Positions 1 through 64,000 of a stretch of 64,000 nt of DNA are shown here, in pieces. The translations under genes and the position numbers were made by a program. How positions within the stretch are numbered: position 1 is the first letter of the stretch; the number at the start of each line of letters is the position of its first letter. The notes beneath the pieces were generated by a model that was not told where the DNA came from, searched no databases, and saw nothing but the letters and a program-made list of their open reading frames with translations. Source of the DNA: a virus (Duplodnaviria > Heunggongvirae > Uroviricota > Caudoviricetes); the IMG/VR virus record IMGVR_UViG_2609459822_000013, positions 1-64,000 of that record. One strand, written 5' to 3'.

Positions 1-231
1 TTATGTATTATCTTTGGCTGACGTTAAACCAATCTGATCAAAGAACTGCATTACGTCCTGATAGCGGTACATAACGCCACGACCGTTACCAAGTACATCA
101 ACCGGGTCGGGGAACGGAGTTCCGTTCCGTTCCCATTTTTTACGCCATAAATAAAATGTTCCCCTGCTAATTCCACCAAGCATCCGGCAGATGGCAGGGC
201 GACTAAGAAGGATTGTCCCTGTTTTATCCAT
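1..231 (-). CDS. AlpA/Xis-family small DNA-binding protein (probable excisionase/regulator)
   Basis: 76 aa ORF; AlpA-like pattern (LSRPAICRMLGGISRGTFYLW...FP.P); sits at the edge next to an expected integrase outside the window. Confidence 0.55.
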   Translation of the reverse strand: MDKTGTILLSRPAICRMLGGISRGTFYLWRKKWERNGTPFPDPVDVLGNGRGVMYRYQDVMQFFDQIGLTSAKDNT

Positions 232-878
232 TATTTACCTCCCGTGTATTCAACGTGTCCGATACATCCGTCGATAATAGCTTGCGCCATGTTGCGATAA
301 TCGCATGAAAATTCGTTGTCGCGGTTAAAATTAATTTCTTTTGCCGCATCTTCACCAATCACCTTAGTAGCCAGCGCAAACGCAATTTCCGCCAGTGCTT
401 TTTCTTTCGGGTCAATGTGAATGCGGTACGAGTATTGTTTCCATGCAATTGGTGTTTCAATACCTGTTTCTAATTTACTGTGAGCAATAGACCACTTATC
501 GCCCAGGTAGAAAAACTTAACGACATCAATCACTATATCGCTTCTTGATCCAATGCAATCAAGCCACACTCCGCACGGCGGCTTTTCTCCTGCCTTCCAT
601 TCTGTAACTTCCGGTTTATCGCAATCATGCCGCTCATCTTCGATTAATTCATCAATGATTTCACTTTCTTTATTCATGCCGTCATCATCTATATTTTTAT
701 ATTCTTCAAAAACACATGAAGCCGCCATAACTGAATAAGTGCCGCCAGTATCAGCGCGAACACCCACAAGGAAAGATGATCCATATTGGTATTCGTTGCG
801 GTATGTGGCAACCTCAAAAGAAGGGTAGTCCGGGTCTACACGATGGCGAATTACGCCAATTGCTTTAAGTTTATTCAT
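231..878 (-). CDS. hypothetical phage protein
   Basis: 215 aa ORF, stop/start overlap with flanking genes in the same operon. Confidence 0.5.
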   Translation of the reverse strand: MNKLKAIGVIRHRVDPDYPSFEVATYRNEYQYGSSFLVGVRADTGGTYSVMAASCVFEEYKNIDDDGMNKESEIIDELIEDERHDCDKPEVTEWKAGEKPPCGVWLDCIGSRSDIVIDVVKFFYLGDKWSIAHSKLETGIETPIAWKQYSYRIHIDPKEKALAEIAFALATKVIGEDAAKEINFNRDNEFSCDYRNMAQAIIDGCIGHVEYTGGK

Positions 879-893
879 TTTGCCTATCCTCAG

Positions 894-1055
894 TTACGCC
901 ACCGTTACATTGTCAACCTTAATAAAATATTCAGGGTGGTTTTCTATTTCGTGCTGAAAGTGCGCGTGACACAATCGCCACTCTCGCGCCTGGTTGTGAA
1001 AATAAAAAACGTATTCGCCATCAATCTTATACAAAATTCCGGTAGGTTTAGCCAT
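894..1055 (-). CDS. small hypothetical protein (~53 aa)
   Basis: short ORF filling the gap between neighbouring reverse-strand genes; below the ORF-track size cutoff. Confidence 0.3.
   Translation of the reverse strand: MAKPTGILYKIDGEYVFYFHNQAREWRLCHAHFQHEIENHPEYFIKVDNVTVA
1026..1040 (+). repeat. degenerate motif copy CTTATACAAAATTCC
   Basis: 12-mer CTTATACAAAAT identical to 37979-37990; GG replaced by TC. Confidence 0.3.
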
Positions 1056-1069
1056 ATAATAACGCGCCA

Positions 1070-1501
1070 TTATTGCCCCCAGCGTTTTATGAATTCCTCA
1101 TTTAATTTCGTATCACCCGACCATTGAACATCATGCTCCGCACCGAACGAGTAAATCAATTCGATTAGTTCGCTGAATTCTGATTTACTCATTCGACTTG
1201 TAGACGTTCCCAATACAACGAAGCCTGATTTATCCAGGTTAGGGACTACGCCATATTTCTTAAGTCCGGCAGTGAATACCGCCTTCCAGTCTTCCGGCGA
1301 CAGCTTTTTCCCGTACCAATTAACCTGATCGCTAACGTCTGTCAGCAGCGCCCAAAGTAACGCGTTTTGACTCAATGAGCGGGTTTTCTCCTGGATGGTA
1401 ATTACCAGCGGGCTTTTGCTATCAGGCTGGATCTCCCTTATCTGCCTGATAGCATTTTCTTTTACGGCGTCGTTTACTATTTCAAATCTAATTTGCCGCA
1501 T
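1070..1501 (-). CDS. ninB: NinB (Orf) recombination protein
   Basis: 143 aa; recalled lambda NinB shares motifs (VTIQE..RSL.QN..LWA...DVS.QV.W.G..L....WK.VFTA.LK...VVPNL...GFVV.G.STSRM...EF.EL.ELI..FG). Confidence 0.75.
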   Translation of the reverse strand: MRQIRFEIVNDAVKENAIRQIREIQPDSKSPLVITIQEKTRSLSQNALLWALLTDVSDQVNWYGKKLSPEDWKAVFTAGLKKYGVVPNLDKSGFVVLGTSTSRMSKSEFSELIELIYSFGAEHDVQWSGDTKLNEEFIKRWGQ

Positions 1502-1715
1502 TATTTCTTTTTGCCTTATTTTTTGCTTTGTATTCCTGCCAACTTTCCCAGCGCGCTTTTATAATTGCTTTAAGGCTTATCAATCTTGAAGAAGTCATAA
1601 AAGTGCCTTTTAAATATTTCATATCAACCGTTACAAGCTTATCAAAATCATTGCCGCGCATGTATTCCGCAATTGTGCTTAAATCCTCCACGGTCAATTC
1701 TAAATCCTTGTTCAT
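1488..1715 (-). CDS. hypothetical protein
   Basis: 75 aa ORF, overlaps ninB start, same operon. Confidence 0.4.
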   Translation of the reverse strand: MNKDLELTVEDLSTIAEYMRGNDFDKLVTVDMKYLKGTFMTSSRLISLKAIIKARWESWQEYKAKNKAKRNNAAN

Positions 1716-1724
1716 AATTCCTCC

Positions 1725-1931
1725 TTACACAATCCGCATTGTGTTTCTTAATTCCCCACGCAGCGCTCGTAATGCATCGCGCATTGGCACAAAAACCCGG
1801 TTAAATTTTACGTGTTTATACTTCCGCATCAGTGGCGGTGTATAAACCATTGCGTCGTATACTTCCCACGGATAATAAACACGCGTATTGTCAACAAACG
1901 TTTCAACTGAATAGAATATTACCCGTCTCAT
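1725..1931 (-). CDS. hypothetical protein
   Basis: 68 aa ORF, translationally coupled to upstream gene. Confidence 0.4.
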   Translation of the reverse strand: MRRVIFYSVETFVDNTRVYYPWEVYDAMVYTPPLMRKYKHVKFNRVFVPMRDALRALRGELRNTMRIV

Positions 1932-2518
1932 AATTCCAACCCCGTTTCACTGTTAAGTTTTTCGATTTCAAATACTGGTTTATCCGGTAGTAGACCTTTA
2001 TTTTTCCGGCATTCATTCAGGCGGCTATCAAAGTCAAACGCCAGATCATTAGCGTGACCGAATCGCCCAGGTTTAAACAGTGAGTAAAAGTTAACCCCGT
2101 GCCTATTTGGATCAACGCAAAGCGTTTCATCAATCACCATTAGGCGCAGAGTACGAGAAAGATAATTCCACGGTATTCCCGTTTCAGCGCTAATGTCGCG
2201 CATACGCTTTTTGACGCTGTAGTTACCAAATAACGACGCGACACGCTCACGACGTTCAGCGTATAACTGTTTAATACGATAACCCAGCAGACGGCGGCGG
2301 CGTCCAAAACATGTATACACGCGCTCGACGATACCGTTTTTTATTAAGTGTTTAATTGTCTCAGGCAGTAACCCGTCTTTGTCATATCCAGCCAATAACC
2401 CCGTTTTATTGCGTAACTGGTGCATTGTTGCGATGCCATCAAGTTCAAGGATATTGATAATTTTTGTTTCAAGTTCAGTGCTCATTTTTAGCCTCGTTTT
2501 AAACGCGATAACAGCCAC
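1928..2518 (-). CDS. hypothetical protein (196 aa), replication-module associated
   Basis: ORF directly downstream of the helicase gene in the same operon. Confidence 0.45.
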   Translation of the reverse strand: MAVIAFKTRLKMSTELETKIINILELDGIATMHQLRNKTGLLAGYDKDGLLPETIKHLIKNGIVERVYTCFGRRRRLLGYRIKQLYAERRERVASLFGNYSVKKRMRDISAETGIPWNYLSRTLRLMVIDETLCVDPNRHGVNFYSLFKPGRFGHANDLAFDFDSRLNECRKNKGLLPDKPVFEIEKLNSETGLEL

Positions 2519-2561
2519 CAGAAAGCGGTAAACTTTCCGGCAAGCTGTTTACTAATATTGA

Positions 2562-3971
2562 TTAAAAAGATGCGTTATTCTGATTGTTTCGTTGGTTGAA
2601 TCGGTTTGTACGATGATTCATGGACTGAATACATGCAGACGCTGCGCGGGCCTGGTCACAAGGGAGGATATTGCCGTTGTCATCAAACCGCTGGTAAACA
2701 GTGCCACTTTTCCCGTGACGGTTTTTAGATACAATTATTTCCATATATTCGCGTGCTACAGACTGTTCATCGTAGTAACCATCGCGGTACACCATGATGA
2801 TCCTGTCAGCGTCTTGCTCAAGGTTCCCGGAATCGCGAAGATCTGAATTGTTAGGGCGCTTATTCGGTCGTTCCTCAACGCGGCGTGACAGTTGGGCCAG
2901 CGCCAACACTGGTACGCGCAATTCTTTCGCCATCATCTTCAACGACCACGACAATTGCCCTACAGCGAGATCGTGACGTTCGGCCTTAGCCAGCTTCATT
3001 AACCCGATGTAGTCAATCATTACCATACCCAAGTTGGGGTGTTCCTGTTTCATCCGTTCCGTGGTGGCGCGTATTTCCTCAACCGTTAACTGCGACGCGT
3101 CAACAATCCACACATCAAGATTGGCAAGTGCGCTCATACCCTGGCCAACATGCGCCCACCCCTCATCATCAAGTTTTACCGGATTGCGCAGGCAGTCAGT
3201 TGATAAATTACCAGCGCCAGCGATAGCACGTTCAGTCATCTGATCGAGTGACATTTCAAGCGTAAACAGCAAAACGCCTACCCGCTGACCTTCGCCGCCA
3301 GGGTAAGGGCGTTCGGCAGCCTCGCGGGCAATTGCAAGCGCCAACGCAGATTTACCAGACCCAGGACGTCCGGCGAGAAGCACCAGATCAGTAGCGTTAA
3401 TGCCGCCTAACATTTCGTCGAGTGGGTCAATCCCTGTTTTGATGTTGTCAGAGTTCACGCCACACTCCATGCGTTTACTTAGCACTTCCGTGTATTCCTG
3501 GACAGCATCGCGCAACAGCACCGGGATAATCTGATCTTTTGTTACCTTTAATTTTGAATACCGGGAATCAAAATCTTTCATCGTCTCTTTGACGACCTCA
3601 AGTGTCCCAGTTTCCAGTTTGTAGCGCATATCGTCGATGAGTTCCAACATCTGCCGCCGCTGGTGCTCTTCACGTAGTAGCTGTGCATATCCCTTCAGGT
3701 TGGCAGCAGAAGGGCACGATCGCGCCGTTTGCATTAGCGGTACAAAGTTTTCATTACCAATCTCATCACCAACCAGTAACGCGTCGATAAGATTTCTGTT
3801 TCTGGCTTGCGCCCGGATAATTTCAAAAGCCCGCTTATATAGCGGAATAGTGAATACTTCAGGATCGAGCGTAGCAAGAACGTCTTGCGCGTTAGGTGTA
3901 AGCCCGCCTAACAGGAGTCCGCCTATCACAGCAGACTCTCGTTCTTGTCGCAGTGAGTTAACAGAATCCAT
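2562..3971 (-). CDS. DnaB-family replicative DNA helicase (P22 gene 12-like)
   Basis: 469 aa; Walker A LAGRPGSGKSALALAIA, DnaB C-terminal motifs (LAQLSR..E.R...R.PNNSDLRDSGNLEQDADRI). Confidence 0.85.
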   Translation of the reverse strand: MDSVNSLRQERESAVIGGLLLGGLTPNAQDVLATLDPEVFTIPLYKRAFEIIRAQARNRNLIDALLVGDEIGNENFVPLMQTARSCPSAANLKGYAQLLREEHQRRQMLELIDDMRYKLETGTLEVVKETMKDFDSRYSKLKVTKDQIIPVLLRDAVQEYTEVLSKRMECGVNSDNIKTGIDPLDEMLGGINATDLVLLAGRPGSGKSALALAIAREAAERPYPGGEGQRVGVLLFTLEMSLDQMTERAIAGAGNLSTDCLRNPVKLDDEGWAHVGQGMSALANLDVWIVDASQLTVEEIRATTERMKQEHPNLGMVMIDYIGLMKLAKAERHDLAVGQLSWSLKMMAKELRVPVLALAQLSRRVEERPNKRPNNSDLRDSGNLEQDADRIIMVYRDGYYDEQSVAREYMEIIVSKNRHGKSGTVYQRFDDNGNILPCDQARAASACIQSMNHRTNRFNQRNNQNNASF

Positions 3972-3987
3972 TATGGCATTACCTCCG

Positions 3988-4003
3988 GTTTACAAAATGG
4001 AAT
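3988..4003 (+). repeat. dispersed motif copy GTTTACAAAATGGAAT
   Basis: exact 16-mer; overlaps the last codons of the phosphoesterase gene, just upstream of the helicase RBS. Confidence 0.6.
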
Positions 4004-5108
4004 ATTCAGGGTAATAAACAAAGCGCCCGATTTCCCCGTGATCAGGACTGTAAATTATTCCCGCCGTCAGACGCCGCGACCGCCAGCCGCCATTCGTTGA
4101 ATAAGCGTCTTTGCCCGCTAACGTGCCGTGATACTCAACAACGCCTAACGATGATTCAATCAACCGTTGGTGGTGCCAGTGCCCGCAATGAGCATAAACC
4201 GCCGCAGACTTACCGAAATCTTCCCGCCAGTCAGAGACGCAGGCAGACAACAAATTTTCTGGTTTTTTGATGGTGTGTCCGTGGTGGTAAGCAAGGAATG
4301 TTTTGCCGTACTGTGTGTGGTGTACGATAGCAGGTGACACGTCAATCGTTACGCGCGGTTCATCTTCGTAAAAAGCCGCCAGCGCAGCACGTAGCCAAAT
4401 CATCCCCGACTGATCGTGATTACCTGATAATACCTGGATTTCGATTTCTTTGTGGTTTAACAACATCTTTCCTACAGCACGGCGGACTGACCGGATCGCC
4501 ACATAAACAAGTTTTGCGTAGCGTGAATCGCAATCAAGTACGTGATTGCTTGATGGCGTCACTGGCAACAGCCCATCAGTGTGAAGAACATCCCCACCGA
4601 GAAGCAATACAGCTTTTTCAGACATCGGCGCTGCGCCTACCGCGTAGTCAAAGAAATCATTTAGCACGCGTTCAGCGATCCCGGTGTCGTAGCTCTCACC
4701 GCATTCAGCTTTATGAGCAAGCGCCCCGATATGCAGATCGAATACCGGATAAAGGGCCAGGCTTTTTTGGAAATCAATTTCCGGCACTGGCACGGCCTCC
4801 GCGCGTGGCATGTCTTCCGTGAAAGCATCGCAAGCCGCTTGCATTAGCCTTTCCATTTCATCGCGATCACGGGCTGTTTTAATCCAGCGCATAATCACAT
4901 TGCCATCCTTATCGACGAGCAATGACTCACCATTGACGCCAAAGCCCGGCGCGCGACGCGTGGATATTAAACCGCGTTTCGCCAACCGTGCGCCCAGGCG
5001 TTCGACGTTGCGTTTTGCCATTCCATATTCTTCTGCTATTTGCTTGTAAGTTTTCCCCTTGTTGTACTCGGCGATCAGTTCCTCATCGCTGATCTTTCTT
5101 TGTGACAT
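3990..5108 (-). CDS. N-terminal HTH fused to calcineurin-like metallophosphoesterase
   Basis: 372 aa; HTH YKQIAEEYGMAKRNVERLGARLAKRG; phosphoesterase motifs GGDVLHTDG, SGNHDQSG, HHGH, GHWHH. Confidence 0.6.
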   Translation of the reverse strand: MSQRKISDEELIAEYNKGKTYKQIAEEYGMAKRNVERLGARLAKRGLISTRRAPGFGVNGESLLVDKDGNVIMRWIKTARDRDEMERLMQAACDAFTEDMPRAEAVPVPEIDFQKSLALYPVFDLHIGALAHKAECGESYDTGIAERVLNDFFDYAVGAAPMSEKAVLLLGGDVLHTDGLLPVTPSSNHVLDCDSRYAKLVYVAIRSVRRAVGKMLLNHKEIEIQVLSGNHDQSGMIWLRAALAAFYEDEPRVTIDVSPAIVHHTQYGKTFLAYHHGHTIKKPENLLSACVSDWREDFGKSAAVYAHCGHWHHQRLIESSLGVVEYHGTLAGKDAYSTNGGWRSRRLTAGIIYSPDHGEIGRFVYYPEYSIL

Positions 5109-5285
5109 AACGTTATTACCCCCGGTTCGCGGAATGAGTATTTATTCATAAATAACTAATTTTTATTAACATGGATTTCACGGTGTCAAAAAATGCCAGT
5201 AGGGTTAATCAACAACTTATGCAAATTGAAATAACCACTTAATGAATAACTAATCGTATACATTACGGTTTACAATTTGTATACA

Positions 5286-6341
5286 TTAGGATATAGCACA
5301 ACGGAAAAACTTGCACCCCAAATAATCTTCAATGCGTTTTTGTCTTATCGCATCGCTTTTTACTTGCCGTTTGTGATGTGACTCATCAATTTCTACAGCA
5401 ACGTTATTCACAGGATCGTAGCCATCAATAAAATACTTATTGCCAGCAACATCAACAGGATATTGCCTTATTAATTTAACTCCTTTTAGTTTTTCATACA
5501 TAGTTAAGCCAGCATGTTCATAACGCTTCCTAATCATATTTTTACAATTATCTCTCATTTCTGATAATTTCGAGTCGCACTCCTTTTTTATTTCTTCAAT
5601 TACATTTTTATCGCTTTTTAATTCAATAAAGTTTTCTATGTCGTTATAATTCCCGCATTCAAAATTATTATTAAGACCTTTATTTTCACCCCATGCATGA
5701 TACTTTTCTGCCATCTTATCGCTAATATATCTTTCATACCCATAATTTGTTTTAACTATAAAATATTCAATATTTAAATCAATGGTAAACTCATCATTAT
5801 TGAGGTGTTCAGTTAAAAACGCATCTGGATCTGCAATATCGCTTGAATGGAACAACCTTACCCATAGTTTTTCTATTGATACTCCGCGAGTGACGAACAA
5901 CCATTTTTTGTACTTTTCAGCATCTTCTTTTGACACATACACAGAACATCGCCCAGGAGTATCACTCGTTTCAACATAATTGTTACACCATAAAATATAA
6001 TTATAAGCATAAGGACTATCTTTTTTGGTGTTATTTGAATATTTATTAAAGATATCTTGCAAGTCAACTAATCCACAAGATTCAATAACTGGCTTAACCC
6101 ATTTTTCATTATATTCATAATGTCTATATTTACCAGGTGTAACGAATCTAATAAACGTTATGGGTGTGATATACACATCATCACCATCAACAATAAAATC
6201 CTTGTATTCCTCAAATCCGTAAAGATCAGAGTATTTAACAAATGATTTAAGTCTATCAATTTCAAGTTCAGAAACCAGATTATTAACAGACAGTAATTGC
6301 GTGTCCTTACAATTGAGTTTCATATGATAAGTAGCAATCAT
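5286..6341 (-). CDS. AT-rich accessory protein with C-terminal restriction-endonuclease-like (Vsr/DUF559-type) domain
   Basis: 351 aa from ATG with perfect AAGGAGG RBS; strongly AT-rich codon usage; C-terminus GNKYFIDGYD...VAVEIDESHHK...DAIRQKRIEDYLGCKFFR matches the Vsr/DUF559 pattern. Confidence 0.55.
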   Translation of the reverse strand: MIATYHMKLNCKDTQLLSVNNLVSELEIDRLKSFVKYSDLYGFEEYKDFIVDGDDVYITPITFIRFVTPGKYRHYEYNEKWVKPVIESCGLVDLQDIFNKYSNNTKKDSPYAYNYILWCNNYVETSDTPGRCSVYVSKEDAEKYKKWLFVTRGVSIEKLWVRLFHSSDIADPDAFLTEHLNNDEFTIDLNIEYFIVKTNYGYERYISDKMAEKYHAWGENKGLNNNFECGNYNDIENFIELKSDKNVIEEIKKECDSKLSEMRDNCKNMIRKRYEHAGLTMYEKLKGVKLIRQYPVDVAGNKYFIDGYDPVNNVAVEIDESHHKRQVKSDAIRQKRIEDYLGCKFFRCAIS

Positions 6342-6492
6342 ATATACCTCCTTTATTAATTTTCTATATAACGCCTCAGACGAGCTACAACGCAAAAATC
6401 CCACCGCGTAACCCGTTTACAGGTTGCAGTGTCTTATTGCGCTAGAGGCGCTATCAGGTGGCTAATTTTCGATTTACAGACTGGTAGGTAGG

Positions 6493-6594
6493 TTATGGAT
6501 TAACTAGCAGATACAAACCGCCGAACAAGGCGACGTTAACAGCGATAGCCATCGCGATCGCGAAAGCCAGGGCGAACATGCGTTTACCGTCCAT
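6493..6594 (-). CDS. small hydrophobic peptide (33 aa, MDGKRMFALAFAIAMAIAVNVALFGGLYLLVNP)
   Basis: short ORF with AGAGGA RBS; single predicted transmembrane helix; between replication initiator and nuclease-like gene. Confidence 0.3.
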   Translation of the reverse strand: MDGKRMFALAFAIAMAIAVNVALFGGLYLLVNP

Positions 6595-6726
6595 TTTAAA
6601 ATCCTCTCTGTAACGCTCTCTAACGAGCTAATCGCAAAAAGGCAAGCAAGTTAGCACCACATGCGATTTAGCTCGCTGGTGAGGTTGTTTTGTGGGTAAT
6701 TTTGGATTTTTGCGGATCGTGATTGG

Positions 6727-7773
6727 TCAAAGAACGCCAGCGCGCGTATCACGTAGCGTTTTTGGTTTAAGCAGAAAATCAAGTGTCGCAGTGAAGCCAT
6801 TGCCAAAGTAAAAATCTGAAGCCGTGTTTTTGAACGTTTCGAAGTAGGCGACAAAGCCGTTAATGCTTTTGTCTTTCAGGTAGTCAGTGAACGCATAGAT
6901 CTTGCGTTCAAGATCCCGATCCAGTTCGGCAGGTGGTAACAGGCCGTCAAACGTGCTGTTAAATGCTTCCACCACGTCGGCAGCGTTTACAGTAGCTGAT
7001 AGCTTGCGCCATTGTTCAGCATCAGCCAAATACCCATCAAACCTAGTTACCCGGCAAATGTTGATAGGCTTAGGTACTCCATCACGGCTACGCCATTGGG
7101 TTAAAGCCCACTCAATTACTAACGTGATCTCATTCTCCGTATACGCTTTACATGTTTTTGTTTCTGTCAGTAGTTCTACGAATGGCTTAGCATCACGACA
7201 TTTGCATCCTGCCTTGTCGTTGTAGAAGGCAAGGCAACGCAATGCCGCTTCGTTTACGCCATCCTGATTGACCATTTTTTGTTCATTTTCGACAATACAC
7301 GAAGTGTATATATCTTTTTCTCTTTCTTTTTCTACTTCTAATTCATGACCCTTTCCTGACCCGGTCATGACCCTATCATGACCTTTTTGTGTTGGATTGA
7401 TTAACTTTTCTAATTTTAATTGTTCCTTCGCTGTGTTTATGGCGGCCCTGTAAGCGCTTTTAGAAGTCATTGATTGGTCCAGCCTTTTCAATAACTTTAA
7501 ACAAGTTATGTGGCCTTGAGAACATTCAAACAAACCAATTTCGATGAAGTATTTCATCATTTCTTCTATACGTTTTTCAGTAGATCCGACGTTTCGCGCA
7601 ATTATTCTTGCGTCATGTCGTAGGTCAAAAGTTAGATTGTGCTGATCTACGTCATAAGTTATTAGTTCTAGGCAATACCAATAAAGCCCGTACCCTTCCA
7701 GGCCATAATCTAACAAAACGTTTTGAAGTTTTTCATCGCGGTTCGCATCGCTGTCATGCTTAAACCACTTCAT
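6727..7773 (-). CDS. phage replication initiation protein (DUF4373-type N-terminus)
   Basis: 348 aa; N-terminus MKWFKHDSDANRDEKLQNVLLDYGLEGYGLYWYCLELI characteristic of phage replisome organizers; GGAGGG RBS. Confidence 0.7.
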   Translation of the reverse strand: MKWFKHDSDANRDEKLQNVLLDYGLEGYGLYWYCLELITYDVDQHNLTFDLRHDARIIARNVGSTEKRIEEMMKYFIEIGLFECSQGHITCLKLLKRLDQSMTSKSAYRAAINTAKEQLKLEKLINPTQKGHDRVMTGSGKGHELEVEKEREKDIYTSCIVENEQKMVNQDGVNEAALRCLAFYNDKAGCKCRDAKPFVELLTETKTCKAYTENEITLVIEWALTQWRSRDGVPKPINICRVTRFDGYLADAEQWRKLSATVNAADVVEAFNSTFDGLLPPAELDRDLERKIYAFTDYLKDKSINGFVAYFETFKNTASDFYFGNGFTATLDFLLKPKTLRDTRAGVL

Positions 7774-7776
7774 AGA

Positions 7777-8034
7777 TCATCCCTCCGGCAACATCACTAC
7801 ATAGACATCACTGAATGCATCAAGACGACAAACAAATCCTTTATCCATTAACGCGGCGAAGGCATCATGTACCGTATGAACAGGAAGTTCACACATTGCG
7901 GCTACTTCTTTGCGTGATGCATCATGTACCCGTCCTTTGTTATCTGCCTTTTCAGCCAGAGCCATTAAGACAAGTTTTTGAATCGGGCTGTTAAGTTTTA
8001 CGTTCCATACTTCATTCATCATGTGCATACTCAT
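7777..8034 (-). CDS. early HTH regulator in Cro position (85 aa)
   Basis: divergent from the CI-like gene; start chosen at ATG with AGGAGA RBS; HTH-like segment SRKEVAAMCELPVHTVHDAFAALMDKG. Confidence 0.5.
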   Translation of the reverse strand: MSMHMMNEVWNVKLNSPIQKLVLMALAEKADNKGRVHDASRKEVAAMCELPVHTVHDAFAALMDKGFVCRLDAFSDVYVVMLPEG

Positions 8035-8253
8035 CGTGTTTTCTCCTATGGTTAGAGTGAACGCGCGGGCGGGCATCCCATTAGCATTAGATAGCAGTGA
8101 CTGACCGCTCAACAGATCCCGCCGTTGCGTGATATTTGTTTTTCGCTTCGCAGCGACACCGGATTTTTAAAGAGCTTAAGGTAAGTGCCTTTTTGTGCCT
8201 TCCGTTATCTTTTTCCTTGCGTCTTTGCAAGTATGGCCTTACCTTGTCTGCAA

Positions 8254-8269
8254 GTTTACAAAATGGAAT
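8254..8269 (+). repeat. dispersed motif copy GTTTACAAAATGGAAT (in CI/Cro intergenic region)
   Basis: 16/16 identical to the copy at 3988-4003. Confidence 0.6.
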
Positions 8270-8339
8270 TTTAAGATCAAGGCTTAAAATACACGTTTTG
8301 TGACTTGCATCAAACTTTTTGAGGTTATAGGGTAGCGAC

Positions 8340-8987
8340 ATGAAAACAAAATGGTATGACTTAGCAAAGCAGCTCATGCGGGCGCAGGGCATGAGCCAGG
8401 ATTCACTAGCGGATCGCATGGGGATAACTAAAGGCGGTCTGTCACACTGGCTGAACGGTCGCCGCGAGCCAAATCTTGAAGATATTGCGCGGATTATGCG
8501 AGAGCTTGGTCGTCGGCAGTTCACTGTTACACATGATGGTATGGTCATTGATGATTCTGTTTCTAATACACTTCAGGCCGTGCCGCCGCGTGATTTAGGT
8601 AGTTACCCGGTTATTGACTGGAAGGACACAGTAAACAATATGGATGACGCAAGGCGTTCAGCATTACGACACGTTACGACTAGCGTTATTTGTTCAGATG
8701 ACAGTTACTGGCTGGTTGCCAAAGGTGAATCAATGAACGCGCCGCAGGGGTTGAGCATCCCGGCGGGGACGATGATACTTGTGGACCCGCACGCGCCAGC
8801 TATTGACGGCAAACTGGTTATAGCCCAGCTTGAGGAAGGGCAGATACCGACGTTTAAACAGTTGATTATTGATGGAGGTCAAAGGCTTTTACGTTCGCTC
8901 AATCCGCTGTATCCGCCAATCCCTATGAATCCAGAATCAAAAATTATAGGCGTGGTGGTTGATGCGAAGATCGTAAACCTGCCATAA
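8340..8987 (+). CDS. CI-type phage repressor (HTH + S24 LexA-like peptidase)
   Basis: 215 aa; N-terminal HTH (QDSLADRMGITKGGLSHWLNGRREP); C-terminal S24 motifs (AKGESMNAP...GTMILVDP). Confidence 0.85.
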   Translation: MKTKWYDLAKQLMRAQGMSQDSLADRMGITKGGLSHWLNGRREPNLEDIARIMRELGRRQFTVTHDGMVIDDSVSNTLQAVPPRDLGSYPVIDWKDTVNNMDDARRSALRHVTTSVICSDDSYWLVAKGESMNAPQGLSIPAGTMILVDPHAPAIDGKLVIAQLEEGQIPTFKQLIIDGGQRLLRSLNPLYPPIPMNPESKIIGVVVDAKIVNLP

Positions 8988-8992
8988 ACATG

Positions 8993-9018
8993 AGCCGCCG
9001 GATGGCGGCTTTTCTTTG
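8993..9018 (+). terminator. Rho-independent terminator after repressor gene
   Basis: hairpin AGCCGCCGGATGGCGGCT followed by T-run. Confidence 0.6.
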
Positions 9019-9096
9019 CCTAAAGAACACCAAAACGTAAACAGAAAACGTTACTTATTGTTTAAATATCAATAGCATATAAAATATTTTAAAAAA

Positions 9097-9110
9097 GTAT
9101 ACAAAATGGA
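9097..9110 (+). repeat. dispersed motif copy GTATACAAAATGGA abutting pL-like -35
   Basis: core ACAAAATGGA; immediately upstream of TTGACT. Confidence 0.55.
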
Positions 9111-9139
9111 TTGACTCGATGTTTTACGGGGCGTATATT
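9111..9139 (+). promoter_or_regulatory. candidate sigma70 promoter (pL-like): TTGACT-N17-TATATT
   Basis: near-consensus -35/-10 with 17 bp spacer downstream of repressor terminator and upstream of the nut-like site. Confidence 0.4.
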
Positions 9140-9393
9140 GCGAGTCAAAGGAAGGGCGCAGGTAACAAAAGCAACTTCCTGGCACTTTAAAAATCAGGCT
9201 TAACACCTTGTCAACCGTGGAGTAACTCCCCGATGGGGGACCGAAAGCGGCACTGATAACAAGGCGCATGGGGTGTTTAAAGCGTTACATCCCCCACGAA
9301 ACCGCACGCAAGGCGACGAGTCAGCTTGCTTGGAGTGAGCAAGGTCACGCCGGGAACGGCGATGATTGCGGGATTAGTTGCAAGATGTTAAGC

Positions 9394-9431
9394 CGCTCAT
9401 TAACAATCTGGTCAGCCGCTGGAAGTGCGGC
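9394..9431 (+). promoter_or_regulatory. nutL-like site: boxA-like CGCTCATTAACAA plus boxB-like hairpin GCCGC-TGGAAGT-GCGGC
   Basis: boxA closely resembles the recalled boxA consensus; 5 bp stem hairpin 8 nt downstream; ~55 nt upstream of the N-like gene. Confidence 0.5.
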
Positions 9432-9487
9432 AATTAACGAAGATGATTTTTTATTAAGTATCATCAAGGATATACGGAGATCAGATT

Positions 9488-9778
9488 ATGAGCGTTACAA
9501 TTATATATGGTAAATGTGATAGCAAAATGAATGCCAGGGAACGCAGAAGGATAAAAAGAGAAAACGAAAGAAAATCATCACCTGCAATCAATAAAACAGA
9601 CAATGTGGATAAAGCTATTCGATTTGCAAACGAGGAAAGATGCAAACCGAATGGCATTAAAGAGCATCGCAAAGGTGCGGCAAAATGGTATGCGGAAAAC
9701 GAAAGCGGCAATTACTACCACGCAACACAACCGCGTAGTCTAGGGGAAAAACCCCTGGATAAAGTACGCTACAGATAA
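9488..9778 (+). CDS. N-type transcription antiterminator (P22 gp24-like)
   Basis: 96 aa; N-terminus MSVTIIYGKCDSKMNARERRRIKRENERK resembles recalled P22 gene 24 N-terminus and carries an arginine-rich motif; ACGGAG RBS. Confidence 0.65.
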   Translation: MSVTIIYGKCDSKMNARERRRIKRENERKSSPAINKTDNVDKAIRFANEERCKPNGIKEHRKGAAKWYAENESGNYYHATQPRSLGEKPLDKVRYR

Positions 9779-9927
9779 TACAAAATGTAAACTTTCAAAG
9801 GTGACATTATGGTTGTTCAGGCGCTTCAATTCAAACTGGCAGTAGCGGAAATGCTTCACGATGCCGAAATGTGGAGCGCCGCGAATAAAGCCTTATACAT
9901 AGTGTTAACAGCACGGGAGATTAAATA

Positions 9928-10569
9928 GTGAAAACAGAGTTACATAAAAAGCTATGGGCGATTCAGCAAACGCTGAACGCGCCGAAAAATCAGCGTAATA
10001 ATTTTGGTGGATATAATTACAGGTCGGCGGAGGATATTTTAGAGGCGGTTAAACCACTGCTTCAAAATATCACGCTGACTGTTAGTGATGAAATTGTCCT
10101 GATCGGCAATCGCTATTATGTGAAAGCAACGGCGACGCTAAGCGACGGTGAAGACGTAATAGCGGTAACTGCTTATGCCAGGGAGGAAGAAAGCAAGAAG
10201 GGTATGGACGCCAGCCAGCTAACAGGAGCAACATCAAGTTACGCGCGTAAATATGCTTTGAACGGTTTATTCTGTATAGATGATGCTCGCGATCCTGATA
10301 CTGATGCTTACGCGAAGCAGACAGGCCAGCAGCCGCGACAACAGAAAAACCCACCAAAACAACAACCGCAGCAGAAGAAAGCGCCGCCAAATCCTGATGA
10401 AGTGTTAGCACGTTTCTGTGATGCAGCAGCGAAAGCGCAGGACGCTAACAAGCTGCGTGAAATATTTGGCAAATGCTGGAAATTACTACCGGAAGGATCG
10501 GAGCATCGAATCAAGGCAAAAGATGTTTATGACATCCGGGTAGCAGAGCTTAACGGGGAGATGGGTTAA
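9928..10569 (+). CDS. erf: Erf-family single-strand annealing recombinase
   Basis: 213 aa; ERF signature GGYNYRSAEDILEAVKPLL; GTG start with GGGAGA RBS. Confidence 0.8.
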   Translation: MKTELHKKLWAIQQTLNAPKNQRNNFGGYNYRSAEDILEAVKPLLQNITLTVSDEIVLIGNRYYVKATATLSDGEDVIAVTAYAREEESKKGMDASQLTGATSSYARKYALNGLFCIDDARDPDTDAYAKQTGQQPRQQKNPPKQQPQQKKAPPNPDEVLARFCDAAAKAQDANKLREIFGKCWKLLPEGSEHRIKAKDVYDIRVAELNGEMG

Positions 10570-10988
10570 TGAGTTTAAATTCAATCACGCTGGGCGGGAA
10601 TATCGGTAATGATATGGAGGTTCGCTACACACAAAACGGGAAAGCGATTGGTAGTTTTCCGTTAGCTGTAACGAATGGCTACGGCGATAATAAGCGGACA
10701 ATGTGGGTCACTTGCCTTGTATTTGGTGAGCGTGCGGAAAAATTAGCGCCACATATCCGCAAGGGTGGAAAAATAGTGGTAAACGGTCGCTTGGATGTTC
10801 GGCAATATGACCGGAACGACGGCACGAAGGGAACGGCGGTAGAAGTGGCGGTTAACGAATTCGAATTTATGAACGTTAACCAACAGGGCCAGCAGCAAGG
10901 CCAGCAGCAGAAAGCGCCACCGCCGCAGCAGAATAACAACGGGAATAATCCGCCTCCGATGGACTTCGACGACGATATTCCTTTTTAG
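10569..10988 (+). CDS. ssb: single-stranded DNA-binding protein
   Basis: 139 aa; OB-fold SSB N-terminus, Q/G-rich linker, acidic C-terminal tail DFDDDIPF. Confidence 0.9.
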   Translation: MSLNSITLGGNIGNDMEVRYTQNGKAIGSFPLAVTNGYGDNKRTMWVTCLVFGERAEKLAPHIRKGGKIVVNGRLDVRQYDRNDGTKGTAVEVAVNEFEFMNVNQQGQQQGQQQKAPPPQQNNNGNNPPPMDFDDDIPF

Positions 10989-11064
10989 AATCAATGCGTT
11001 AGCTATGAGTGATTATCTAAAACCGCCACCGCAACCACGAACAAAAGAGCAAGTATTAAAAGAA

Positions 11065-11097
11065 GCCCGCGATCAAATCGATCGCGGGCTTTTTTTA
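11065..11097 (+). terminator. strong Rho-independent terminator downstream of ssb
   Basis: 10 bp perfect stem GCCCGCGATC/GATCGCGGGC followed by T7 run. Confidence 0.65.
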
Positions 11098-11295
11098 TGC
11101 GGCACGGCAGCGGATCGAATGGCGAAAAGATTTAGTGACCTGTACGCGAAGCAAATCTGGTTTGACAACTGGCGAGCGAGTTCTTACCCGCTACAGAAAA
11201 CTGATGATATGCAGTGGCCTGAATATGTTGATCCACGAATGCGCAAATATCGCGGGCGTATGGGCAAGGTTATTAACGATTAATGAGGTATTACC

Positions 11296-11547
11296 ATGAC
11301 AGCTACAACATTAAGCGAAAATAACGGGCGCGGTTTTCAGGGGACTGCGGAAACCTCAGACGATGGTGATGTATTTGTCGAATTCGGTGGCGGTAACTAT
11401 GAATTCGAAACGTCGGCGGGCTGGCACGATAAATGGCCTTTCCCGACGCGCAAGGAATTAAGCGATCGAAAAACATTTGGCGAAGATGCCGAACGCCTGG
11501 CGAATAATAAATGGATGGATAAATTTATTGCGGAGGCTGAAAAATGA
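11296..11547 (+). CDS. hypothetical protein
   Basis: 83 aa ORF with RBS. Confidence 0.45.
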   Translation: MTATTLSENNGRGFQGTAETSDDGDVFVEFGGGNYEFETSAGWHDKWPFPTRKELSDRKTFGEDAERLANNKWMDKFIAEAEK

Positions 11548-11657
11548 GTTTTGCAAAAATTGCAGCATTGGCTGCGGCGGTGGCGATCGCGGCGCTATAT
11601 CTTAGCTTATCGCTTTATATTACGGTGGCGATCATCAAGCTGATTACAACTATGTGA
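11544..11657 (+). CDS. small membrane peptide (37 aa)
   Basis: ATGA overlap with upstream stop; Ala/Ile-rich single TM helix (MSFAKIAALAAAVAIAALYLSLSLYITVAIIKLITTM). Confidence 0.35.
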   Translation: MSFAKIAALAAAVAIAALYLSLSLYITVAIIKLITTM

Positions 11658-11664
11658 GGCAATC

Positions 11665-11787
11665 ATGAGAGTCAGTAAGGATATTGTGACGGTCGCGTTT
11701 TGCGTTATTTGTTTCCTGTTTGCGGTTGTGCTTTGTGGCGCACTTGCGGCAGTGATTAGCTTTATTGGTAAGGGGGTGATGTTATGA
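11665..11787 (+). CDS. small membrane peptide (40 aa)
   Basis: MRVSKDIVTVAFCVICFLFAVVLCGALAAVISFIGKGVML; stop overlaps next start (ATGA). Confidence 0.35.
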   Translation: MRVSKDIVTVAFCVICFLFAVVLCGALAAVISFIGKGVML

Positions 11788-12056
11788 CTCTGTGGGATGC
11801 AAAAGAAGGTGATCTCGTTGTCTTGCCAGCATATCGTAGTGATCTCGGGCTGGTCGTACTGAATAAAACATGTAGCGACATTCAACGCCCGATCCTGGTT
11901 AGATACTTAGACGGCACGATGATCGAACCGCGTTTCTTCGACAAAGTTGAACTGAAGGCCCGCAATGTTCGCGTTAAGCCTTTCCGGGCTTATGTTGAAA
12001 ATCACTGGCGTAAATTGTTCGCCGGACTGAATGGGATGTTCGGCGTATGGCTATAA
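11784..12056 (+). CDS. hypothetical protein
   Basis: 90 aa ORF, coupled in operon. Confidence 0.45.
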   Translation: MTLWDAKEGDLVVLPAYRSDLGLVVLNKTCSDIQRPILVRYLDGTMIEPRFFDKVELKARNVRVKPFRAYVENHWRKLFAGLNGMFGVWL

Positions 12057-12238
12057 AATTAGTGAAGGTTAAACACCTGAAAGGCGGTGAAAGATTAATG
12101 TCATGGTGGGGACATGAATTTATTGCTACTGCCTTTCATTTCGGCCTAGGTGGTCAAGTAACAATATTTGATGAAGATTACGACGAGGTGGGGCAATGGC
12201 ATCTTGAGCAATATGTCGAGGTGTTAAATGAAAATTAA
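12047..12238 (+). CDS. hypothetical protein
   Basis: 63 aa ORF, overlapping start/stop. Confidence 0.4.
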   Translation: MAIKLVKVKHLKGGERLMSWWGHEFIATAFHFGLGGQVTIFDEDYDEVGQWHLEQYVEVLNEN

Positions 12239-12560
12239 ATTCCACAAAGCGTATGACGCTAACACAAACAAGCTATCACTATTTATCGAATTCGAACGCC
12301 GGATCGTGGTAGCGCCTTGGTCGCGGCGCTTTAATGACGCCGCCGGATGTAGACAATTCGCGGTCGATATGCTGTTACGCGGCTGCGGCCTTATGCGTCC
12401 GCTATCTGATTTAAAACGAATGATGCCGGGATCGTTCGGTCAGATTGATGAAATAGAAATAAGCCCGGAAGAACTGAAACGTGAGCGTGATTTATTCCTT
12501 TCAAGCGAAGGAAACCCGTTTAATTCAGAAACTGAAATGAAATGGCATCATCCACTATAA
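12228..12560 (+). CDS. hypothetical protein
   Basis: 110 aa ORF. Confidence 0.45.
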   Translation: MKIKFHKAYDANTNKLSLFIEFERRIVVAPWSRRFNDAAGCRQFAVDMLLRGCGLMRPLSDLKRMMPGSFGQIDEIEISPEELKRERDLFLSSEGNPFNSETEMKWHHPL

Positions 12561-12571
12561 GGGTAAATATT

Positions 12572-13192
12572 ATGAACAATATCAAAACGGCTTATTCACT
12601 CGGCAGCGAAGGCATGTTAATTACTCGCTACACAGAGGACGCGAGCTTTCACGAAGTGGTAACTAAGGATTATCACGAAGTTTTAAAAGATATGGAAGCA
12701 GGAGTGTATGACAGTGACTTAAATCTGGCGCTACAGATTGTTGATATTATGATGGATGCATCAATCCGCGATTACGTGTCTTTAAGCATGGAAGAAAAAA
12801 CATCGGTAGCGCGTTATGTGTTCTGCCTCACTTTCGTAAGACGCATGGAGGAGGAATTCGGACGCGCACCAGTGCCGGAAGATGTTGATCCGCTCGCGTT
12901 CGGAAGTGCTGTTATTTTCCCGTTGAACAAGGATCGGCTTGGCAGTGTTTCACTGCATTCTATGCGCGCCCTGATGAAAAAGGTCTTTGAGGTTAAGATG
13001 TTGCAGAAATTTATTGAGGAAGGACACGAAGAAGTGAACGTTAAGGCGTTTATTCCGGTGCTTTACGGAAATTTTGTTGGCGATGATATGCGCGCTAATG
13101 AATTAGGCGTACAGGCGGCTATAGCTACGCTTAACGAAGCAATGAAAAGTGCACAGCCTATTCATGAACAGGAAAAACGTGTACTGCATTAA
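12572..13192 (+). CDS. hypothetical protein (206 aa)
   Basis: start at ATG after TAAGGG RBS. Confidence 0.5.
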   Translation: MNNIKTAYSLGSEGMLITRYTEDASFHEVVTKDYHEVLKDMEAGVYDSDLNLALQIVDIMMDASIRDYVSLSMEEKTSVARYVFCLTFVRRMEEEFGRAPVPEDVDPLAFGSAVIFPLNKDRLGSVSLHSMRALMKKVFEVKMLQKFIEEGHEEVNVKAFIPVLYGNFVGDDMRANELGVQAAIATLNEAMKSAQPIHEQEKRVLH

Positions 13193-13291
13193 CAGCGTGA
13201 TTGCGATCACATAAATATACATTTTGTATTGTGATTGCATATCCGTTTTGTAAGCCGAAATCAAAAGGTTTACGGTGCGGAGGAAAACAAG

Positions 13292-13510
13292 ATGGCCCGC
13301 GAATTAATGCTTTATTGTGTTGAGGGTGGCGTAGGTAGTAATGCCTATGTCGCCGGGAAAGGCTATCCAGCCGATGAAGTGCTTTCTAATATGCACTTCC
13401 GGGAAAATGAAAGCCGGGTGTCTGTGTGGAAACGGTGCATTGATGGTATTGAGGTTGTAAGTATCGAACGGTATTTAGGCACGTTTGATTACGGTGTTAT
13501 TGAGGCTTAA
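13292..13510 (+). CDS. hypothetical protein (72 aa)
   Basis: GGAGGA RBS before ATG. Confidence 0.45.
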   Translation: MARELMLYCVEGGVGSNAYVAGKGYPADEVLSNMHFRENESRVSVWKRCIDGIEVVSIERYLGTFDYGVIEA

Positions 13511-13608
13511 TTATGGACGACACATTGTTTTATATGTGCTGTTGCTGGGGTTTTATTGCCTTATGTCTGTTTATCAGGTGGTTTATTGAATACCATATGA
13601 GGTGAGGC

Positions 13609-13803
13609 ATGGAACAGAAAACTGATTATAGAATACCTGATGGCCTAAAATTAGTTGGCATTGGTTTCGGGTGTAGATTTGTATCTGACGCAAAAGGAGC
13701 GATTTATTTAATACGTCTTATTGATGGCGTTCAACATATAAGGAGATTAGGAATTTACATCAAAGCATTCAGAAGAGGTTATTTAAAAACTCATGAAATT
13801 TAA
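13609..13803 (+). CDS. hypothetical protein
   Basis: 64 aa ORF in AT-rich stretch. Confidence 0.35.
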   Translation: MEQKTDYRIPDGLKLVGIGFGCRFVSDAKGAIYLIRLIDGVQHIRRLGIYIKAFRRGYLKTHEI

Positions 13804-13996
13804 ACATTACATGGAATGGAAAATTCCAGAAGCAGCAACAAAGGCAGCGCCAGGAAATGTTTCTGGCGTTTATTTTTATATGGATGGCAAATGGTATTTC
13901 GGCAGCAGGCCGGATCGCTACTATCAAGAAATATGCAAGCCTCACGTATGGGATATTAAAGAGCGCGTGAAAGGCGGGGTAATTGAGGACGTTTAA
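13793..13996 (+). CDS. hypothetical protein
   Basis: 67 aa ORF. Confidence 0.35.
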   Translation: MKFKHYMEWKIPEAATKAAPGNVSGVYFYMDGKWYFGSRPDRYYQEICKPHVWDIKERVKGGVIEDV

Positions 13997-14029
13997 AATG
14001 ATGCGTGCAATTATTGACTTCATTATTGG

Positions 14030-14224
14030 ATGGTTATTTTGTTCTTTTTCGTATTCTCATGTATAGCTACGGTTTTTATTGGAATTTTATGTGGTGTGTC
14101 GTTTGTTACATGGGAGCCACCAGAAATTCCATCACCTGATGATGCGCTTTATATATTAAGGGTTATTATTGCTGTTAGTGTATTTGTTGGGTTCTTTTTC
14201 GCTGATTCTACTGATGATTTATAA
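14030..14224 (+). CDS. small membrane protein (2 TM)
   Basis: 64 aa, two hydrophobic segments. Confidence 0.35.
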   Translation: MVILFFFVFSCIATVFIGILCGVSFVTWEPPEIPSPDDALYILRVIIAVSVFVGFFFADSTDDL

Positions 14225-14225
14225 A

Positions 14226-14459
14226 ATGGCTTTATTTAACCTGTCAGAGCCGCAATTTAACGCCGTAAAGACTGCCGCCCGCGCCGCGCTTTCGGCCTGC
14301 AAAGCGGAAGTAGAAAAGAACGGCTACAGCGATAAAGCCACGCGGCTGATATTAGATAAGCATTATCGCAAGGTCGCCCCGCTAATCAGTATTGAGCGTT
14401 TTGTGTGGTTGGTGGGGTATCTGAATAACCGCTGGGGAACAGATCAGGATTATTTCTAA
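14226..14459 (+). CDS. hypothetical protein (77 aa)
   Basis: ORF with internal ATG start after stop of upstream gene. Confidence 0.4.
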   Translation: MALFNLSEPQFNAVKTAARAALSACKAEVEKNGYSDKATRLILDKHYRKVAPLISIERFVWLVGYLNNRWGTDQDYF

Positions 14460-14468
14460 GGGGGCGTA

Positions 14469-15008
14469 ATGAAAAATGATTACGGCGGCAGCCATACGCC
14501 GAAAGAAATAAAGGACTTATGGCAAACGCCAAAACCCGTTTTTAGAGGAATGGATCGAGAATTCGAGTTCGTCGCGGATGTGGCGGCAAACAAGGCAAAC
14601 GCATTAATACCGCGATATATAACCGAAGAAATGGACACGCTCCATTATCCGTGGGGAGCGGTGGCGATGCCTGGTGAGTATGTCTGGATGAATCCGCCAT
14701 ATTCTAATCCGGGGCCATTCGTTGATAAAGCGGCGCTTGAACACAGCCGAAATCATATCGGATGCGTAATGTTATTGCCCGCTGACATTTCTGTTAGCTG
14801 GTTTATGAACGGCGTGGAGACGGCAAACGAATGCCGATTAATCACGCGCGGGCGGCTGGCGTTTATCAATGCTGCAACAGGGAAACCAGTAAGCGGGAAC
14901 AATAAGGGGAGCTTGTTCCTGATCTGGCATCCACGATGCAGACATGAATGTATTTTCACGCAGATAACACGTAAAGAGCTATATGCAAGAGGTGCAGAAA
15001 ATGAATAA
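14469..15008 (+). CDS. phage N6-adenine DNA methyltransferase
   Basis: 179 aa; catalytic NPPY motif (VWMNPPYSNPG). Confidence 0.7.
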   Translation: MKNDYGGSHTPKEIKDLWQTPKPVFRGMDREFEFVADVAANKANALIPRYITEEMDTLHYPWGAVAMPGEYVWMNPPYSNPGPFVDKAALEHSRNHIGCVMLLPADISVSWFMNGVETANECRLITRGRLAFINAATGKPVSGNNKGSLFLIWHPRCRHECIFTQITRKELYARGAENE

Positions 15009-15321
15009 AGCGGCTGAATTGCTGAGACTTGCGGCTGAAACTATCGAGGCAAGAGGGGAGCAAAACGGATACGATCGAAAAGAAGAAAAATCAGCGCCAA
15101 AAATAGCGGCTATTTTCAACGCTAAGATGAATGCGAATTTAACCCCACTTGATGTATGGGATCTAATGATTTGCCTCAAGGAAGCGCGTTTAGGGGCTAT
15201 TCTCGCTAATGGAACTGATCCGCTCGACACTCTTATAGACCTTATTGCTTATAACGCGCTTAAGGCCGAACAGATATTAGCGTATCGGGAGGAAGAGCTA
15301 AATGAAGATGGTGGCAATTGA
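15001..15321 (+). CDS. hypothetical protein (106 aa)
   Basis: overlaps methyltransferase stop. Confidence 0.45.
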   Translation: MNKAAELLRLAAETIEARGEQNGYDRKEEKSAPKIAAIFNAKMNANLTPLDVWDLMICLKEARLGAILANGTDPLDTLIDLIAYNALKAEQILAYREEELNEDGGN

Positions 15322-15805
15322 CAGGTTATTAGCCTGCGTTTATGTCGCCGTTTTCGTTATCATCAATCTTATTGTTAACCACTGTGGCACGTGGGTAATT
15401 CCGATCACCACGGTAGCCGCCGTGTGTGTCAATATGATGATTCGTGATTTTCTGTTATATGACGGCGGCCTTAAATGGTCGGCTACAACATGCGCCGCCG
15501 CTGGCGCAATCACGGTGCTGATAAATTACGACGCCGGAATGGTGGCGATCGCGTCATTCGTCGCGGTTGTTTCCGGTGCGCTTATTTCTGGCGGCGTTTA
15601 CCGGGTTTTACCTGGTGATTTCGATTCTAAACGCTGGCCTGCAAATATAGCGTCCGCCATTGGCGATGCGTTAATTTTCCCAACGCTATCGTTTATGGCA
15701 TTCATGCCGGAAATATCAGCTATGCAATTCATCTCAAAAATGGCGGCGGTAACGGTGATCACTATCATCATGCGCCGCTACTTTACGTTCGAGGGTAGGA
15801 AATGA
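15302..15805 (+). CDS. integral membrane protein (167 aa, ~5 TM)
   Basis: multiple hydrophobic helices. Confidence 0.5.
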   Translation: MKMVAIDRLLACVYVAVFVIINLIVNHCGTWVIPITTVAAVCVNMMIRDFLLYDGGLKWSATTCAAAGAITVLINYDAGMVAIASFVAVVSGALISGGVYRVLPGDFDSKRWPANIASAIGDALIFPTLSFMAFMPEISAMQFISKMAAVTVITIIMRRYFTFEGRK

Positions 15806-16565
15806 GTGGGCTTAGAAATTGGGTGGTGTGGTCGCTGTACGACGGCAGCGGATACGCCGTTAAAGATTGGGCCGACGCTGGTTATAAATGCTATTGCTTC
15901 AACTATGATGGCGCTAATCACGGCGATTATGAAGGCGTCAAAATCATTCATCCGAACATTGAGTATATCAACGTATGGATTGACAGCCATTTCCTGGTAA
16001 TGTTCTCCCCTGAATTGTCTGTTTATCCAGATCCTGACATTATCCTGGGCTTTCCTCCGTGCGACGATCTTGCGGTGTCCGGCGCTCGCTGGTTTGCTGA
16101 TAAGCGGAAAAAGATCCTTACTTCCAGCAGAAGGCGGCATACAACGCAAAACTGGTAGAAACGCTTGCTGATATGTACCACGTCCCGTGGATGGTGGAAA
16201 ATCCGGTAGGTGCGCTGTCAACGTTATGGCGCAAACCTGATTTTATCTTCAACCCGTGCGCTTACGGTGGCTACCTGCCTGAAGACGACAAACACCCTGC
16301 TTTCCCTGAATACATAGCTGCCCGCGACGCATACACGAAGAAAACTTGTATCTGGTGCGGGAATGGATTTAAGCAGCCGCTATTCCGGTCTGTACCTATG
16401 CCGGATGAATGGGAAGACAGCAAACAGCACGCGAAGTTAGGAGGAAAGTCGAAACGCACTAAGATGATCCGCTCACTAACGCCGCGCGGCTTTGCCCGTG
16501 CTGTATTCTTGGCTAACGACCGGGCCATCACTCGTACTACGCTTAACCGCATTTTACCGGACTAA
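15802..16565 (+). CDS. putative DNA C5-cytosine methyltransferase, frame interrupted (-1 shift required at 16107-16113)
   Basis: ORF 15802-16158 carries a motif IV-like GFPPCDDLAVSGA; ORF 16173-16565 (open from 16104 in the -1 frame) carries ENV-like MVENP and RSLTPRGFARAV; the two frames join across G_AAA_AAG. Confidence 0.45.
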
Positions 16566-16566
16566 A

Positions 16567-16582
16567 GTTTACAAAATGGCAT
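16567..16582 (+). repeat. dispersed motif copy GTTTACAAAATGGCAT
   Basis: 13-mer GTTTACAAAATGG identical to 3988/8254 copies. Confidence 0.6.
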
Positions 16583-16587
16583 CATTG

Positions 16588-16603
16588 TGTGATGCGGATC
16601 ACA
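16588..16603 (+). promoter_or_regulatory. CRP-consensus-like palindrome TGTGA-TGCGGA-TCACA
   Basis: perfect match to both CRP half-sites with 6 bp spacer; contains GATC. Confidence 0.4.
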
Positions 16604-16634
16604 TAATGGCGCTTTTTGTCTTGTTTGGGGGTAT

Positions 16635-16647
16635 CCATTTTGTATAC
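16635..16647 (-). repeat. dispersed motif copy (reverse) TATACAAAATGGA
   Basis: inverted partner of the 16567 copy, 55 bp away. Confidence 0.55.
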
Positions 16648-16724
16648 TTCAAGCAAACAAAATGCTCTTTAAAAATCCGGCAGCGCTGAAATGCGTAGAA
16701 ATCACCTGAAAAGGAGAGAGCATT

Positions 16725-16901
16725 ATGTCTTTTGATGATTACCAATGGCATGACGACTATGAACGAGAAAGCGTCATGCGTGCAATGTGCAATGTATGCA
16801 GCACGAAGAAAGGAGGCTGTAACGAGTGCAACGAATGCTTAGAACATTGGCTAAGGGCCGGACACGCCGAAAGGCTGAACGAAACAGAGAATCAAAAATA
16901 A
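16725..16901 (+). CDS. small zinc-ribbon protein (58 aa, CxxC...CxxC)
   Basis: AAGGAGAG RBS; four Cys in two CxxC pairs. Confidence 0.45.
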   Translation: MSFDDYQWHDDYERESVMRAMCNVCSTKKGGCNECNECLEHWLRAGHAERLNETENQK

Positions 16902-16915
16902 TCGGGGTGGTTTTT

Positions 16916-17521
16916 ATGCAAAACCCTAAAAAACCCATAAGACGCCGTTGCAAATGCTGCGGCGTTTTTTTTGAGCCTAAATATCACAATCAAACGTGGT
17001 GCAGCGATGAATGTCTGGAAGAACTGAAGTTTGACCAGCTATGCCGCGACCGTGAGAAGGCTATGAAGGCTATGGAGCGGAAGAAACGCCGTGATAGCCA
17101 GAGGGAAGAACGCAACCGGAAGCGTAAACAGTTAAATCCGCGTAGTTATTGGATCAAACAAGTTCAAAATGTATTTAACGCCTATATTCGCGAACGTGAC
17201 GCGCGCTTGCCGTGTATATCTTGCGGGACTTACTACGGTGAGCAATGCGGGTGGGATGCAGGTCATTACAGGACGGTAGCCGCCGCCGGACACCTTCGCT
17301 TCAACGAGGATAATTGCCATAAGCAATGTAGGCACTGCAACCAGACACTAGACGGCAACATCGGAGGGTATCGCCCGGCGCTGATTCGAAAAATTGGCCT
17401 CGCCAGGGTGGTAGCTCTGGAGAACAACAATGATACGCATAAATGGACGATTGCAGAATGTAAGGAGCTAATAAACATCTATCAGGCTAAATTGGACGCC
17501 TTAAGGAGAAAGGCAGCATGA
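16916..17521 (+). CDS. ninG: NinG (Rap) recombination protein
   Basis: 201 aa from internal ATG; Cys/His-rich NinG-like sequence (CKCCG...CISCGTYYG...HYRTVAAAGHLRFNEDNCHKQCRHCN). Confidence 0.75.
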   Translation: MQNPKKPIRRRCKCCGVFFEPKYHNQTWCSDECLEELKFDQLCRDREKAMKAMERKKRRDSQREERNRKRKQLNPRSYWIKQVQNVFNAYIRERDARLPCISCGTYYGEQCGWDAGHYRTVAAAGHLRFNEDNCHKQCRHCNQTLDGNIGGYRPALIRKIGLARVVALENNNDTHKWTIAECKELINIYQAKLDALRRKAA

Positions 17522-17925
17522 ATGAATATTCTTTTAGCCTGCCTTACCCGCCATCGAATAATCGCTATTACCGACATTCGCGCGGTTTTCACTATATCAG
17601 CAAGGTGGGGAAGGAATACAGGGAACAAGTAAGAGACATCATCGAGCTATTAAATTTAAATATTAACCTACCTTGCCGACTGGCAATTGCCATTTACGCC
17701 GCGCCGCCGGATAACCGGATCAGAGATCTGGATAATATCCCTAAATGCCTTTTTGACAGCCTTACTTATGCCGGATTCTGGAGGGATGACGGGCAAATTG
17801 ACTCAATAAAAATTGTCCGCTGCCGGAAGGTAAAAGGCGGACGCTTGTTTATTAAGATCCGCGAACGCGGCGACCTACTACCGGATATTGACGAATACGC
17901 GACTAATATGTGGGGTGAGCAATGA
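17518..17925 (+). CDS. rusA: RusA Holliday junction resolvase
   Basis: 135 aa; LPYPPSNNRYYRHSRG and catalytic-region pattern typical of RusA. Confidence 0.8.
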   Translation: MNEYSFSLPYPPSNNRYYRHSRGFHYISKVGKEYREQVRDIIELLNLNINLPCRLAIAIYAAPPDNRIRDLDNIPKCLFDSLTYAGFWRDDGQIDSIKIVRCRKVKGGRLFIKIRERGDLLPDIDEYATNMWGEQ

Positions 17926-18104
17926 AAAACGAAGTTAAAGATCTGCAAATAGATATTCAGCGCGACGAGCGTGATTTAGAGACGGTCCGACAAATCCAAG
18001 CTTTCCACATGCGCGAATTACTTGCGCTGAAAGAGTTCGAAAGAAAGCTGGTGCAATCCATTTCTGATCGTAAACGGCTGGCGGCACGTTATGAGGGCAA
18101 ATAA
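17922..18104 (+). CDS. hypothetical coiled-coil protein
   Basis: 60 aa ORF, overlapping starts. Confidence 0.4.
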   Translation: MKNEVKDLQIDIQRDERDLETVRQIQAFHMRELLALKEFERKLVQSISDRKRLAARYEGK

Positions 18105-18832
18105 TGAATTTAGAATCCATTCTAAAATTCCACTTTCCTAAATCACCGCGATTATCTGACGAAAGCCGGGGCACGTCCCCGGACGCTCTTAATACGACGG
18201 ATGCGCTAACCGCTGCGGGTATGGCGCAATCGCGCGTAGAGCTTGGATATAGCGCTTTTTTAGGGAAGATGGAACTATCACAAGCCGAAAAACACAGGGC
18301 CGTAGTTTTGCTTACAGAGCGTTTAAGGGCTATGGCGAAAGATTACGAATACGTGATGGAGTTAAACGAGGATCAGCGCAATGAACTTATTATTCTTGTT
18401 GCCGTTTTCGCGTTTCGGGATTATTGCCAGAGTGCGGCGACCGAAAAAGTTTGCCCTAAGTGCGGCGGCCACGGGCATTTACCAAATCCATATTGCAAAT
18501 ACACATCGACAATTTGTTCGCGGTGCAACGGCAAAGGCTACGTTAAAAACCATTGCCAACGTTGCAAGGGGCGCGGAGAAGTACCGGATAAAGCAGCCAG
18601 TGAAGCGGCGGAAATGCCAGTATTCAAAACGTGCCAGCATTGCGGCGGGCGCGGGTACTCGCGTTTCCCGGTAGATCTCGTCCGGCAGGCCGTTAACCAG
18701 CTTGTTTTCCCGGTAAGCAGATCAACATGGTGGAAGAAATACCGGGTTTTCTATGAAGACGCCATAGCGGAGCTATTCAAAGAAGAGGCCCGCGCGGAAA
18801 GCGAAATTAAACGAGTGACACGGGGTGAATAA
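18104..18832 (+). CDS. putative late antiterminator Q-like zinc-finger protein
   Basis: 242 aa; follows ninG-rusA as Q does in lambdoid phages; repeated CxxCxGxG zinc-binding motifs. Confidence 0.45.
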   Translation: MNLESILKFHFPKSPRLSDESRGTSPDALNTTDALTAAGMAQSRVELGYSAFLGKMELSQAEKHRAVVLLTERLRAMAKDYEYVMELNEDQRNELIILVAVFAFRDYCQSAATEKVCPKCGGHGHLPNPYCKYTSTICSRCNGKGYVKNHCQRCKGRGEVPDKAASEAAEMPVFKTCQHCGGRGYSRFPVDLVRQAVNQLVFPVSRSTWWKKYRVFYEDAIAELFKEEARAESEIKRVTRGE

Positions 18833-19035
18833 TGGACAAGTTAGAAATAAACGATCAGTTTGCCGTTATCTTGTTCGAAGATAAAACGGGCGGCGCGTGG
18901 TGTAAGAAAGTAACTGGTGCAGAAGCGCGATTGATATTGGGTATGGCAAGCGCATTAAACGAAGGCGAATTGCCAGCCGTACCTATTGAGCCTGTTCACA
19001 TTTACGGGAGGAATAGAGAAGATGAAAATAATTAA
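18832..19035 (+). CDS. hypothetical protein
   Basis: 67 aa ORF. Confidence 0.35.
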   Translation: MDKLEINDQFAVILFEDKTGGAWCKKVTGAEARLILGMASALNEGELPAVPIEPVHIYGRNREDENN

Positions 19036-19369
19036 TATCGGGTGGTTATATTGCGAAAACTGCGACGACGACGGCATGGTTGTTAAGACTGAAAAAGGTT
19101 GCGGCTTCTTTTTGTATCAAGGCGATAAGTTTGTTTGTCCGCGATGCGGTGGTCATGGTGAGATAGAAATTATTGAAGATAGTGCTACAGCACCAGAGCC
19201 GGAGCGCATTGTTCTTGACGAAAAAATAAAAATTCATCCTGATTTATTGCAGCAAATTATCGATCACATATCGGCAGCAGCAATCTATGCAGATAATAAT
19301 TATCATCGTGAAATGAACGTAAAACGTGTTCTTGAGCAGTATTTCGAGGGTGGTGATAATGAAGCCTAA
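19022..19369 (+). CDS. hypothetical zinc-ribbon protein
   Basis: CENCDDDG...CPRCGGHG. Confidence 0.4.
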   Translation: MKIINIGWLYCENCDDDGMVVKTEKGCGFFLYQGDKFVCPRCGGHGEIEIIEDSATAPEPERIVLDEKIKIHPDLLQQIIDHISAAAIYADNNYHREMNVKRVLEQYFEGGDNEA

Positions 19370-19628
19370 ATTAAAAGAACATGAATTCAGGGATCTTGTA
19401 AACGGAATAACTGATAAGTCCAGGACTTATTCAAATACACAACAATTAAGGGCTGTGATAGTTACTGAATTAAGGAAATATATAGACCTAAGAGATCCGG
19501 TCGATGTTATGACGATGGACGAGGCCATCAAGCGCCGTTCGGCTGAATGGTCAGTGAGTAATACCGGATTAACCGGATATATTGAAGGCTATAACGACTG
19601 TTTACAGGATCATAGCGATGGCAAGTAA
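19359..19628 (+). CDS. hypothetical protein
   Basis: ORF with overlapping start. Confidence 0.35.
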   Translation: MKPKLKEHEFRDLVNGITDKSRTYSNTQQLRAVIVTELRKYIDLRDPVDVMTMDEAIKRRSAEWSVSNTGLTGYIEGYNDCLQDHSDGK

Positions 19629-19926
19629 AGACCTGCATTTGAATCTGAAAGGGGAATACTTCCACGCCATCCGGGCGGGAAAGAAGGTGGAAGAATACAG
19701 GCTTTACAATGACTATTGGCGTAAACGCCTGGAGGGGCGGGAATATGAACGCCTGATCATTAAGCTGGGGTATCCAGCCAGCCACGAAGCGCACCGGATC
19801 ATAAACCTGCCTTATTTCGGGTACGAAGTAAAAACTATCACGCATCCATTATTCGGCCCTGATCCTGTTAAGGTATTCGCAATTAAATGTGATGTGAATT
19901 GGATGTTAAGGTGGGGTGAGCAATGA
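19618..19926 (+). CDS. hypothetical protein
   Basis: 102 aa ORF. Confidence 0.4.
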   Translation: MASKDLHLNLKGEYFHAIRAGKKVEEYRLYNDYWRKRLEGREYERLIIKLGYPASHEAHRIINLPYFGYEVKTITHPLFGPDPVKVFAIKCDVNWMLRWGEQ

Positions 19927-20138
19927 AAAAAGCTGGCCTGTCAATCAGTCGTGTGTTGTGCGGCGACGAAAGCGAGATCCGCATAGAAATTAAATTTAGC
20001 ACGGGTAAAGAGATAATTCTCTATACGACACCTGAAAACCTGACGCTGGCGCTTACTGGTAAATCTGAAACGCCGTGCGACGTCCGGTTGCGCAATATTG
20101 AGATTAAGGAAATAGGAAGGGTGAGAAATGAAAAGTAA
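19923..20138 (+). CDS. hypothetical protein
   Basis: 71 aa ORF. Confidence 0.35.
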   Translation: MKKAGLSISRVLCGDESEIRIEIKFSTGKEIILYTTPENLTLALTGKSETPCDVRLRNIEIKEIGRVRNEK

Positions 20139-20340
20139 CCGTAAACGCCTGGTAAGGTCATATGACAAAGCGTTAAAGGTTTTTGATGATCTGCGACACA
20201 ATAAACGCCAGCGCCGCAAATGGGCGCGAATGCTTGTTGGTGAATGGCATAACGAAGATTTCTTTCTGGAAGCGCGGCACATGACGCAAGAAGACGCGGA
20301 CCAATTAGCTTACGATAACGTTTATTATATGATGTGGTGA
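20128..20340 (+). CDS. hypothetical basic protein
   Basis: 70 aa ORF. Confidence 0.35.
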   Translation: MKSNRKRLVRSYDKALKVFDDLRHNKRQRRKWARMLVGEWHNEDFFLEARHMTQEDADQLAYDNVYYMMW

Positions 20341-20344
20341 CAAT

Positions 20345-20710
20345 ATGCAAATAATCCTTGATTACCTTTGCCACGCTGCAAATACAATTTTTGGCATGTA
20401 TCAGCAACAATTCCTCAAAGAATGGGACGACATGCTGAATGATATCCTCGATAAAGGATTAATAATGGAGGTTGACGAGCTTACAATCAAATTTAATTAT
20501 GAGGGTGAAATTTATCTAATTTGGGTCGGGAATAGATGGTATTCATACGGTCATATTTATTCAATTGGCGATAAATACATTAAACGAAGCCAGGAATTCA
20601 GACCGCGCTTCCGAACAATGCGCCGCCTGCATGATCTGCATATGAAGTTATTCGAAGATCAGGAAGCACGGGAATTATTCAAAATTTACGGGGATAAATC
20701 ATGGAGCTAA
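20345..20710 (+). CDS. hypothetical protein
   Basis: 121 aa ORF. Confidence 0.45.
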   Translation: MQIILDYLCHAANTIFGMYQQQFLKEWDDMLNDILDKGLIMEVDELTIKFNYEGEIYLIWVGNRWYSYGHIYSIGDKYIKRSQEFRPRFRTMRRLHDLHMKLFEDQEARELFKIYGDKSWS

Positions 20711-20931
20711 AAATCTGGCAGGCTATCGACGTGGTTGATAACGAATTATCTATGTTTGCCACTGACGGAAAGCGCGTGGTGATCGCCACATGGACGCGCA
20801 ACCATGATGATATTACTTTTCGTCGCAAGGCTGCGGAGTGGCTTTTCTCTGATAAAGGCTACACGATGAATATCTCCCAGCTTGCCAGAATGAAGGATGA
20901 AAAGCTGGTAGATAGTTACACGACTGCATAG
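20701..20931 (+). CDS. hypothetical protein
   Basis: 76 aa ORF. Confidence 0.4.
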   Translation: MELKIWQAIDVVDNELSMFATDGKRVVIATWTRNHDDITFRRKAAEWLFSDKGYTMNISQLARMKDEKLVDSYTTA

Positions 20932-20941
20932 TGGGGCAAAT

Positions 20942-21175
20942 ATGTGTATCTATGAACACAAGCGGGATAAAACCCGCTTTTTTGTTCGTGCTGGCGTTGC
21001 ATACCAGTATCACGAATGCGGATACATTGAGGCGCTTGCTTACGATCTGGATTTCGAGCAGGAAAAAGAATGGTTCGATTTCAAAATATACCGCAAGCGT
21101 AAACCAACGCGCTACGAGCGCCACGCTATCCGGGACTTTTTAATCAGCATTGAGCGCTGGAGGACAGAAGAATGA
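20942..21175 (+). CDS. hypothetical protein
   Basis: 77 aa ORF. Confidence 0.4.
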   Translation: MCIYEHKRDKTRFFVRAGVAYQYHECGYIEALAYDLDFEQEKEWFDFKIYRKRKPTRYERHAIRDFLISIERWRTEE

Positions 21176-21450
21176 GAACAAAGAAAACAGCAGATCAGAA
21201 AGCGTTAGTTATCGCTACAACGGACGTATCGTTATTCACGAAGGGTGAAGAGATAGATCTTAAATTGCTTTTTGGAATGTTTGAGCCACACGAAAAGCCG
21301 TGGTTCGTACATGAAGATAAACAAGGCAATATGCGCGTAGTAGTGCCTGACAGTAAAAGCGATATATTTTTTGGTATTCCAGATCCGTTACATGACGGTG
21401 AGATGTTGGCGGTGTTGTTGATCTCTGATGCTGTTACTTATAAGGGGTAA
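21172..21450 (+). CDS. hypothetical protein
   Basis: 92 aa ORF. Confidence 0.45.
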   Translation: MRTKKTADQKALVIATTDVSLFTKGEEIDLKLLFGMFEPHEKPWFVHEDKQGNMRVVVPDSKSDIFFGIPDPLHDGEMLAVLLISDAVTYKG

Positions 21451-21452
21451 AG

Positions 21453-21680
21453 ATGAAAGTCAAATTCTTGCACGATCACGGTTATCCGTCATTGAAACAG
21501 GTTGTTGGTAAGGTCGTTAATGTCGTTCATAGCGATGATGTCACTTGCATGATTAACGGTGCTGATTTAATCGCCGCTGGCGCTGATGATCATTACATCA
21601 ATCCGGCGTGGTCGTATACGTTCAGCCTGGGTGACTTCGTTGGCGACAAGGGGCGCGGGCTGCAAGTGGTCGAGGGTTAA
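21453..21680 (+). CDS. hypothetical protein
   Basis: 75 aa ORF. Confidence 0.4.
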   Translation: MKVKFLHDHGYPSLKQVVGKVVNVVHSDDVTCMINGADLIAAGADDHYINPAWSYTFSLGDFVGDKGRGLQVVEG

Positions 21681-21684
21681 TATC

Positions 21685-21933
21685 ATGGACGTTTACGAAG
21701 ATCTATACCTTCAGACGAATACCCACACTTTTTATTTTTTGAAAAACGGCGTTGTATATCGCAGCGACGACGGGATGGTAATGAAGGAGTGGTTATTTAA
21801 GCGTAAAGACCTACTCGACGATCTGGTTTTTGCCGGGATATTTCGTAAACGTCCGGCTAACCTGGAAGAAGAAATGTTGATTGAGGTAATTAAAAATGAA
21901 AATCAGGGTAAGTTATTTCCGGGCGAAAGATAA
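21685..21933 (+). CDS. hypothetical protein
   Basis: start at ATG after GAGGG RBS. Confidence 0.4.
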   Translation: MDVYEDLYLQTNTHTFYFLKNGVVYRSDDGMVMKEWLFKRKDLLDDLVFAGIFRKRPANLEEEMLIEVIKNENQGKLFPGER

Positions 21934-22147
21934 GGCAACAGGAAAGCAGATGGCGATCCTGGTTAACGAGGCCAATTATATGTTTGTACTTCAGCCGTGG
22001 TGCATAGCTGACTATAACGATGATTATCGTCGTCACGGTGCGCGGAGTGCGGTAGGCATGAAAGGCTGGCAACCGCGCGACATGGAAAACTATTGTGAAT
22101 GGAAATTAGTAGCAAAATACACTGTCGATTATAAAGGTGTTTTCTGA
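21896..22147 (+). CDS. hypothetical protein
   Basis: 83 aa ORF. Confidence 0.4.
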   Translation: MKIRVSYFRAKDKATGKQMAILVNEANYMFVLQPWCIADYNDDYRRHGARSAVGMKGWQPRDMENYCEWKLVAKYTVDYKGVF

Positions 22148-22219
22148 TTAATGTTACTTTCACGGAAGATATGCGAACCAGTGGGGCAAATGACCCCATC
22201 AAGCCAGAAGGGTTTAATC

Positions 22220-22519
22220 ATGAAAAGCGATAAATTCATTGCGTGCTGTTTTGTTGAAGTGCCTAAAGGTGATGCCTTCTGCGATTATGAATTTAAAGAC
22301 AGTTGGGGAAAATCTCATGTTGTAGTTGGGAAGCGCGGAGACTGGTTATACATAACAGACGACGACATGATTTTTACTGCAAACCAGTTATTCAAAATTA
22401 AGTCAGAAAATAGTGAAACGCCACTTTGCAGCATGTTTAACATGCATTATCACTCACTATTATTGTTAAAACAAGATGTTATAAATAAAGCGCGTAGCTT
22501 ACCTGGTGCTGAATTTTAA
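22220..22519 (+). CDS. hypothetical protein
   Basis: 99 aa ORF. Confidence 0.4.
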   Translation: MKSDKFIACCFVEVPKGDAFCDYEFKDSWGKSHVVVGKRGDWLYITDDDMIFTANQLFKIKSENSETPLCSMFNMHYHSLLLLKQDVINKARSLPGAEF

Positions 22520-22542
22520 TTTATTACTAAGGAGAATAAGCA

Positions 22543-22866
22543 ATGTACAAATTTATCAGCGTTAAAGTTTTTCGTGGCACTTTACCGAGCAAGGAAACAT
22601 TAGGGCAATTCGCCGGACAACCTGGCGCATGTTTCCGTGTAGCCACTGAAGACGACGCGCACGTTAAATGCTTCCATGTAACTGAACCGCCTTTTAATGC
22701 AGACCATCTTGAAGACCTGAATAGAATTAAAAGCCTTATTTTTGCTTATCTGGCGTTCCCTGGAATGGGTGATACTGATGTTGAATTGCTTGGTGCTGAA
22801 CTGTTTGCGGAATACAAAATGACTGAAGGTGTAACAGGGGGAATTGACATTGAGCGCATTAAGTAA
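22543..22866 (+). CDS. hypothetical protein
   Basis: 107 aa ORF. Confidence 0.45.
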   Translation: MYKFISVKVFRGTLPSKETLGQFAGQPGACFRVATEDDAHVKCFHVTEPPFNADHLEDLNRIKSLIFAYLAFPGMGDTDVELLGAELFAEYKMTEGVTGGIDIERIK

Positions 22867-23104
22867 GCTATACAAGATCAGGTGTAAAGGCGAATACCCT
22901 GGCTTTACTACTGGATGCGAATACCTGGGCCATATTGGGTATGGATCTTTCGGTGAATTAGGGATGAATACGCTTGACGACGACGGCGACAGCAGGACGC
23001 TTGATCTTGATTCTGATGATTTCGAATACATCCCGCCAGTGACTTCCCGCGTAGTTGATGAGTTCCTGGCTGAACATGAAGATGATGAGGATGATTATGA
23101 TTGA
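22844..23104 (+). CDS. hypothetical acidic protein
   Basis: 86 aa, Asp/Glu-rich C-terminus. Confidence 0.4.
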   Translation: MTLSALSKLYKIRCKGEYPGFTTGCEYLGHIGYGSFGELGMNTLDDDGDSRTLDLDSDDFEYIPPVTSRVVDEFLAEHEDDEDDYD

Positions 23105-23291
23105 ATGCCTTATTGCTGTGATTGTTTTGCTTTATATCGCTGGCGCGATCCTGATGTCATGTTTTATTAAGTATAGCGGCGCTGAACCTGGTGGCCTTGA
23201 GATTCCTTTATGGCCTGTAGTGATGTTTCTCGCTTTCTTTGATGCTACGGTAGTGCAGATCAAGCGAGCTATTAAGGAGCGCAAGAAATGA
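23097..23291 (+). CDS. small membrane protein
   Basis: two hydrophobic segments. Confidence 0.35.
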   Translation: MIECLIAVIVLLYIAGAILMSCFIKYSGAEPGGLEIPLWPVVMFLAFFDATVVQIKRAIKERKK

Positions 23292-23470
23292 TTGAAGACG
23301 GTATCTATGGTGTAAACCTGATGGAGAACGTTTTTTACATGGTGGACGGCGATACTGTAACAATCAGCTTCGATGGTGGGGAATATGCAGAGCCATTCTT
23401 CAAAACAACAAGGGAAGACATTAAGCACGGCGTTGATAACGGCGTACTGTTTAAGGTTGGCGAGTTATGA
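23288..23470 (+). CDS. hypothetical protein
   Basis: 60 aa ORF. Confidence 0.35.
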   Translation: MIEDGIYGVNLMENVFYMVDGDTVTISFDGGEYAEPFFKTTREDIKHGVDNGVLFKVGEL

Positions 23471-23665
23471 ACGAGATCGAAGACGGTATCTATTTGCACA
23501 TGTTATTTAATATCGCCTATTTGGTTAAAGGTGATAAGGTGATGACACAAAGCGCTGGCAATAAATATTGGGAATCAAGCGGAATGGATCGGTGGCATAT
23601 GCAGATGTTGCTTGATAATGGCCTGATATACAGGAAGCAGTAAAGCCGTATTTGTGGGGGGCAGT

Positions 23666-23893
23666 ATGGAAGAAATGATTTTGCTGTCATTAATATGGCA
23701 TCGGTTCGGGAGTGAAAAAGGTTACTCGCCTGCTTGCTGGCTGGATAGTAAAAGTGGGAAGGGGGATCAAAACGAATGCGAATTTAGAAGGGAGTGGCGA
23801 GGCGGTAAGGAAGTGCAAGGATATTTTGCACCGAAACACGTCGCCGCCAAATACAAAGAATGGCTTGTTCGTTTGCTTGGCCCTTATCGTTAA
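23666..23893 (+). CDS. hypothetical protein flanked by 18 bp direct repeats
   Basis: 75 aa ORF; TAAAGCCGTATTTGTGGG at 23643-23660 and 23893-23910. Confidence 0.4.
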   Translation: MEEMILLSLIWHRFGSEKGYSPACWLDSKSGKGDQNECEFRREWRGGKEVQGYFAPKHVAAKYKEWLVRLLGPYR

Positions 23894-23958
23894 AGCCGTA
23901 TTTGTGGGTCGAAAACAAACAGATTAAAATATTACCTAACAATGCGAAACTGTAACTA

Positions 23959-23982
23959 CCCGGCCCCGTGCCGGGTTTTTGC
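23959..23982 (+). terminator. tR-prime-like intrinsic terminator upstream of lysis genes
   Basis: hairpin CCCGGC-CCCGT-GCCGGG followed by TTTTT. Confidence 0.55.
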
Positions 23983-24000
23983 TTTGTTGGAGGTAAATCT

Positions 24001-24201
24001 ATGTTCGACAGAATACGGGAGGCATGTGCGTATGTGACTGGGGCCGTAACTGCTTTTTTCGGCGCGATAACCATCAATGATATTGCCGTCTTTGTGGGTA
24101 TCTTATCAACCGTAGGCACATTTGCCGTTAATTATTACTTCAAATCGCAGGAGAACAAGCGAGCGCAAGAGGAACACGACGCGCGAATGGGGAATAAGTA
24201 A
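24001..24201 (+). CDS. holin (pinholin-like, class II)
   Basis: 66 aa; GGAGG RBS; two TM segments and charged C-terminus; directly precedes endolysin. Confidence 0.7.
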
Positions 24202-24202
24202 C

Positions 24203-24694
24203 ATGATTAGCCAATCGCTGAAAAATAAGATTATTGCGGCGGCGGCTGGTGGGGCGATCGCTATTGCGGGGATGATGATAAAAGATCTTGAAGGCGTTGA
24301 GTATAAGCCGTACAGAGATGTCATCGGTGTTTACACGATATGTTATGGACACGTCGGAAAAGACATCATGCTTGGGAAGACTTACACGCAATCAGAATGC
24401 GATGCTTTGTTAAATAAAGATCTACACAAGACCGCAAAAGCGATTGACCCATATATCAAAGTCGAAATATCAGATTTTACCCGCGCTGCACTTTATTCCT
24501 TCGCCTATAACGTAGGCGCAACCAACTTCAAAACATCAACCTTATTAAAACTACTCAATGACGGCAAGAAATCAGAAGCGTGCGCACAGCTTAAGCGCTG
24601 GGTATACGCTGGCGGTAAGAAGTGGCAAGGCCTGGTAAACCGCCGCGAGGTTGAATATGCCGTTTGCGAATGGGGGGAAACGTGGACAAGGTGA
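24203..24694 (+). CDS. SAR endolysin (T4-lysozyme-like, GH24)
   Basis: N-terminal weakly hydrophobic signal-anchor [17 protein letters not shown]; lysozyme core pattern (E...D...Y.C..GH.TIG). Confidence 0.8.
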
Positions 24695-25152
24695 AGGCGT
24701 TAATTATCGCCGCTGTTGTTTGCATTATTGCCGGACTGACCGCCGTAACATGTTATTACCAGGGTGAGGCGGCAAGGTTACAGGAAGAAGTCACGGTAAC
24801 GAAAGGCGCACTGAAAACGGCAAGTAACACTATTCAGCAGATGAAGGAGCGAAACGCCGAACTGTCAAAACTTGATAAGAGGTATCACGATGAGATTAAA
24901 GCTATCAGATCTGACATTGCCGATCTGCGCACTGGCATTGATAACGGTACTATCCGGTTGCGCGTCAACGCAATACCCGTGCGAGTGTCCGACCCCGCCG
25001 CGACCGCCAGCCGCATTGATGGAGCCACCTGCGAGCTTGATGCCACTGCTAGACAATCTTATCTATCCCTCAGAGAACAACTAAAAGAGAAAGACGCACA
25101 GATCACTGGCCTACAGGACTACATCAAAACTCAGTGTTTACGCAAAGAATAG
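24664..25152 (+). CDS. Rz-like i-spanin
   Basis: N-terminal TM followed by coiled-coil; immediately after endolysin; start codon uncertain. Confidence 0.65.
24890..25084 (+). CDS. Rz1-like o-spanin lipoprotein embedded in Rz (+1 frame)
   Basis: signal peptide with lipobox LSGC, Pro-rich mature part; fully nested in Rz. Confidence 0.65.
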   Translation: MRLKLSDLTLPICALALITVLSGCASTQYPCECPTPPRPPAALMEPPASLMPLLDNLIYPSENN

Positions 25153-25431
25153 CAGCGCGTTGACGTGTCGCCGTTTCTGTCAGCCAGCCATAACCGGGCC
25201 AATCCTTCCCGCGAGCGACGGCGGAATAGTCAAAAACACGTAATACCGGATCAACAGTCCCATTAACAGGTCAGGCGCTACCTGGGTAGAAGAAAGCGCC
25301 ATTCACCAATTTTATAAAATTCTGGAAACGGTACTGATGAAGCGCCGTTTTCAGTGTTTTATAACTGTTTTCACTCCCTGCGGTGTCGAGTTTTGCGGGG
25401 GTTATATTTTTCAGAATAGGAGATTATTCTG

Positions 25432-25974
25432 ATGGCTAAGGCTAAAGGCATTAAATTGCCTCAATTTAAGATCCCACTCTTTGAGCATACAACCGTTTTT
25501 TTTTGCCCGACCCGCGAGATGTTCTATGAATTTTGCGAAAAGGCAGGAATTCCGATTGAACCTGATTTCGAGTTGGCTGGAGGATTAACGCTTACTTGCA
25601 CTGGCGAGAATGGTGGTAACTTCTACGTGATCGCAGTATTCAACAATGAGTTGGGAACGCTGGTCCATGAATGCGCCCACACTACATTCCACGTTTTAAG
25701 TGATGTAGGCGTCGTGGCTACCACGGATCCTACCCATCCGGCGAATGAGACTTACGCTTACATGGTAGGCCGTATCTTCGATGCGTTTTTCCCTATCCTA
25801 GCAGAATCAAACGAAGCACAGGTTGCAGCAATGCAGGCGGCAGAAGTCGTCGATCAGGCGCTGGAACAGGCAGAACAGCCGAAGGAAGAAGAAAAGCCAG
25901 CGAAGAAAGGTAAACGTAAGCCTAAGCAAAAAGATGCGTTAGTCCAGCGTGTAATGAGCTTTAAACGAGGCTGA
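25432..25974 (+). CDS. hypothetical protein with HExxH motif (possible zinc metallopeptidase) and basic C-terminal tail
   Basis: 180 aa; VHECAHTTFH; C-terminus KKGKRKPKQK. Confidence 0.5.
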   Translation: MAKAKGIKLPQFKIPLFEHTTVFFCPTREMFYEFCEKAGIPIEPDFELAGGLTLTCTGENGGNFYVIAVFNNELGTLVHECAHTTFHVLSDVGVVATTDPTHPANETYAYMVGRIFDAFFPILAESNEAQVAAMQAAEVVDQALEQAEQPKEEEKPAKKGKRKPKQKDALVQRVMSFKRG

Positions 25975-25976
25975 TT

Positions 25977-35708: not shown

Positions 35709-36185
35709 ATGTCTCAGACTTGCGAAAAAGGCACGTTTACAGGCCGTGACGTTGCTGTATTCTTCGCTATCGCTTGTCCAAATGCGAAGCCGGAAACTGG
35801 AGCGTACAAAGCGTTAGGCATGATGCGTGGTAAAACACTTTCCGTTGAATGGGAAACCGCTGACGCCACCGCCGATAAATCAGCCGATTACACGAAAGAA
35901 TCAATGGTTACTTACAAATCCGTTTCTTTCTCCGGCGACGGTGTGTCCCGCACTGAAGAAATCCATAATCAGAAAGCGCTGAAACGCCACGTAATTACGC
36001 CAGGTGAAACCACCGGATCACAACCTTATGTATGGCTGAAGATCGTTTCTCCTGTAGACGTAACTGAAGGCCCATTCCTTTGCACTTCCTTTAAAGAAGA
36101 AGATCCGCATGATGATGTTTCCACCTGGTCTATTGAGTGCGAAAGCGCTGGCAAGGTAACGGTAGGCGACGTTCCGCCAGCATAA
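35709..36185 (+). CDS. major tail (tube) protein
   Basis: 158 aa; position before tail assembly chaperone and tape measure. Confidence 0.5.
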   Translation: MSQTCEKGTFTGRDVAVFFAIACPNAKPETGAYKALGMMRGKTLSVEWETADATADKSADYTKESMVTYKSVSFSGDGVSRTEEIHNQKALKRHVITPGETTGSQPYVWLKIVSPVDVTEGPFLCTSFKEEDPHDDVSTWSIECESAGKVTVGDVPPA

Positions 36186-36202
36186 CAGCCAATATTAACA
36201 AT

Positions 36203-36228
36203 CGGGGCCATTTGGCCCCTTTTCTTTT
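36203..36228 (+). terminator. hairpin + T-run after major tail gene
   Basis: GGGGCCATTTGGCCCC followed by TTTTCTTTT. Confidence 0.45.
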
Positions 36229-36240
36229 AAGGTGAATACT

Positions 36241-36918
36241 ATGATCCATGTTCGTACAGGGCAATTTGCGGCTGTGGTGAACGGTAAGCGCTATGAGTTT
36301 AATCCTTGCTTTGCTGCGATGGCTAAAATCGGCAACGATAGTGAGCTTGTCGAATATTTCGCACTTATCCACGGCAGCAAATACCCTTCACGATTACCTA
36401 CAGATCCAGACCTCCGCAATCGCATTATGGCACGGTGTTATGGTGAGATAGTGCAAACGTCAATGCGCATCCTGAAATGTTGCTCAGACGACGAAACAGG
36501 CCAGTTATTGGGCAAATGTAGGTTTACTCCTTCTGGTAAATTGAGACTAAAACCCGGACTGATGCCTACAAGTGATGTTATCACGCTGGCGCAACATTGC
36601 ATGTACCACGGTTTAATTGGTGACGGGCCAGAAGAAGACGCCGGAGAGATCCGGGAAGGGGAATATAAGCCGACTTTTAACGTGCTGGAATTCGTTTATT
36701 CTGCCGTAGCTCACCTGGGATTATCTGAATCAGAAGCGTGGAATATGACAATGACCGGATATAGGGCCGCTGTACGCGCTAAAACGCCGCCAGAAGCAAG
36801 AAACAAACAAAAACGCCCAAATGTATTGCTGGATAAAAAGGCTTATGACGATGGAATGAATGGTGCTATGGAGATACTAAAAAGAATGAAAAATCGCGAG
36901 CAAGAAAAAGCCCGGTAG
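36241..36918 (+). CDS. tail assembly chaperone-like protein
   Basis: 226 aa upstream of tape measure region. Confidence 0.45.
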   Translation: MIHVRTGQFAAVVNGKRYEFNPCFAAMAKIGNDSELVEYFALIHGSKYPSRLPTDPDLRNRIMARCYGEIVQTSMRILKCCSDDETGQLLGKCRFTPSGKLRLKPGLMPTSDVITLAQHCMYHGLIGDGPEEDAGEIREGEYKPTFNVLEFVYSAVAHLGLSESEAWNMTMTGYRAAVRAKTPPEARNKQKRPNVLLDKKAYDDGMNGAMEILKRMKNREQEKAR

Positions 36919-36932
36919 ATCCGGGCGTTTTT
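36910..36932. terminator. bidirectional terminator
   Basis: GCCCGG-TAGAT-CCGGGC flanked by A-run and T-run. Confidence 0.55.
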
Positions 36933-36943
36933 GTTAAGTTCGC

Positions 36944-37264
36944 TTATGCTATTTTTTCGTAAAGCACATTCATCTGGGTGCGAATCACTGTTAATATATT
37001 GATTGCTGCGTTCTTATTAATGCGTTTATTCGCTACTATTTTTGTTTTCCCATCAATAACAACCAGATCTGCGTGCAATACATGGTTGAAGTTGACAATG
37101 TAATAATACTGTTTATCGCCAACATGTTGAACATATGCACCATTTAGATTTCCTTTATACCCACAATCACGCTCTGCGACACCGAAGTCAAATTCGCGGT
37201 TCATCTTGCGATTATATGCTACTTGTTTATGTTCCCATTTTCTCATCCATTCATCGCGTTTCAT
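36944..37264 (-). CDS. moron: hypothetical protein (106 aa)
   Basis: reverse-strand ORF inside tail module. Confidence 0.5.
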   Translation of the reverse strand: MKRDEWMRKWEHKQVAYNRKMNREFDFGVAERDCGYKGNLNGAYVQHVGDKQYYYIVNFNHVLHADLVVIDGKTKIVANKRINKNAAINILTVIRTQMNVLYEKIA

Positions 37265-37273
37265 GTTTCACCC

Positions 37274-37933
37274 TTAATTCCAGTTGCAAGCGTTTTTCAC
37301 TTTGTCGATGTGGTTATAAAGACCATCAATGTTAAACACTGCTTTCTCAATGTCGCCAGCTTCCGGCACTGCTTCAATGATAAATTGTTTTTCGTTAACC
37401 AGTTTTTTAATCATTGGGATGGCTTTTTTGCCGTTCCATAATCCAAGAGCTTTATAGTTAGTTGACCGACTCCATTCAGTAGCTACAGCTTTGTGATCGC
37501 CGATCCGGTAGTTAATATAAGTAGTGTCCCCAGCGTCAGTTACATGGTTTGACCATGCTACGAACATTTTTGTTTTATTACCCTGGCAAGCTATTGTTAA
37601 TACAGGTTTGTTTTCATCCCGTGCTTTCAGTGTAGGGAAAGCATCAAGACTTCCGCTGAAATGTTCTGCTTTCACGAAAAGGAACACGTTTTTTGTGTCC
37701 TGCATATCATCTTTTCTTTCGACCACAAGCCACTGTTTACCAGCTTTTTCTTTTGCTAACTGTGCCTCATATGCGGCTTGTTTTGCTTGTTGTTCTGCAA
37801 GCCATTTAGCATTTTTCTCTGCTAATGCTTGTTGCTCTTGATTGGTCACTATAGGCGCTTTTTCATTATCCTCATTGCAACCAACCAGACCCAATACCGC
37901 CGCAATCATTGCCACTTTTGCTAACCGTTTCAT
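37274..37933 (-). CDS. moron: lipoprotein (219 aa)
   Basis: signal peptide with lipobox LVGC; reverse strand within tail module. Confidence 0.6.
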   Translation of the reverse strand: MKRLAKVAMIAAVLGLVGCNEDNEKAPIVTNQEQQALAEKNAKWLAEQQAKQAAYEAQLAKEKAGKQWLVVERKDDMQDTKNVFLFVKAEHFSGSLDAFPTLKARDENKPVLTIACQGNKTKMFVAWSNHVTDAGDTTYINYRIGDHKAVATEWSRSTNYKALGLWNGKKAIPMIKKLVNEKQFIIEAVPEAGDIEKAVFNIDGLYNHIDKVKNACNWN

Positions 37934-37980
37934 AACCCACCACGCTAACTTGATTTACTGACCATTCCCTTTAGCTTCCT

Positions 37981-37994
37981 TATACAAAATGGAG
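37981..37994 (+). repeat. dispersed motif copy TATACAAAATGGAG
   Basis: inverted-repeat partner at 38009-38020. Confidence 0.55.
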
Positions 37995-38008
37995 TCGTTG
38001 AAGTAAAG

Positions 38009-38020
38009 CCATTTTGTATA
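38009..38020 (-). repeat. dispersed motif copy (reverse) TTATACAAAATGG
   Basis: forms palindrome TATACAAAATGG-N14-CCATTTTGTATA. Confidence 0.55.
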
Positions 38021-38060
38021 AAATAGATACACAGATCACATTTTTGCATGAGGTTAAATC

Positions 38061-40397
38061 ATGGATACCAGTGTAGGTACAATTTATTACGAAGTTGATG
38101 CGAAAACTAGTCAACTTCTCGTTGCACAACGACAGGCAGACCAGGCCTTTGGGCGTATAGAGCGCGGCGCAAAACAGGCTGACCGCCAGGTAAACACCCT
38201 GAAAACATCCATCAAGGCACTGACCAGGGTTATCCATTTGCTAATTGCTGCGGAGGCCGTGCGTCAATTCATGGATATGGCGGAGCAAGCAAAAATGCTT
38301 CGCGTAAAAATCAAAATGCTTACGGGCGATGCGGAGTCCGCCGGACGGGTTTTTGATGGCCTAAAAGCAATATCAAAAGAAACAGGCCAAAGCATGAAGG
38401 ATACCGGGGATCTGTGGCAAGGCTTAGCTATCTCACTGAAGAACACGTCCGCCACTGAAGGGCAATTGCTTAACCTGGTAGGTACGATTCAGAAAATGGG
38501 GGCGTTGGGCGGCGCGTCAGCTGAGCAGATGTCAAACTCAATGCGTCAATTCCGTCAGTCTATCGACGGTGGCGTGTTGCGTGCTGAAGAATTCAACAGC
38601 CTGTTAGAAAACACCCCGACCATCGTACAGACAATGGCACGCCAGATGGGGTTATCAATGGGCCAATTCCGCGCCGAAATGCTGGACGGTAAGATCACGG
38701 CAGAAAGGATGGTTAACGCAATCCAGGCGGCTACGCAGGAAACAAACGAGAAGTTTGCGCAGTTGCCGCGCACATCCGGCATGGCCCTGAATGAGCTTAA
38801 AGTCGAGGTTATGGGACTTGTTGAGCAATTGGATGATCTTTTCGGTGTATCCGATACGGTTGTTGCTGGTATCGATCTTGTAACGAAAGGTGTTAAGGCT
38901 TTAGGTGAAGGCGCTGATTTCGCTAAAACCTGCTTTAACACCCTGAAGACGGCTGGTGGCGAATTCATCGACATGTTTGAAGATGTCAGAATCAAGGCTG
39001 GCGAGGTAGCCGAGAAGATCATCGCAATGGTGACGCCAATCAAGGCACTAATGGATGCCTACAAATGGATGAAGGAGGTCGTAGGAGAGCAAACCGACGA
39101 ATATAACAGCAACTACGAGAAGAAATACGGTAAGACCGTTGGCAAGGTCATGCAACTACAGGATGATCTGACCGCAGCAATCCAGGCTACAGAAGAAGCA
39201 AGGAAAAATGAACAGAATGCCGCCAATGACGGAGCGATTACCGGATTCGAAAAGCCAGTAGACAAACCGAAAAAACAGAAAAAAGAGAAGAAATCTGAAG
39301 CTGATCGTCTTGGCGATAAAGGTATAAGCGTTTCTGACCAGTACAACAAAGACGCCGCCGCTATGCGCAAAGCGTTAGAGAGCGGCAAGGCCATTGATGC
39401 TGCATTCGCCCAGGGTAAAATCACTCTCCTTGAGTACCGCGCCGCGCAAAAAGGGATAGGTAAGGAACTAAAGGAAGAATTAGCACAAATTCCGGTAGAG
39501 GAATTGCGCGACAAATGGGAGCAAATAGTAAGCCCGATGGATCAGCTAAAGGGCGAAGTAGACCCTATTCAGCAGGTTCAAAATGAATGGGCCGTCCGTA
39601 AGCAAATGCTTATCGACCTGGGCGTGACGGAAGCGCAACAGAAACAGGAACTGTTAGCCTATGAGCAACAGATCCGCGATCTGAAGTGGGAGCAATGGCA
39701 GGCGCAAAGCGACACAAACAGCCTTATCGGTGATTGCGTTAATGGCCTTAAAGGTGGTATGAGCAATGCACTTGTTGGCCTGTTAAATGGTACTCAATCA
39801 TTGAGTGATGTTTTTGCTAACTTAGGCAGCAATATCCTCGGGAATATCGGTAACAGGCTTTCAGACATAGCTGCAAACTGGATAGCAGATCAGATCATGA
39901 TGGAAACGCAAAGCAAAGCGACTCAGGCAAGTACCACGGCGGGCGCGGTAGCGGCGCAAGGCCAGATTGCTGCGGCGGCGGCCCCGGCGGCGGCGGCAAC
40001 AGCGGCGTCAACTGGCGGCGCATGGGCGGCGGCTGGTTCTGCGGCACTCACTGCGATCATGTCGCTGGCTACGTCAATTTTTGGCGGCGGTCGCTTTAAT
40101 GGTGGTAGCGTCATTGGTGGCAATATGTACCGTGTAGGGGAACACAACAGGCCGGAGCTATTCCAGACATCTAACGGAAATCAATATATGATCCCTGGCG
40201 AGAATGGCAGGGTTATTCCTGGTCGTGACATTGGCGGTGGCATTAGTATGCCTGTCAATATCAACATTCAGACCACAAACGGATTTAGCGACGAGGACAG
40301 CCGCAGACTTGAGCAGACAATGGAACGTGTAGCAATGAAAATGATAACAAGGGAATCACAACGACCAGGCGGAATATTGCAACCTCGCCGCAAATAA
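38061..40397 (+). CDS. tail tape measure protein
   Basis: 778 aa, coiled-coil rich, Ala/Gly-rich segment, position before M-L-K-I-J. Confidence 0.8.
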   Translation: MDTSVGTIYYEVDAKTSQLLVAQRQADQAFGRIERGAKQADRQVNTLKTSIKALTRVIHLLIAAEAVRQFMDMAEQAKMLRVKIKMLTGDAESAGRVFDGLKAISKETGQSMKDTGDLWQGLAISLKNTSATEGQLLNLVGTIQKMGALGGASAEQMSNSMRQFRQSIDGGVLRAEEFNSLLENTPTIVQTMARQMGLSMGQFRAEMLDGKITAERMVNAIQAATQETNEKFAQLPRTSGMALNELKVEVMGLVEQLDDLFGVSDTVVAGIDLVTKGVKALGEGADFAKTCFNTLKTAGGEFIDMFEDVRIKAGEVAEKIIAMVTPIKALMDAYKWMKEVVGEQTDEYNSNYEKKYGKTVGKVMQLQDDLTAAIQATEEARKNEQNAANDGAITGFEKPVDKPKKQKKEKKSEADRLGDKGISVSDQYNKDAAAMRKALESGKAIDAAFAQGKITLLEYRAAQKGIGKELKEELAQIPVEELRDKWEQIVSPMDQLKGEVDPIQQVQNEWAVRKQMLIDLGVTEAQQKQELLAYEQQIRDLKWEQWQAQSDTNSLIGDCVNGLKGGMSNALVGLLNGTQSLSDVFANLGSNILGNIGNRLSDIAANWIADQIMMETQSKATQASTTAGAVAAQGQIAAAAAPAAAATAASTGGAWAAAGSAALTAIMSLATSIFGGGRFNGGSVIGGNMYRVGEHNRPELFQTSNGNQYMIPGENGRVIPGRDIGGGISMPVNINIQTTNGFSDEDSRRLEQTMERVAMKMITRESQRPGGILQPRRK

Positions 40398-40403
40398 ACA
40401 AAA

Positions 40404-40422
40404 CCCCGGCACAATGCCGGGG
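40404..40422. terminator. bidirectional terminator hairpin
   Basis: CCCCGGCACAATGCCGGGG with A-run upstream. Confidence 0.5.
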
Positions 40423-40436
40423 CTATCTTTATTCAA

Positions 40437-40608
40437 TTTCATCATTTTTAAATTCGCCGTTTGCATAAAGCTGTAATGCGCTTATCAGTTCGTCAGCTTG
40501 CTTTTTGTCTATTACAATCATCTCGCAGTCGCTAACGTTCCATAATCTTCCATCATCTTCAACACTAAGATCAATCCTTCTGCATTCTTCAGTCTCATGA
40601 ATAATCAT
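40437..40608 (-). CDS. moron: small acidic protein (57 aa)
   Basis: below ORF-track cutoff; MIIHETEECRRIDLSVEDDGRLWNV... Confidence 0.35.
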
Positions 40609-40936
40609 TATAAACCTTCATTATGTTATTAATTTTAGTGAATAAATTTACTCAAATCTTGTATACCCTCTTTCAATTTTCCCTCCGTGTACACTTCTGG
40701 CAAATACCGCGTCAGTATACCTAAAAAATGGGCATGTATATGTATCACCTTTACTATCCATCCATTTTAGCACCCATGCCATACGTTTTACATTGCTTTT
40801 ATTTGCCGGGTTTTTCATTTTATTTTCCTCCGCAAATTACAATCTTTCGTTTCTTGCTATATAGCTGCGAGAAAACATTACCAACCAAATATTCCAGATC
40901 TCCCTCCAGGTGAATTTATCGTCCTCCATACCCACC

Positions 40937-41191
40937 TCACTTATGGCAACCGCGAACGCCAGACAATTCATTGAATTTATGGTGTTCAACAATCACCCAC
41001 TCCTTCAGATCCTGGCTATAGACTCGCCAGTCTAAATTGGCGCGGAAGGCGTAGCCGTAACCGTCTTTCAATTTTTTGGGTGACGCATTCTTGTTTAAAA
41101 ACGCGTTCAAAAGTTCCTTTGCTTTTTTGACTGCATGCCCCGGCGCGTTTTTCTGTGCTTTCAGATTTTTGTCAATCGCTACCAGTTTCAT
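40937..41191 (-). CDS. moron: RelE/ParE-superfamily-like toxin candidate
   Basis: 84 aa; pattern KKLK...FRANLDWRVYSQ...WVIVEHHK resembles RelE/ParE. Confidence 0.4.
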   Translation of the reverse strand: MKLVAIDKNLKAQKNAPGHAVKKAKELLNAFLNKNASPKKLKDGYGYAFRANLDWRVYSQDLKEWVIVEHHKFNELSGVRGCHK

Positions 41192-41208
41192 AACTCACCC
41201 CATCATCC

Positions 41209-41364
41209 TTAGTTAAGTGCCTTCAGGAAGAAGTCCCGGTATTCATCTTCTTTTGCATTCATCATGAATTGACCGTATTTGAATGCGTCGTCGAAACCCT
41301 TAACGATTGCTATTTCCACTTGTTCGAATGCGTTGTTTAGCATTACCACTACATAGCGTTTCAT
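41209..41364 (-). CDS. moron: small protein upstream of toxin-like gene (possible antitoxin)
   Basis: 51 aa from ATG with perfect AAGGAGG RBS; 17 bp upstream of the toxin-like gene. Confidence 0.35.
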   Translation of the reverse strand: MKRYVVVMLNNAFEQVEIAIVKGFDDAFKYGQFMMNAKEDEYRDFFLKALN

Positions 41365-41435
41365 TTTGGGCCTCCTTCGTTGGTACTGCTTTTCTTCTTG
41401 CTTTCTGTATACATCTTGTTGCGAACTATGTGAAG

Positions 41436-41448
41436 CCATTTTGTAAAC
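41436..41448 (-). repeat. dispersed motif copy (reverse) GTTTACAAAATGG
   Basis: 13-mer exact. Confidence 0.6.
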
Positions 41449-41531
41449 TAGCTATAATCATTGTACTGAAGATCTCATTTTCGCGTAGAAGCGCGTAAAG
41501 ATATATACAAAATGTAACTTATGGGGGTTTT

Positions 41532-41885
41532 ATGCCGGAAGCTTTCAGATGGACGCCGCAAAGAAGCTACAGCGTGACCAGGGAGCCAAACGTATCTGTC
41601 ATTAAACTTGGTGATGGGTATGAACAGCGCCAGGCGAAAGGGATCAACACATTGCTTGATAGCTACACCCTGGTTTTTAAAGGCAGTAGCGCAGGATGCG
41701 GTGATGGTGGGAACGTGGCGATCCAGGCAGAAGCATTCTTGAGGGCGCGCGGCGCTAGCGAGGCTTTTTACTGGTCGCCGTCTATGGATGGCGTGCAAAG
41801 GCTTTTTGTTTGCCGTAGCTGGAGTATGACAAAGGACGGGCCTGTATACACGCTAAACGCAACGTTTGAGCAAGTTATTAATTAG
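41532..41885 (+). CDS. minor tail protein M
   Basis: 117 aa; matches recalled lambda gpM motifs (FRW, GDGYxQR, ...FEQVIN C-terminus). Confidence 0.8.
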   Translation: MPEAFRWTPQRSYSVTREPNVSVIKLGDGYEQRQAKGINTLLDSYTLVFKGSSAGCGDGGNVAIQAEAFLRARGASEAFYWSPSMDGVQRLFVCRSWSMTKDGPVYTLNATFEQVIN

Positions 41886-41894
41886 GGAGGGGAT

Positions 41895-42077
41895 ATGCCT
41901 TATTTTTGTGTAGTGGAGCGCACTGGCGCTTTTACATTGTTCGCCGACTATGAAATTAATGATCTTACTGTCCGGGCTGATAACGGTGAGACGTGGTATC
42001 TTCATGATATGGGTGATGGATATATCGGCTGTACGACTTGGGATGGCAAAGAAGTAGCATTTCTATCCTACGATTAA
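41895..42077 (+). CDS. hypothetical protein
   Basis: 60 aa after M, followed by terminator. Confidence 0.4.
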   Translation: MPYFCVVERTGAFTLFADYEINDLTVRADNGETWYLHDMGDGYIGCTTWDGKEVAFLSYD

Positions 42078-42085
42078 AAAAAACA

Positions 42086-42101
42086 CCCCGCCACGGCGGG
42101 G
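42086..42101. terminator. bidirectional terminator hairpin
   Basis: CCCCGC-CACG-GCGGGG flanked by A8 run and T-rich run. Confidence 0.55.
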
Positions 42102-42178
42102 TTTATAGTGTCGATAGCAGAATGCATGACAATCCAATAATGATAATGATCATTTCCAGAACGTAATGTTCGCACATC

Positions 42179-42427
42179 TCATAACGCCCCCTTCAAATAT
42201 GTCAATCCCTTATCAGTGACGAATGAGTGATTAACCTGGTTTTCATCCGTCATGATGATAAATAACTTTTCCTGTAGGTATTTCGCTTTAGGGTACAGCG
42301 TTAAGCAGACCTGGTACAGTATCCCGCGCTCAATCAGCAAATCAATAAATTCGTGTTCATGATAACCGATGAGGCGGGCGGCCTGTTTCAACGTGTACAC
42401 ATAATCACCGTGATTGCGCCGCCCCAT
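42179..42427 (-). CDS. moron: HTH-like small protein (82 aa)
   Basis: YTLKQAARLIGYHEHEFIDLLIERGIL. Confidence 0.45.
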   Translation of the reverse strand: MGRRNHGDYVYTLKQAARLIGYHEHEFIDLLIERGILYQVCLTLYPKAKYLQEKLFIIMTDENQVNHSFVTDKGLTYLKGAL

Positions 42428-42436
42428 GTTGCCGCC

Positions 42437-42784
42437 TTATTTATCGAATGCTGAAAGGTTATCGATACAGAAATCTTTCGCAGCTTTTTCGTATTCGCGT
42501 TTTGCTTCTGGATCGTCAGCCGGGAAACCTTTTGCGTGTATTTCACCAGGGCAAGACTGATCCATAGAGTCTGCAAAATTAACATTGAAGTTAACATTAA
42601 TATCTTTCGGGTTCATATCTTCCACCTCATCAACTATCTGTACCGGATTAGCAGTATATTTCACTGGATGGCCTAAACTACATTCAAGAATCCTGCCTTC
42701 TTCCAGGGCTACTTCTTCGCTATCAAATAATCCGAAACACTCCTTGCTACCACTTAACCACACATCAAGACTGTATTTTTTCAT
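42437..42784 (-). CDS. moron: hypothetical protein (115 aa)
   Basis: GAGG RBS; middle gene of 3-gene reverse operon. Confidence 0.45.
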   Translation of the reverse strand: MKKYSLDVWLSGSKECFGLFDSEEVALEEGRILECSLGHPVKYTANPVQIVDEVEDMNPKDINVNFNVNFADSMDQSCPGEIHAKGFPADDPEAKREYEKAAKDFCIDNLSAFDK

Positions 42785-42953
42785 TTTTGTTAGCCTCATA
42801 TTTGACAGGTTCGATCTGGTATCCCAAAAGGCGGTCATCCTCAGCAAGTAAAAGCGCGTCAACCAATGCTTCCCCCTCGTCGTCATACAGGGCGATAACC
42901 TTTTCCCTACCGTCTGTCATGAATACCGTCAACTTCCATAGCTTTTCAGTCAT
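42765..42953 (-). CDS. moron: small acidic protein (62 aa)
   Basis: GGAGGTG RBS; first gene of operon. Confidence 0.4.
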   Translation of the reverse strand: MTEKLWKLTVFMTDGREKVIALYDDEGEALVDALLLAEDDRLLGYQIEPVKYEANKNEKIQS

Positions 42954-42967
42954 AACGCACCTCCGCG

Positions 42968-42980
42968 CCATTTTGTTAAC
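42968..42980 (-). repeat. dispersed motif copy (reverse) GTTAACAAAATGG
   Basis: core CAAAATGG. Confidence 0.5.
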
Positions 42981-43028
42981 TTCCCCTTCGTTTGAGTAAA
43001 ATATACATATTGTAAAACAACGATCAAT

Positions 43029-43039
43029 CCATTTTGGTA
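43029..43039 (-). repeat. dispersed motif copy TACCAAAATGG
   Basis: core palindromic CCAAAATGG. Confidence 0.45.
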
Positions 43040-43047
43040 TGATTTAG

Positions 43048-43063
43048 CGTGACGCAGATCACA
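43048..43063 (+). promoter_or_regulatory. CRP-like palindrome CGTGA-CGCAGA-TCACA
   Basis: 15/16 match to TGTGA-N6-TCACA; ~18/20 identical to the 16588 element including flanking AATG. Confidence 0.35.
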
Positions 43064-43081
43064 AAATGACAAGGTGAGAAA

Positions 43082-43786
43082 ATGCGCAATATTCCGAGAG
43101 AGATGATTATTGATTCCGTCGATGCCGGAGTTGGCGCGGTCATTGACTTATTTGAACTGGACCTTACTCCCCTGGGAGGCGAGGTTATCCGCTTCCATTC
43201 CGGCGCGAACGGCTATTACGGCCAGGTTATCTGGAAGGGAGTAGCTTACAACAGCTACCCGATCGAGGCGACGGGCTTCGAAATGAAAAATGAGGGTGTT
43301 TATTCACGGCCTCAAATGGTTGTAGCCAATATCGGCGGACTCATTACGGGGATGAACAACGATTTTAACGACCTTAGAGGAATGAAGGTTACGCGCCGCC
43401 AGGTGGAGGTGAAATATCTTGACGCCGTTAACTTCCCTAACGGTAATCCAGACGCAGATCCATCTATTGAGGCTGTATCTTTTTACGTCGTTGAAGCAAT
43501 GAGCGAAGAAACAGCGGATCAGGTGCAGTATGAACTGTCAACGCCAATTGATGCAGATAAAGCTGTCATCCCTGGGCGCACCATCCTTGCTGACGTTTGC
43601 CAGTGGCAATACAGAGGCGACGGGTGTATGTACGCTGGCGGACCAGTAGCAAACGATAAAGACGAGCCGACAAGCGATCCTAAAGCCGACAGATGTAGCC
43701 ACCGTCTGAGCGGTTGTCGTTTACGTTTCCCGCGTCCAAATCCGTTACCAATTTCCTGTTTCCCCGGTTCAAGTAAGGTGGGCTAA
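43082..43786 (+). CDS. minor tail protein L
   Basis: 234 aa; matches recalled lambda gpL motifs (RFLDAVNF.NGN..ADP, Cys-rich C-terminus). Confidence 0.8.
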   Translation: MRNIPREMIIDSVDAGVGAVIDLFELDLTPLGGEVIRFHSGANGYYGQVIWKGVAYNSYPIEATGFEMKNEGVYSRPQMVVANIGGLITGMNNDFNDLRGMKVTRRQVEVKYLDAVNFPNGNPDADPSIEAVSFYVVEAMSEETADQVQYELSTPIDADKAVIPGRTILADVCQWQYRGDGCMYAGGPVANDKDEPTSDPKADRCSHRLSGCRLRFPRPNPLPISCFPGSSKVG

Positions 43787-43788
43787 TT

Positions 43789-44520
43789 ATGGCACTTGAA
43801 GACAAAATGGTTCGCTACGCCGCAGCTCACCCGCGTGAGGAAGTTTGCGGCCTGGTGATAAATAACGAATATTTTTACCCGTGCGCTAACGTATCTGAAA
43901 CGCCATACAACAGCTTCAAAATTTCGCCGGACGATTACATCAAAGCTGACGAATTAGGCGTTATAACCGCCGTTTTTCACTCTCACGTTGATGATATTCC
44001 GGTATTGTCTGCGCTGGATCGACAACAACAGGTTATTTCCGGCCTCCCGTGGCTTTTATGCTCCGGTGGCAGGGTTAGAAAATTCCGCCCGGTAGCGCAC
44101 CTGTTAGGCCGAAAATTTGAGCACGGGAAAACAGACTGCTACGCGCTTTTCCGCGACGCATATCACCTTTGTGGCGTGGATCTACCGGACTTCGAGCGCC
44201 TTGATGGCTGGTGGCTTCGCGGTGAAAACCTGTATTTAAAAAACTTGCCGCGAAACGGGTTTTATCAGGTTGATGCGCAAAGCATCCAGCCAGGTGACGT
44301 AATAATCAGGCAGCCGTTCAAAGGCGCTGACCCATGCCACGCGATGATTTACCTGGGCGATAACACTGTTTTGCATCATGACAATGCCGGACTGTTAAGC
44401 CGCCGCGAGCAAATGCGGCCCGCTTATGTTCGACAAACGCATTCAATATGGAGATCTGATAAATGCTCAAATTTAGATTTACGGGCAATCTTCGAAGATA
44501 TTACAGCAAAGTGTGTTTAA
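43789..44520 (+). CDS. tail assembly protein K (MPN/JAB + NlpC/P60-like)
   Basis: 243 aa; position between L and I; HSHVDD motif. Confidence 0.7.
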   Translation: MALEDKMVRYAAAHPREEVCGLVINNEYFYPCANVSETPYNSFKISPDDYIKADELGVITAVFHSHVDDIPVLSALDRQQQVISGLPWLLCSGGRVRKFRPVAHLLGRKFEHGKTDCYALFRDAYHLCGVDLPDFERLDGWWLRGENLYLKNLPRNGFYQVDAQSIQPGDVIIRQPFKGADPCHAMIYLGDNTVLHHDNAGLLSRREQMRPAYVRQTHSIWRSDKCSNLDLRAIFEDITAKCV

Positions 44521-44993
44521 ACGTTGAAACGCCAGCGCAAGGGCTTCGCTTATTGACCGCGCAGAATCAGGAATTCAAGAAGGCTTTTTTAAATACACCT
44601 TTGCGGTTACGGATTGCCGGGAAAGATTATAACGAAAAGACGGCCCCGGCAGCGGTTAATAGTAAATACCCTGACGGAACTACCGTCATTATTGCGCCAG
44701 TAGTTGAAGGCGGTATTGCTGGGATTGGTGTTGTAGGCTGGATCCTGATTGGTGTTTCGGTGGTTAGCGTTGCGTTCTCAATCTTTATGTCCCGCAACAT
44801 GAAGATAAAAACATCGGCAGAAAGCGCACAAGATAACACCATAACGAACAACACCTACACCAGCATTGAAAACAAGGTGGGCCAGGGTAGACCAGTGCCA
44901 ATACTATTAGGTGAAATGAAAATAGGTTCAAACGTCGGATCGTTAGGCATAGACACAAGCAACAATAGAGACGCCTTAGACGTTGTAAGTTAA
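44463..44993 (+). CDS. tail assembly protein I
   Basis: lambda gpI-like pattern (RIAG.D..., Gly/Ala hydrophobic core, LGEMKIGSNV). Confidence 0.7.
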   Translation: MLKFRFTGNLRRYYSKVCLNVETPAQGLRLLTAQNQEFKKAFLNTPLRLRIAGKDYNEKTAPAAVNSKYPDGTTVIIAPVVEGGIAGIGVVGWILIGVSVVSVAFSIFMSRNMKIKTSAESAQDNTITNNTYTSIENKVGQGRPVPILLGEMKIGSNVGSLGIDTSNNRDALDVVS

Positions 44994-45006
44994 CAGGAGA
45001 AAAACC

Positions 45007-48000
45007 ATGAGTAGCGGCGGCGGCAAAGCCAAAACACCAACATTATTGAACGATAACCTGTATCACAAACAGTTTTATCGTGTTTTAGATATTCTCAGCG
45101 AAGGGCCGATATACGGTCCGGTAAACCAGAAAGCGCCATTGAATGACGTGATGCTTAATGACACTCCTGTTACTGACGCAAACGGGAATACATCAATTCC
45201 GGGGATTAGTATAGCCTGGCGCAACGGCACGGCTGACCAATCGCCGATTAATGGTTTTAACGCCATTGAGTCAACCGTTATTGTCAACGCAAAGGTAACT
45301 CACGACACACCAATAATCAGGACTGTTTCAGATCCAAACGTTACCCGCGTCAGGTTGAATCTTGGTGTTGATGCTCTCGTTCAGTCAGATGAAAAGGGCA
45401 ATCAATATAATACATCCGTCATGTTGATGGTTGATGTTAAACCGTCATCATCTTCTACGTGGTCGCTGATTAAAGACATACACATTGGCCCTGGTAAACA
45501 AAGCGGTGAATACCTGGAAGCTCACATCATTAAAGCGCCGGATGAAAAACCGTTTGATATTCGCGTTCGTCGCATAACACCAGACAGCAACGGCGATCTA
45601 TTGCGGAATGATACGCGGTGGAGTAGTTACAGCGAAATAATAGATGATAATCTGTCTTATCCTCATACCGCTGTAGCTGGCGCCGTAATTGACCATGATC
45701 AGTATACTGATACGCCTACCCGCACCTATCACCTTCGCGGCCTGATTGTTGATGTGCCTGACAACTACAACCCTGAAACGCGCACATATTCAGGTTTATG
45801 GCTTGGTGGGTTTAAAAAGGCGTATACCAATAACCCTGCATGGCTTTTCCGGTATCTGGTTAAAAACGAGCGCTTTGGACTTGCTCGACATGCTGGTTAC
45901 ATTGATGTTGATGATGGCGCTTTGTACGTGCTTTCTCAATACTGCGATCAGTTGGTTGATGATGGCTATGGTGGCCTTGAACCTCGCATGACGCTTAACG
46001 CTTACATTACGGAGCAAATGAGCGCCCGCGACTTACTGGATAACATCGCAGGTATGTTCCGTGGTATCGCGTTATGGGACGGACAACGTCTTACCGTGAT
46101 GATTGATGCGCCACAAGATCCAATCGCCACCATCACAAATGCAAACGTCGTTGATGGCGCGTTTACTCGTTCAAGTATCGCACGCGCAGAATGCTACAAC
46201 GCCGTGATCGTATCCTGGACTGACCCTGAAAACGGCTGGGAGCAATCAAAAGAATATGTCGCAGATGATAAACTAATCGCCCGTGATGGTTATAACGAAA
46301 CCACGTTGGAGGCGTTCGGTTGCACTTCACGCGGGCAAGCGCACCGCGCTGGTAAATGGCTGATCGAAACAGCGAAACGCGAGCCGTCAAAATTCACATT
46401 TAAAATGGCCCGTGACGCCATTCACTTTACGCCGGGGGATATAATCGAGATCCTCGATAATAATCGCGCAGGCGCTCGTTTAGGCGGTCGCATCGTGGCG
46501 AACAATGGCAGAGCGATCACGGTCGACAAGGTTGATTCTGAATATATCGCGGCTGGCGACACCATCAGCTTACTTGATAGCGATGGTAAATTTAAAAAAC
46601 ACCAGATCATCGGAGTTAACGGGAACATTATCACCCTTGCAGCCGCCCCGGCGTGGATTCGTAACGGCACTGTTTTTGCTGTATCAACCAACGCAGCAAA
46701 ACCCGTTTTATGTCGAATCACCAGTGTAGCAGAAACAGAAAATAACAGCGTATACACCATCGAGGCCGCACAGCATGATCCACATAAGCAGGCCGTAGTC
46801 GATAATGGCGCAATCTTCGAGATCAATAACGACACGCTTAATCACTTCCGCGTGCCGAACATTGAAAATCTGAAGGTGTTAAACGTTGGATCTGAAACGG
46901 TTCAATGTCGCGCAACATGGGAAACACAGACGACAACGCGTCGCCTGACCTTTGAGATTCGCGTGTATAACGCCGAAGGCGCTGTAGTTAAAAGCTACGA
47001 AACCACGAATTACAGTTATGATTTTTATGGCATTGATGCTGGCAACTACTCATTAGGCATTCGTGGCAGAAATGACACGGGCATGAAGGGTGCGGAAAGC
47101 ATTGTCGATCTGGTTATTGGCGCACCAGCGGCCCCAGTTGGCGTTAATTGGGTTCCCGGTGTATTCCAGGCTACAGTTTACCCGATCAGCAGAACAACGC
47201 TCACCACTGATACCAGTTACGAGTTTTATTACTCAGGTGAAACGCAGATCACTGATCCGGCATCAATAACCACTAAAGCACAATATACCGGGCGTGGTCA
47301 TCAGTGGACGTTTGGCGGCATGAATACAGGTCACACATATTACGTTTATGTGCGCGCGCGTAACGCTTTTGGTGTGTCTGACTTTGTGGAAGCGTCAGGT
47401 AAGCCAACAGAAAACTTTGATGAAATTACCGATTACGTCACCAAAGACGTAATGAATTCCAAACAATTTAAAGAAATGGTTGGTGACATTAAAGATCTAG
47501 GCGACCGCACTGATCTTATCGAAAGCGCTACGAATGACCTTAAAACTGCTACTGACAACCTCAAAACTGCAACTGATAATCTGACCAACATAACTGACGA
47601 TTTAAGGACTGAAACTGACAACCTAACCATAGAAACAGGATCAATAAAAGCTGATACTGATACGCTCAAAAAAGAAACGGAAGATCTTTATAAAAAAGTT
47701 AAGGAAAACGCCGATGATATTGGACAGCATGAGTCGAGAATCGACTCGCTGGAGGTGTCTAGCGAAAAAGTTGGCAGCGAACTGGCGCAAGCAAAAGCAA
47801 GTCTGCAAAACGCCTCACTTGCTCTTATTAATAACTCGCTTGCACAGACTAACACTCGCGTAACTCTTACCGCTCAGTACAAGAAAGGCAGGACAGAGAC
47901 GAAAGCGGAAATTGACCGCATTGACAACGTTATCGCTGAAGAGAAAAAAGCGACAGCGGAATCACTGGAAACCATCACGGCAGAAATGAATGTGATGGAC

Positions 48001-49977
48001 ACAAACCTTAAAGGTCAGATCTCTAATGTGCAACGCGCAGTAGCTGACGAGGCCAGCGCCCGCGCTGAAGCTATTAACGGTGTAAATGCCTCAATAAGCA
48101 ATCTTGACAAGAAAACTGACGCCAGCGTAAACCGTCTTGATCAGGCAATTGCAGACGAAACAAGTGCGCGTACTCAGGCTATCAGCGACGTGAACGCAAG
48201 TATCTCAACACTTGACAAGAAAACTGACGCCAGCGTTAAGCGCCTCGATAATGCAATATCAGATGAAACGCAGGCAAGAAGCGACGCAATAACAGTGGTT
48301 AAAGCTGATTTAACAACGCTTGAAAATAACACAAATGCCAGTGTTAGCCGTCTTGATCAAGCTATCGCTGATGAATCAAGCGCACGTGCTCAGGCGATAT
48401 CAGGTATCAGCGCGACGCTTGGCGGCGTTAAAAGTGAGGTTGATAAAAACAGCGACGAGATAGATCAGGCGAAAGCAAGTCTGCAAAACGCATCTCTGGC
48501 GCTTATTAATAACTCAATGGCGCAAAGCAAGATGAGCACTGTTATTGAGGCGAAATACAGGAAAGGACAAACAAAAACAAAAGCGGAAATAGCAAGGGTA
48601 GACACAGCAATCGCAGATGAGGCGAGCGCACGCGCAGAAGCTATTAGCAACGTTAACGCCAGCGTCAGTAGTCTTGAAAGCAAAACCGACGCGAGCGTTT
48701 CCCGTCTTGATAAAGCAATCGCAGATGAGGCGAGCGCACGCGCAGAAGCTATTAGCGGGGTTAATGCGTCAATTTCCACGCTCGATAGCAAGGTGACAAG
48801 CAACGTAACCAGGATGGATAAAGCGATCGCAGATGAGAAGAATGCACGCACTGACGCAATCAGCAGCCTTAACTCATCGCTTACCAGTACGATTAATTCG
48901 AAAGTATCCGAAGTGTCAACTGCACTTTCTACGCATGAAACATCAAGCGCGGAAAAATTTGGCCAGATCTCGGCATCTTTCGACGATGTAAACTCAAGCA
49001 TCACGGAATGGTCACAGGCTATGGCAACGGCAGACGAGGCATTGTCAACCAGAATCGACCAGTTGAAAGTAACTATTAACGGAAACACAACGGCGATAGA
49101 AACGACATCAAAAGCACTGACTGACTTCAAAGGTAACGTTGATGCGTCATATTCAATTAAGATTGCCACTGATAAAAACGGTATGAAATACGCTACAGGA
49201 ATGTCGCTCGGCCTTACTGGTAGCGGGACTAACGTTCAATCGCAGTGTATTTTCCTCGTTGACCGTTTCGTGCTTATGACTGCGGCAGGTGGCTCCTATC
49301 AGACCCCGTTCTATGTTACTAACGGTGCTTGCTACATCCGTGATGCGTGGATCAGAGACGCATCAATCACTACCGCGAAGATTGCGCAGCAAATTCAGTC
49401 AACCAACTATAAAGCTGGTTCGGCTGGCTGGATGCTAAATAAAAACGGCAATGCGGAGTTCAACAACGTCACTGTACGCGGTACGGTGTACGCAACATCT
49501 GGTAAATTCACTGGTGAGATTCAGGCCACAAGCGGGAAGTTTAAAGGTACAGTAGAGGCAAAGTCATTTGTCGGTGACGTTGCTAACATGGGGGTTGGTC
49601 CAGATCGAGTGCTTGGGCATAACGGAAGTTATAGCGCAACCATCACATATAAAGACAGCACGGATAATGCATTGACGAAATCAGTTATGCTTATGGCGAC
49701 TATTTCATTAATGTCTGGTGAATATAGATCCACTTATAACGTAACGTTTAGTTGCGGAGATAAAAACAAAACAATTTCATATTACGTGCCTTATGGTGGA
49801 TGCACATTAACAGTGCAATGCGCTTTTTCTGGTTTAAAAGCATCAGATATTATCGGGAAAATATATTGTCCTCAAACATCATCATCTGAAGGATACGCAT
49901 ATTGTACCGCGTTGTATTCTCCAACAATGATAGTAGCAAGAGGCACCGGATCATTTAGAACATCAACGACAGCATAA
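45007..49977 (+). CDS. host specificity protein J (central tail fibre), extended with coiled-coil repeat insert
   Basis: 1656 aa; position after I; internal tandem repeat arrays. Confidence 0.8.
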   Translation: MSSGGGKAKTPTLLNDNLYHKQFYRVLDILSEGPIYGPVNQKAPLNDVMLNDTPVTDANGNTSIPGISIAWRNGTADQSPINGFNAIESTVIVNAKVTHDTPIIRTVSDPNVTRVRLNLGVDALVQSDEKGNQYNTSVMLMVDVKPSSSSTWSLIKDIHIGPGKQSGEYLEAHIIKAPDEKPFDIRVRRITPDSNGDLLRNDTRWSSYSEIIDDNLSYPHTAVAGAVIDHDQYTDTPTRTYHLRGLIVDVPDNYNPETRTYSGLWLGGFKKAYTNNPAWLFRYLVKNERFGLARHAGYIDVDDGALYVLSQYCDQLVDDGYGGLEPRMTLNAYITEQMSARDLLDNIAGMFRGIALWDGQRLTVMIDAPQDPIATITNANVVDGAFTRSSIARAECYNAVIVSWTDPENGWEQSKEYVADDKLIARDGYNETTLEAFGCTSRGQAHRAGKWLIETAKREPSKFTFKMARDAIHFTPGDIIEILDNNRAGARLGGRIVANNGRAITVDKVDSEYIAAGDTISLLDSDGKFKKHQIIGVNGNIITLAAAPAWIRNGTVFAVSTNAAKPVLCRITSVAETENNSVYTIEAAQHDPHKQAVVDNGAIFEINNDTLNHFRVPNIENLKVLNVGSETVQCRATWETQTTTRRLTFEIRVYNAEGAVVKSYETTNYSYDFYGIDAGNYSLGIRGRNDTGMKGAESIVDLVIGAPAAPVGVNWVPGVFQATVYPISRTTLTTDTSYEFYYSGETQITDPASITTKAQYTGRGHQWTFGGMNTGHTYYVYVRARNAFGVSDFVEASGKPTENFDEITDYVTKDVMNSKQFKEMVGDIKDLGDRTDLIESATNDLKTATDNLKTATDNLTNITDDLRTETDNLTIETGSIKADTDTLKKETEDLYKKVKENADDIGQHESRIDSLEVSSEKVGSELAQAKASLQNASLALINNSLAQTNTRVTLTAQYKKGRTETKAEIDRIDNVIAEEKKATAESLETITAEMNVMDTNLKGQISNVQRAVADEASARAEAINGVNASISNLDKKTDASVNRLDQAIADETSARTQAISDVNASISTLDKKTDASVKRLDNAISDETQARSDAITVVKADLTTLENNTNASVSRLDQAIADESSARAQAISGISATLGGVKSEVDKNSDEIDQAKASLQNASLALINNSMAQSKMSTVIEAKYRKGQTKTKAEIARVDTAIADEASARAEAISNVNASVSSLESKTDASVSRLDKAIADEASARAEAISGVNASISTLDSKVTSNVTRMDKAIADEKNARTDAISSLNSSLTSTINSKVSEVSTALSTHETSSAEKFGQISASFDDVNSSITEWSQAMATADEALSTRIDQLKVTINGNTTAIETTSKALTDFKGNVDASYSIKIATDKNGMKYATGMSLGLTGSGTNVQSQCIFLVDRFVLMTAAGGSYQTPFYVTNGACYIRDAWIRDASITTAKIAQQIQSTNYKAGSAGWMLNKNGNAEFNNVTVRGTVYATSGKFTGEIQATSGKFKGTVEAKSFVGDVANMGVGPDRVLGHNGSYSATITYKDSTDNALTKSVMLMATISLMSGEYRSTYNVTFSCGDKNKTISYYVPYGGCTLTVQCAFSGLKASDIIGKIYCPQTSSSEGYAYCTALYSPTMIVARGTGSFRTSTTA

Positions 49978-50006
49978 AAAAACGGGGCATAAGCCCCGTT
50001 TTTTTA
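49975..50006. terminator. bidirectional terminator after J
   Basis: ACGGGGC-ATAA-GCCCCGT flanked by A7 and T7. Confidence 0.65.
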
Positions 50007-50016
50007 TGCATTGTTT

Positions 50017-50262
50017 TTATTTTTTACACCCATCATTTACACCAGAAAAATGGATAGGTAAATTACATTCACTGTCAATAATTTTACCTTGTAGTTGTTT
50101 TTCTTTCCATGAGTCAGTATTGAAATAACTCGAACGTTGGTTATCAAGGCCAGTATCACCATATTGAGCAGTGCCAGCATCACTCTTATCTGTCGAATTT
50201 ACAGAAGCAAAAGCACCAAAAGACAGAGCTGATAAGATGCAAGCAACAATTAGTTTTTTCAT
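50017..50262 (-). CDS. moron: small secreted protein (81 aa precursor, 2 Cys)
   Basis: signal peptide MKKLIVACILSALSFGAFA; AAGGTG RBS; reverse strand between J and tail fibre. Confidence 0.55.
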   Translation of the reverse strand: MKKLIVACILSALSFGAFASVNSTDKSDAGTAQYGDTGLDNQRSSYFNTDSWKEKQLQGKIIDSECNLPIHFSGVNDGCKK

Positions 50263-50408
50263 TGTATTCACCTTACTGTTTGTTTTACTGTCATTTGTTG
50301 TTCGTGATGATCCACCCATCCGATGAGCAAATCACCGCAGAAGCTATCATTTCGTATGTTGATATAGATCAAAAAATACATTATGCATAAGCTCAAAGTG
50401 TAACGCGG

Positions 50409-50422
50409 ATTACAAAATGGTA
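50409..50422 (+). repeat. dispersed motif copy ATTACAAAATGGTA
   Basis: core ACAAAATGG. Confidence 0.5.
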
Positions 50423-50459
50423 GAATTATTCCGTTAATTAACATAATGGAGTCATTGCA

Positions 50460-52247
50460 ATGATTTACACAACAGGCACGATAGCCGTTAGCGGAAAAAC
50501 AGTTACTGGAGCTGGCACTGAATTCAATGCCGCATTATCTATGATTAGAGTGGGTTGCACCCTTATTGCCATTAGCAATCCGGTGCAGATTTTCTCAATC
50601 ACAGAGGTAAAAAGCGCGACAAGTTTGTCAGTAACTCCGGCGGCAAGCCCGGCAATTCCGGCTGGAACTAAATATAGCATCCTGCTTTCAGATTCGATCT
50701 CTGTGGATGGCCTTGCTCAGGATGTTGCCGAAACACTGCGTTACTATCAGGGCAAAGAATCAGAAATAGCTGACGCCGTTGAATTTTTTAGCGACAACAA
50801 AGATGTTATTTCAGCCTCGAAATTAGCATCAGAATCAGCTACCACTGCAACCAACGCGGCAACAACAGCGACAACCGCCGCCGATTCAGCTAAGACATAC
50901 AGAGACGAGGCCCACGAATACGCCAATCAGACGGCACAGCCTTACGCGTATGTTTTGCAGCCGCTGCCGGACGTATGGATACCGTTTAACGATTCTCTGG
51001 ATATAATCACTGGCTACGGCTCAGGCACGAAAAAAGTAACCATTGATGGTGAAGAAAAAACAATATCATCAGATAAGGTTGTTTCTTTCTCCCGCGCAAG
51101 TACAGCTACTTACATTAATAAATCAGGAGTTTTAACCGTAGCTGATATTAACGAGCCACGTTTCGAACGCGAAGGATTATTAATCGAAGGTGCTCGCACA
51201 AACTTCCTTATCAACGGTAGCGTCCCTGCAAATTGGGGCCGATCAACTAATGTCACCGCTACAGCAGAAACTGACAGCTACGGTTTCCTGTACGGAAAAT
51301 TCGTGATCGACGACAGTGCAGTTGGCGGCACTGGTGGTTGCAACATGGCGTCAGTGATCACTGCTAACGTTATCGACACTACTCAGCACGATGAACAGTA
51401 CGTCACCGCTTCTTGTCGTTTTCGTTCGTCAAACGACGTCCGGTTGCGTATCCGTTTTGCTGGTGGTGAAGACACTTCCAGTCTGGCATTCCTGTGTGAT
51501 GCGTATATCAAACTAAGCGACATGTCTGTAACGAAGACAGGCGGCGATGCAGACAAACTCACTGTTAGCGTAACAACGGACAGCATCACCGGATGGAATC
51601 GCGCAGTGGTGACGTATAAATCAACCGTAACGCTGGTTACCGCGCAAATTCAGTTTGCTCCGGTTAGCGCGTTCGTGTCCGGCGACTACATGGAACTGGC
51701 AACTCCTCAAGTCGAACTTGGTACGAATGCATCATCGTATATTAGCTCAGGTTCAACTCCTTCTACCCGTGCGAGCGATATGGTAAGTATTACGACTAAA
51801 AACAACCTTGCGCGTCCTCCGTTCAGTTTCCTGCTCGAACTTCACAAGGACTGGTTCAGAGCGCCTAACTCCGCGCCGCGTGTTTGGGATATTGCCAACG
51901 CTAAGAATGGGCAGTCAGTTATCGCTGCGGTTAACCGTGGTAGCAATCAGTATTACATGTCTCTATCCAAAAGCGACGGTGCTTACATCAATTCTGCCGC
52001 TGGTGTTAAGTTAACTGATAACGCCACTATTGGCGCGGTGGTTAAAGGAGATGGAACATTCCATGTGATCATGAACGGTGCACCTGCTAGTGATGCGACT
52101 TGTATCTACGGTGGTGTGACACAGGACAAAAACATCCGCTTTGGTGGTCAGACATCCGATGGAACGCGCCACTTGTTCGGACATATCAGAAATTTTCGTA
52201 TTTGGCACAAAGCATTAACTGATTCTCAATTAAGCGAAATTGTTTAA
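50460..52247 (+). CDS. side tail fibre protein with C-terminal LamG/ConA-like domain
   Basis: 595 aa; Thr/Ala-rich fibre N-terminus; C-terminal ...FGHIRNFRIWHKALTDSQLSEIV. Confidence 0.6.
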   Translation: MIYTTGTIAVSGKTVTGAGTEFNAALSMIRVGCTLIAISNPVQIFSITEVKSATSLSVTPAASPAIPAGTKYSILLSDSISVDGLAQDVAETLRYYQGKESEIADAVEFFSDNKDVISASKLASESATTATNAATTATTAADSAKTYRDEAHEYANQTAQPYAYVLQPLPDVWIPFNDSLDIITGYGSGTKKVTIDGEEKTISSDKVVSFSRASTATYINKSGVLTVADINEPRFEREGLLIEGARTNFLINGSVPANWGRSTNVTATAETDSYGFLYGKFVIDDSAVGGTGGCNMASVITANVIDTTQHDEQYVTASCRFRSSNDVRLRIRFAGGEDTSSLAFLCDAYIKLSDMSVTKTGGDADKLTVSVTTDSITGWNRAVVTYKSTVTLVTAQIQFAPVSAFVSGDYMELATPQVELGTNASSYISSGSTPSTRASDMVSITTKNNLARPPFSFLLELHKDWFRAPNSAPRVWDIANAKNGQSVIAAVNRGSNQYYMSLSKSDGAYINSAAGVKLTDNATIGAVVKGDGTFHVIMNGAPASDATCIYGGVTQDKNIRFGGQTSDGTRHLFGHIRNFRIWHKALTDSQLSEIV

Positions 52248-52257
52248 GGTGGTTAAC

Positions 52258-52524
52258 ATGAAAGACGTTAGCTTGCAATTTACTGATAAACAGCAATACA
52301 ACGACATCGTGATTAACAGCGGCTGGCTGGACACCAATCAGCAAACCGTGTTTATTAATGACATTGGTTTTGTTCTTGTATTCGATGATCCAGAAAGCGA
52401 CACGCCTGTACTGATTGAGAAAAAAGGCTATTACGTCAACATGCGCATTACTGGTGACGATGTTGATTTGTCGCCGCTGGAAAAATTCATCATTCCAGAT
52501 CCCGGCGTCCGCGCGTGGGCTTGA
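52258..52524 (+). CDS. hypothetical protein downstream of tail fibre
   Basis: 88 aa ORF, last prophage gene before host DNA. Confidence 0.4.
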   Translation: MKDVSLQFTDKQQYNDIVINSGWLDTNQQTVFINDIGFVLVFDDPESDTPVLIEKKGYYVNMRITGDDVDLSPLEKFIIPDPGVRAWA

Positions 52525-52567
52525 TGGTGCAATAGTAACAGCATGGTGATGTTAAAGACATCGCCGC

Positions 52568-52597
52568 GAAACGAGGCTAACGCCTCGTTTCTTTTTG
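52568..52597 (+). terminator. Rho-independent terminator at prophage right end
   Basis: GAAACGAGGC-TAAC-GCCTCGTTTC followed by TTTTT. Confidence 0.6.
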
Positions 52598-52971
52598 TGT
52601 ACCAAATAGTGACCAAATATCAAAAACCAAAATCAAAAACAACATAACATTCTGTTTCATAAATGATTATTCGTTGCGCTAATCATTCCAGACAGGACTG
52701 GTGAGTAAGTCCAGGGTATTGAAGTTGTGCGTAATCATTGAGATCCCGTTATTTTTATCAATTTTTGTTGCTATCCGATCGCAAAAAAGCCACGTCATAT
52801 GATCAGATAATTCTGATAATGATAGACGCTATTTAACACTTCACACGGTTTGTATATGGAAAAGCATTTTGCTTTTTGTATTCAATTTAGACAGAATTTT
52901 ATTAATCATTTCAGGGTAATGGGGTGATGAGATGTTGCGTAACAGGGCCAGAAGGCTAGACTACAAAATAA

Positions 52972-53976
<1,005 letters not shown>

Positions 53977-54022
53977 CAAAAGCAATTTTCCCGGATGTCT
54001 GTATACAAAAACGCCGCAAAGT

Positions 54023-54036
54023 TTGAGCGAAGTCAA
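54023..54036 (+). promoter_or_regulatory. FNR-box-like site TTGAG-CGAA-GTCAA upstream of fnrS
   Basis: near match to TTGAT-N4-ATCAA; ~35 bp upstream of sRNA 5 prime end. Confidence 0.45.
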
Positions 54037-54071
54037 TAAACTCTCTACCCATTCAGGGCAATATCTCTCTT

Positions 54072-54193
54072 GCAGGTGAATGCAACGTCAAGCGATGGGC
54101 GTTGCGCTCCATATTGTCTTACTTCCTTTTTTGAATTACTGCATAGCACAATTGATTCGTACGACGCCGACTTTGATGAGTCGGCTTTTTTTT
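54072..54193 (+). ncRNA. fnrS: FnrS small regulatory RNA
   Basis: recalled FnrS sequence (GCAGGTGAATGCAACGTCAAGCGATGGGCG...) and zntB-dbpA intergenic location; ends in hairpin GCCGACTTTGATGAGTCGGC + T9. Confidence 0.75.
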
Positions 54194-54250
54194 GCCTGTT
54201 ATTTATCAGCGTCTACCCTTTAAGAGTCCACCCAATGACCGGAGGGAAAT

Positions 54251-54424
54251 ATGACGACACTTATTTATTTGCAAATTCCTGTCCCTGAACCGATTCCTGG
54301 CGATCCTGTTCCAGTGCCCGATCCGATCCCTCGTCCGCAACCCATGCCTGACCCACCACCCGATGAAGAACCGATTAAATTGTCGCATCGTGAGCGTAGA
54401 TCTGCGAGGATACGCGCCTGCTAA
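54251..54424 (+). CDS. small proline-rich protein (57 aa)
   Basis: GGAGGG RBS; MTTLIYLQIPVPEPIPGDPVPVPDPIPRPQPMPDPPPDEEP...; below ORF-track cutoff. Confidence 0.4.
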   Translation: MTTLIYLQIPVPEPIPGDPVPVPDPIPRPQPMPDPPPDEEPIKLSHRERRSARIRAC

Positions 54425-54453
54425 CTTTGCGTCGATGACCACGAGAATAGATT

Positions 54454-55827
54454 GTGACCGCTTTTTCTACCCTGAATGTTTTGCCTCCCGCCCAACTCAC
54501 GAACCTTAATGAGTTGGGTTATTTAACTATGACGCCGGTGCAGGCCGCCGCGCTTCCGGCGATCCTTGCCGGAAAAGATGTTCGCGTGCAGGCGAAAACC
54601 GGCAGCGGCAAAACGGCGGCTTTTGGCCTCGGCTTGTTACAGCAAATTGATGCGTCGCTATTTCAAACCCAGGCTTTAGTGCTGTGTCCTACGCGTGAAC
54701 TGGCGGATCAGGTGGCAGGTGAATTGCGTCGGTTGGCGCGTTTTCTGCCAAATACCAAAATTTTGACGTTGTGCGGTGGTCAACCGTTCGGTATGCAGCG
54801 TGATTCGTTGCAACATGCGCCGCATATTATCGTGGCAACGCCGGGCCGTTTGTTGGATCATCTGCAAAAAGGCACGGTATCACTGGATGCGTTGAATACG
54901 CTGGTGATGGATGAGGCCGACCGCATGCTGGATATGGGATTTAGCGACGCCATTGATGATGTCATCCGTTTTGCGCCAGCATCTCGACAGACGCTTCTGT
55001 TTTCGGCAACCTGGCCGGAAGCCATCGCCGCAATCAGCGGACGAGTGCAACGCGATCCTTTAGCGATTGAAATTGACTCAACAGATGCTCTGCCACCTAT
55101 TGAACAACAATTTTATGAGACATCCAGCAAAGGCAAAATTCCGTTGTTGCAACGGTTATTAAGTTTGCATCAGCCATCCTCTTGCGTGGTGTTTTGCAAT
55201 ACCAAAAAAGATTGCCAGGCTGTCTGCGACGCGCTGAATGAAGTAGGGCAAAGTGCATTGTCGTTACACGGCGATCTGGAGCAACGTGATCGCGATCAGA
55301 CCCTGGTACGTTTTGCTAACGGTAGCGCCCGTGTACTGGTTGCGACTGATGTTGCTGCGCGAGGTCTGGATATTAAATCGCTTGAGCTGGTGGTGAACTT
55401 TGAGCTGGCGTGGGATCCTGAAGTTCATGTGCATCGCATCGGTCGTACAGCGCGTGCAGGAAATAGCGGTCTGGCGATCAGTTTCTGTGCCCCGGAAGAA
55501 GCACAGCGGGCCAATATCATTTCTGACATGTTGCAGATAAAACTTAACTGGCAAACGCCGCCAGTTAATAGTTCTATTGTGCCGCTGGAAACCGAAATGG
55601 CAACGTTATGTATCGATGGCGGGAAAAAAGCCAAAATGCGCCCGGGTGATGTATTAGGTGCGCTGACAGGAGATATCGGGCTTGATGGCGCAGATATTGG
55701 CAAAATCGCCGTGCATCCGGCGCATGTCTATGTCGCGGTGCGTCAGGCTGTTGCTCATAAAGCATGGAAACAGTTACAGGGCGGGAGGATTAAAGGAAAA
55801 ACGTGCCGGGTGCGGTTATTAAAATAA
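54454..55827 (+). CDS. dbpA: ATP-dependent RNA helicase DbpA
   Basis: 457 aa, GTG start; DEAD-box motifs (AKTGSGKT, MDEAD, SAT, HRIGRTAR). Confidence 0.9.
   Translation: MTAFSTLNVLPPAQLTNLNELGYLTMTPVQAAALPAILAGKDVRVQAKTGSGKTAAFGLGLLQQIDASLFQTQALVLCPTRELADQVAGELRRLARFLPNTKILTLCGGQPFGMQRDSLQHAPHIIVATPGRLLDHLQKGTVSLDALNTLVMDEADRMLDMGFSDAIDDVIRFAPASRQTLLFSATWPEAIAAISGRVQRDPLAIEIDSTDALPPIEQQFYETSSKGKIPLLQRLLSLHQPSSCVVFCNTKKDCQAVCDALNEVGQSALSLHGDLEQRDRDQTLVRFANGSARVLVATDVAARGLDIKSLELVVNFELAWDPEVHVHRIGRTARAGNSGLAISFCAPEEAQRANIISDMLQIKLNWQTPPVNSSIVPLETEMATLCIDGGKKAKMRPGDVLGALTGDIGLDGADIGKIAVHPAHVYVAVRQAVAHKAWKQLQGGRIKGKTCRVRLLK

Positions 55828-64000: not shown

Follow-up and report, generated by a model that had tools for sequence, protein, structure and literature searches.

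Early-region architecture of an mEp021-like prophage at Escherichia coli ydaM/zntB and its relation to the lambdoid gene order

The prophage and its integration site

We analyzed a 64,000-nt stretch of a viral record (IMGVR_UViG_2609459822_000013, positions 1 to 64,000), referred to here as the window. It contains a near-complete prophage, which begins ∼1.3 kb outside the left edge of the window and ends at position 52695. The right end is marked by the att core TCCAGACAG (52687–52695), beyond which lie the host genes zntB, dbpA and ttcA, and Rac intR. This integration site, in the ydaM/abgT/mppA region with zntB-dbpA-ttcA-Rac downstream, is that of the mEpimmI phages, namely mEp021 (MH706966), mEp010/013/044/515/554 (PP180001-5) and MagusPhagus (PP925836) (Negrete-Mendez et al. 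2025, PMC11893012).

At the left edge lies the 3′ end of a tyrosine integrase gene (1–37, plus strand). Positions 2–37 encode YVLSLADVKPI followed by a stop codon, matching the C-terminus of the mEp021 integrase, which ends in ADYVLSLADVKPISSKNRITS and a stop. The remainder of the gene is outside the window, and the integrase was assigned to the mEp021 type from this C-terminus, which is 8 residues shorter than that of mEp021; the short variant also occurs in two IMG/VR loci.

Whole-prophage alignment to mEp021 was colinear, with zero minus-strand HSPs and every HSP of ≥300 nt on the plus strand. The main HSP chain runs monotonically from window position 1 to 50788, apart from a few overlapping repeat matches in the tail-fibre gene. 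Positions 1–17000 are likewise colinear on the plus strand with six mEp phages (78–88% covered, 86–88% identity) and partially match MagusPhagus. A first-pass annotation of this DNA had proposed that the segment from ninB to the distal end of the pL operon is inverted in this prophage, and had suggested alignment to P22, lambda and homologous prophages of other strains as a check. The layout is not a rearrangement specific to this strain.

Genes of the leftward arm

The integrase gene converges on, and overlaps, a minus-strand gene (1–231) for an HTH_23/AlpA-like DNA-binding protein (Pfam HTH_23, 2.4e-6; phrog_4745, 2.6e-11), a homologue of mEp021_02. An AlpA/Xis gene had been called here; the product is possibly an excisionase or a regulator. 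This gene would close the leftward operon. Next come two minus-strand hypothetical genes (231–878 and 894–1070) with no Pfam or PHROG matches, the site of the left breakpoint in the first-pass annotation. Their place and orientation are kept in every mEp-type locus that extends this far. They are followed by ninB (1070–1501, minus strand; Pfam NinB, 1.7e-46), whose product is 54% identical to P22 NinB.

The genes described next are also on the minus strand. One at 1928–2518, in the position of lambda ren, encodes a MarR-like protein that also shows weak similarity to Ren (phrog_1687, 4e-9; phrog_142, 2.6e-4). It is followed by the gene for a DnaB-type replicative helicase (2562–3971; Pfam DnaB_C, 4.2e-75; 57% identity to P22 gp12). 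The gene at 3990–5108 is not an initiator; its product is a DNA repair exonuclease-like protein (phrog_704, 5.1e-135). The replication initiator is encoded at 6727–7773 (Pfam Lin1244_N; O-like phrog_345/428) and is a domain mosaic, with a C-terminus 31% identical to P22 gp18; three iterons spaced by 11 nt lie within its gene (7343–7383). Three genes of this arm are non-lambdoid inserts, encoding the exonuclease, an HNH protein and a DUF559 protein.

The first gene of the leftward operon would be that at 7777–8112. It had been called the Cro-position gene but is not a Cro homologue: the product has an O-like N-terminal winged-helix domain (phrog_4617, 6.6e-22, residues 27–109; HTH/MarR-like in the mEp021 annotation), and PHROG comparison recognized no Cro homologue in this prophage.

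Control region and rightward arm

Upstream of that gene lies nutL (8139–8175, minus strand), with a boxA at 8175–8162 that exactly matches GCTCTTTAAAAATC and a boxB hairpin at 8156–8143. Its position is that of the published nutL between gp14 and gp15. The divergent control region carries a motif, AGTTTACAAAATGGA (8253–8267), that is near-invariant in 25 distinct family sequences. A CI-type repressor gene follows (8340–8987, plus strand; HTH_3 and Peptidase_S24), with a terminator hairpin behind it (8992–9011). The repressor is 94% identical over 198 aa to Rep021, a repressor tested experimentally (PMC11893012); CI repressors of the Rep021 type characterize the mEpimmI phages, which form a single immunity group.

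Promoters were called from consensus matches alone. A second copy of the motif (9096–9110) abuts a candidate rightward early promoter, TTGACT-17-TATATT (9111–9139, plus strand). Downstream is nutR1 (9182–9245, plus strand), in its published position upstream of the N-like gene; its boxA, GCACTTTAAAAATC (9182–9195), is invariant across the family. The N-like antiterminator (9488–9778, plus strand; phrog_271, 1.1e-12) is a homologue of mEp021 Gp17 with 93% identity. In alignment, it has the arginines of the conserved arginine-rich motif (R17, R19, R20 and R24), and R21 too.

The plus strand continues with genes for the Erf recombinase (9928–10569; Pfam ERF, 4.7e-42; 53% identity to P22 Erf), SSB (10569–10988; Pfam, 2e-23) and the Dam methyltransferase (14469–15008; Pfam Dam, 1.9e-51), the last of which belongs to the nin region in canonical lambdoid relatives. 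An ORF at 16725–16901 owes the name NinF to the mEp021 annotation only, with no Pfam matches. Beyond it are the genes for NinG (16916–17521; Pfam NinG, 1.3e-66), RusA (17518–17925; Pfam RusA, 7.8e-15) and the Q antiterminator (18104–18832; Pfam Antiterm (Q), 4.6e-31). The gene identities and strands in the first-pass annotation are therefore correct (NinB, DnaB and initiator leftward; CI, N-like, Erf, SSB, Dam, NinG, RusA and Q rightward), as is its remark that the nin region is split across two arms, with ninB on the minus strand and ninG and rusA on the plus strand.

One reversal separates the window from P22

The canonical lambdoid order is int-xis-recombination-N-cI on one side and cro-O-P-nin-Q-late on the other. 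To compare it with the window, we reduced each map to signed markers. P22 reads erf− c2− gp18+ gp12+ ninB+ ninG+ 23+, and the window reads ninB− dnaB− rep− cI+ erf+ ninG+ Q+. These seven-marker orders can be interconverted by a single signed reversal, spanning erf…ninB, and differ in nothing else. With eight markers, one reversal is also enough to relate the window to Chimaeribacter and IMG/VR lambdoid loci. The window thus departs from the canonical order by one reversal, both against P22 and against all 50 non-mEp NinB loci. Under a naive null of random signed permutations, orders no more than one reversal away number at most 29 among 645,120 for n = 7 and at most 37 among 10.3 million for n = 8.

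On a circular map, reversing the erf…cI…rep…dnaB…ninB block is equivalent to reversing everything else. The plus-strand integrase gene, which has attP on its 5′ side, differs in this from lambda and P22, and one reversal alone does not yield the whole map, given this convergent integrase. The inversion claimed previously thus stands as a comparison of gene orders but not as an event in this prophage, as the following data indicate.

The supposed breakpoints are conserved junctions

The inversion had been placed between ∼880–1060 and 16566–16724, and copies of the dispersed motif were thought to mark both breakpoints. The region 16566–16724 is a conserved regulatory node. On the plus strand (16566–16700), it comprises a motif copy (16566–16580), the intrinsic terminator t4 (16582–16609, plus a T-run), an inverted motif copy (16634–16648) and nutR2 (boxA 16664–16677, boxB ∼16683–16696). 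The t4 hairpin (−18.4 kcal/mol, z = −3.9) corresponds to the published TERM_4/t4, and nutR2 matches the published site of that name. This is the third nut site, the boxA elements being at 8162–8175 (minus strand), 9182–9195 (plus strand) and 16664–16677 (plus strand). Of 43 family loci, 42 have a contiguous right junction. The left junction is likewise contiguous in 27 loci, and 13 others show only a diverged stretch, with spacing unchanged. At 1026, the supposed "copy" departs from the motif at four or more positions, falls within ORF 894–1070 and is not conserved in relatives; it is a chance match.

No significant inverted repeat was found between the two junction regions, the best match (10 nt) being equalled in 17 of 60 shuffles. 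Neither the annotation of mEp021 nor Pfam scans covering 40 ORFs of the window revealed an invertase or resolvase.

The gene order is fixed across the family

The signed order of the window is shared by all eight phages of the group that have been cultured. Seven of the described phages with precisely this order are temperate and form plaques (mEp021, mEp010, mEp013, mEp044, mEp515, mEp554 and MagusPhagus; PMC11893012). In the annotations of mEp021 and mEp010, int is on the plus strand at the left, and MagusPhagus is likewise arranged in a permuted record. The order recurs in every mEp-type IMG/VR contig examined, 43 found via the repressor and 30 via NinB, two sets that share contigs. Where the repressor is ≥90% identical, the signed order of 18 markers is the same in 45/45 loci. 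All 30 mEp-type NinB loci have ninB, then the HTH gene, then the convergent integrase, where the locus extends so far. The opposite orientation was seen in 0/45 repressor-selected and 0/30 NinB-selected loci.

Among 5426 complete E. coli genomes, 35 carry such an element, all with the same order. Thirty of these 35 have a contiguous native right junction, and none (0/35) has a re-inverted ninB|ninF junction.

These data bear on two other explanations of the layout. One is an inversion that is recent or confined to this strain, or else a programmed invertible segment, operating between ∼880–1060 and 16566–16724 through the dispersed motif. The single reversal from the lambda/P22 order and the motif copies at 16566 and 16634 would fit such an event. 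However, every relative examined, whether cultured phage, mEp-type IMG/VR contig or complete genome, has the same order, and both junctions are conserved in the family. In addition, the motif occurs at six further regulatory positions, away from both junctions, and the recombination signals and enzymes that would be expected were not found in the searches above. We therefore regard this explanation as very improbable. Nothing was found to favour an assembly artefact of the source genome, which is more improbable still, because the identical order occurs in independently sequenced cultured phages and closed genomes.

The first-pass annotation had itself named two observations that would count against an inversion: related complete phages with exactly this order as their standard, or a left neighbour other than an integrase. 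The left neighbour is an integrase. By the first of these standards, though, the proposal fails, because the mEp relatives share exactly this order. We put at about 0.88 the probability that the element is an mEp021-like (mEpimmI group) temperate siphovirus at E. coli ydaM/zntB, whose layout is the fixed architecture of the family. Any inversion predates diversification of the family, and is neither recent, strain-specific nor reversible.

Possible organization and origin of the early region

The gene map suggests that the CI-type repressor gene sits between two early operons that diverge from each other. On the left, the operon would comprise nutL, the O-like winged-helix gene, the initiator, exonuclease, DnaB, Ren-like and NinB genes, the two hypothetical genes and the AlpA-like HTH gene, ending against the convergent integrase gene beside attP. 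The rightward operon would start at the promoter near 9111–9139 and include nutR1, the N-like, Erf and SSB genes, and accessory genes including dam. It may then cross t4 and nutR2 into ninG, rusA and Q, and on to the lysis and structural genes. It follows from such a two-operon layout that N and Q would act in one co-directional cascade, with replication genes transcribed away from the late genes.

How might this layout have arisen? One tentative account, which we consider rather unlikely, starts from a lambdoid-type ancestor in which a single ancient inversion put N and Q in one rightward operon. In this case, nutR2 would be a compensatory copy of a nutL-type cassette, allowing antitermination across the junction into nin-Q. 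This reading of nutR2 is prompted by three observations: it has its initial 17 nt, covering boxA and the bases immediately following (GCTCTTTAAAAATCCGG), in common with nutL; it lies just after t4; and a motif with a −10-like TATACT ends 15 nt upstream. If true, the extra nut site, a peculiarity in the literature, would follow directly from the rearrangement. The right end of any ancestral inversion more likely lay between 11283 and 14469, because 21 of 50 lambdoid loci have dam downstream of ninB, with both genes on one strand, and none has it on the erf side.

It is also conceivable, though doubtful, that no inversion ever happened, and that lambdoid-type modules (replication-ninB, N-erf-ssb and dam-nin-Q) were joined by mosaic recombination. 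Identities to lambdoid homologues are low (31–57%), the left arm has exonuclease, HNH and DUF559 inserts, and the initiator is itself a mosaic of domains. The integrase cassette is variable and oriented unlike that of lambda, and the structural genes are non-lambdoid (PMC11893012). Against this, order and relative orientation within each arm are kept, and one reversal covers all 7–8 markers, an improbable outcome for independent joins; ninB, dnaB, erf and ninG are also similarly diverged (51–57%). We found no intermediate forms, NinB identities being either ≥94% or ≤56%. With such low identities and no intermediates, an ancient inversion can be neither dated nor separated from modular reassembly.

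The layout is essentially already known, as the published and conserved architecture of a described phage family. Its value as a discovery is slight, and phages with the same order are demonstrably viable. The one-reversal relation to the lambdoid plan was not found in PMC11893012, where the words "inversion" and "invert" are absent. Its interest is that a family labelled "non-lambdoid" has an early region just one reversal removed from the lambdoid plan, a view that would account simply for the presence of a third nut site and for the placement of N and Q in a single operon. More generally, departures of a prophage from lambda order should be compared with complete relatives before an inversion is inferred.

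Comparison with known systems

The prophage resembles the mEpimmI phages in genome-wide colinearity at 81–91% nucleotide identity, in signed gene order, in the positions of nutL, nutR1 and nutR2, and in its att region at ydaM/zntB. It is nonetheless a distinct member, with at most ∼91% identity to any record in the collections searched. It differs in its accessory genes, which include those for a DUF559 protein (5286–6404) and a VasI-like protein (37274–37933), and in its tail-tip region.

The likeness to the Hin/Gin/Cin/Pin invertible segments is superficial, confined to the notion of an "other" orientation. Here, neither flanking inverted repeats nor an invertase was found, a single orientation is seen, and the block is ∼15.5 kb and carries essential genes.

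Like lambda and P22 (BK000583), the prophage has divergent early operons with a CI/S24 repressor gene between them, antitermination of the N type at nut sites composed of boxA and boxB, and a late regulator of the Q type. Homologues of P22 Erf, the gp18 C-terminus, DnaB-type gp12, NinB, NinG and Q (31–57% identity) keep their order within each arm. In contrast to lambda and P22, the erf…ninB block is reversed relative to nin-Q-late, N would share the operon leading to Q, and the replication genes are transcribed toward int. An extra, third nut site precedes nin-Q, the integrase is convergent with attP on its 5′ side, and the structural genes are unrelated, those of the mEpimmI family being non-lambdoid (PMC11893012). 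The same paper, citing Kameyama 1999, notes that co-infection with a lambda tester phage gave no viable progeny.

Identity of the prophage

Megablast of window positions 1-17000 against the phage collection returned eight matching records, namely the complete genomes of seven temperate E. coli phages (mEp021, mEp010, mEp013, mEp044, mEp515, mEp554 and MagusPhagus) and a 1.45-kb fragment of mEp021. The six mEp phages match on the plus strand, over 78-88% of the query and at 86-88% identity. Compared as a whole with mEp021, the window is colinear to about 50.8 kb, its position 1 corresponds to mEp021 position 1340, and there are no minus-strand HSPs of at least 300 nt. Translation of the left edge gives the last 11 residues of an integrase (2-37, plus strand), and host DNA (zntB, dbpA, ttcA, Rac intR) is found from 52687, where a 9-nt att core (TCCAGACAG, 52687-52695) is also the sequence seen at the ends of the mEp021 record. 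The window holds an almost complete mEpimmI-group prophage of about 54 kb, inserted at ydaM/zntB, the site reported for type I integrases (PMC11893012). None of the records in the collections searched is more than ~91% identical to this prophage, and hence we regard it as a distinct member of the group. Phages of the mEpimmI group plaque, lysogenise and have one common immunity (PMC11893012). The idea that the prophage is defective was not supported.

Several accessory genes were also seen. A VasI-like protein (type VI secretion-associated, PF11319, 1.9e-16) is encoded at 37274-37933 (minus strand), in a stretch without alignment to mEp021. A ParE-like toxin lies beside a small upstream ORF (40937-41439, minus), and a short ORF with a KilAC antirepressor domain is present at 42179-42427 (minus). 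The replication operon contains a protein with a DUF559/PvuRts1I-like endonuclease domain (5286-6404, minus). The integrase is 8 codons shorter than that of mEp021 (TCA to TGA), a feature shared with two IMG/VR contigs.

Genes of the early region

The gene calls and strands of the first-pass annotation hold. The minus-strand arm comprises genes for an AlpA-like HTH_23 protein (1-231), NinB (1070-1501), a DnaB-type helicase (2562-3971), an exonuclease (3990-5108), a replication initiator (6727-7773) and, in the "Cro position", a small O-like winged-helix protein (7777-8112). On the plus strand follow the CI/S24 repressor (8340-8987) and the N-like protein (9488-9778), with Erf and SSB to its right and Dam, NinG, RusA and Q further right still. 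The repressor is 94% identical to Rep021, the mEp021 repressor, and the N-like protein 93% identical to Gp17, the mEp021 antiterminator, both of which have been tested experimentally.

The replication initiator (6727-8112, minus) looks split over two genes. Gene 6727-7773 encodes a Lin1244_N domain and a C-terminus 31% identical to P22 gp18, and contains three iterons (TCATGACCC, 11-nt spacing) at 7343-7383. For gene 7777-8112, the first one leftward, the only match is to the winged-helix domain found N-terminally in O-like initiators, and its product resembles the origin-binding domain at the N-terminus of an O-type initiator. The mEp021-like family has no Cro homologue that we could recognise. 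A protein search with the initiator returned only a domain mosaic, and no deeper relatives of the early-region architecture came from it.

A fixed order across the mEp family

The first-pass annotation proposed that the early region of this prophage has been inverted relative to the lambda/P22 order, with breakpoints near 880-1060 and 16566-16724. Comparison with relatives shows that this is not an event in this prophage, since related complete phages have the same order as their standard architecture. The annotations of mEp021 and mEp010 show exactly the order of the window, with the integrase at the left, and MagusPhagus has it in a permuted, reverse-complemented record. We projected 18 window proteins onto 45 loci whose repressor is 90% or more identical (43 IMG/VR contigs, some of them circularly permuted with the region interior, and two phage records), and the signed order was identical in all 45, as far as each extends. 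Similarly, 30 of 30 mEp-type loci selected by NinB have ninB followed by the HTH gene and the convergent integrase, insofar as the locus extends to them, and none of the 30 has ninG, rusA or Q downstream of ninB.

The element is present in 35 of 5426 complete E. coli genomes. Among these, 30 show a contiguous native right junction, and in the other five no single place aligned with as much as 80% of the junction query; a re-inverted junction built artificially, with ninB joined to nutR2-ninF-ninG, was contiguous in 0/35. The order of the early region is old and does not vary within a phage family that has already been described. The layout itself is known: GenBank records have shown it since 2018, and a description followed in 2025.

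The proposed breakpoints

If the segment were invertible, as was also suggested, inverted repeats or an invertase might be expected. Between 700-1300 and 16400-16950, the best inverted match was a 10-mer, equalled in 17 of 60 shuffles, and no invertase was found in the mEp021 annotation or in Pfam scans of 40 window ORFs. These data speak against an invertible segment with these ends. A 20-nt repeat in direct, not inverted, orientation does join both junction regions (924-943 and 16895-16914, 18/20 identical, 0/60 shuffles as good). One copy lies within ORF 894-1070 and the other just 5' of the ninG start; a third similar stretch occurs at 8933-8956. This repeat may be a coincidence. GC skew, negative to about 8 kb and positive beyond, was considered for dating an inversion and rejected, as we take the profile to track the coding strand.

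Rather than a strain-specific scar, the right interval is a conserved regulatory node, spanned by a single alignment in 42 of 43 loci. Directly after the stop codon of gene 16173-16565 comes a copy of the dispersed 15-nt motif (16566-16580), then a strong hairpin with a T-run (16582-16609; -18.4 kcal/mol, z = -3.9) that matches TERM_4/t4 of mEp021, an inverted copy of the motif (16634-16648), and a boxA, GCTCTTTAAAAATC (16664-16677), identical to that of nutL. With the small boxB hairpin after it, this boxA constitutes the published nutR2. At the left interval, the alignment is unbroken in 27 loci; in a further 13, the only part missing is a diverged stretch of a 215-aa gene, with spacing and strand the same.

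The motif (AGTWTACAAAATGGA) had been thought to mark both breakpoints. It has 10 hits against 0.39 expected, with copies at 3987, 8253, 9096, 16566, 16634 (minus), 37979, 41435 (minus) and 42967 (minus). Across the family, almost no variation is seen in the five early-region copies tested (3987, 8253, 9096, 16566 and 16634). The "degenerate copy" at 1026 has at least 4 mismatches by our own count, is located within ORF 894-1070 and shows only codon-like conservation in relatives. Real copies are found where transcription units begin: upstream of nutL, next to the -35 of the predicted P_R, just upstream of dnaB, on either side of t4 before nutR2, and where each of three minus-strand islands of accessory genes in the tail operon has its divergent boundary. 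Given this prophage-wide placement and the loss of the left-junction copy, we rejected the motif as a recombination site. A complete sigma-70 promoter was not established either, as the motif holds a -10-like TAWACT in reverse orientation only, and the 9096 copy, which adjoins the -35 of the predicted P_R, faces the opposite way. In the inverted copy before nutR2, the -10-like TATACT ends 15 nt upstream of boxA and is a candidate promoter element. The motif may be an operator or promoter element.

Proposed working of the early region

In the arrangement we propose, the repressor sits between two divergent early units. The leftward transcript, from a promoter expected near 8250-8280, would pass nutL (8175-8139) and then the initiator genes, exonuclease, helicase and NinB, ending with the AlpA-like HTH gene beside int. 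The rightward transcript would start at a predicted promoter (9111-9139, TTGACT-17-TATATT) and cover nutR1, the N-like gene, Erf, SSB and accessory genes; antitermination would then carry it past t4 and nutR2 into ninG, rusA and Q, and on to the late genes. In mEp021, experiments support both the nut sites and antitermination that depends on Gp17 (Valencia-Toxqui 2023, as cited in PMC11893012); the early promoters and operon extents are inferred. With this layout, N and Q fall in one co-directional cascade of about 9 kb with several terminators, which provides a simple rationale for a second, downstream nut site.

Relation to lambda, P22 and other lambdoid loci

The annotated P22 map reads int- xis- … erf- … 24(N)- c2- | cro+ 18+ 12+ ninB+ … ninG+ 23(Q)+. 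By tblastn, seven P22 homologues of window proteins lie in the order erf- c2- gp18+ gp12+ ninB+ ninG+ Q+, and the window order for these markers is ninB- dnaB- rep- cI+ erf+ ninG+ Q+. Flipping the first five P22 markers reproduces the window order exactly, and so the first-pass claim of one reversal is borne out as a comparison with P22. When eight markers are compared with those of a Chimaeribacter prophage and of several IMG/VR lambdoid contigs, one reversal is again enough. Under a naive null of random signed permutations, only 29 of 645,120 seven-marker orders lie within one reversal, and the lambdoid resemblance is therefore not due to chance. The one-reversal relation to lambdoid phages is well supported. 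On a circular genome, the block that turned could be either of the two complementary ones.

The canonical order was seen in each of the 50 lambdoid-type loci (NinB identity 56% or less) wherever their markers were visible. Outgroup loci with a repressor 38% identical (L046-L048) had too few genes in common to help. A single-sequence NinB scan of genome contigs gave no matches; the hits of an alignment-based scan were for the most part lambda control DNA within unrelated assemblies, and a few prophages of enterobacteria and Aeromonas made up the rest, with the canonical order wherever informative. Six loci in genome contigs (L054, L055, L058, L060, L061 and L065) have identical marker coordinates (cI-, ninB+, ninG+, Q+). 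Their contigs are about 21-48 kb long and their genomes unrelated (Pseudomonas, Oceanobacillus, Neobacillus, Shewanella and a Chromatiales MAG), a pattern which suggests that public genomes have been contaminated with phage lambda control DNA.

As to the site of a possible ancestral breakpoint, canonical lambdoid loci have the homologues of window genes as far as 11283 on the erf side, and the window genes from dam (14469) through Q (18832) follow the canonical nin-region order minus ninB. Of 50 canonical lambdoid loci (L122-L171), 21 have a Dam homologue downstream of ninB and on its strand, and none has one on the erf side; the identity of Dam (14469-15008) to these homologues is 42%. With Dam on the ninB side and genes up to 11283 on the erf side, the right end of an ancestral reversal is more likely to fall between 11283 and 14469 than at 16566-16724, although at this level of Dam identity the placement is no more than suggestive. 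The left end would lie somewhere between the HTH gene and ninB.

A literature search on nutR2 and inverted lambdoid early regions found nothing further. The 2025 family paper (PMC11893012) does not describe the early region as one reversal away from the lambdoid plan, and the words "inversion" and "invert" are absent from it. The third nut site, nutR2, sets the mEp021-like family apart from lambda. The integrase differs too: in P22, attP is at the 3' end of a minus-strand integrase, whereas in the mEp021-like family a plus-strand integrase has attP on the 5' side and overlaps, at its 3' end, the convergent AlpA-like HTH gene (minus). This orientation is beyond what one reversal explains. Cassette replacement is plausible here, since the family has four exchangeable integrase types (PMC11893012). 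Nor does one reversal account for the lack of a recognisable Cro. The sole mildly new element is that the early region of a "non-lambdoid" family is read explicitly as a one-reversal derivative of the lambdoid plan.

Follow-up and report, generated by a model that had tools for sequence, protein, structure and literature searches.

The window, the whole stretch of 64,000 nucleotides analyzed here, contains a 52 kb prophage that is a member of the mEpimmI group (mEp021 and relatives). Phages of this group are reportedly as frequent as lambdoid phages in human gut samples, and their operators and promoters were left undefined in the published description of the group (PMC11893012). The prophage encodes a CI-like immunity repressor with HTH_3 and S24 peptidase domains (8340–8987, plus strand; Pfam HTH_3 and Peptidase_S24), which is transcribed in the direction of the right operon. 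The repressor was aligned over its full length, including the C-terminal domain, with the lambda repressor structure 3bdn (E = 1.4e-20), and it is a homologue of Rep021, which was experimentally shown to confer immunity (PMC11893012). The protein at 7777–8034, which the earlier note had placed at the Cro position, resembled the N-terminal domain of replication initiators rather than a Cro. No HTH_3 Cro was found at the divergent position of the window. The divergent lineage L132 has an HTH_3 Cro instead, yet its motif and its repressor recognition helix are the same as in the window.

Copies, shape, and conservation of the repeated motif

All motif copies listed in the earlier note were present, some displaced by 1–4 bp. 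They were located at 3988, 8254, 9097, 16567, 37980, and 50408 on the plus strand and at 16635, 38009, 41436, and 42968 on the minus strand. The copy at 43029 was a one-mismatch form, CCAAAATGG, and the copy at 1026–1037 was degenerate, reading TTATACAAAAT followed by TC. The sequence ACAAAATGG occurred 14 times in the window compared to 1.24 expected occurrences, a count reached by 0 of 100 dinucleotide-preserving shuffles. In an unbiased count over all 10-mers, the most over-represented word was TACAAAATGG with 9 copies. The reported 16/16 identity of two copies was reproduced, as 3988 and 8254 both carry GTTTACAAAATGGAAT, and the 13-mer GTTTACAAAATGG was indeed common to four copies. Three further exact core matches were found at 8346 (within repressor codons 3–5), 33905 (a start-codon context), and 43802 (within a tail gene).

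A position weight matrix (PWM) added further family members at 5268–5284, 9776–9792, 13215–13231, 13239–13255, 14217–14233, 16597–16613, 43001–43017, 50374–50390, and 50437–50453. The prophage contained 15 sites of at least 14 bits, compared to 0.45 PWM matches in shuffles, and about 22 sites of at least 10 bits; these window counts are partly circular because sites of the window itself served to train the PWM. No PWM match of at least 14 bits was found in 11.4 kb of host and Rac sequence, and the core match within Rac (58835) lacked the flanks, as the earlier note had stated. About 15–20 copies were distributed along the entire phage genome, with the tail genes included, and 12 of 17 site centres were intergenic although 91.5% of the genome is coding (P = 5e-10). 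The repeated 13–16 bp motif was confirmed as real.

The consensus is a 15-bp pseudo-palindrome, TWTACA-AAA-TGKAWW. In the position frequency matrix, the symmetry about the central AAA was broken at +4 and +7, and at +4 the base was G, not the symmetric T, in 56% of the distinct group sites. Simple dimer binding does not account for this conserved G. Palindromic copies were also present: the copy at 5268 was near-perfect and that at 13215 perfect, and a symmetric-core scan detected perfect ones in relatives as well. The conserved flanks reached well past the ATG of the motif. Across 495 distinct contexts, the information profile showed no signal beyond about 17 bp around the motif, and the motif as a class had no −35 or −10 signal at a fixed distance. 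Most strong copies overlapped predicted promoters and were not located mid-operon, and the orientation of the motif tracked the place of the site within the promoter, not the direction of transcription. Among the intra-operon copies, 9776 and 16567 were in sense orientation, 3988, 13215, 13239, and 16631 were antisense, and 5268 was palindromic.

Several other identities of the motif were considered and rejected. As a −35 hexamer (TTTACA), most copies lacked a −10 at 16–18 bp, and a complete promoter with fixed partners did not agree with the flat information profile outside about 17 bp. A transcribed RNA element in 5′ leaders was dismissed on the inconsistent orientation relative to the predicted promoters (pL against 42968), and leaderless starts at the motif ATG were dismissed because PHROG alignments put the true starts downstream. 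None of the sigma-28, sigma-54, IHF, Fis, TyrR, GalR, LexA, or DnaA sites, compared by eye as consensus sequences, fit across the copies.

The search in related phages that had been proposed for this motif found it at the same syntenic positions in 43 relatives, at fixed offsets from the repressor gene. The PWM matched 728 times in 1.73 Mb of group loci, and control phage loci gave 2 matches over 0.71 Mb. Conservation of the sites was only modestly above that of their already well-conserved surroundings. The only long word common, in direct orientation, to both sides of the repressor gene was TACAAAATGGA. Literature searches by sequence string and keyword turned up neither a description of the motif nor one of an enterobacterial phage with dispersed CI operators.

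Sites in the immunity region and the early operons

On the left side of the repressor gene, the candidate OL operator GTTTACAAAATGGAATT (8254–8270, plus strand, centre 8262, 26.9 bits) covered the −10 and spacer of a predicted leftward promoter, pL. This promoter, read from the sequence (8253–8280, minus strand), consists of TTGATC (8280–8275), a 16-nt spacer, and TAAACT (8258–8253), and it is located upstream of the nutL boxB (8177–8160). The hexamers TTGAYC and TAAACT were conserved in 24 distinct relatives, and the OL site was likewise kept in relatives with a variable central base.

On the right side, the distal candidate OR operator GTATACAAAATGGATTG (9097–9113, plus strand, centre 9105, 25.2 bits) was located at about −41 relative to a pR-like early rightward promoter, adjoining its −35. 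This promoter, TTGACT-17-TATATT (9111–9139, plus strand), was detected by promoter scan with 10/12 matches, and both hexamers were kept in relatives. The 9097 copy had been described as abutting a pL-like −35; the promoter there is instead rightward. Among the 30 distinct relatives listed, of 33, AAAAAAGTATACAAAATG was invariant at OR, and the base after it was T, not G, in 2 of the 30. A degenerate palindrome, TTTACGGGGCGTATA (9123–9137, centre 9130), identified by the symmetric-core scan and from the sequence, lies 25 bp from the distal site and overlaps the pR −10. This proximal site is the least secure operator call because its PWM score was below 9 bits. OL and OR have one strong copy each, compared to 2–3 tandem strong sites in lambdoid relatives.

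Three copies in the early region could not be assigned a promoter. The copy at 3988–4004 (plus strand, 24.6 bits) was located in the left operon, in an 18-bp gap between the ORF 3990–5108 and the DnaB helicase gene (2562–3971), and had a syntenic counterpart in nearly all relatives. The near-palindromic copy GTTTACAATTTGTATAC (5268–5284, 13.7 bits on both strands) was in an intergenic gap of the same operon. The copy TAATACAAAATGTAAAC (9776–9792, plus strand, 20.7 bits) directly followed the stop codon of the N-like gene 9488–9778, and it was found at the same place in relatives (offset +1439) and in the divergent L132 lineage.

In the right operon, a minus-strand pair (13215–13255, centres 13223 and 13247, 20.5 and 13.6 bits) with a 24-bp spacing was located in an intergenic gap and adjoined a CRP-like site (13196–13211); at the equivalent position mEp021 has TAAACT as a −10. 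A weaker operator-like copy, ATTTATAAAATGGCTTT (14217–14233, plus strand, 15.7 bits), was located at a gene junction, and its intergenic status is uncertain because its centre, 14225, falls within a maximal ORF (14169–14459) that begins with TTG. Further downstream, the PWM identified three copies in 16567–16647, with centres at 16575 (plus), 16605 (plus, weak), and 16639 (minus), which surround a perfect CRP box (16588–16603). A predicted promoter, TTGTTT-16-TATACT (16621–16648), was found within this cluster, just upstream of the nutR2 boxB (about 16665–16685). A phylogenetic footprint over 33 distinct relatives showed conserved motif copies, TGTGA/TCACA arms, TTGT, and TATACT, with a variable CRP spacer. 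A single strong site over the −10 was common to pL and to the promoter ahead of nutR2. This arrangement suggests a purpose for nutR2 as the third nut site, which appears to own a repressed promoter.

Reverse-strand cassettes in the tail module

Four clusters of sites were located inside the tail-gene module. At 37979–38021 (minus strand), an inverted pair with centres at 38013 and 37988 (21.5 and 20.9 bits), 25 bp apart, brackets the predicted leftward promoter TTTACT-17-TATAAG of the cassette 36944–37933. This promoter-operator unit was conserved, and the cargo to its left differed among relatives. At 41406–41448 (minus strand), a site with its centre at 41440 (24.5 bits) adjoined the predicted leftward promoter TTCACA-17-TATACA, and a weak second site, GCAACAAGATGTATA, was found 25 bp downstream over the −10. 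The true start of the ORF 41209–41439 would be downstream of the site because its PHROG match begins at residue 26. Nearby, the 41503/41506 copy (TACAAAATGT; as an operator copy, TATACAAAATGTAACTT, 41503–41519, plus strand, 17.1 bits) preceded the start of a minor tail gene (41532) by about 10 bp and recurred in relatives.

The PWM identified three copies at 42964–43041 (minus strand), with centres at 43033, 43009, and 42972. Relative to a predicted leftward promoter, TTGATC-16-TATATT (43027–43000), they are at about −41, −16, and +21. This promoter was detected by promoter scan and heads a cassette including a KilAC antirepressor-domain gene (Pfam ANT/KilAC). A CRP-like site is near this cluster (43048–43063). 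In the divergent gap between the cassette 50017–50319 (minus strand) and the tail-fibre gene starting at 50460 (plus strand), three operator-like copies were located at 50374–50453, with centres at 50382 (minus), 50416 (plus), and 50445 (plus) and scores of 11.3, 18.6, and 12.6 bits. No promoter could be assigned to this cluster; the equivalent sites in mEp021 are upstream of its lipoprotein gene.

Spacings of 24–25 bp were found for 9105/9130, 13223/13247, 37988/38013, and 43009/43033, and the second site was weak at pR and at 41415. The cassettes of the window, mEp021, and MagusPhagus differed in gene content. The cassette genes received no functional assignment from PADLOC, NCBIfam, or PHROG scans, and Pfam gave only VasI-like and KilAC-domain matches. 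The suggestion that the motif is a shared promoter element of the reverse-strand "morons" was partly borne out: copies were present in the promoter region of every reverse-strand cassette, but as candidate operators on the −35 edge and the −10, and the motif as a class had no hexamer signal at a fixed distance.

Relation of the motif to CI-type repressors and alternative explanations

Homologues of the repressor, at 40–55% identity, were encoded by ordinary lambdoid and P22-like phages from Tatumella, Serratia, Citrobacter, Erwinia, and Salmonella (ST64T), and their recognition helices were identical or similar to that of the window's repressor. In these phages the core occurred only as 2–3 tandem sites in the cro-cI gap and, across cI from this gap, as a pair of sites with a 25-bp spacing. 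This clustering was observed in L132, L134, L135, L136, L137, L139, and ST64T, and the spacing of the OL pairs in this set was exactly 25 bp. The core TAC(A/G)NNN(Y)GTA was common to ST64T, Midgardsormr38, and prophages of Tatumella, Serratia, and Citrobacter. ST64T had 5 core sites in immC and 3 pattern matches outside it, which is no more than in shuffles (8 in total compared to 4.7). The L134 repressor is an orphan, preceded by only about 200 bp of contig and followed by chromosomal genes, and it keeps sites on both sides of its gene. Because the core in the homologue-bearing phages sits only at OL/OR-type positions beside cI, the motif can be read as an immunity operator.

The motif is therefore most likely the DNA site of the lambda-CI-like repressor of the prophage, and the product of 8340–8987 is its presumed binder. 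We infer this binding from the finding that the motif accompanies this clade of repressors in different phage backbones. We give a probability of roughly three in four to the whole explanation, in which the motif is the operator of the CI-like repressor and its dispersed copies silence about seven promoter regions in the lysogen. A repressor dimer would occupy each 15-bp pseudo-palindrome. At pR and the three tail-module cassettes, a strong site would lie at about −41 on the −35 edge and a second at about −16 over the −10, and at pL and the nutR2-proximal promoter the −10 would be inside the strong site itself (CCATTTTGTAWACT). Lambda CI binds cooperatively in pairs, and the 24–25 bp spacing would match such binding. 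A repressor bound at these operators would keep about seven promoter regions silent genome-wide, and the cassettes with silenced promoters would then behave as early genes under immunity control. The tail-module "morons" look repressor-controlled and early, rather than constitutive lysogenic-conversion genes. The copies without a promoter (3988, 9776, 41503, and others) could act as roadblocks or looping partners. For mEpimmI phages, the result yields an operator consensus and maps about 20 candidate sites of the repressor and about seven promoters that may be under immunity control.

Since lambda CI activates PRM from −41, activation in place of repression is conceivable at some copies. A dual-function repressor would activate the cassettes from −41, the genes would serve lysogenic conversion and be turned off on induction, and the −16 site would give feedback only at high repressor levels. 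In lambda, PRM has the same −41/−16 geometry with OR2 and OR3, several cassette −35 hexamers are weak (TTTACT and TTGATC), and the 50.4-kb cassette of relatives carries the gene for an exclusion lipoprotein, whose expression would be expected in lysogens (PMC11893012). However, pR and, in the lambdoid relatives, PL share this geometry, and these promoters need to be repressed. The proximal sites 37988 and 43009 are strong and lie over the −10, and the 43027 promoter has three sites and drives the antirepressor-domain gene. Such a repressor is unlikely.

The main binder could instead be a Cro-like early regulator or an unknown phage factor. Cro-type proteins share operators with CI, and in the lambdoid relatives the cro gene was always beside the same sites, so that co-occurrence cannot separate CI from Cro. 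We consider this very unlikely given the replication-initiator-like ORF at the divergent position of the window, the retention of motif and repressor recognition helix in the Cro-bearing L132, and the flanking sites of the orphan L134 repressor. A primary role as recombination linkers at module edges, with any protein binding secondary, is highly unlikely. The conserved block at 37.9 kb does end about 25 bp past the left operator, with differing cargo beyond it among relatives, and cassette contents vary among the window, mEp021, and MagusPhagus, but 13–17 bp of identity is short for homologous exchange. Operator-like symmetry, 24–25 bp pairing, fixed registers with −35/−10 hexamers, and use of the core as OL and OR in unrelated phages also argue against linkers; a promoter-operator cassette at the edge of variable cargo may be a by-product. 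It is barely credible that the enrichment merely reflects base composition or start-codon contexts (an A-rich leader plus ATGG). Coding or start-context matches do exist (8346, 33905, and 43802), and the motif ATG at 42968 and 41436 opens a mechanical ORF. Nevertheless, the shuffle and control-locus counts, the flanks conserved past the ATG, the true starts downstream of the sites in PHROG alignments, and the lack of an ORF starting at the ATG of most copies all oppose such an origin.

The proposed repressor operators resemble those of lambda-type phages, above all the immC operators of Salmonella phages ST64T/L and the operators of lambdoid prophages with homologous repressors. The repressor shares the fold and domains of lambda CI, and pseudo-palindromes of 15–17 bp flank the repressor gene and overlap predicted early promoters, with some in pairs at 24–25 bp. 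In contrast to ST64T and the lambdoid relatives, which have none outside immC, the window has 12–18 copies far from the immunity region. It also differs from lambda-type operators by the four clusters inside the tail-gene module, by a repressor gene that runs in the same direction as the right operon, and by TGG, not the symmetric TGT, in most copies.

Dispersed control is known from the stoperators of cluster A mycobacteriophages (L5, Bxb1, and TipsytheTRex), whose many copies in promoters and short gaps silence the whole prophage (PMC9283540). The window is similar in that one site recurs more than 15 times along the genome, both at predicted promoters and in small gaps between genes. L5 has a monomeric repressor with two DNA-binding domains, which recognizes an asymmetric 13-mer that is oriented with transcription and needs this orientation to function (PMC9283540). 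In the window, by contrast, a CI-like repressor with an S24 domain is paired with a pseudo-palindromic site whose orientation does not follow transcription. Accordingly, of the earlier suggestion of stoperator-like repressor sites, the repressor-site role was supported by the same core at OL/OR beside homologous CI-type repressors in unrelated backbones, and the likeness to L5 extends to dispersal only.

Other immunity repressors also act on many operons through dispersed operator copies. P1 C1 has about 17 dispersed, asymmetric operators, and the phiC31 c repressor has conserved inverted repeats at many early promoters; both belong to repressor families unrelated to that of the window. To our knowledge, neither phage places repressed antisense early cassettes inside a tail-gene cluster. 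A broader scheme, in which a CI-type repressor exerts stoperator-like control over the whole prophage, is possible but tentative. About 20 operators would silence antisense tail-embedded cassettes carrying PL/PR-type promoter-operator units, often with a CRP site; intra-operon copies would serve as roadblocks or loop anchors, and some −41 sites might activate genes expressed in the lysogen, which would couple conversion genes directly to the SOS switch. If true, a CI-family repressor would have genome-wide sites, an arrangement documented until now for mycobacteriophage repressors, which are unrelated. The evolution of dispersed control could then be studied by comparison, since ST64T-like phages restrict the same operator to OL/OR.

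The repeat in the window's prophage

Bases 1 to ~52,300 of the window make up a prophage that belongs to the mEpimmI group (mEp021, mEp010, mEp013, mEp044, mEp515, mEp554 and MagusPhagus), with a DNA identity of 85-91%. These phages are Nus-dependent, non-lambdoid temperate siphoviruses of only one immunity type (PMC11893012). Their CI-like repressor, Rep021, was shown by experiment to confer immunity and their N-like antiterminator works at three nut sites; the operators and promoters were left undefined (PMC11893012).

The window contained 14 copies of the dispersed repeat's core, ACAAAATGG, where 1.24 were expected, a count reached by none of the dinucleotide-preserving shuffles, and GTTTACAAAATGG with up to two mismatches occurred 13 times against 3.3 expected. 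In an unbiased count of all k-mers, TACAAAATGG was the top 10-mer with nine copies, and its extensions also ranked first among 11-, 12- and 13-mers. All copies listed in the earlier note were found within a few bases of their positions, including those that are degenerate (43029, 41503 and 1026). The list was incomplete, leaving out three exact core matches in coding or start-codon contexts (8346, 33905 and 43802) and about nine family members detected by a position weight matrix (PWM; 5268, 9776, 13215, 13239, 14217, 16597, 43001, 50374 and 50437). With 91.5% of the genome assigned to ORFs on a liberal map, 12 of the 17 site centres were intergenic (P = 5e-10), and the remaining five fell on a stop codon, the repressor's first codons or doubtful ORF extensions.

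In 43 relatives, fetched via the repressor gene, the motif was located at fixed offsets from the repressor start (~-4000, -2900, -83, +760, +1439 and +4850), with a pair at ~+8400/+8466. Across the 30 distinct sequences displayed, of 33 in all, the +760 copy (window 9097) was unchanged through AAAAAAGTATACAAAATG, and two of these 30 had T instead of G at the next base; in the -83 copy (window 8254), only the central base varied. At 14 bits, the 21-bp PWM matched 728 times in 1.73 Mb of group loci and twice in control phage loci (0.71 Mb) that carry related tail proteins or a distant repressor. The 15 matches in the window prophage against 0.45 in shuffles are partly circular, since the PWM was trained on the window's own sites; at the same threshold, the host and Rac part had no match and mEp021 had ~18. 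Conservation of the site columns was only modestly above that of the already conserved regulatory surroundings.

The frequency matrix of 232 distinct sites read TWTACA-AAA-TGKAWW and was symmetric around the central AAA, save for position +4 (G in 56% of sites, T in 42%). Perfect palindromes were present at 5268 (GTTTACAATTTGTATAC), at 13215 (ATACAAAATGTAT) and in mEp021 (TATACAAAATGTATA). This palindromic shape is the form that would be expected of a dimer-bound site. No information content was found beyond ~17 bp (AAGTWTACAAAATGGAT) in 495 distinct contexts, so the motif is a self-contained site and not half of a fixed promoter. The repressor's opening codons (8340-8360, ATG AAA ACA AAA TGG) are also operator-like (15.3 bits) and kept in all relatives; they could be an autoregulatory site or a mere consequence of the N-terminal peptide MKTKW.

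Co-distribution of the motif with a repressor clade

The C-terminal domain of lambda CI serves dimerisation and pairwise cooperativity. The window's repressor (8340-8987) has HTH_3 and Peptidase_S24 domains and aligned with lambda CI (3bdn) over its full length, this C-terminal domain included (E=1.4e-20). A database search returned homologues of 40-55% identity in which the recognition region was retained as ITKG(G/A)(L/V)SHWLN or in the variant form TQGG(L/A)(G)HWLN, and their genomic contexts were fetched and searched for the core. In a divergent mEpimmI-like phage (L132; repressor 55% identical), core sites were located at both pL and pR, behind the N-like gene, in front of NinF/NinG and, twice, upstream of an inserted antirepressor gene. 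The loci from Tatumella (L135), Serratia (L136), Citrobacter (L137) and Erwinia phage Midgardsormr38 (L139) belong to ordinary lambdoid or P22-like phages, and Salmonella ST64T is P22-like. All five had two or three core sites in the cro-cI gap, and all except the Citrobacter locus had a further pair, at a spacing of exactly 25 bp, on the far side of cI. The complete ST64T genome had five sites in immC; its pattern matches overall were 8 against 4.7 in shuffles, and the three outside immC are at chance level.

The motif thus tracks the repressor clade over unrelated backbones and at canonical operator positions, from which we infer that it is the immunity operator, bound by the repressor. What is special to the window's phage group is the dispersal of operator copies.

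In Enterobacter roggenkampii (L134, 1-1000), an orphan CI-like repressor gene ~200 bp from the contig start, with chromosomal genes downstream, is flanked by core sites, two of them upstream and three downstream. The locus may be a domesticated immunity-region remnant or a prophage edge cut by the contig end.

Predicted promoters carrying the proposed operators

All promoters and start sites were predicted from sequence, and binding and repression in the window are likewise inferred. At predicted pR (9111-9139, TTGACT-17-TATATT), a strong copy centred at 9105 (~-41) consists of TACAAAATGG, one base and then the -35. A degenerate palindrome (TTTACGGGGCGTATA, centre 9130, ~-16) lies 25 bp beyond this distal site, over the -10. 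This register was seen three times more on the minus strand of the tail module: distal 38013 (TTTACT-17-TATAAG) with a strong proximal site centred at 37988, distal 41440 (TTCACA-17-TATACA) with a weak proximal site 25 bp downstream, and distal 43033 (TTGATC-16-TATATT) with further sites at 43009 and 42972 (~+21). The predicted 43027 promoter reads into a cassette that includes a gene with a KilAC antirepressor domain. In a second arrangement, the strong copy itself, read as CCATTTTGTAWACT, provides the -10: at pL (8280-8253, TTGATC-16-TAAACT), upstream of nutL boxB, at the promoter ahead of the third nut site, nutR2 (16621-16648, TTGTTT-16-TATACT), and at 13251, where the equivalent position in mEp021 is TAAACT.

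The inverted pairs pointed out earlier are explained as operators of these predicted promoters. The 37988/38013 sites, separated by 25 bp and with TGG ends pointing at the -35, would serve a single promoter as its proximal and distal operators, and 16567/16635, 64 bp from each other, take up positions ~-80 and ~-16 relative to the nutR2 promoter. The PL promoters of ST64T and the Tatumella prophage have an identical design (distal operator, -35, proximal operator over the -10), and on this likeness the window's operator-bearing promoters are read as repressed and early-type. No promoter could be assigned to the copies at 3988, 5268, 9776, 41503 and the 50.4-kb cluster, which may be roadblocks or take part in looping.

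An inverted repeat (TTGACTCG ... CGAGTCAA) flanks the pR core promoter (9111-9148); its right arm differs among relatives (CGAATCAA, CGAGGCAA), so it may be non-functional. Within 16621-16685, the nutR2 boxB (GCTCTTTAAAAATCCGG) has its own predicted promoter with operators upstream, which could explain why mEpimmI phages need three nut sites rather than two.

Operator clusters adjoin four of the window's five near-consensus CRP boxes (TGTGA-N6-TCACA, at most one mismatch). These four boxes are located at 16588-16603, 13196-13211, 43048-43063 and 8299-8314, each ~60-62 bp upstream of a predicted start (the nutR2 promoter, the rightward promoter at 13251, leftward P43027 and pL, respectively). 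In relatives, the 16588 box keeps its arms and varies in its 6-bp spacer, the pattern that a genuine CRP site should show. The early promoters may depend on CRP in the class I manner.

Known systems, alternatives and other observations

The earlier note's interpretation was supported in part: the copies are read as repressor sites, but of CI type and mostly promoter-associated. Their likeness to mycobacteriophage stoperators is limited to number and dispersal. The asymmetric monomer site and orientation dependence that define stoperators (PMC9283540) are not features of the window motif. The system appears to work like lambda-type operators, whose testable features it shares except that the tandem arrays at OL (8254) and OR (9097) are thin. 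A search of the accessible literature found no description of the motif or of dispersed CI-type operators in enterobacterial phages.

Co-occurrence alone cannot separate Cro from CI, but binding of the motif by a Cro-like protein is disfavoured, since the window has no HTH_3 Cro. The ORF 7777-8034 (-), which had been assigned to the Cro position, lacks HTH_3 and resembles the N-terminal part of replication-initiator families (PHROG 4617, E=3e-22). At that position L132, the divergent phage, carries a genuine Cro-like gene of HTH_3 type, and it retains the same motif. A recombination linker would fit the homology break that coincides with the cassette edge at 37.9 kb, but it leaves symmetry, pairing and promoter register unexplained. 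At some cassettes, especially at the exclusion-lipoprotein position, the repressor may activate from the -41 sites, which have the same geometry as lambda PRM. A start-codon or composition artefact was contradicted by the shuffle counts, the PWM specificity against control loci and the PHROG-placed starts.

In the tail module, the tail-tube and tape-measure genes are separated by a cassette whose gene at 37274-37933, on the reverse strand, codes for a protein with a VasI domain, associated with type VI secretion (Pfam E=1.9e-16), an unexpected cargo; its 106-aa neighbour had no match. Two adjoining ORFs (118 and 130 aa; 15802-16565) occupy the place of a single 252-aa cytosine methyltransferase gene in mEp021, which suggests that the gene is disrupted in the window's prophage. 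Past the prophage end (52300-64000), ORFs have the lengths and order of zntB (327 aa), dbpA (457 aa) and ttcA (311 aa); next come a 411-aa ORF of integrase size and the gene labelled Rac ralR in the earlier note. On this putative assignment by length and order, the region fits integration at ydaM/dgcM, the site reported for mEpimmI. In the J-like host-specificity gene (1656 aa), the 13-mer CGCACGCGCAGAA occurred three times (46179, 48627 and 48735), in keeping with the internal repeats that PMC11893012 reports for the J-like protein.

Follow-up and report, generated by a model that had tools for sequence, protein, structure and literature searches.

A predicted helix-turn-helix metallophosphoesterase of the T1 gp16 type encoded beside the replicative helicase of a temperate coliphage

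In a temperate coliphage, a gene for a 372 aa protein lies between the replication initiator and the DnaB-type replicative helicase. The protein joins an N-terminal helix-turn-helix (HTH) to a metallophosphoesterase (MPE), and its position raises the question of what such an enzyme does among replication genes. An earlier note on this DNA had seen it in the place where a helicase loader or replication accessory factor would be expected, and had proposed an Mre11/SbcD-like nuclease or a phosphodiesterase acting on signalling nucleotides, either of them unusual at this position. Here, we follow the gene through the window, that is, the whole stretch of 64,000 nucleotides that was analysed, and through its family in other phages.

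The gene and its setting in a mEpimmI-type phage

The gene occupies 3990..5108 on the minus strand. It starts with an ATG, has an RBS-like GGGGG ~9 nt upstream of the start, and its product consists of the HTH, a linker domain and the MPE. The gene is real, since the protein has full-length homologues with E values down to 1e-244, far beyond chance. An 18 nt gap separates its stop codon from the ATG of the helicase gene on the same strand (2562..3971, minus). The helicase is P22 gp12-like and matches DnaB_C (4.2e-75), the DnaB N-terminal domain (7e-12) and phrog_19 (5e-109). The earlier description of a 372 aa gene directly upstream of a replicative helicase is therefore borne out, both for the reading frame and for the identity of the DnaB. 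On the other side of the MPE gene, a variable slot is filled by a gene with a DUF559 / Vsr-like endonuclease C-terminus (5286..6404, minus; DUF559 E 2e-4, PADLOC mREase_II 1.4e-8). In related prophages, the same slot holds zinc-ribbon or BRO genes instead, or is empty, and the gene stands outside the conserved module. Further upstream are the Lin1244_N / O-like replication initiator (6727..7773, minus; Lin1244_N 6.2e-11, phrog_20981 2.9e-155, phrog_345 1.2e-19), inside which the D1 iterons mark a probable origin (7343-7383), and a small HTH protein that resembles the N-terminal part of replication initiators (7777..8112, minus; phrog_4617 6.6e-22). Repeat and promoter scans around the MPE gene found nothing clearly tied to the gene.

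This phage is one of the mEpimmI group, whose members are Nus-dependent, non-lambdoid temperate coliphages. Its helicase is 96-97% identical to the helicases of mEp021, mEp515, mEp044, mEp554, mEp013 and mEp010, and its MPE is 95% identical to the MPE of MagusPhagus and 90% identical to that of mEp010_12. The paper describing the group is silent on the MPE gene (PMC11893012). Similar prophages are present in 35 of 5426 complete E. coli genomes, where PGAP labels the gene 'hypothetical protein'. More than 40 related viral contigs have a constant gene order, which begins with a leftward cI and continues rightward with the small HTH-rep gene, the Lin1244/O-like initiator, the variable slot, the MPE, DnaB, a MarR-like gene and, further on, NinB. 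The MPEs of these loci are 87-97% identical to each other, so the conserved MPE-DnaB order reflects recent common ancestry only.

Does the adjacency mean that the MPE works with the helicase? As a loader or a replisome-coupled nuclease, it would act physically with the DnaB-type helicase, in analogy to the MPE-type small subunits of archaeal PolD and of eukaryotic B-family polymerases. We give this explanation a slim chance, and the relatedness of the adjacent loci is the first argument against it. In addition, three of them carry a ~530 nt insertion between the MPE gene and dnaB. The helicase is 57% identical to the P22 gene 12 protein, the textbook phage DnaB analogue, which requires no loader of the DnaC or P type. 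In P22 records, the match touches gene 12 as well as the initiator gene 18, which shows that these genes are contiguous, gene 12 directly following its initiator gene with nothing between them. Pfam, NCBIfam and PHROG searches found no AAA+, lambda-P or DciA-like domain in the MPE protein. For a wider context, the MPEs of 205 loci were clustered at 60% identity into 38 lineages. No DnaB was found within two genes of the MPE in these 38 diverse lineages, and BLAST clustering of the +/-4 neighbours gave no conserved neighbour, the best family being found in 5 of the 38. A Pfam scan of the 148 +/-2 neighbours found integrase four times, dATP/dGTP diphosphohydrolase three times, HNH and NinB twice each, and singletons, with no DnaB among the top families. 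T1-like phages, on their part, keep the MPE gene beside lysis genes. The MPE-DnaB adjacency is thus confined to closely related mEpimmI-type temperate coliphages. Since it is lineage-specific, the loader interpretation is unsupported, and the loader slot of the earlier note has to be given up. Helicase-loader identity was rejected, as the protein has no recognisable loader domain and there is no conserved genetic coupling to the helicase across the 38 lineages. The position of the MPE beside dnaB in this window has to be read with caution.

A very common phage family with an N-terminal HTH and an invariant active site

By its sequence, the gene is a further member of a known and very common phage family, that of T1 gp16. 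Its product matches phrog_704 ('DNA repair exonuclease') with an E value of 5.1e-135, residues 4-368 aligning with profile positions 2-387 of 390. A tblastn search found the family, whose members are typically 370-450 aa long, in 2045 of 50,697 phage records, and in 1959 of these over at least 80% of the length. The hosts of the matched phages include Escherichia, Klebsiella, Salmonella, Vibrio, Campylobacter, Flavobacterium and Rhodobacter. An exhaustive HMMER scan of 1.84 billion cluster representatives returned 4272 clusters (at 50% identity) at E <=1e-3, with 910 at <=1e-30. A second homologue search with the family profile added little diversity, and a locus search from an 11-sequence alignment returned mainly close relatives. 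The gene is a persistent core gene of the Drexlerviridae, being present in 508 of 522 (PMC13164509). T1 gp16 (ST16) itself is annotated as PHROG 704 family, and Hanrivervirus homologues are 65% identical. In GenBank and PHROGs, relatives are labelled 'DNA repair exonuclease' or 'phosphoesterase', and some of them 'transcriptional regulator', 'Rrf2 family' or 'winged HTH protein'. The family owes the name 'DNA repair exonuclease' to a guess from homology; the literature searched gave no functional study or measured activity for any PHROG 704 member. An enzyme from one of the commonest phage enzyme families, already labelled in both resources, is not unusual.

The HTH (residues ~1-46; 4971..5108, minus) is a three-helix domain like sigma-70 region 4 and LuxR-GerE. 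The claim of an N-terminal HTH is weak for the single protein and solid at the level of the family. In the 372 aa protein alone, Pfam HTH_28, Rrf2, HTH_Crp_2 and Sigma70_r4_2 match with E values of 0.016-0.028, all sub-threshold. PHROG 704 relatives match Sigma70_r4_2 (best 1.5e-9), GerE (2.4e-8), HTH_50, HTH_30 and others, and the family profile matches GerE 1fse in the PDB at E 0.0035. When an HMM was made from the N-terminal columns, 171 of 199 family representatives matched it, a count that is partly circular as some of the sequences were used in building the HMM. The HTH is present in at least 86% of the representatives, and only ~6 of them have no N-terminal extension. A weak match to phrog_270 'replication initiation protein' (E 0.0048) is confined to the HTH. 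An AlphaFold2 model from a 41-sequence alignment (mean pLDDT 81.9, pTM 0.71) has three parts, a three-helix bundle, a beta-hairpin with a long helix (58-98) and the MPE sandwich (114-365). The helices of the N-terminal bundle span residues 8-16, 21-28 and 32-44 with a pLDDT of ~80. In the linker domain (residues ~55-100; 4809..4946, minus), the hairpin is formed by strands 58-65 and 71-78 and is followed by the helix 79-98. Its residues G69 and W75, the latter in the hairpin, are nearly invariant in a 52-sequence alignment.

The catalytic domain (residues ~114-366; 4011..4769, minus) has the MPE motifs D124xH126, G172-D173xxH176, G229-N230-H231-D232, H275-H276-G277-H278 and G309-H310xH312. All four strings that had been quoted as a full phosphoesterase set are in place (GGD 171-173, GNHD 229-232, HHGH 275-278, GHWHH 309-313). 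Motif I, D124-L-H126, which was absent from that list, completes them. The GDxxH of motif II is, we take it, as in Mre11. Among 52 relatives with 23-56% identity, D124, H126, G172, D173, T184, N230, H231, H276 and H312 are invariant, and near-invariant residues include H176, L191, D192, D194, R196, D232, G309, H310, D334 and R346. This conservation places the canonical metal ligands under strict selection. After motif II follows a family-specific insert, T184...L191-D192xD194xR196 or roughly VTPxSGHxLDxDxR, in which T184 and D192 are additional invariant or near-invariant residues outside the canonical motifs.

Pfam Metallophos (PF00149) did not match the 372 aa protein at E up to 0.1, an NCBIfam search of the protein alone gave no Metallophos match, and only 11 of the 52 relatives match Metallophos at E up to 0.01. 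Divergence puts the family beyond the reach of this profile, so its superfamily membership is based on motifs and fold. By these, the protein is a member of the calcineurin-like metallophosphoesterase superfamily, and its model has the four-layer alpha/beta sandwich of the MPE fold. Foldseek against solved structures placed the Mre11 proteins of T. maritima and M. jannaschii at the top (E 1.5e-7, TM ~0.4), followed by Vps29/YfcE-type proteins, PolD DP1, Rv0805, GpdQ and LpxH. For the MPE part of the family profile, the best PDB sequence matches are likewise T. maritima Mre11/SbcD (E ~0.03). A phmmer search of the protein against PDB sequences gave nothing meaningful, fold matches in BFVD are uncharacterised phage proteins only, and a PADLOC scan gave no match to the MPE. 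The profile and structure searches that the earlier note had suggested thus returned a full-length phrog_704 match and Mre11 as the nearest fold, and its Mre11/SbcD-like nuclease activity is the best-fitting class. The protein appears to be a divergent MPE that leans to the nuclease branch, although its margin over the small-molecule phosphodiesterases is small.

Three other identities can be weighed against this active site. The first, the phosphodiesterase on signalling nucleotides, found nothing in its support. Such an anti-defence enzyme would destroy immune second messengers (cyclic mono-, di- or oligonucleotides) or related signals early in infection, which we consider improbable here. 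The MPE resembles nucleases slightly more than it does Rv0805, GpdQ or LpxH, its HTH domain is conserved, and the phage enzymes known to us that degrade immune signals have other folds (2H, MBL). The literature searched gave no link to anti-defence. Moreover, typical anti-defence genes are patchy, unlike this core gene of the Drexlerviridae (PMC13164509).

The second is a protein that is primarily a DNA-binding regulator, a recombination directionality factor or a transcription factor, with the phosphoesterase domain as a secondary feature. Bxb1 gp47, also an MPE, moonlights as integrase directionality factor, and its active site is not needed for this function. The conserved HTH and GenBank names such as 'transcriptional regulator', 'Rrf2 family' and 'winged HTH protein' would fit, and integrases are 4 of the 148 neighbour proteins sampled. 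However, the catalytic residues are invariant over thousands of clusters, which indicates that the enzyme activity is under selection. The gene is also a core gene in strictly virulent phages without integrases, and its kinship to Bxb1 gp47 is undetectable past the superfamily level (hhalign probability 19%). The chance of a primary regulator seems to us even slimmer than that of a helicase partner. Third, an ordinary NinI or lambda-type Ser/Thr protein phosphatase with an N-terminal extension would have the MPE superfamily motifs in common with this protein, which is encoded in a lambdoid-style early region near NinB. The PPP signatures GDxHG, GDxVDRG and GNHE are missing, as is the PPP fold, and the fold searches lean to the nuclease branch. 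The earlier note was therefore right to set the protein apart from the NinI type, an identity that we find hardly credible.

Gene neighbourhoods and a proposed role on DNA

The position of the gene differs between phages. In T1, gp16 comes after dam and small ORFs and before an HNH gene and the lysis cassette. The Drexlerviridae generally have the MPE ahead of the lysis cassette, phage herni ahead of the holin. In K1G and Jersey-like phages, it belongs to a short operon within the tail gene region, in Vibrio phages it lies between lysis and head genes, and in Dinoroseobacter phage R4C near an integrase. One order recurs in independent lineages, in which the MPE is followed by a PNKP-type HAD phosphatase and then by a T4-gp1-like dNMP kinase. 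In K1G, the gene after the MPE matches HAD_PNKP (6.7e-20) and phrog_415 'polynucleotide kinase' (8e-67), and the next one the dNMP kinase phrog_139 (6e-46). In Thermus phage Lalka8, NT5C/HAD is followed by DNMK/phrog_139 (3e-29) and, three genes downstream of the MPE, by a T4 Rnl1-type RNA ligase (2.9e-13). In the Drexlerviridae/mEp cluster, the HAD and dNMP kinase genes are present in 21 of 91 loci, always at offsets +1 and +2, and two environmental contigs have a dNMP kinase at +1. In a Drexlerviridae pangenome, polynucleotide kinase and dNMP kinase are the commonest genes right after the exonuclease (PMC13164509). Other neighbours, among them dATP/dGTP diphosphohydrolase (three times), RNR, NinB and NinG, also lean to nucleotide and DNA metabolism. 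The recurrent MPE-HAD-dNMP kinase order speaks for a part in breaking down DNA and supplying nucleotides, and the single RNA ligase of Lalka8 keeps an RNA-repair reading alive.

Under the RNA-repair reading, the MPE would heal nucleic-acid ends. With 2',3'-cyclic phosphodiesterase or 3'-phosphatase activity, it would treat DNA ends or broken RNA, such as tRNA that an anticodon nuclease has cleaved, and its partners would be a kinase, a ligase and a HAD phosphatase of the PNKP type. End healing by bacterial Pnkp uses an MPE domain. The HAD_PNKP phosphatase gene immediately downstream of the MPE in K1G and the ligase in Lalka8 would suit such a pathway. On the other hand, the P-loop neighbours match the dNMP kinase of the T4-gp1 type (Pfam DNMK; phrog_139 with E 6e-46 and 3e-29) rather than polynucleotide kinase, and a local search found an RNA ligase in that one lineage and in no other locus. 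A homologue search of the window returned no PNK, dNMP-kinase or RNA-ligase homologue. No Pnkp chain of the PDB appeared in the family profile search at E up to 10, and an HTH would be an odd companion for tRNA repair. We regard end healing as quite unlikely.

We tentatively favor a stand-alone, HTH-tethered, metal-dependent nuclease or phosphodiesterase that would act on DNA early in lytic growth, and we rate this reading a little below an even chance. The protein would be a catalytically competent binuclear metallophosphoesterase that works alone. Its N-terminal sigma-r4/LuxR-like HTH would hold the MPE on nucleic acid, and the enzyme would hydrolyse phosphodiester bonds in DNA as an exo- or endonuclease that depends on a metal, probably Mn2+, and acts with no SbcC/Rad50 partner. 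By acting early in lytic growth, it might break down DNA or process its ends in support of phage DNA replication and nucleotide supply. In mEpimmI-type coliphages, the MPE may be co-transcribed with the P22-type initiator-helicase module as an accessory cassette, not as a loader. We infer DNA as the substrate, the role of the HTH and the physiological role of the MPE from the phrog_704 match, the invariant metal ligands, the top matches to Mre11, the HTH and the MPE-HAD-dNMP kinase order.

Several observations speak against a nuclease. The dNMP-kinase neighbourhood is found in 4 of the 38 sampled lineages plus Lalka8, and it is absent from this window. The protein has no Mre11/SbcD capping domain and no SbcC/Rad50-like gene adjoins it, and the Rnl1-type ligase neighbour in Lalka8 fits RNA repair instead. 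In addition, the general view of temperate phages is that they leave host DNA undegraded (10.1101/2025.11.05.686725). A precedent for the nuclease reading is Gp48 of mycobacteriophage A10ZJ24, an unrelated short MPE that is an early protein and a phosphodiesterase. It degrades linear, plasmid and genomic dsDNA in vitro as well as host DNA in vivo, and phage DNA replication in M. tuberculosis depends on it (PMC12287305). A bolder version of the nuclease reading, in which T1 gp16 and PHROG 704 would form a distinct class of partner-less, HTH-tethered Mre11-like nucleases, with which phages would degrade or process DNA to sustain replication and the supply of nucleotides, and which mEpimmI phages would have recruited into their initiator-helicase operon as a replication-coupled nuclease, seems unlikely.

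For this window, the practical result is negative, as the MPE gene is no new helicase loader. As a sequence, the gene is ordinary, being one more member of a PHROGs-catalogued family found in thousands of GenBank phage records. It is the family that deserves attention and not the locus, with its 4272 clusters, its Drexlerviridae core including the classic phage T1, and its invariant active site. Knowledge of the MPE's substrate would give an annotation to a gene carried by thousands of phage genomes used for therapy. Should the MPE drive host-DNA breakdown, this would also bear on how Metis and PUA-Cal-HAD, defences that sense DNA degradation, see T1-like phages.

Comparison with known systems

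SbcD/Mre11 has only 11-17% identity to the MPE described here. It carries a C-terminal capping domain, which is missing from our protein, and it works with an SbcC/Rad50 partner, whereas the MPE gene adjoins the genes for DnaB and the DUF559-like protein. A Pfam scan found no SMC or Rad50 family among the 148 neighbours in 38 lineages. The N-terminal HTH and the T184 / LDxDxR insert, in turn, distinguish our MPE from SbcD/Mre11. Membership in the SbcD/Mre11 family was rejected because of the missing capping domain and partner gene. PolD DP1 and the B-subunits of eukaryotic polymerases have the general MPE fold in common with our protein, which lacks their OB domain, and these phages encode no PolD-type catalytic subunit. 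Lambda NinI belongs to the same superfamily, and its gene, too, lies in the lambdoid early or nin region; identity with the NinI phosphatase was rejected on the PPP signatures and fold. In the preprints on Metis and PUA-Cal-HAD, the 'phosphoesterase' is a defence protein of bacteria and not the PHROG 704 MPE.

The mycobacteriophage MPEs A10ZJ24 Gp48, Bxb1 gp47 and L5 gp54 (PHROG 221) are, like the MPE here, stand-alone phage proteins encoded among replication genes, and they are expressed early, as the MPE here may be. The gene of Bxb1 gp47, the Gp48 homologue, lies among primase and helicase genes, and it maps to phrog_221, not 704. These proteins are ~255 aa long and have no HTH, in contrast to the 372 aa protein with its HTH. 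Membership in the Bxb1 gp47 / PHROG 221 group was rejected, as hhalign gave a probability of 19% with motif II out of register. In function, A10ZJ24 Gp48 offers the best analogy for the MPE. T1 gp16 and its PHROG 704 relatives have the same HTH, linker and MPE architecture and the same invariant residues as the protein described here. They differ in their place in the genome. In the Drexlerviridae, the gene precedes the lysis cassette, whereas in this temperate phage it is situated between the initiator and the helicase.

Probable exchange of the metallophosphoesterase gene, and the DNA downstream of it

The HTH-metallophosphoesterase (MPE) encoded at 3990-5108 is 65% identical to the MPE of the virulent Hanrivervirus (Drexlerviridae) phage herni (locus L002, 6001-7116), and the genes that flank MPE are unrelated between that phage and the temperate phage of the window. 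This combination of a similar gene in dissimilar surroundings implies that temperate and virulent phages have exchanged this one gene. Directly 3' of their MPE gene, T1, Jersey-like, Shigella, and Vibrio phages carry an HNH homing-endonuclease gene, as at 42028-42510 in T1 (L062), 7171-7671 in L004, 6137-6610 in L009, and 7181-7690 in L005. Its recurrence in several phage groups suggests that homing endonucleases often land at the conserved MPE gene. In three related temperate phages (L041, L042, and L044), an insert of ~530 nt (about 9130-9660) separates MPE from dnaB, and this insert holds no plus-strand ORF of at least 50 aa.

Variable gene and repeats upstream of MPE

The slot between the initiator gene and MPE is occupied by a minus-strand gene (5286-6404) for a 372 aa protein, which has a DUF559/Vsr-like C-terminus (E 2e-4) and matches the PADLOC model 'Type II methyl-directed restriction enzyme' (1.4e-8). 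Only a few related phages share this gene (L023, L032, L033, and L056); elsewhere among the related phages, BRO/ANT-like or zinc-ribbon genes fill the slot in its place. The gene may be a moron or have a role in defence. Within the 177-nt gap 5' of MPE, the repeat scan found two tandem 23-nt direct repeats (5249-5294), each containing GTATAC, and a further repeat pair in the upstream region (5145-5160 and 5239-5254). These repeats could be an operator or, alternatively, a piece of the inserted cassette.

Prophage boundary at the right end

At its right end, the window contains host DNA and the end of a second prophage (52993-62380). The host genes encode a CorA/ZntB-like transporter, the DbpA helicase, and a PP-loop TtcA-like protein. 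Beyond them lies the end of a Rac-like prophage, with integrase (56943-58178), RecT (58927-59793), and exonuclease VIII (59729-62380). Therefore, the boundary of the mEp-type prophage is near 52.4 kb, and another prophage is located close by.

Small HTH protein and repeats in the initiator gene

The small HTH protein (7777-8112, minus strand), whose gene lies 5' of the initiator gene, varies widely, with 33-100% identity to its counterparts in related phage loci, whereas the adjoining Lin1244 initiator mostly retains 87-98% identity across the same loci. This difference looks like modular swapping, and the swapped property is possibly origin or operator specificity. Inside the Lin1244/O-like initiator gene, the repeat scan found three overlapping 19-nt repeats spaced 11 nt apart (7343-7383), whose core, TCATGACC, is palindromic in part. 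These repeats are probably origin iterons; in lambda, ori likewise lies within gene O.

Follow-up and report, generated by a model that had tools for sequence, protein, structure and literature searches.

The window, the whole 64,000-nt stretch of DNA analyzed, was identified as an mEp021-like (mEpimmI) prophage of E. coli, and comparison with RefSeq gave E. coli M15 as the carrier strain, with DNA 99.9% identical. On the minus strand, between the initiator and 33-aa peptide genes on one side and the phosphoesterase and DnaB genes on the other, it holds a foreign cassette (5147–6379) made up of a 119-nt spacer, a single gene of 351 aa, and an AT-rich leader with a ribosome-binding site.

Borders and surroundings of the cassette

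An earlier note, made from the sequence alone, had described an AT-rich insertion covering 5109–6726. The strong AT richness stood, but the borders had to be redrawn, and the foreign DNA is confined to 5147–6379. Windowed GC was 28–33% over about 5200–6400 versus 45–54% on either side; the 1233-bp cassette had a GC of 0.309 (z = -4.4), and 5139–6371 was the lowest-GC stretch of cassette length (1233 bp) anywhere in the 64-kb window. GC3 was 0.26 in the 351-aa nuclease gene versus 0.52 in the phosphoesterase gene. In blastn against MagusPhagus, a viable isolated phage with an empty slot, homology ended at window position 5146 and restarted at 6380, and the cassette was missing from the empty-slot relatives, with a span between the flanks of 1179 bp in 7 empty-slot prophages versus 2401 bp in the window prophage. 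The rest of the interval first described, 6380–6726, had a GC of 47% and is conserved backbone.

In the order of the operon, the cassette starts at a ribosome-binding site and stops at a stop codon, and junction alignments indicated that every cassette in the slot ends at a boundary motif, for which the window had 9 matches versus 1.55 expected by chance. The first copy here, (A)TGTATACAAATTGTAAACCG (5266–5286, minus strand), is nearly palindromic and takes in the final base of the stop codon. The second copy (5119–5146, minus strand) is degenerate and precedes the phosphoesterase ribosome-binding site, with backbone homology restarting at this copy in the 3' junction alignments and blast. The non-coding 119-nt spacer between the two copies (5147–5265, minus strand) is common to strain MLI107, which carries an unrelated T5orf172 gene as cargo, and is missing in allele B and other relatives; it is probably the leftover of an earlier cassette.

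On the other side of the cassette, the backbone leader from the peptide gene to the slot (6380–6492, minus strand) was 75–96% identical among six aligned relatives and includes, at about 6392–6431, a terminator-like hairpin carrying a U5 run. The consensus fold of the RNA downstream of the peptide gene had essentially no covariation term (-0.09), giving no sign of a structured RNA, and Rfam returned no match over 4900–7000.

The upstream 33-aa hydrophobic open reading frame pointed out in the earlier note (6493–6594, minus strand) was confirmed and behaves like a true gene, encoding a single-helix peptide with a pN/pS of about 0.1–0.2 and no indels in six phages. It is annotated in mEp013, mEp044, and MagusPhagus, belongs to the conserved backbone outside the cassette, and is kept in all relatives whatever their cargo, those with empty slots included. 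A toxin paired with a small hydrophobic peptide, either as toxin/antitoxin or holin-like, had been among the functions first offered, and the 2 genes are indeed adjacent and co-oriented, with the peptide a plausible single membrane helix. Against such a pair stand the purifying selection that maintains the peptide gene alongside every cargo type and beside an empty slot, and the 151-nt gap with the terminator-like hairpin that separates it from the nuclease gene; nor were the 2 genes gained and lost together. The distribution of the peptide and the selection data led us to reject the pair, whose probability we regard as negligible, and this lead was removed as false. In the RefSeq annotation of M15, the gene for the 33-aa peptide, a genuine and conserved phage gene, was left uncalled.

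The 351-aa protein and its 2 parts

The coding sequence spans 5286–6341 on the minus strand (351 aa plus stop codon). A program-made list of open reading frames gave 372 aa from a GTG start (5286–6404), whereas we read 351 aa from the ATG at 6341, in agreement with the RefSeq call WP_021527772.1 ("DUF559 domain-containing protein," E. coli M15). The good ribosome-binding site claimed for this protein was found as the Shine-Dalgarno sequence AAGGAGGT at 6346–6353 (minus strand), 4 nt from the ATG. The gene runs in the operon direction. A consensus scan for the flanking promoter and terminator of a moron (a promoter-gene-terminator unit expressed from the prophage), which weak or non-sigma-70 promoters could escape, gave no convincing minus-strand promoter upstream of the gene and no terminator downstream. 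A candidate sigma-70 promoter picked out by eye in the 119-nt spacer (TTGACA, 18–19-nt spacer, TAAAAA(T)) failed the scan criteria and was discarded. No match for the protein was found in PHROGs or NCBIfam, and no paper on it or its subfamily was found in the literature, as judged by titles and abstracts together with the mEp021-group paper.

Compared with the 353-aa allele of strain Ecol_244, the whole gene had a dN/dS of 0.09 at near-saturated synonymous divergence (pS 0.63), and the alleles were at least as divergent as their flanks, which were 83–87% identical. Judged from this divergence, the 2 alleles are old. The gene is also rare, being present in 2 of 33 surveyed prophages and, within a far bigger collection, in 11 recorded contigs, all free of frameshifts and stops. 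Age and rarity together do not look like the product of a recent homing sweep. The same cargo was found behind 2 types of initiator gene, Lin1244-type and HTH_36-type.

The C-terminal ~77 residues (aa 275–351; 5289–5519, minus strand) form a Vsr-like (DUF559/PvuRts1I-N-type) PD-(D/E)xK catalytic domain, as the earlier note had recognized from the residue pattern. Pfam DUF559 (PF04480) matched aa 282–339 marginally, with 21.7 bits versus a gathering cutoff of 20.6, and scored 23.8–24.5 bits in relatives with the same domain. AlphaFold predicted the restriction-endonuclease-like fold for this domain, with an alpha-beta-beta-beta-alpha-beta core and a pLDDT of 91. The lack of a PD-(D/E)xK fold, part of what the earlier note had said would refute it, was not borne out. 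The key residues are E283, D306, E317, D319, E320, H323, D330, and R333; among 47 relatives, D306, E317, D319, E320, and H323 were invariant, and E283 and D330 were at least 90% conserved. Positions equivalent to the catalytic Vsr residues D51, H69, D97, and E25 were retained, as mapped by HMM alignment. Combining an HMM alignment with the published AbaSI work, D306, E320, and H323 align to AbaSI D61, E75, and H78, essential positions at which alanine substitution abolishes activity (PMC4081097). The alignment to AbaSI and Vsr predicts that Mg2+ is bound by D306, E320, and the main chain of I318, and that the scissile phosphate is the point of action of H323.

The closest solved sequences were the nuclease domains of the 5hmC-dependent enzymes PvuRts1I and AbaSI, reached at E = 0.002 by the family profile against PDB sequences and carrying the same motif, D-x10-E-x-D-E-x-H-H ... 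D-x2-R. In these enzymes the nuclease is N-terminal, whereas here it is C-terminal; an SRA-like reader was not detected, the PADLOC match covered 65 of 294 profile positions, and AbaSI's essential K23 had no evident counterpart in a by-eye reading of the alignment. Membership in the PvuRts1I family was rejected on the reversed domain order and the lack of a reader domain. In a viral structure library, the nuclease domain matched phage proteins named homing endonuclease or group I intron protein.

The N-terminal region (aa 1–274; 5520–6341, minus strand), presumed to serve in target recognition, is an orphan; it is the part (~280 aa) that the earlier note could not place. An exhaustive phmmer search of aa 1–270 against 1.84 billion representative proteins returned its own cluster only. 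Pfam, PHROG, and NCBIfam gave no match to the region, and Pfam searches with its segments gave none even at E<=10. Neither NUMOD, HTH, nor zinc-finger modules were detected in aa 1–275 by Pfam or with segments, and no Bro-N, Rha (pRha), AntA, or KilA-N domain was detected in segments at E<=10 or with the HMM of relatives. The region showed no similarity to the Rha/Bro N-termini of relatives, an HMM of 109 such N-termini scoring 1.9 bits. In the full-length AlphaFold model, pLDDT was below 50 for aa 1–273. Selection on the region was nevertheless strict, with dN/dS of 0.06 for aa 1–90 and about 0.06–0.18 across it. The region has been kept long-term in just 2 alleles.

A weak internal repeat was found in the N-terminal region (YVSKEDAEKYKKW / YISDKMAEKYHAW, z = 3.6), and in a pairwise test the segment "YVSKEDAEKYKKWL" resembled "FAPKHVADLYKKWL" of P0009 at an E of only 0.015. 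These weak signals would suit 3 degenerate KilA-N/Bro-like repeats, an idea rejected as unsupported, with no Pfam match to any segment and no signal from the relatives' HMM. By analogy with the Rha, Bro-N, and zinc-finger modules of relatives, the ~270 residues may supply target recognition.

A hypervariable slot beside the replication genes

The survey covered E. coli prophages with recognizable slot flanks on both sides, 33 in all. The gene studied here occupied the slot in 2 of them, 7 had it empty, and the others carried unrelated genes, which bears out the earlier description of a horizontally acquired cargo gene. The cassette is an apparently promoter-less accessory gene, and the hypervariable slot that holds it belongs to the early (replication) operon of a temperate mEp021-like phage.

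Occupants in the sister prophages comprised zinc-finger+T5orf172 nucleases, Bro-N+Vsr proteins, and Rha/Bro+KilAC proteins, all in promoter-less cassettes, and mEp021 itself has an HNH gene in the next gap. The CapR/DUF4379 zinc-finger+T5orf172 genes had 1, 3, or 5 fingers; this architecture was classed as homing endonuclease genes by Barth et al. (PMC10055350). Described by Barth, Dunham and Seed (2023), such genes sit in the identical slot with the same junctions, and they follow a like logic, with DNA-binding module(s) joined to a small nuclease adjoining essential replication genes. Their catalytic fold is unrelated (GIY-YIG-like versus PD-(D/E)xK), as are their N-terminal modules. Rha/Bro+KilAC proteins without a nuclease domain made up about a third of filled slots, so the slot is a general cassette-exchange site rather than a landing pad specific to homing endonuclease genes. 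In mEp044, the same slot holds the Bro-N+Vsr gene mEp044_12, whose 5' end is common with that of Bro-N+KilAC genes, and the Vsr domain therefore looks like an alternative effector to KilAC.

Elsewhere, the C-terminal module of the 351-aa protein follows an N-terminus of Rha type, as in most of 206 relatives, or one of Bro-N or AntA type. These DUF559 proteins of enterobacterial phages and prophages, including mEp044_12 and "Rha family transcriptional regulator" entries of 145–160 aa, have the same C-terminal subfamily at 45–66% identity. Their DNA-binding N-terminus is ~70–100 aa, whereas here 270 aa without relatives, more than twice as long, take its place. No characterized Rha-, Bro-N-, or AntA-fused DUF559 protein was found in the literature searched.

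Possible functions of the cassette gene

We tentatively favor a free-standing endonuclease, either of homing type or used in competition between phages, that is produced early during the lytic phase; to this reading we give somewhat less than an even chance. Among the 3 functions offered by the earlier note (a defense or abortive-infection nuclease, a homing-type endonuclease, and the toxin/peptide pair), the homing type fits the context best. The mechanism would most likely parallel that of the T4 seg, mob, and hef genes and the ICP1 T5orf172 genes. The single cassette gene would yield a 2-part DNA endonuclease with an orphan N-terminus and a Vsr-like C-terminus. Its position, and the failure to find a separate promoter, suggest that the gene would be read together with those for replication after release from the prophage repressor. 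The nuclease would then cut the DNA of related phages or prophages without the cassette, and repair from the cassette-bearing genome would favor inheritance of the cassette together with the neighboring replication genes.

This reading draws on the nuclease domain with its conserved catalytic residues; on the placement of the gene between conserved essential genes, in the operon direction, with its own ribosome-binding site and no own promoter detected; on the empty slot in 7 of 33 prophages and in MagusPhagus, with other occupants being putative homing endonuclease genes; on the dN/dS of the whole gene and of aa 1–90; and on the same cargo behind 2 initiator genes and the structure matches to homing and intron proteins. 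The gene is thus free-standing between conserved genes, and cassette-less alleles exist (7 prophages and 1 phage). For T4-like phages, the literature documents promoter-less cassettes as well as sites at which one family of homing nucleases has taken the place of another (PMC2988022). The EDxHD/Vsr-like homing endonucleases (I-Bth0305I, PDB 3R3P; free-standing Hef of T4-like phages) likewise place a small C-terminal Vsr-like PD-(D/E)xK domain behind a separate N-terminal region, and their composite E-D-x-H-D positions are filled here by E283, D306, the E320 region, H323, and D330. Hef is also phage-borne and free-standing between conserved genes. In contrast to these enzymes, the protein showed no sequence similarity to I-Bth0305I (3r3p) by profile search at E<=10, the fold alone matching; it has no NUMOD or HTH module and does not lie in an intron or intein. 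A distant relative (P0007) had a sub-threshold NUMOD3 match. Further points against homing are the N-terminal region without a recognizable DNA-binding module in the NUMOD, HTH, and zinc-finger tests, the mixed set of occupants that includes Rha/Bro+KilAC, the age of the alleles (pS 0.63), and the rarity of the gene.

Under the stand-alone defense reading of the earlier note, as a prophage anti-phage nuclease acting in defense or superinfection exclusion, the protein would sense invading DNA (possibly modified DNA, like the SRA domain of PvuRts1I/AbaSI) or an infection cue through its N-terminus and cut invader or host DNA with the Vsr-like domain, which we judge unlikely though not negligible. 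The PADLOC match to mREase_II (E = 1.3e-8, aa 288–349) and the closeness to the PvuRts1I and AbaSI nuclease domains fit it, as do the AT-rich and rare gene in a variable prophage slot and the purifying selection on the whole protein; ICP1 Odn, a homing-endonuclease-derived nuclease used against competing elements, shows that such enzymes can be turned to this use (PMC10055350). The PADLOC match, however, covers profile positions 37–101 of 294, the nuclease part alone and in reversed domain order, and no SRA-like or other reader domain was detected by Pfam, PADLOC, or segment searches. The gene also lies in a repressor-controlled early lytic operon, downstream of the terminator-like hairpin and with no convincing promoter of its own, so expression in the lysogen is doubtful; it has no partner gene (methylase, immunity gene, or antitoxin), the adjoining peptide being backbone.

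Also unlikely, in our estimate, is a Bro/Rha/KilA/Ant-class accessory or regulatory protein that serves the phage rather than itself, binding specific DNA while the Vsr-like domain nicks or processes DNA (for example, that of the host or a resident prophage, or replication and recombination intermediates), or acting mainly as a DNA-binding regulator. The fusion of the same C-terminal module to Rha, Bro-N, and AntA, the "antirepressor-like" Rha/Bro+KilAC proteins in the slot, the shared 5' end of the mEp044 gene with Vsr as alternative effector, co-transcription with replication genes as its position implies, and strong, long-term purifying selection all suit this role. Yet the slot is dispensable, being empty in 7 prophages and a viable isolated phage, the N-terminal region was not Bro-N, Rha, or KilA-N by any test, and the conserved catalytic residues favor real cleavage over binding alone. 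A leftover of a mobile nuclease gene, inactive, in decay, and without present function, would agree with the great rarity of the gene, the most AT-rich composition in the window, and an N-terminal region without relatives; the low dN/dS at near-saturated synonymous divergence, the intact reading frame in 11 contigs, and the retention of all catalytic residues make it very improbable.

A more speculative proposal, which we consider a long shot, sees in the N-terminal region a new fold for DNA recognition or for sensing, which would guide a Vsr-type nuclease, either in a new class of single-chain prophage anti-phage nuclease, perhaps reading modified DNA like the SRA domain of PvuRts1I, or in a homing enzyme whose recognition module would be without precedent. 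In a related scenario, the near-palindromic boundary motif would be the cut site of the slot nucleases, in which case the slot would be a self-renewing array of promoter-less cassettes.

If the favored homing-type or competition reading is true, temperate coliphages belonging to a group that is common in the human gut have a swap-prone slot by their replication genes, in which unrelated small nucleases (Vsr-like and T5orf172) and antirepressor-like proteins interchange as precise promoter-less cassettes, and the idea of nucleases at recombination boundaries, known from lytic T4 and ICP1, would extend to prophages. In the 351-aa protein, a long region without relatives precedes a catalytic domain that is compact and well understood, and this long region is a candidate new DNA-targeting module.

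A selected nuclease cassette in the early operon

The gene in question (5286-6341, minus strand; 351 aa) encodes a protein of two parts, intact and under selection, whose catalytic domain is of the Vsr type; it is carried on a cassette, in a slot of the early operon that is prone to exchange. The window is 99.9% identical to a prophage of E. coli strain M15 (NZ_CP185789.1), and its backbone is common to phages mEp013, mEp044, mEp021, and MagusPhagus of the mEp021/mEpimmI group, which are Nus-dependent, non-lambdoid temperate coliphages (PMC11893012). The early operon, on the minus strand and divergent from a LexA-like repressor gene (8340-8987, plus strand), runs leftwards through a small HTH gene, the Lin1244_N replication initiator gene (6727-7773), a 33-aa ORF (6493-6594), the gene in question, a metallophosphoesterase/"DNA repair exonuclease" gene (phrog_704; 3990-5108), the DnaB helicase gene (2562-3971), and a NinB gene.

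In the mechanical ORF list, the ORF has 372 aa and a GTG start; the 351-aa reading proposed in the earlier note starts at ATG 6341 behind the ribosome-binding site AAGGAGGT and agrees with RefSeq WP_021527772.1 ("DUF559 domain-containing protein"). Pfam DUF559 matched aa 282-339 at 21.7 bits, barely above the gathering score of 20.6, the Pfam PvuRts1I-like_N match was sub-threshold, and PADLOC mREase_II matched (E = 1.3e-8) over its nuclease portion only (positions 37-101 of the 294 in the profile). A profile built from nine relatives reached the AbaSI and PvuRts1I nuclease domains in the PDB (E = 0.002), AlphaFold with a 47-sequence alignment gave a canonical alpha-beta-beta-beta-alpha-beta core (pLDDT 91.4), and Foldseek ranked PvuRts1I/AbaSI at the top. 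The protein ends in a Vsr-like PD-(D/E)xK nuclease domain, as its sequence pattern had led the earlier note to propose.

By HMM alignment to AbaSI, E283 corresponds to E26 (Vsr E25), D306 to D61 (Vsr D51), E317 to E72, D319 to D74, E320 to E75, and H323 to H78 (Vsr H69); the AbaSI substitutions D61A, E75A, and H78A abolish activity (PMC4081097). All 47 aligned sequences have D306, E317, D319, E320, and H323, and at least 90% have E283 and D330; residues of the domain also line up with the composite E-D-x-H-D motif that was defined for I-Bth0305I (PMC3239194). With the canonical core predicted and the catalytic residues kept, the lack of a PD-(D/E)xK fold that would have spoken against the proposal is thus not what was found, and the domain, as predicted, looks catalytically competent.

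The same C-terminal module, 45-66% identical, recurs in about 206 proteins, nearly all of them from enterobacterial phages, prophages, or metagenomes. The majority are 145-160 aa long with an N-terminal Rha (pRha) domain, others have Bro-N (mEp044_12) or AntA, one (P0007) has a zinc ribbon and a sub-threshold NUMOD3-like stretch, and some consist of the domain by itself (72-99 aa). A search of the viral structure library matched the nuclease domain to giant-virus Bro-N proteins and to several phage entries labelled "homing endonuclease," "group I intron protein," or "VSR endonuclease." In general, the design combines a small Vsr-like nuclease with a variable DNA-binding head; in contrast to the Rha, Bro-N, and AntA relatives, the protein in question is an outlier whose head is long and unrecognizable.

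The N-terminal region of about 280 aa, which the earlier note could not place, indeed has no recognizable kin: a phmmer search with aa 1-270 across 1.84 billion representative proteins returned its own cluster only, Pfam, PHROGs, and NCBIfam gave no match to the N-terminal 270 residues or their sub-segments at E<=10, and an HMM from the N-termini of 109 relatives gave none either. AlphaFold was unconfident here (pLDDT <50), and a weak internal repeat (YVSKEDAEKYKKW / YISDKMAEKYHAW; z = 3.6) was the only internal structure found. One relative alone extends over the full length, an allele of 353 aa (78% identical) that strain Ecol_244 and a few further assemblies carry. Synonymous divergence of the two alleles approaches saturation (pS 0.63), with a dN/dS of 0.09 for the complete gene, 0.06 in aa 1-90, and 0.05 in the nuclease domain. 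The head of 270 residues is an orphan, yet functional, and these substitution ratios indicate that selection has long maintained the entire protein, nuclease tail and N-terminal part alike.

Cassette borders, junctions, and backbone

GC content falls to 28-33% over about 5200-6400, against 45-54% on both sides; the cassette, as a 1233-bp stretch, has a GC of 0.309 (z = -4.4), the lowest-GC stretch of this length in all 64 kb is 5139-6371, and GC3 is 0.26 in the gene in question versus 0.52 in the phosphoesterase gene. Since homology to the empty-slot phage MagusPhagus ends at 5146 and restarts at 6380, the foreign DNA is 5147-6379. The windowed GC profile bears out the AT-richness of the insertion described in the earlier note, whose interval (5109-6726) was too wide on one side, 6380-6726 being conserved backbone with a GC of 47%.

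Within that backbone, the 33-aa hydrophobic ORF (MDGKRMFALAFAIAMAIAVNVALFGGLYLLVNP) holds the same position in every relative, with any cargo and in empty-slot phages too; it shows no indels in six phages and a pN/pS of about 0.1-0.2 with pS up to 0.5. This conservation marks it as a real backbone gene under purifying selection, encoding a predicted small membrane peptide; it is called in mEp013, mEp044, and MagusPhagus and absent from the RefSeq annotation of the M15 chromosome. Being present whatever the cargo, the peptide is no partner of the nuclease, and the suggested toxin/small-peptide pair falls away.

Over the non-coding stretch from the initiator stop to the peptide start (6595-6726, minus strand), relatives are 86-96% identical, so that it varies less than synonymous sites in the adjoining peptide ORF. 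Inverted repeats interleave within it (6616-6631/6668-6683 and 6633-6645/6702-6714), and TTTTTGCG blocks are repeated. Rfam gave no match for it; it could be a replication origin or a structured leader. Ecol_244-type prophages, which carry the 353-aa allele, have an HTH_36-type initiator unrelated to the Lin1244_N type of the window, and behind both types come the conserved leader, the peptide gene, and the slot, which places a recombination boundary at about the initiator stop codon.

Every cassette begins with a ribosome-binding site after the conserved leader and ends with a stop codon adjoining a near-palindromic motif, GTATACA-N3-TGTAAAC(C), located before the ribosome-binding site of the phosphoesterase gene. 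The motif has 9 matches (<=3 mismatches) in the window versus 1.55 expected, a number reached in none of 100 shuffles, and recurs at several intergenic sites directly upstream of genes (further sites at 9776-9793, 9893-9910, 16630-16648, and 43001-43018); it may be an operator or 5'-UTR element as well as the joint for cassette recombination. In the window (5266-5286 and 5119-5146) and in strain MLI107, it is doubled around a shared 119-nt non-coding spacer (5147-5265; ~5000-5172 in MLI107), even though the two have unrelated slot genes, Vsr-like versus T5orf172. The doubled motif and spacer look like the remnant of a lost second (tandem) cassette. A 23-nt tandem repeat (5249-5294) runs across the stop codon of the gene in question.

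No promoter or terminator of the cargo's own was found by a consensus scan, so the gene is probably a promoter-less cassette read along with the replication genes. Directly upstream of the slot, the backbone has a terminator-like hairpin (~6392-6431, minus strand; CACTGC..AACCTGTAAACGGGTT..GCGGTG, then a U5 run), kept in all relatives, empty-slot ones included, with almost no covariation in its consensus fold. If functional, it would make slot cargo, phosphoesterase, and helicase genes dependent on antitermination, which would fit the Nus dependence of the mEp021/mEpimmI group.

Slot occupants and possible functions

Using both flanks as probe, we identified the slot in 33 complete E. coli records. 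It was empty in 7 (span 1179 bp versus 2401 bp), held the gene in question in 2, "Zinc-ribbon" proteins in 13 (including two pairs of equal length, coordinates, and score, each apparently one assembly deposited twice), and Rha-, Ant-, BRO-, or KilAC-annotated proteins in 12. The earlier reading as a cargo gene therefore stands: the cassette occupies a site that is empty or otherwise filled in relatives. The zinc-ribbon proteins combine 1, 3, or 5 CapR/DUF4379 treble-clef fingers with a T5orf172/MUG113 domain, exactly the architecture that Barth et al. (PMC10055350) place among putative homing endonuclease genes, which are clustered close to essential genes. Sampled Ant-, BRO-, and KilAC-annotated occupants have KilAC/ANT tails under Rha or Bro-N heads, the sampled "Rha" occupant (E21845) has a Rha domain only, and none of these sampled occupants has a nuclease domain.

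The mEp044 slot holds two genes, Bro-N+Vsr and Rha+KilAC. The former (mEp044_12; 2367-2978 of the mEp044 locus) has the 5' junction, and nearly the first codons too, of the Bro-N+KilAC gene in other prophages (943-1680 in WCHEC025970), which suggests a C-terminal effector swapped in place, KilAC for Vsr-like. In mEp021, a putative HNH endonuclease gene (1-346 of the mEp021 locus) lies one intergenic gap further on, after the phosphoesterase gene and before the helicase gene; this gap is only 18 nt in the window (3972-3989), so the second slot is empty here.

The most likely function, held tentatively, is that of a free-standing homing-type or inter-phage competition endonuclease. Its models are the T4 seg/mob genes and Hef, which are free-standing, often promoter-less, located between conserved genes, and replace each other at one site (PMC2988022). 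Against it, a third of filled slots hold non-nuclease genes, so that cassette exchange needs no nuclease here; the gene is also rare, and the age of its two alleles does not suggest recent spread. An accessory or regulatory role that benefits the phage, of the Bro/Rha/KilAC type also found in the slot, is less likely. So, by a slightly smaller margin, is a defence role: a catalytic domain like that of PvuRts1I and the location in a prophage point to it, but the protein is without a reader domain and without a plausible expression route in the lysogen. The protein would be expressed upon prophage induction or infection, its nuclease aimed by the N-terminal region.

The annotation as a DUF559 protein and the kind of catalytic domain were already known. 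New are an N-terminal region that is both orphan and under selection, the precise delimitation of the cassette with its junctions, and a polymorphic slot common to the gene in question and to T5orf172, Bro-N+Vsr, and Rha/Bro+KilAC cassettes.

Follow-up and report, generated by a model that had tools for sequence, protein, structure and literature searches.

The window, the whole stretch of 64,000 nucleotides analysed here, represents an mEpimmI (mEp021-like) E. coli prophage, with positions 6300–12100 being 87%–92% identical to mEp021, mEp010, mEp013, mEp044, mEp515, mEp554, and MagusPhagus. In isolates from human faeces, mEpimmI phages reportedly match lambdoid phages in frequency (PMC11893012). 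Their rightward early operon encodes, in order, an N-like Gp17, a Kil-like protein, Erf, SSB, and Abc2, followed further along by Ipe and Dam. Three hydrophobic mini-ORFs, designated A, B, and C, were found with exactly the coordinates, strands, and lengths given in a preliminary description of this DNA, and a fourth, ORF D, lies outside the interval which that description covered. The relevant features are as follows.

6493–6594, minus strand: ORF A, 33 aa, MDGKRMFALAFAIAMAIAVNVALFGGLYLLVNP; predicted single-helix membrane peptide.
6602–6608, minus strand: Shine-Dalgarno sequence of ORF A, GAGAGGA, 7 nt before the ATG, as read from the sequence.
6727–7773, minus strand: replication-initiator gene, followed by the 322-nt spacer that holds ORF A.
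9809–9928: Kil-like ORF, 39 aa.
11532–11536, plus strand: Shine-Dalgarno sequence of ORF B, GGAGG, 7 nt ahead of the start codon, within the terminal part of the upstream gene.
11544–11657, plus strand: ORF B, 37 aa, MSFAKIAALAAAVAIAALYLSLSLYITVAIIKLITTM; predicted single-helix membrane peptide.
11656–11659, plus strand: Shine-Dalgarno core of ORF C, GAGG, 5 nt before the ATG and overlapping the ORF B stop.
11665–11787, plus strand: ORF C, 40 aa, MRVSKDIVTVAFCVICFLFAVVLCGALAAVISFIGKGVML; predicted single-helix membrane peptide.
13513–13605, plus strand: ORF D, 30 aa, MDDTLFYMCCCWGFIALCLFIRWFIEYHMR; hydrophobic mini-ORF in the same early operon as B and C.
About 14226–14459: Ipe homologue, about 2.5 kb downstream in the same early operon as B and C.
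About 25977–26731: array of hydrophobic mini-ORFs adjoining the terminase region.

ORF A occupies its intergenic spacer alone, upstream of a hypervariable gene slot, whereas B and C form an adjacent pair in a tightly packed operon; the earlier label of stand-alone ORFs thus suits A and not the other two. The ATG of ORF B overlaps the stop of an upstream 83-aa gene (ATGA) that is 74 aa long in most relatives, ORF C begins 7 nt past the ORF B stop, and the ORF C stop overlaps the ATG (11784) of a downstream 90-aa gene. The same slot between the 83-aa (74-aa) and 90-aa genes holds the pair in relatives. Each ORF has a Shine-Dalgarno sequence, and B and C belong to a gene chain whose members abut or overlap, which bears out the proposal of a plausible ribosome-binding site or translational coupling. 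The view of all three products as hydrophobic single-helix peptides was likewise upheld: each has a short N-terminus with a conserved Lys followed by an uncharged stretch of 26–29 residues, Kyte-Doolittle maxima over 19 residues reach 2.3–3.0, and AlphaFold models a single helix for A (residues 3–31, pLDDT 94) and for C (residues 3–39, pLDDT 88). On these predictions the peptides are likely to be membrane-inserted. ORF A also has two AxxxA stripes, an Asn that is invariant at mid-helix, and an FGG motif, all of which are typical of self-associating helices.

These ORFs have been treated unevenly by annotation. RefSeq/PGAP annotates ORF A in 0 of 26 genomes and, at the three loci inspected, B in none and C in one, and the reference mEp021 GenBank record leaves all three orthologues wholly unannotated. 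The peptides also go unmentioned in a paper on the mEpimmI group (PMC11893012). The assertion that such ORFs are systematically missed holds for RefSeq/PGAP, but not for phage records from PHANOTATE and pharokka, where A, B, and C are all listed as "hypothetical", nor for some GenBank E. coli records, which also list the peptides as hypothetical proteins; gene callers predict them on hundreds of public E. coli contigs. Orthologues include mEp515_14/_31/_32, mEp010_14/_29/_30, MagusPhagus CDS0113/0112, and, for C, WP_000868625.1 of E. coli. Those of the mEpimmI phages lie in the same syntenic position, align over the full length with 0–2 codons of length difference and 59%–100% peptide identity, and keep the same Shine-Dalgarno sequences and coupling. 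They are allelic variants of A, B, and C with no substantive difference, and they have neither names nor families.

Conservation had been put forward as a check, and the ORFs, their start codons, and their Shine-Dalgarno sequences are indeed retained across the mEp021 group, MagusPhagus, and dozens of IMG/VR contigs, as are the ATGA overlaps in relatives. ORF A is open in all seven phage records examined, MagusPhagus among them, and at 36 of 40 IMG/VR loci, the exceptions being three related contigs with ATT in place of ATG and one locus with another module. Its relatives are 85%–100% identical at the peptide level and alignable along their full length, and its Shine-Dalgarno sequence is kept in at least 90% of 38 distinct relatives. 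Gene calls with the exact ORF A sequence occur in 177 blocks of a public collection, and in each of them the initiator gene precedes ORF A by about 133 nt. B and C are open in 8/8 phage records examined, and both the GGAGG of ORF B and ATGTGAGG at the Shine-Dalgarno sequence of ORF C are invariant in eight aligned phages. Among IMG/VR loci, C is open in 33 of 33 and B in 32 of 33, with one copy (L016) frameshifted by a 1-nt deletion in an A5 run. Peptide identities among relatives span 76%–97% for B and 59%–95% for C. Neither A nor B is indispensable, because the ATG of A is replaced by ATT in three contigs and B is frameshifted in one.

Variable columns at the first, second, and third codon positions number 11/9/25 for A, 23/18/35 for B, and 21/22/35 for C. 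Calculated as pooled pairwise counts on related sequences, which do not constitute a phylogenetic test, dN/dS in the named frames is 0.09 for A, 0.16 for B, and 0.33 for C in a first comparison, and 0.15, 0.20, and 0.34, respectively, among 25–28 distinct alleles; by the latter measure the accepted 90-aa neighbour gives 0.20, while both alternative same-strand frames give 0.9–2.6 (2.4–2.6 for A). Indels between allele types of B and C, including those that set apart the most divergent alleles, are multiples of three, the Magus-type alleles having an in-frame 6-nt deletion in B and an in-frame 3-nt deletion in C. Substitutions are thus distributed as in coding sequence under purifying selection, and from the sequence comparisons A, B, and C are very probably real coding genes. 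A 92-aa antisense ORF over B and C was also considered; it is broken in divergent relatives and is therefore a shadow.

It might be argued that the three ORFs are untranslated and that their conservation stems from cis-acting DNA or RNA, namely a terminator hairpin in B and origin or regulatory repeats around A. The non-coding flanks of ORF A are about as conserved as the ORF itself at a modest overall divergence, the spacer contains a flanking 12-nt direct repeat and a repeated 20-nt motif, and both flanks fold better than shuffled sequences (z of −2.8 and −3.1, from single-sequence folds). However, the consensus fold of 38 sequences is weak (−9 kcal/mol) and almost devoid of compensatory change, so the flank structures receive little covariation support. 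In ORF B, a GC-rich hairpin spans codons 7–13 in many alleles, with bases that differ between alleles, and coincides with a predicted terminator (TERM_2) of the mEp021 GenBank record. Gp17 and terminators t1–t5 are reportedly described in a 2023 Arch Virol paper, in which 't2' is said to have been shown experimentally. Nevertheless, ORF B persists where the hairpin lies elsewhere, as in the Magus-type allele, and in the window copy, which lacks a plus-strand U-run, and a terminator inside a coding region is compatible with ORF B as a real gene. A cis element also fails to explain the third-position bias, a dN/dS of 0.1–0.3 confined to the named frame, the in-frame indels, and the retention of start, stop, and Shine-Dalgarno sequence in nearly all relatives, and we consider this explanation highly improbable. 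DnaA boxes were also sought in the ORF A spacer and rejected, with zero strict TTWTNCACA matches there.

Relatives of A, B, and C are narrowly distributed, and those that are named all come from E. coli or its phages. A tblastn search of 50,697 phage records returned only the mEp group and MagusPhagus. No family emerged at E ≤ 0.1 from Pfam, PHROGs v4, NCBIfam, or PADLOC, and the Pfam Lambda_Kil and cIII models gave zero matches; the Kil-like Pfam match in this phage belongs to the separate 39-aa ORF. A degenerate back-translated pattern of the ORF A core, run against one genome per species, found 10 chance matches: nine fell in longer unrelated frames, the tenth came from a Bacteroidota MAG and fell in a 37-codon frame, and outside the motif there was no likeness to ORF A in any of them. 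No hydrophobic mini-ORF follows the initiator gene in distant initiator homologues (31%–69% identity, L086–L120). A profile search with ORF B of 1.84 billion representatives retrieved only four proteins, two of them frame-shifted variants; for ORF C, 31 clusters of 76%–95% identity were found in a 5.8-billion-protein database. The 90-aa neighbour of ORF C had zero relatives in the genome-contig search.

Small membrane peptides had been called a recurring theme of this prophage, and both ORF D and the array at about 25977–26731 agree with this. A 93-nt CDS is annotated at the ORF D position in mEp515, mEp013, and MagusPhagus, the peptides are 83%–100% identical while the nucleotide sequences carry synonymous differences, and a GAGG motif precedes every copy. 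The window contains 19 ATG-initiated ORFs of 25–60 aa that include a TM-like segment, whereas 100 dinucleotide shuffles gave 3.3 ± 1.8; when a strict Shine-Dalgarno sequence is also demanded, the numbers are five and 0.17 ± 0.45. For A, B, and C, the comparative argument is stronger than this excess over chance. A, B, C, and the array peptides were also compared with one another for paralogy, which was rejected; the sole match, between A and B (50% over 22 aa, E of 0.008 in a tiny database), is driven by composition and is not counted as evidence.

Taken together, we favour with fair confidence the reading that mEpimmI coliphages, which are temperate, carry A, B, and C (and D) as genuine early genes, restricted to this lineage, for inner-membrane peptides. 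Each would yield a peptide of 30–40 residues whose one hydrophobic helix is of sufficient length to cross the inner membrane, with the N-terminus probably inside according to the positive-inside rule. B and C would be made in the rightward early operon through translational coupling to their neighbours, and A, located between the initiator and helicase genes, from the leftward cro-like/replication operon. We infer that A, B, and C may be translated early in the lytic cycle and that their products may enter the inner membrane and work from there, with host membrane proteins or the membrane itself as the likely targets, contacted through helix-helix interactions. Of the possible roles, that of early membrane-acting effectors of host takeover is the most likely, yet it is a tentative proposal drawn from genomic context and residue patterns, with odds somewhat below even.

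Similar peptides are known from bacteria, where AcrZ, MgtS, MgrB, CydX, and KdpF are small inner-membrane regulators of larger membrane proteins (PMC12648545). They resemble A, B, and C in having at most 50 aa, one hydrophobic helix, flanking basic residues, and a single domain, and in often being skipped by annotation; in contrast, they are unrelated in sequence and belong to chromosomal stress regulons rather than to phage early lytic operons. Within the same early operon as B and C, Ipe (ORF4) of mEp021 is a small product recorded as toxic to E. coli (GenBank JQ072023; PMC6379469; PMC11893012), but its 72–83 aa do not make up a single hydrophobic helix and show no sequence relationship to A, B, and C.

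Toxicity through the inner membrane is characteristic of the type I toxins Hok/Gef, Ldr, TisB, Ibs, ShoB, and ZorO, which are small hydrophobic single-helix peptides often located on prophages (PMC8309996, PMC2887945). ORF A, or B and C, could be such a toxin, restrained by an antisense RNA and serving prophage maintenance or abortive infection. The size below 60 aa, the hydrophobicity, and the single helix fit the toxin definition (PMC8309996, PMC2887945), ORF A is the sole occupant of a conserved spacer and is flanked by stably folding sequence, and type I systems carried by prophages are well known (PMC8621323, PMC12648545); RalA is present in the window, but within the neighbouring rac element. 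However, consensus scans, which a weak or atypical promoter can escape, found zero promoters opposite A or B/C at 9 of 12 consensus matches and, when relaxed, a best of 8 of 12 with a poor −10. Rfam gave zero matches, antitoxins included, even at E ≤ 10, and neither the Pfam toxin families (Hok_Gef, Ldr, TisB, Ibs, Fst, and others) nor NCBIfam matched at E ≤ 1. B and C are internal operon genes with translational coupling, no promoter of its own was found for A, and the 5' leader of A shows no conserved pairing that would sequester its Shine-Dalgarno sequence. The type I reading lacks support for ORF A and is improbable for the set.

Small inner-membrane exclusion proteins are common in phages (T4 Imm, HK97 gp15), and it is conceivable that A, B, and C are superinfection-exclusion or lysogenic-conversion peptides that block DNA entry by competing phages. 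The mEpimmI group does invest in exclusion, through Lpp lipoproteins (PMC11893012). Against this, the operons of all three ORFs should be repressed in a lysogen (B and C come after Gp17 antitermination, A after the cro-like gene), and no promoter of their own was found; the lipobox [LVI][ASTVI][GAS]C that follows the signal peptide in Lpp/Cor-type exclusion lipoproteins is absent from A and B, and the Cys residues of C are preceded by F, I, and L and not by G, A, or S. The peptides might still act in exclusion during lytic growth; the proposal as a whole seems unlikely. Least probable by our estimate is a role as holins, antiholins, or lysis-timing accessories. Single-TM peptides and the further array next to the terminase region would suit it, but A, B, and C are half the typical holin size and map to early operons, at 6.5 and 11.6 kb, which are 14–19 kb from that array and outside a lysis cassette with endolysin and spanin genes, whereas the late region with the terminase begins at about 26.7 kb; A also has no charged C-terminal tail.

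A further reading holds that at least one peptide is a phage 'protein antibiotic' or viroporin-like effector, with a specific essential target or a pore activity in the E. coli inner membrane, or, as a variant, that ORF B is dual-purpose. We give this only a slim chance. ORF A may be a self-assembling Asn/Ala-zipper pore inside the replication module, B and C may inhibit a membrane enzyme or a membrane-bound defence system, and ORF B may combine coding with a functional terminator hairpin, tuned at synonymous sites, that gates the Gp17-antiterminated operon.

Small phage genes of this kind are already familiar. Fremin et al. (2022, Cell Rep) are said to have catalogued small ORFs of phage genomes. 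Catalogues of conserved intergenic and small ORFs also exist for Enterobacteriaceae and phage genomes (PMC11188072), and their entries resemble A, B, and C in being unannotated, under purifying selection, mostly hydrophobic, and without Pfam domains. Such catalogues are not a family, and A, B, and C contribute particular, well-supported cases whose operon context is defined. That small hydrophobic ORFs are missed by length cut-offs is well documented, and the value here lies in a concrete example rather than a new principle. Recognising A, B, and C as selected genes corrects the gene map of the group and removes an apparent 236-nt non-coding gap as well as the misleading 92-aa antisense ORF. 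Together with D, they may offer four short, easily synthesised candidates for phage action on the bacterial inner membrane.

Mini-ORFs A, B and C are selected coding sequences that carry translation signals, lie in early operons and are predicted to form single hydrophobic helices, and from sequence comparison they are very probably real coding genes. When the sequence was re-read, all three were found exactly at the positions, on the strands and with the lengths first reported for them, and they are listed here with a fourth mini-ORF, D.

6493-6594, minus: ORF A, 33 aa, MDGKRMFALAFAIAMAIAVNVALFGGLYLLVNP
6602-6608, minus: SD motif of ORF A, GAGAGGA, 7 nt from the ATG
11532-11536, plus: SD motif of ORF B, GGAGG, 7 nt from the ATG
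11544-11657, plus: ORF B, 37 aa, MSFAKIAALAAAVAIAALYLSLSLYITVAIIKLITTM
11656-11659, plus: SD motif of ORF C, GAGG, 5 nt from the ATG, overlapping the ORF B stop
11665-11787, plus: ORF C, 40 aa, MRVSKDIVTVAFCVICFLFAVVLCGALAAVISFIGKGVML
13513-13605, plus: ORF D, 30 aa, MDDTLFYMCCCWGFIALCLFIRWFIEYHMR, with GAGG upstream

Peptides A, B and C begin with an N-terminus of 5 or 6 residues, containing a conserved Lys in each, followed by 26-29 uncharged and strongly hydrophobic residues. The plausible ribosome-binding sites or translational coupling proposed for them are matched by the SD motifs and by start/stop overlaps at B and C: the ATG of B overlaps the TGA of the 83-aa gene upstream, and the TGA of C overlaps the ATG (11784) of a 90-aa gene. 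The preliminary description had called the mini-ORFs stand-alone, which is true of A, the sole occupant of a 322-nt spacer that separates the replication-initiator gene (6727-7773, minus) from the following gene, but not of B and C, which are links of a gene chain (11296-12560) whose members abut or overlap. Small membrane peptides as a recurring theme of the prophage gain a fourth conserved example in ORF D, which is hydrophobic, shares the early operon of B and C and appears as a 93-nt CDS in the annotation of mEp515, mEp013 and MagusPhagus; it falls beyond the interval first described.

Positions 6300-12100 of the window are 87-92% identical to mEp021, mEp010, mEp013, mEp044, mEp515, mEp554 and MagusPhagus. 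The mEp021-like (mEpimmI) phages are a non-lambdoid, Nus-dependent group common in human faeces (PMC11893012). The landmarks of gene order are as follows.

8340-8987, plus: cI-like repressor
9488-9778: N-like antiterminator Gp17, right of the cI-like repressor
about 14226-14459, plus: Ipe homologue (mEp021 ORF4, GenBank JQ072023)
54072-54189, plus: FnrS (Rfam)
58499-58677, plus: rac-prophage RalA antitoxin RNA (Rfam)

Left of the repressor comes a divergent cro-like gene, and beyond it the initiator gene, ORF A and a variable slot, with a 372-aa protein and DnaB helicase after these. Rightward, Gp17 is followed by a Kil-like 39-aa ORF, Erf, SSB, Abc2, the 83-aa gene, B, C and the 90-aa gene and, farther on, by Ipe and Dam. 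The FnrS and RalA matches identify the right end of the window as E. coli chromosome, and the element was thus rightly called a prophage; a second, rac-type element adjoins the mEp-like prophage at this end. The 39-aa ORF (9809-9928, plus), in the gp17-erf interval, gives weak hits to Lambda_Kil (Pfam E 2e-4, under the gathering score) and to PHROG Kil (E 1.4e-3), and a Kil-like protein is mentioned for the mEpimmI group (PMC11893012). The gene 3' of ORF A (5286-6341, minus) matches, in its C-terminal part, a model for type II methyl-directed restriction enzymes (PADLOC E 1.3e-8). Gene content in this slot differs among relatives (anti-repressor-like, zinc-ribbon and IS1-disrupted genes are among those seen), and the slot appears to be a variable hotspot for accessory or defence genes within the replication module.

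ATG-initiated ORFs that span 25-60 aa and contain a TM-like segment number 19 in the window against 3.3 +/- 1.8 in 100 dinucleotide-preserving shuffles of it, or 5 against 0.17 with a strict SD motif added; off-frame ORFs in real coding DNA make this an unfair null, and the decisive evidence is therefore comparative. ORF A is open, with its start codon and SD kept, in 7/7 phage records covering it, and B and C are open in 8/8. Among IMG/VR contigs collected via neighbouring genes, a selection made without regard to the mini-ORFs, C is intact at 33/33 loci, B at 32/33 (in L016 an A5 run is shortened by a 1-nt deletion) and A at 36/40. Conservation in homologous phages, named beforehand as a check, is thus found in the phages and at nearly all IMG/VR loci. 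One of the four A exceptions carries a different module; the others are related contigs with ATT for ATG. These three (L067, L068 and L073, about 137 nt past the initiator gene) form one lineage that also has two helix residue changes, and may represent lower ORF A expression or gene decay at an early stage. The most divergent allele type, that of MagusPhagus (67% nucleotide identity across the B-C stretch), has in-frame deletions of 6 nt in B and 3 nt in C. In a third ORF B allele type, MSMVKIAALAAAFVIGVIYITASFYVAVFIAELIVALLG, half of the residues are changed and the hydrophobic helix is kept.

Selection on the mini-ORFs: dN/dS in the named frame for the phage set, then for 25-28 distinct alleles, and variable columns at codon positions 1/2/3. 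Nei-Gojobori counts are pooled across all pairs, which are phylogenetically non-independent.
ORF A: 0.09; 0.15; 11/9/25
ORF B: 0.16; 0.20; 23/18/35
ORF C: 0.33; 0.34; 21/22/35

In the phage set, dN/dS was 0.9-2.6 in the two remaining frames of the same strand; the values for the distinct alleles compare with 0.20 for the accepted 90-aa neighbour gene. The non-coding flanks of ORF A are about as conserved as A itself, and the argument for A therefore rests on the frame-specific pattern rather than on overall identity. Purely cis-acting conservation lacks positive support and is contradicted by this codon pattern. A 92-aa antisense ORF with a TTG start (11607-11885, minus) overlies B, C and the first part of the 90-aa gene; it exceeds the 60-aa cut-off, and length-based calling would choose it over B and C. 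It is interrupted in divergent relatives and was thus rejected as a gene, being a shadow of B and C.

The statement that such peptides are systematically missed holds for RefSeq/PGAP, with no feature under ORF A in 26/26 E. coli genomes and, at the three loci opened, annotation of B in 0/3 and of C in 1/3 (UMNK88, WP_000868625.1); feature counts at the remaining RefSeq rows are consistent with missing B and C annotation. It also holds for the reference mEp021 record, where all three are unannotated, but not for the PHANOTATE mEp records and the pharokka MagusPhagus record, which list all three as 'hypothetical protein'. These peptides are not mentioned in the paper on the mEpimmI group (PMC11893012).

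Several sequence elements accompany A and B.

6458-6469 and 6692-6703, minus: 12-nt direct repeat AAAATTAsCCAC flanking ORF A
6611-6630, minus: motif TAGCTCGTTAGAGAGCGTTA, about 17 nt upstream of the ORF A ATG, directly before the SD
about 6370-6388, minus: degenerate motif copy TAGCTCGTCTGAGGCGTTA, upstream of the next gene's SD
11562-11575: GC-rich hairpin GCAGC-ATTG-GCTGC, within ORF B, codons 7-11

The repeat has no other exact copies in the window, and in L067 (2554-3058) the whole ORF A unit is tandemly duplicated with its junction at this repeat. The two motif copies may be a shared regulatory element; the reverse complement of the motif resembles boxA, but on the non-transcribed strand. 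The ORF B hairpin is kept in many alleles with different bases (GCCGC/GCGGC, GCGGC/GCCGC, GCCGCA/TGCGGC), coincides with the predicted terminator 'TERM_2' of the mEp021 GenBank record and is followed on the minus strand by AATTTTTGC. Either a terminator inside the coding region or a side effect of Ala-codon runs could account for this hairpin.

AlphaFold with family alignments models A (residues 3-31, pLDDT 94) and C (residues 3-39, pLDDT 88) each as a single unbroken helix. No family match for A, B or C was found in Pfam, PHROGs v4, NCBIfam or PADLOC, nor any Rfam match at the mini-ORFs on either strand. A type I toxin module lacks positive support: promoter-consensus scans and family searches found no antisense promoter, RNA family or toxin family. 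In a 5.8-billion-protein database, relatives are few and close: those of A form 17 clusters (85-100% identity, one on 456 contigs), those of B 11 and those of C 31, and all attached names are E. coli or Caudoviricetes. The ORF B profile retrieved four proteins only from 1.84 billion cluster representatives, a degenerate pattern of the ORF A core gave chance matches only across one genome per species, and no hydrophobic mini-ORF was found downstream of more distant initiator homologues. Judged by sequence, A, B and C are lineage-restricted ORFan genes, and the nearest known things to them are their own unnamed orthologues.

Fremin et al. 2022 reportedly catalogued such smORFs in phage genomes. 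Hydrophobic, unannotated smORFs under purifying selection have been catalogued in Enterobacteriaceae (PMC11188072), and as a phenomenon A, B and C match these already catalogued smORFs. Their resemblance to bacterial small membrane proteins (PMC12648545) and to type I toxins (PMC8309996, PMC2887945) would be functional. Ipe, also encoded in the early operon of B and C, is a small product whose toxicity to E. coli is on record (PMC6379469; GenBank JQ072023); it is likewise recorded as the inducer of the haemolytic phenotype in mEp021 lysogens.

Exclusion of superinfecting phages lacks positive support, as the operons that hold A, B and C are expected to be silent in a lysogen and the three peptides have no lipobox; a role in lysis timing lacks it too, location and size both being wrong. 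The invariant residues of ORF A (AxxxA stripes A8-A12-A16 and A10-A14-A18, mid-helix Asn20 and F24-G25-G26), with general knowledge of transmembrane helix packing, suggest a self-associating helix. Expression of B and C would depend on the Gp17-antiterminated transcript, and that of A on the cro-like/replication transcript; all three would be translated early in lytic development and would insert into the inner membrane with the N-terminus inside. The reading that we prefer, tentatively and at rather less than an even chance, is that A, B and C may be early, membrane-acting effectors of host takeover that work via helix-helix contacts.

Follow-up and report, generated by a model that had tools for sequence, protein, structure and literature searches.

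The window analysed here is a stretch of 64,000 nucleotides from IMG/VR virus record IMGVR_UViG_2609459822_000013. The element it contains is a prophage of the mEpimmI group, which consists of Nus-dependent temperate coliphages (PMC11893012). Between positions 14469 and 16565 there is a tight block of four genes with overlapping ends, for a Dam methyltransferase, a DUF6378 protein, a putative membrane protein and a C5-methyltransferase-like protein; the last of these is divided between two reading frames (Table 1). The divided gene belongs to the early-right region, where the recombination genes precede it and NinG, RusA and a Q-like antiterminator follow. The block is syntenic in phages mEp010, mEp013 and MagusPhagus and in the E. 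coli prophages fetched, where it is again followed by NinG, RusA and Q. The initial annotation described the divided gene as lying next to an intact N6-adenine methyltransferase. The two are indeed part of the same block, but they are not directly adjacent, as the genes for the DUF6378 protein and a 167-residue protein lie between them.

Relatives of the DUF6378 protein carry the label 'phosphofructokinase' in PHROGs, which looks mis-propagated. The 167-residue protein has no Pfam match and no NCBIfam match and is probably a multi-pass membrane protein. Its gene is kept at the same position in all related prophages fetched, and is apparently translationally coupled to the methyltransferase gene, whose ATG overlaps the stop codon of the upstream gene (ATGA, 15802–15805).

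Table 1. Features of the four-gene block and of the divided methyltransferase-like gene (window coordinates).
Feature	Coordinates	Strand	Description
N6-adenine methyltransferase, Dam family	14469..15008	+	Intact; first gene of the four-gene block; Pfam Dam E 1.9e-51, TIGR01712 E 2.7e-41
DUF6378 protein	15001..15321	+	Second gene of the block; start coordinate after RefSeq orthologs
167-aa strongly hydrophobic protein	15302..15805	+	phrog_4899, function unassigned
5' part of methyltransferase-like gene	15802..16158	+	ATG start; 118 aa as now read: residues 1–104 authentic, with motif I-like YDGSG and motif IV-like FPPC, then an out-of-frame tail of 14 aa (ILTSSRRRHTTQNW) and stop
A5 run, place of the 1-nt deletion	16108..16112	+	A6 in intact orthologs; A7 alleles elsewhere
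3' part of methyltransferase-like gene, -1 frame	16113..16565	+	Residues 105–254 and stop; ENP (motif VI-like) and IRSLTPRG

The two open reading frames are as the initial annotation described them. The first occupies 15802–16158 and ends 45 nt past the A5 run, the second is in a -1 frame that stays open between 16104 and its stop at 16565, with its first ATG at 16173 (ORF 16173–16565, 130 aa). The strings GFPPCDDLAVSGA, MVENP and RSLTPRGFARAVF, which had been pointed out in these frames, are all found. In the zero frame the codons at 16102–16116 are AAG CGG AAA AAG ATC. A -1 step after the AAG at 16111–16113 leads into GAT CCT TAC, and gives a product in which ADKRKK is followed by DPYFQQKAAYNAK...MVENPVG; the junction peptide of this product is ...GFPPCDDLAVSGARWFADKRKK joined to DPYFQQKAAYNAKLVETLADMYHVPWMVENPVG.... 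The -1-corrected translation is identical to WP_021549655.1, a protein of 254 residues from E. coli N25. The two ORFs are therefore not a chance juxtaposition, and the earlier suggestion that they are halves of one gene of about 254 codons is confirmed. The 130-residue ORF was also considered as a functional product in its own right. This was rejected, no ribosome-binding site being evident by eye upstream of ATG 16173 and motifs I and IV being absent from the product.

At E <= 0.001 there are 2372 homologs of the intact protein. Among the best 120 listed most are 226–262 residues long, and the sources of those that are named are phages and prophages of enterobacteria (Salmonella, Citrobacter, Klebsiella). 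The protein matches PHROG 757, 'DNA methyltransferase', with an E-value of 1.1e-86. The fused protein has no Pfam match and no NCBIfam match, and the first ORF alone scores 13.8 bits against PF00145, for which the cut-off is 22. PF00145 does match 10 of the 39 aligned homologs, three of which pass the gathering score, and the match always covers profile positions 4–94, taken here to span motifs I–IV.

Motif I (FxGxG-like) is SLYDGSGY in the window; among the 39 homologs G23 and S24 are invariant and G25 is nearly so, and the sequence aligns with its counterpart in DNMT3B. In motif IV the Pro-Cys, whose cysteine is the catalytic residue of C5 methyltransferases, lies in FPPCDDL, with P94 and C95 invariant in these homologs and aligned with PCNDL of DNMT3B. 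Motif VI, which in such enzymes provides the glutamate for protonation of N3, is MVENPV, in which proline takes the place of the valine of ENV, and E141, N142 and P143 are again invariant in all 39. The pattern I-R-S-L-T-x-R-G is also invariant in the family alignment. Motif VIII (QxRxR), motif X (GNxVP) and a target-recognition domain could not be recognised by eye in this alignment, and the invariant W151-R152 and IRSLTPRG may be their counterparts.

A sequence search of the PDB with the single protein returned chance matches only (Kirbac, E ~1), and a search with the family profile returned only a sub-significant match to DNMT3B (E 0.24). A comparison of folds was therefore needed. The AlphaFold model of a member that is 96% identical is confident, with a pLDDT of 87.9 and a pTM of 0.87, and the best 50 Foldseek matches listed for it are all DNMT3-type catalytic domains, the best with an E-value of 2.6e-6; the model thus has the C5-methyltransferase fold. 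The modelled fold, the catalytic motifs and the transitive Pfam matches of homologs support the C5-cytosine-methyltransferase-like identity given in the initial annotation, with the activity being a prediction. No biochemically characterised member of the family and no solved structure was found in the searches made, and the family appears to be uncharacterised biochemically.

The gene of E. coli N25 differs from that of the window only by an extra A and one synonymous CCT/CCC change, with a single gap at alignment column 307, and in metagenome contig L051 the extra A is the sole difference. The WP_021549655.1 protein is seen on 206 contigs. A megablast search places the gene in five phages (MagusPhagus, mEp010, mEp013, mEp044 and mEp554). 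Of 5426 complete E. coli genomes 30 have it, each time in the chromosome. It is annotated as a single uninterrupted CDS of 254–260 aa in the three phages fetched (mEp010, mEp013 and MagusPhagus), and is likewise uninterrupted in E. coli N25, 2017C-4173W12, LP-26-E1-261 and FAH. In the alignment the window is without one A, the orthologs having CGG AAA AAA GAT and mEp013 having CGT GAA AAA GAT. Each of the 10 near orthologs obtained through the phage and E. coli searches keeps the A6 run (GA5 in mEp013), and nine of these ten have a single ORF of 254–260 aa. The remaining one, from KKa019 (NZ_CP091664.1, 1501–2264), is split by a different deletion: a T has been lost 15 nt upstream of an intact A6, so that TGGTTTG has become TGGTTG. 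This is an independent frameshift, which RefSeq annotates as two hypothetical proteins.

Among the 30 complete E. coli genomes, match length (query +1 or -5) fits an intact frame in 29. In addition, A6 is present in all 19 true homolog loci from two unselected scans of IMG/VR and metagenomes, in which the pattern allowed A5 to A7. This pattern, GATAARCGGAAAAAN{0,2}GAHCC, is too degenerate for the two largest collections, real homologs being only seven of the metagenome loci returned and 0 of 114 genome_contigs loci; the A5, A6 and A7 counts rest on the 19 unselected loci and on protein-cluster look-ups. Single ORFs are found across orthologs from 99.7% down to ~55% identity. Compared with near-identical intact orthologs the window gene has a single indel, and both of its halves are colinear with the intact protein.

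No homopolymer in the gene is as long as the A6 run, the second in length having 4 nt. The run would therefore be the main slippage hot spot, which would account for the recurrence of A5 and A7 on different backgrounds. The exact 118-residue product of the window occurs in three Logan assemblies. That of SRR1186642 matches the window in every one of 6357 nt, A5 included, and that of ERR8007807, a different run, has A5 with nine SNPs and no indels relative to the window. The contig from ERR10499148 spans the window equivalent of 13358–16493. Besides A5 it has five more indels in homopolymers or dinucleotides in a stretch of 3 kb, by which Dam and genes near it are broken up; its A5 is probably an artefact of error-prone reads. 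This contig cautions that methyltransferase entries which appear split in public protein sets are in some cases artefacts.

In the protein clusters there are 626 intact sequences, against 33 N-terminal and 27 C-terminal fragments. Thirteen of the N-terminal fragments were read, of which six have the tail of a one-base loss (KRKK-I/N-LTS...) and four that of a one-base gain (KKRS or EKRS...). The tract-broken N-terminal fragments are spread over four or more allelic backgrounds. In ENA, Logan and NCBI assemblies, 14 contigs carry the A7 form P0123. In the gene alignment A5, A6 and A7 are each found on both of two SNP haplotypes, and the A6/A7 twins L005 and L263 have 0 mismatches in 3766 nt, where the backgrounds differ by ~80 mismatches. 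In five other forms (P0120, P0125, P0132, P0116 and P0004) the gene is broken or cut short elsewhere. The simplest reading of the tract variants is that slipped-strand indels recur at the main hot spot of the gene, though short-patch recombination may be an alternative source. The forms broken elsewhere, including KKa019, fit the erosion of a dispensable gene.

We propose, with a probability of about 0.84, that the window carries a recent A6 to A5 loss-of-function allele of a small (254-aa) C5-cytosine-methyltransferase-like prophage gene, and that the mutation is real. One A is missing from the A6 run that encodes Lys-Lys, CGG AAA AAA GAT having become CGG AAA AAG ATC, so that translation stops after 104 authentic residues and a junk tail of 14. 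The distal 150 codons, the ENP motif among them, are left unread. The fragment, with the SAM-binding and PC motifs and without the rest of the catalytic domain, should be inactive. As no other decay is seen in the gene, the deletion appears to be recent. Of the three alternatives offered in the initial annotation (a programmed frameshift, phase variation or a pseudogene), it is thus the pseudogene that fits. Loss of the gene may be neutral, the phage gene being non-essential, or it may be favoured in hosts with methyl-cytosine-dependent restriction such as McrBC. McrBC has been reported to kill cells that acquire a cytosine DNA methyltransferase gene (PMC2614495).

It is improbable that the missing A is a consensus or assembly error, that is, an under-called homopolymer in a genome which has A6 and an intact gene. 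Homopolymer errors of one base are a common artefact, and the ERR10499148 contig with its other indels makes it likely that some database splits are errors of this kind. However, the independent de novo assembly of SRR1186642 reproduces the A5 of the window, from reads that may be the same, and ERR8007807 has A5 and no other indel although it is another run. There is no other gene-breaking 1-nt indel in the window stretches that are ~97% identical to strain FAH, which at this identity is a weak test, and the 14 contigs with A7 show that tract-length variants are real in nature. We also consider it quite unlikely that the gene is a contingency-like locus, in which slipped-strand mispairing toggles A6 (ON) and A5 or A7 (OFF) at low frequency and reversibly, and which is kept because it is useful. 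The suggestion of homopolymer phase variation is borne out only weakly, at the level of populations, by the coexistence of all three lengths among near-identical strains, on both haplotypes and in twins otherwise identical over 3.7 kb. Tract breaks in at least four allelic backgrounds are also in its favour, and phase-variable methyltransferases are known in other bacteria. The recurrence of A5 and A7 on identical backgrounds can be read as faster-than-ordinary, possibly reversible switching. Against this, A6 is the sole length in the unselected scans and dominates the databases, where only a small share of the sequences is split. Family members do not conserve the KK pair, and E. coli encodes Lys-Lys most often as AAA AAA, so nothing points to selection for the tract. 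The gene is apparently used in the lytic cycle and silenced by repression in lysogens, whose phenotype a switch would hardly alter. In addition, the tract, A6 when intact and A5 here, is far below switching lengths, the working cut-offs for simple-sequence phase variation being poly-A/T of at least 10 and poly-G/C of at least 7 (PMC6321876). If, against these odds, the Lys-Lys poly-A were a low-rate reversible switch, prophage populations of the mEpimmI type would keep methylating (A6) and non-methylating (A5/A7) variants. Such a switch would hedge between restriction-modification hosts, in which methylation helps, and McrBC-type hosts, in which it is harmful, and would give E. coli a counterpart of phase-variable methyltransferases that is carried by a phage and has a short tract.

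A dnaX-type programmed -1 ribosomal frameshift on the A5 allele, yielding a short N-terminal product and the full-length enzyme, was the other possibility raised in the initial annotation, and we give it very little credence. The -1 frame is open across the junction, and an A-site AAG preceded by A lets tRNA-Lys re-pair in the -1 frame. However, the P-site codon has no cognate re-pairing in that frame (GAA vs AAA): the zero-frame context is G_AAA_AAG, so the heptamer X_XXY_YYZ is absent and only the A-site tetramer A_AAG fits. There is no Shine-Dalgarno-like motif in the 23 nt upstream (16085–16107), and no stimulatory hairpin or pseudoknot in the 72 nt downstream (16114–16185), whose folding energy of -11.8 kcal/mol is no better than that of shuffled sequences, which average -13.0 (z +0.45). 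Tetramers of the A_AAG type without a stimulator have been shown to shift at about background (0.15%), and reach 5.6% only given a strong pseudoknot (PMC4066793). The residues at the site vary across the family alignment (KRKKDP, KREKDP, KAAKDP, KLQKDP and others), in which there is no conserved slippery sequence. The two-frame arrangement is not conserved either, both near-identical and distant orthologs being in frame, and alleles with A7, for which the shift would have to go the other way, are no rarer than those with A5. Alignment to intact orthologs had been suggested as a check on the ancestral arrangement; in these the frame runs on unbroken and the site reads A6 instead of A5. Such a result had been named in the initial annotation as one that refutes a programmed shift, which is therefore not supported. 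A trace of full-length product may still arise by spontaneous -1 slippage on A_AAG. Transcriptional slippage was considered as well and rejected, five A's being in general too few.

In phage mEp021, nutR2 is located just downstream of gp32, the putative cytosine methyltransferase gene (PMC11893012). The window has a 160-nt gap after the methyltransferase gene, and this contains a boxA-like sequence, TGCTCTTTAA, at 16663–16672, which is like the rrn boxA TGCTCTTTAACAA. It is followed by GCGCTGAAATGCG, with a short stem and an A-rich loop that is boxB-like by look. By analogy, the putative boxA and boxB at 16663–16690 would fit the nutR2 reported in mEp021. From this setting and from the early-right position of the gene we infer that the phage makes the intact enzyme in its lytic cycle, from the antiterminated early-right operon, and that progeny DNA is modified by it. 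The enzyme would methylate phage DNA against host restriction, a function commonly proposed for phage N6-adenine and C5-cytosine methyltransferases (PMC8594841). Lysogen DNA would be expected to be without 5mC even where the allele is intact.

With a loss-of-function allele at this locus, the phage most likely has one working DNA methyltransferase, of the Dam type, and not the two methylation activities, one of them switchable, that the initial annotation envisaged. The two ORFs should be annotated as one frameshifted methyltransferase pseudogene, neither as two hypothetical proteins nor as a recoding event. The finding is of little importance in itself: the gene family is already known and named by annotation pipelines, and the case is an ordinary knockout of a non-essential prophage gene at a slippage-prone spot. 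For specialists, the family may be of interest as one with a C5-methyltransferase core and no recognisable target-recognition domain. The A5/A6/A7 polymorphism could also offer a way of asking whether phage cytosine methyltransferases are selected against by methyl-dependent restriction.

The gene can be compared with several known systems. PHROG 757 is a short phage family to which the mEp021 protein gp32 belongs; for members in E. coli prophages (for example WP_319789774.1) RefSeq uses the name 'DNA cytosine methyltransferase'. The corrected product is identical to a member, WP_021549655.1, whereas the window copy is interrupted by a 1-nt deletion. Compared with canonical C5 methyltransferases (PF00145; M.HhaI and the catalytic domain of DNMT3A/3B), the protein is much shorter, at 227–260 aa in the family, and is below the Pfam threshold, which only the N-terminal 90–100 residues of some homologs reach. 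The -1 sites of dnaX and IS elements (A_AAA_AAG with a Shine-Dalgarno sequence and a hairpin) share with this locus an AAG codon after A's and an open -1 frame. They differ in that the first position here is G, so that tandem slippage is excluded, and in that the site here has no stimulators and no conservation and is in frame in orthologs. Phasevarions, such as those of the Mod proteins of Haemophilus, Neisseria and Moraxella, are similar in that a methyltransferase gene has natural repeat-length variants which switch the frame. In contrast to these, the tract here is a 6-nt poly-A and not a long repeat, one length is dominant, and the gene is a prophage early gene rather than a host regulator.
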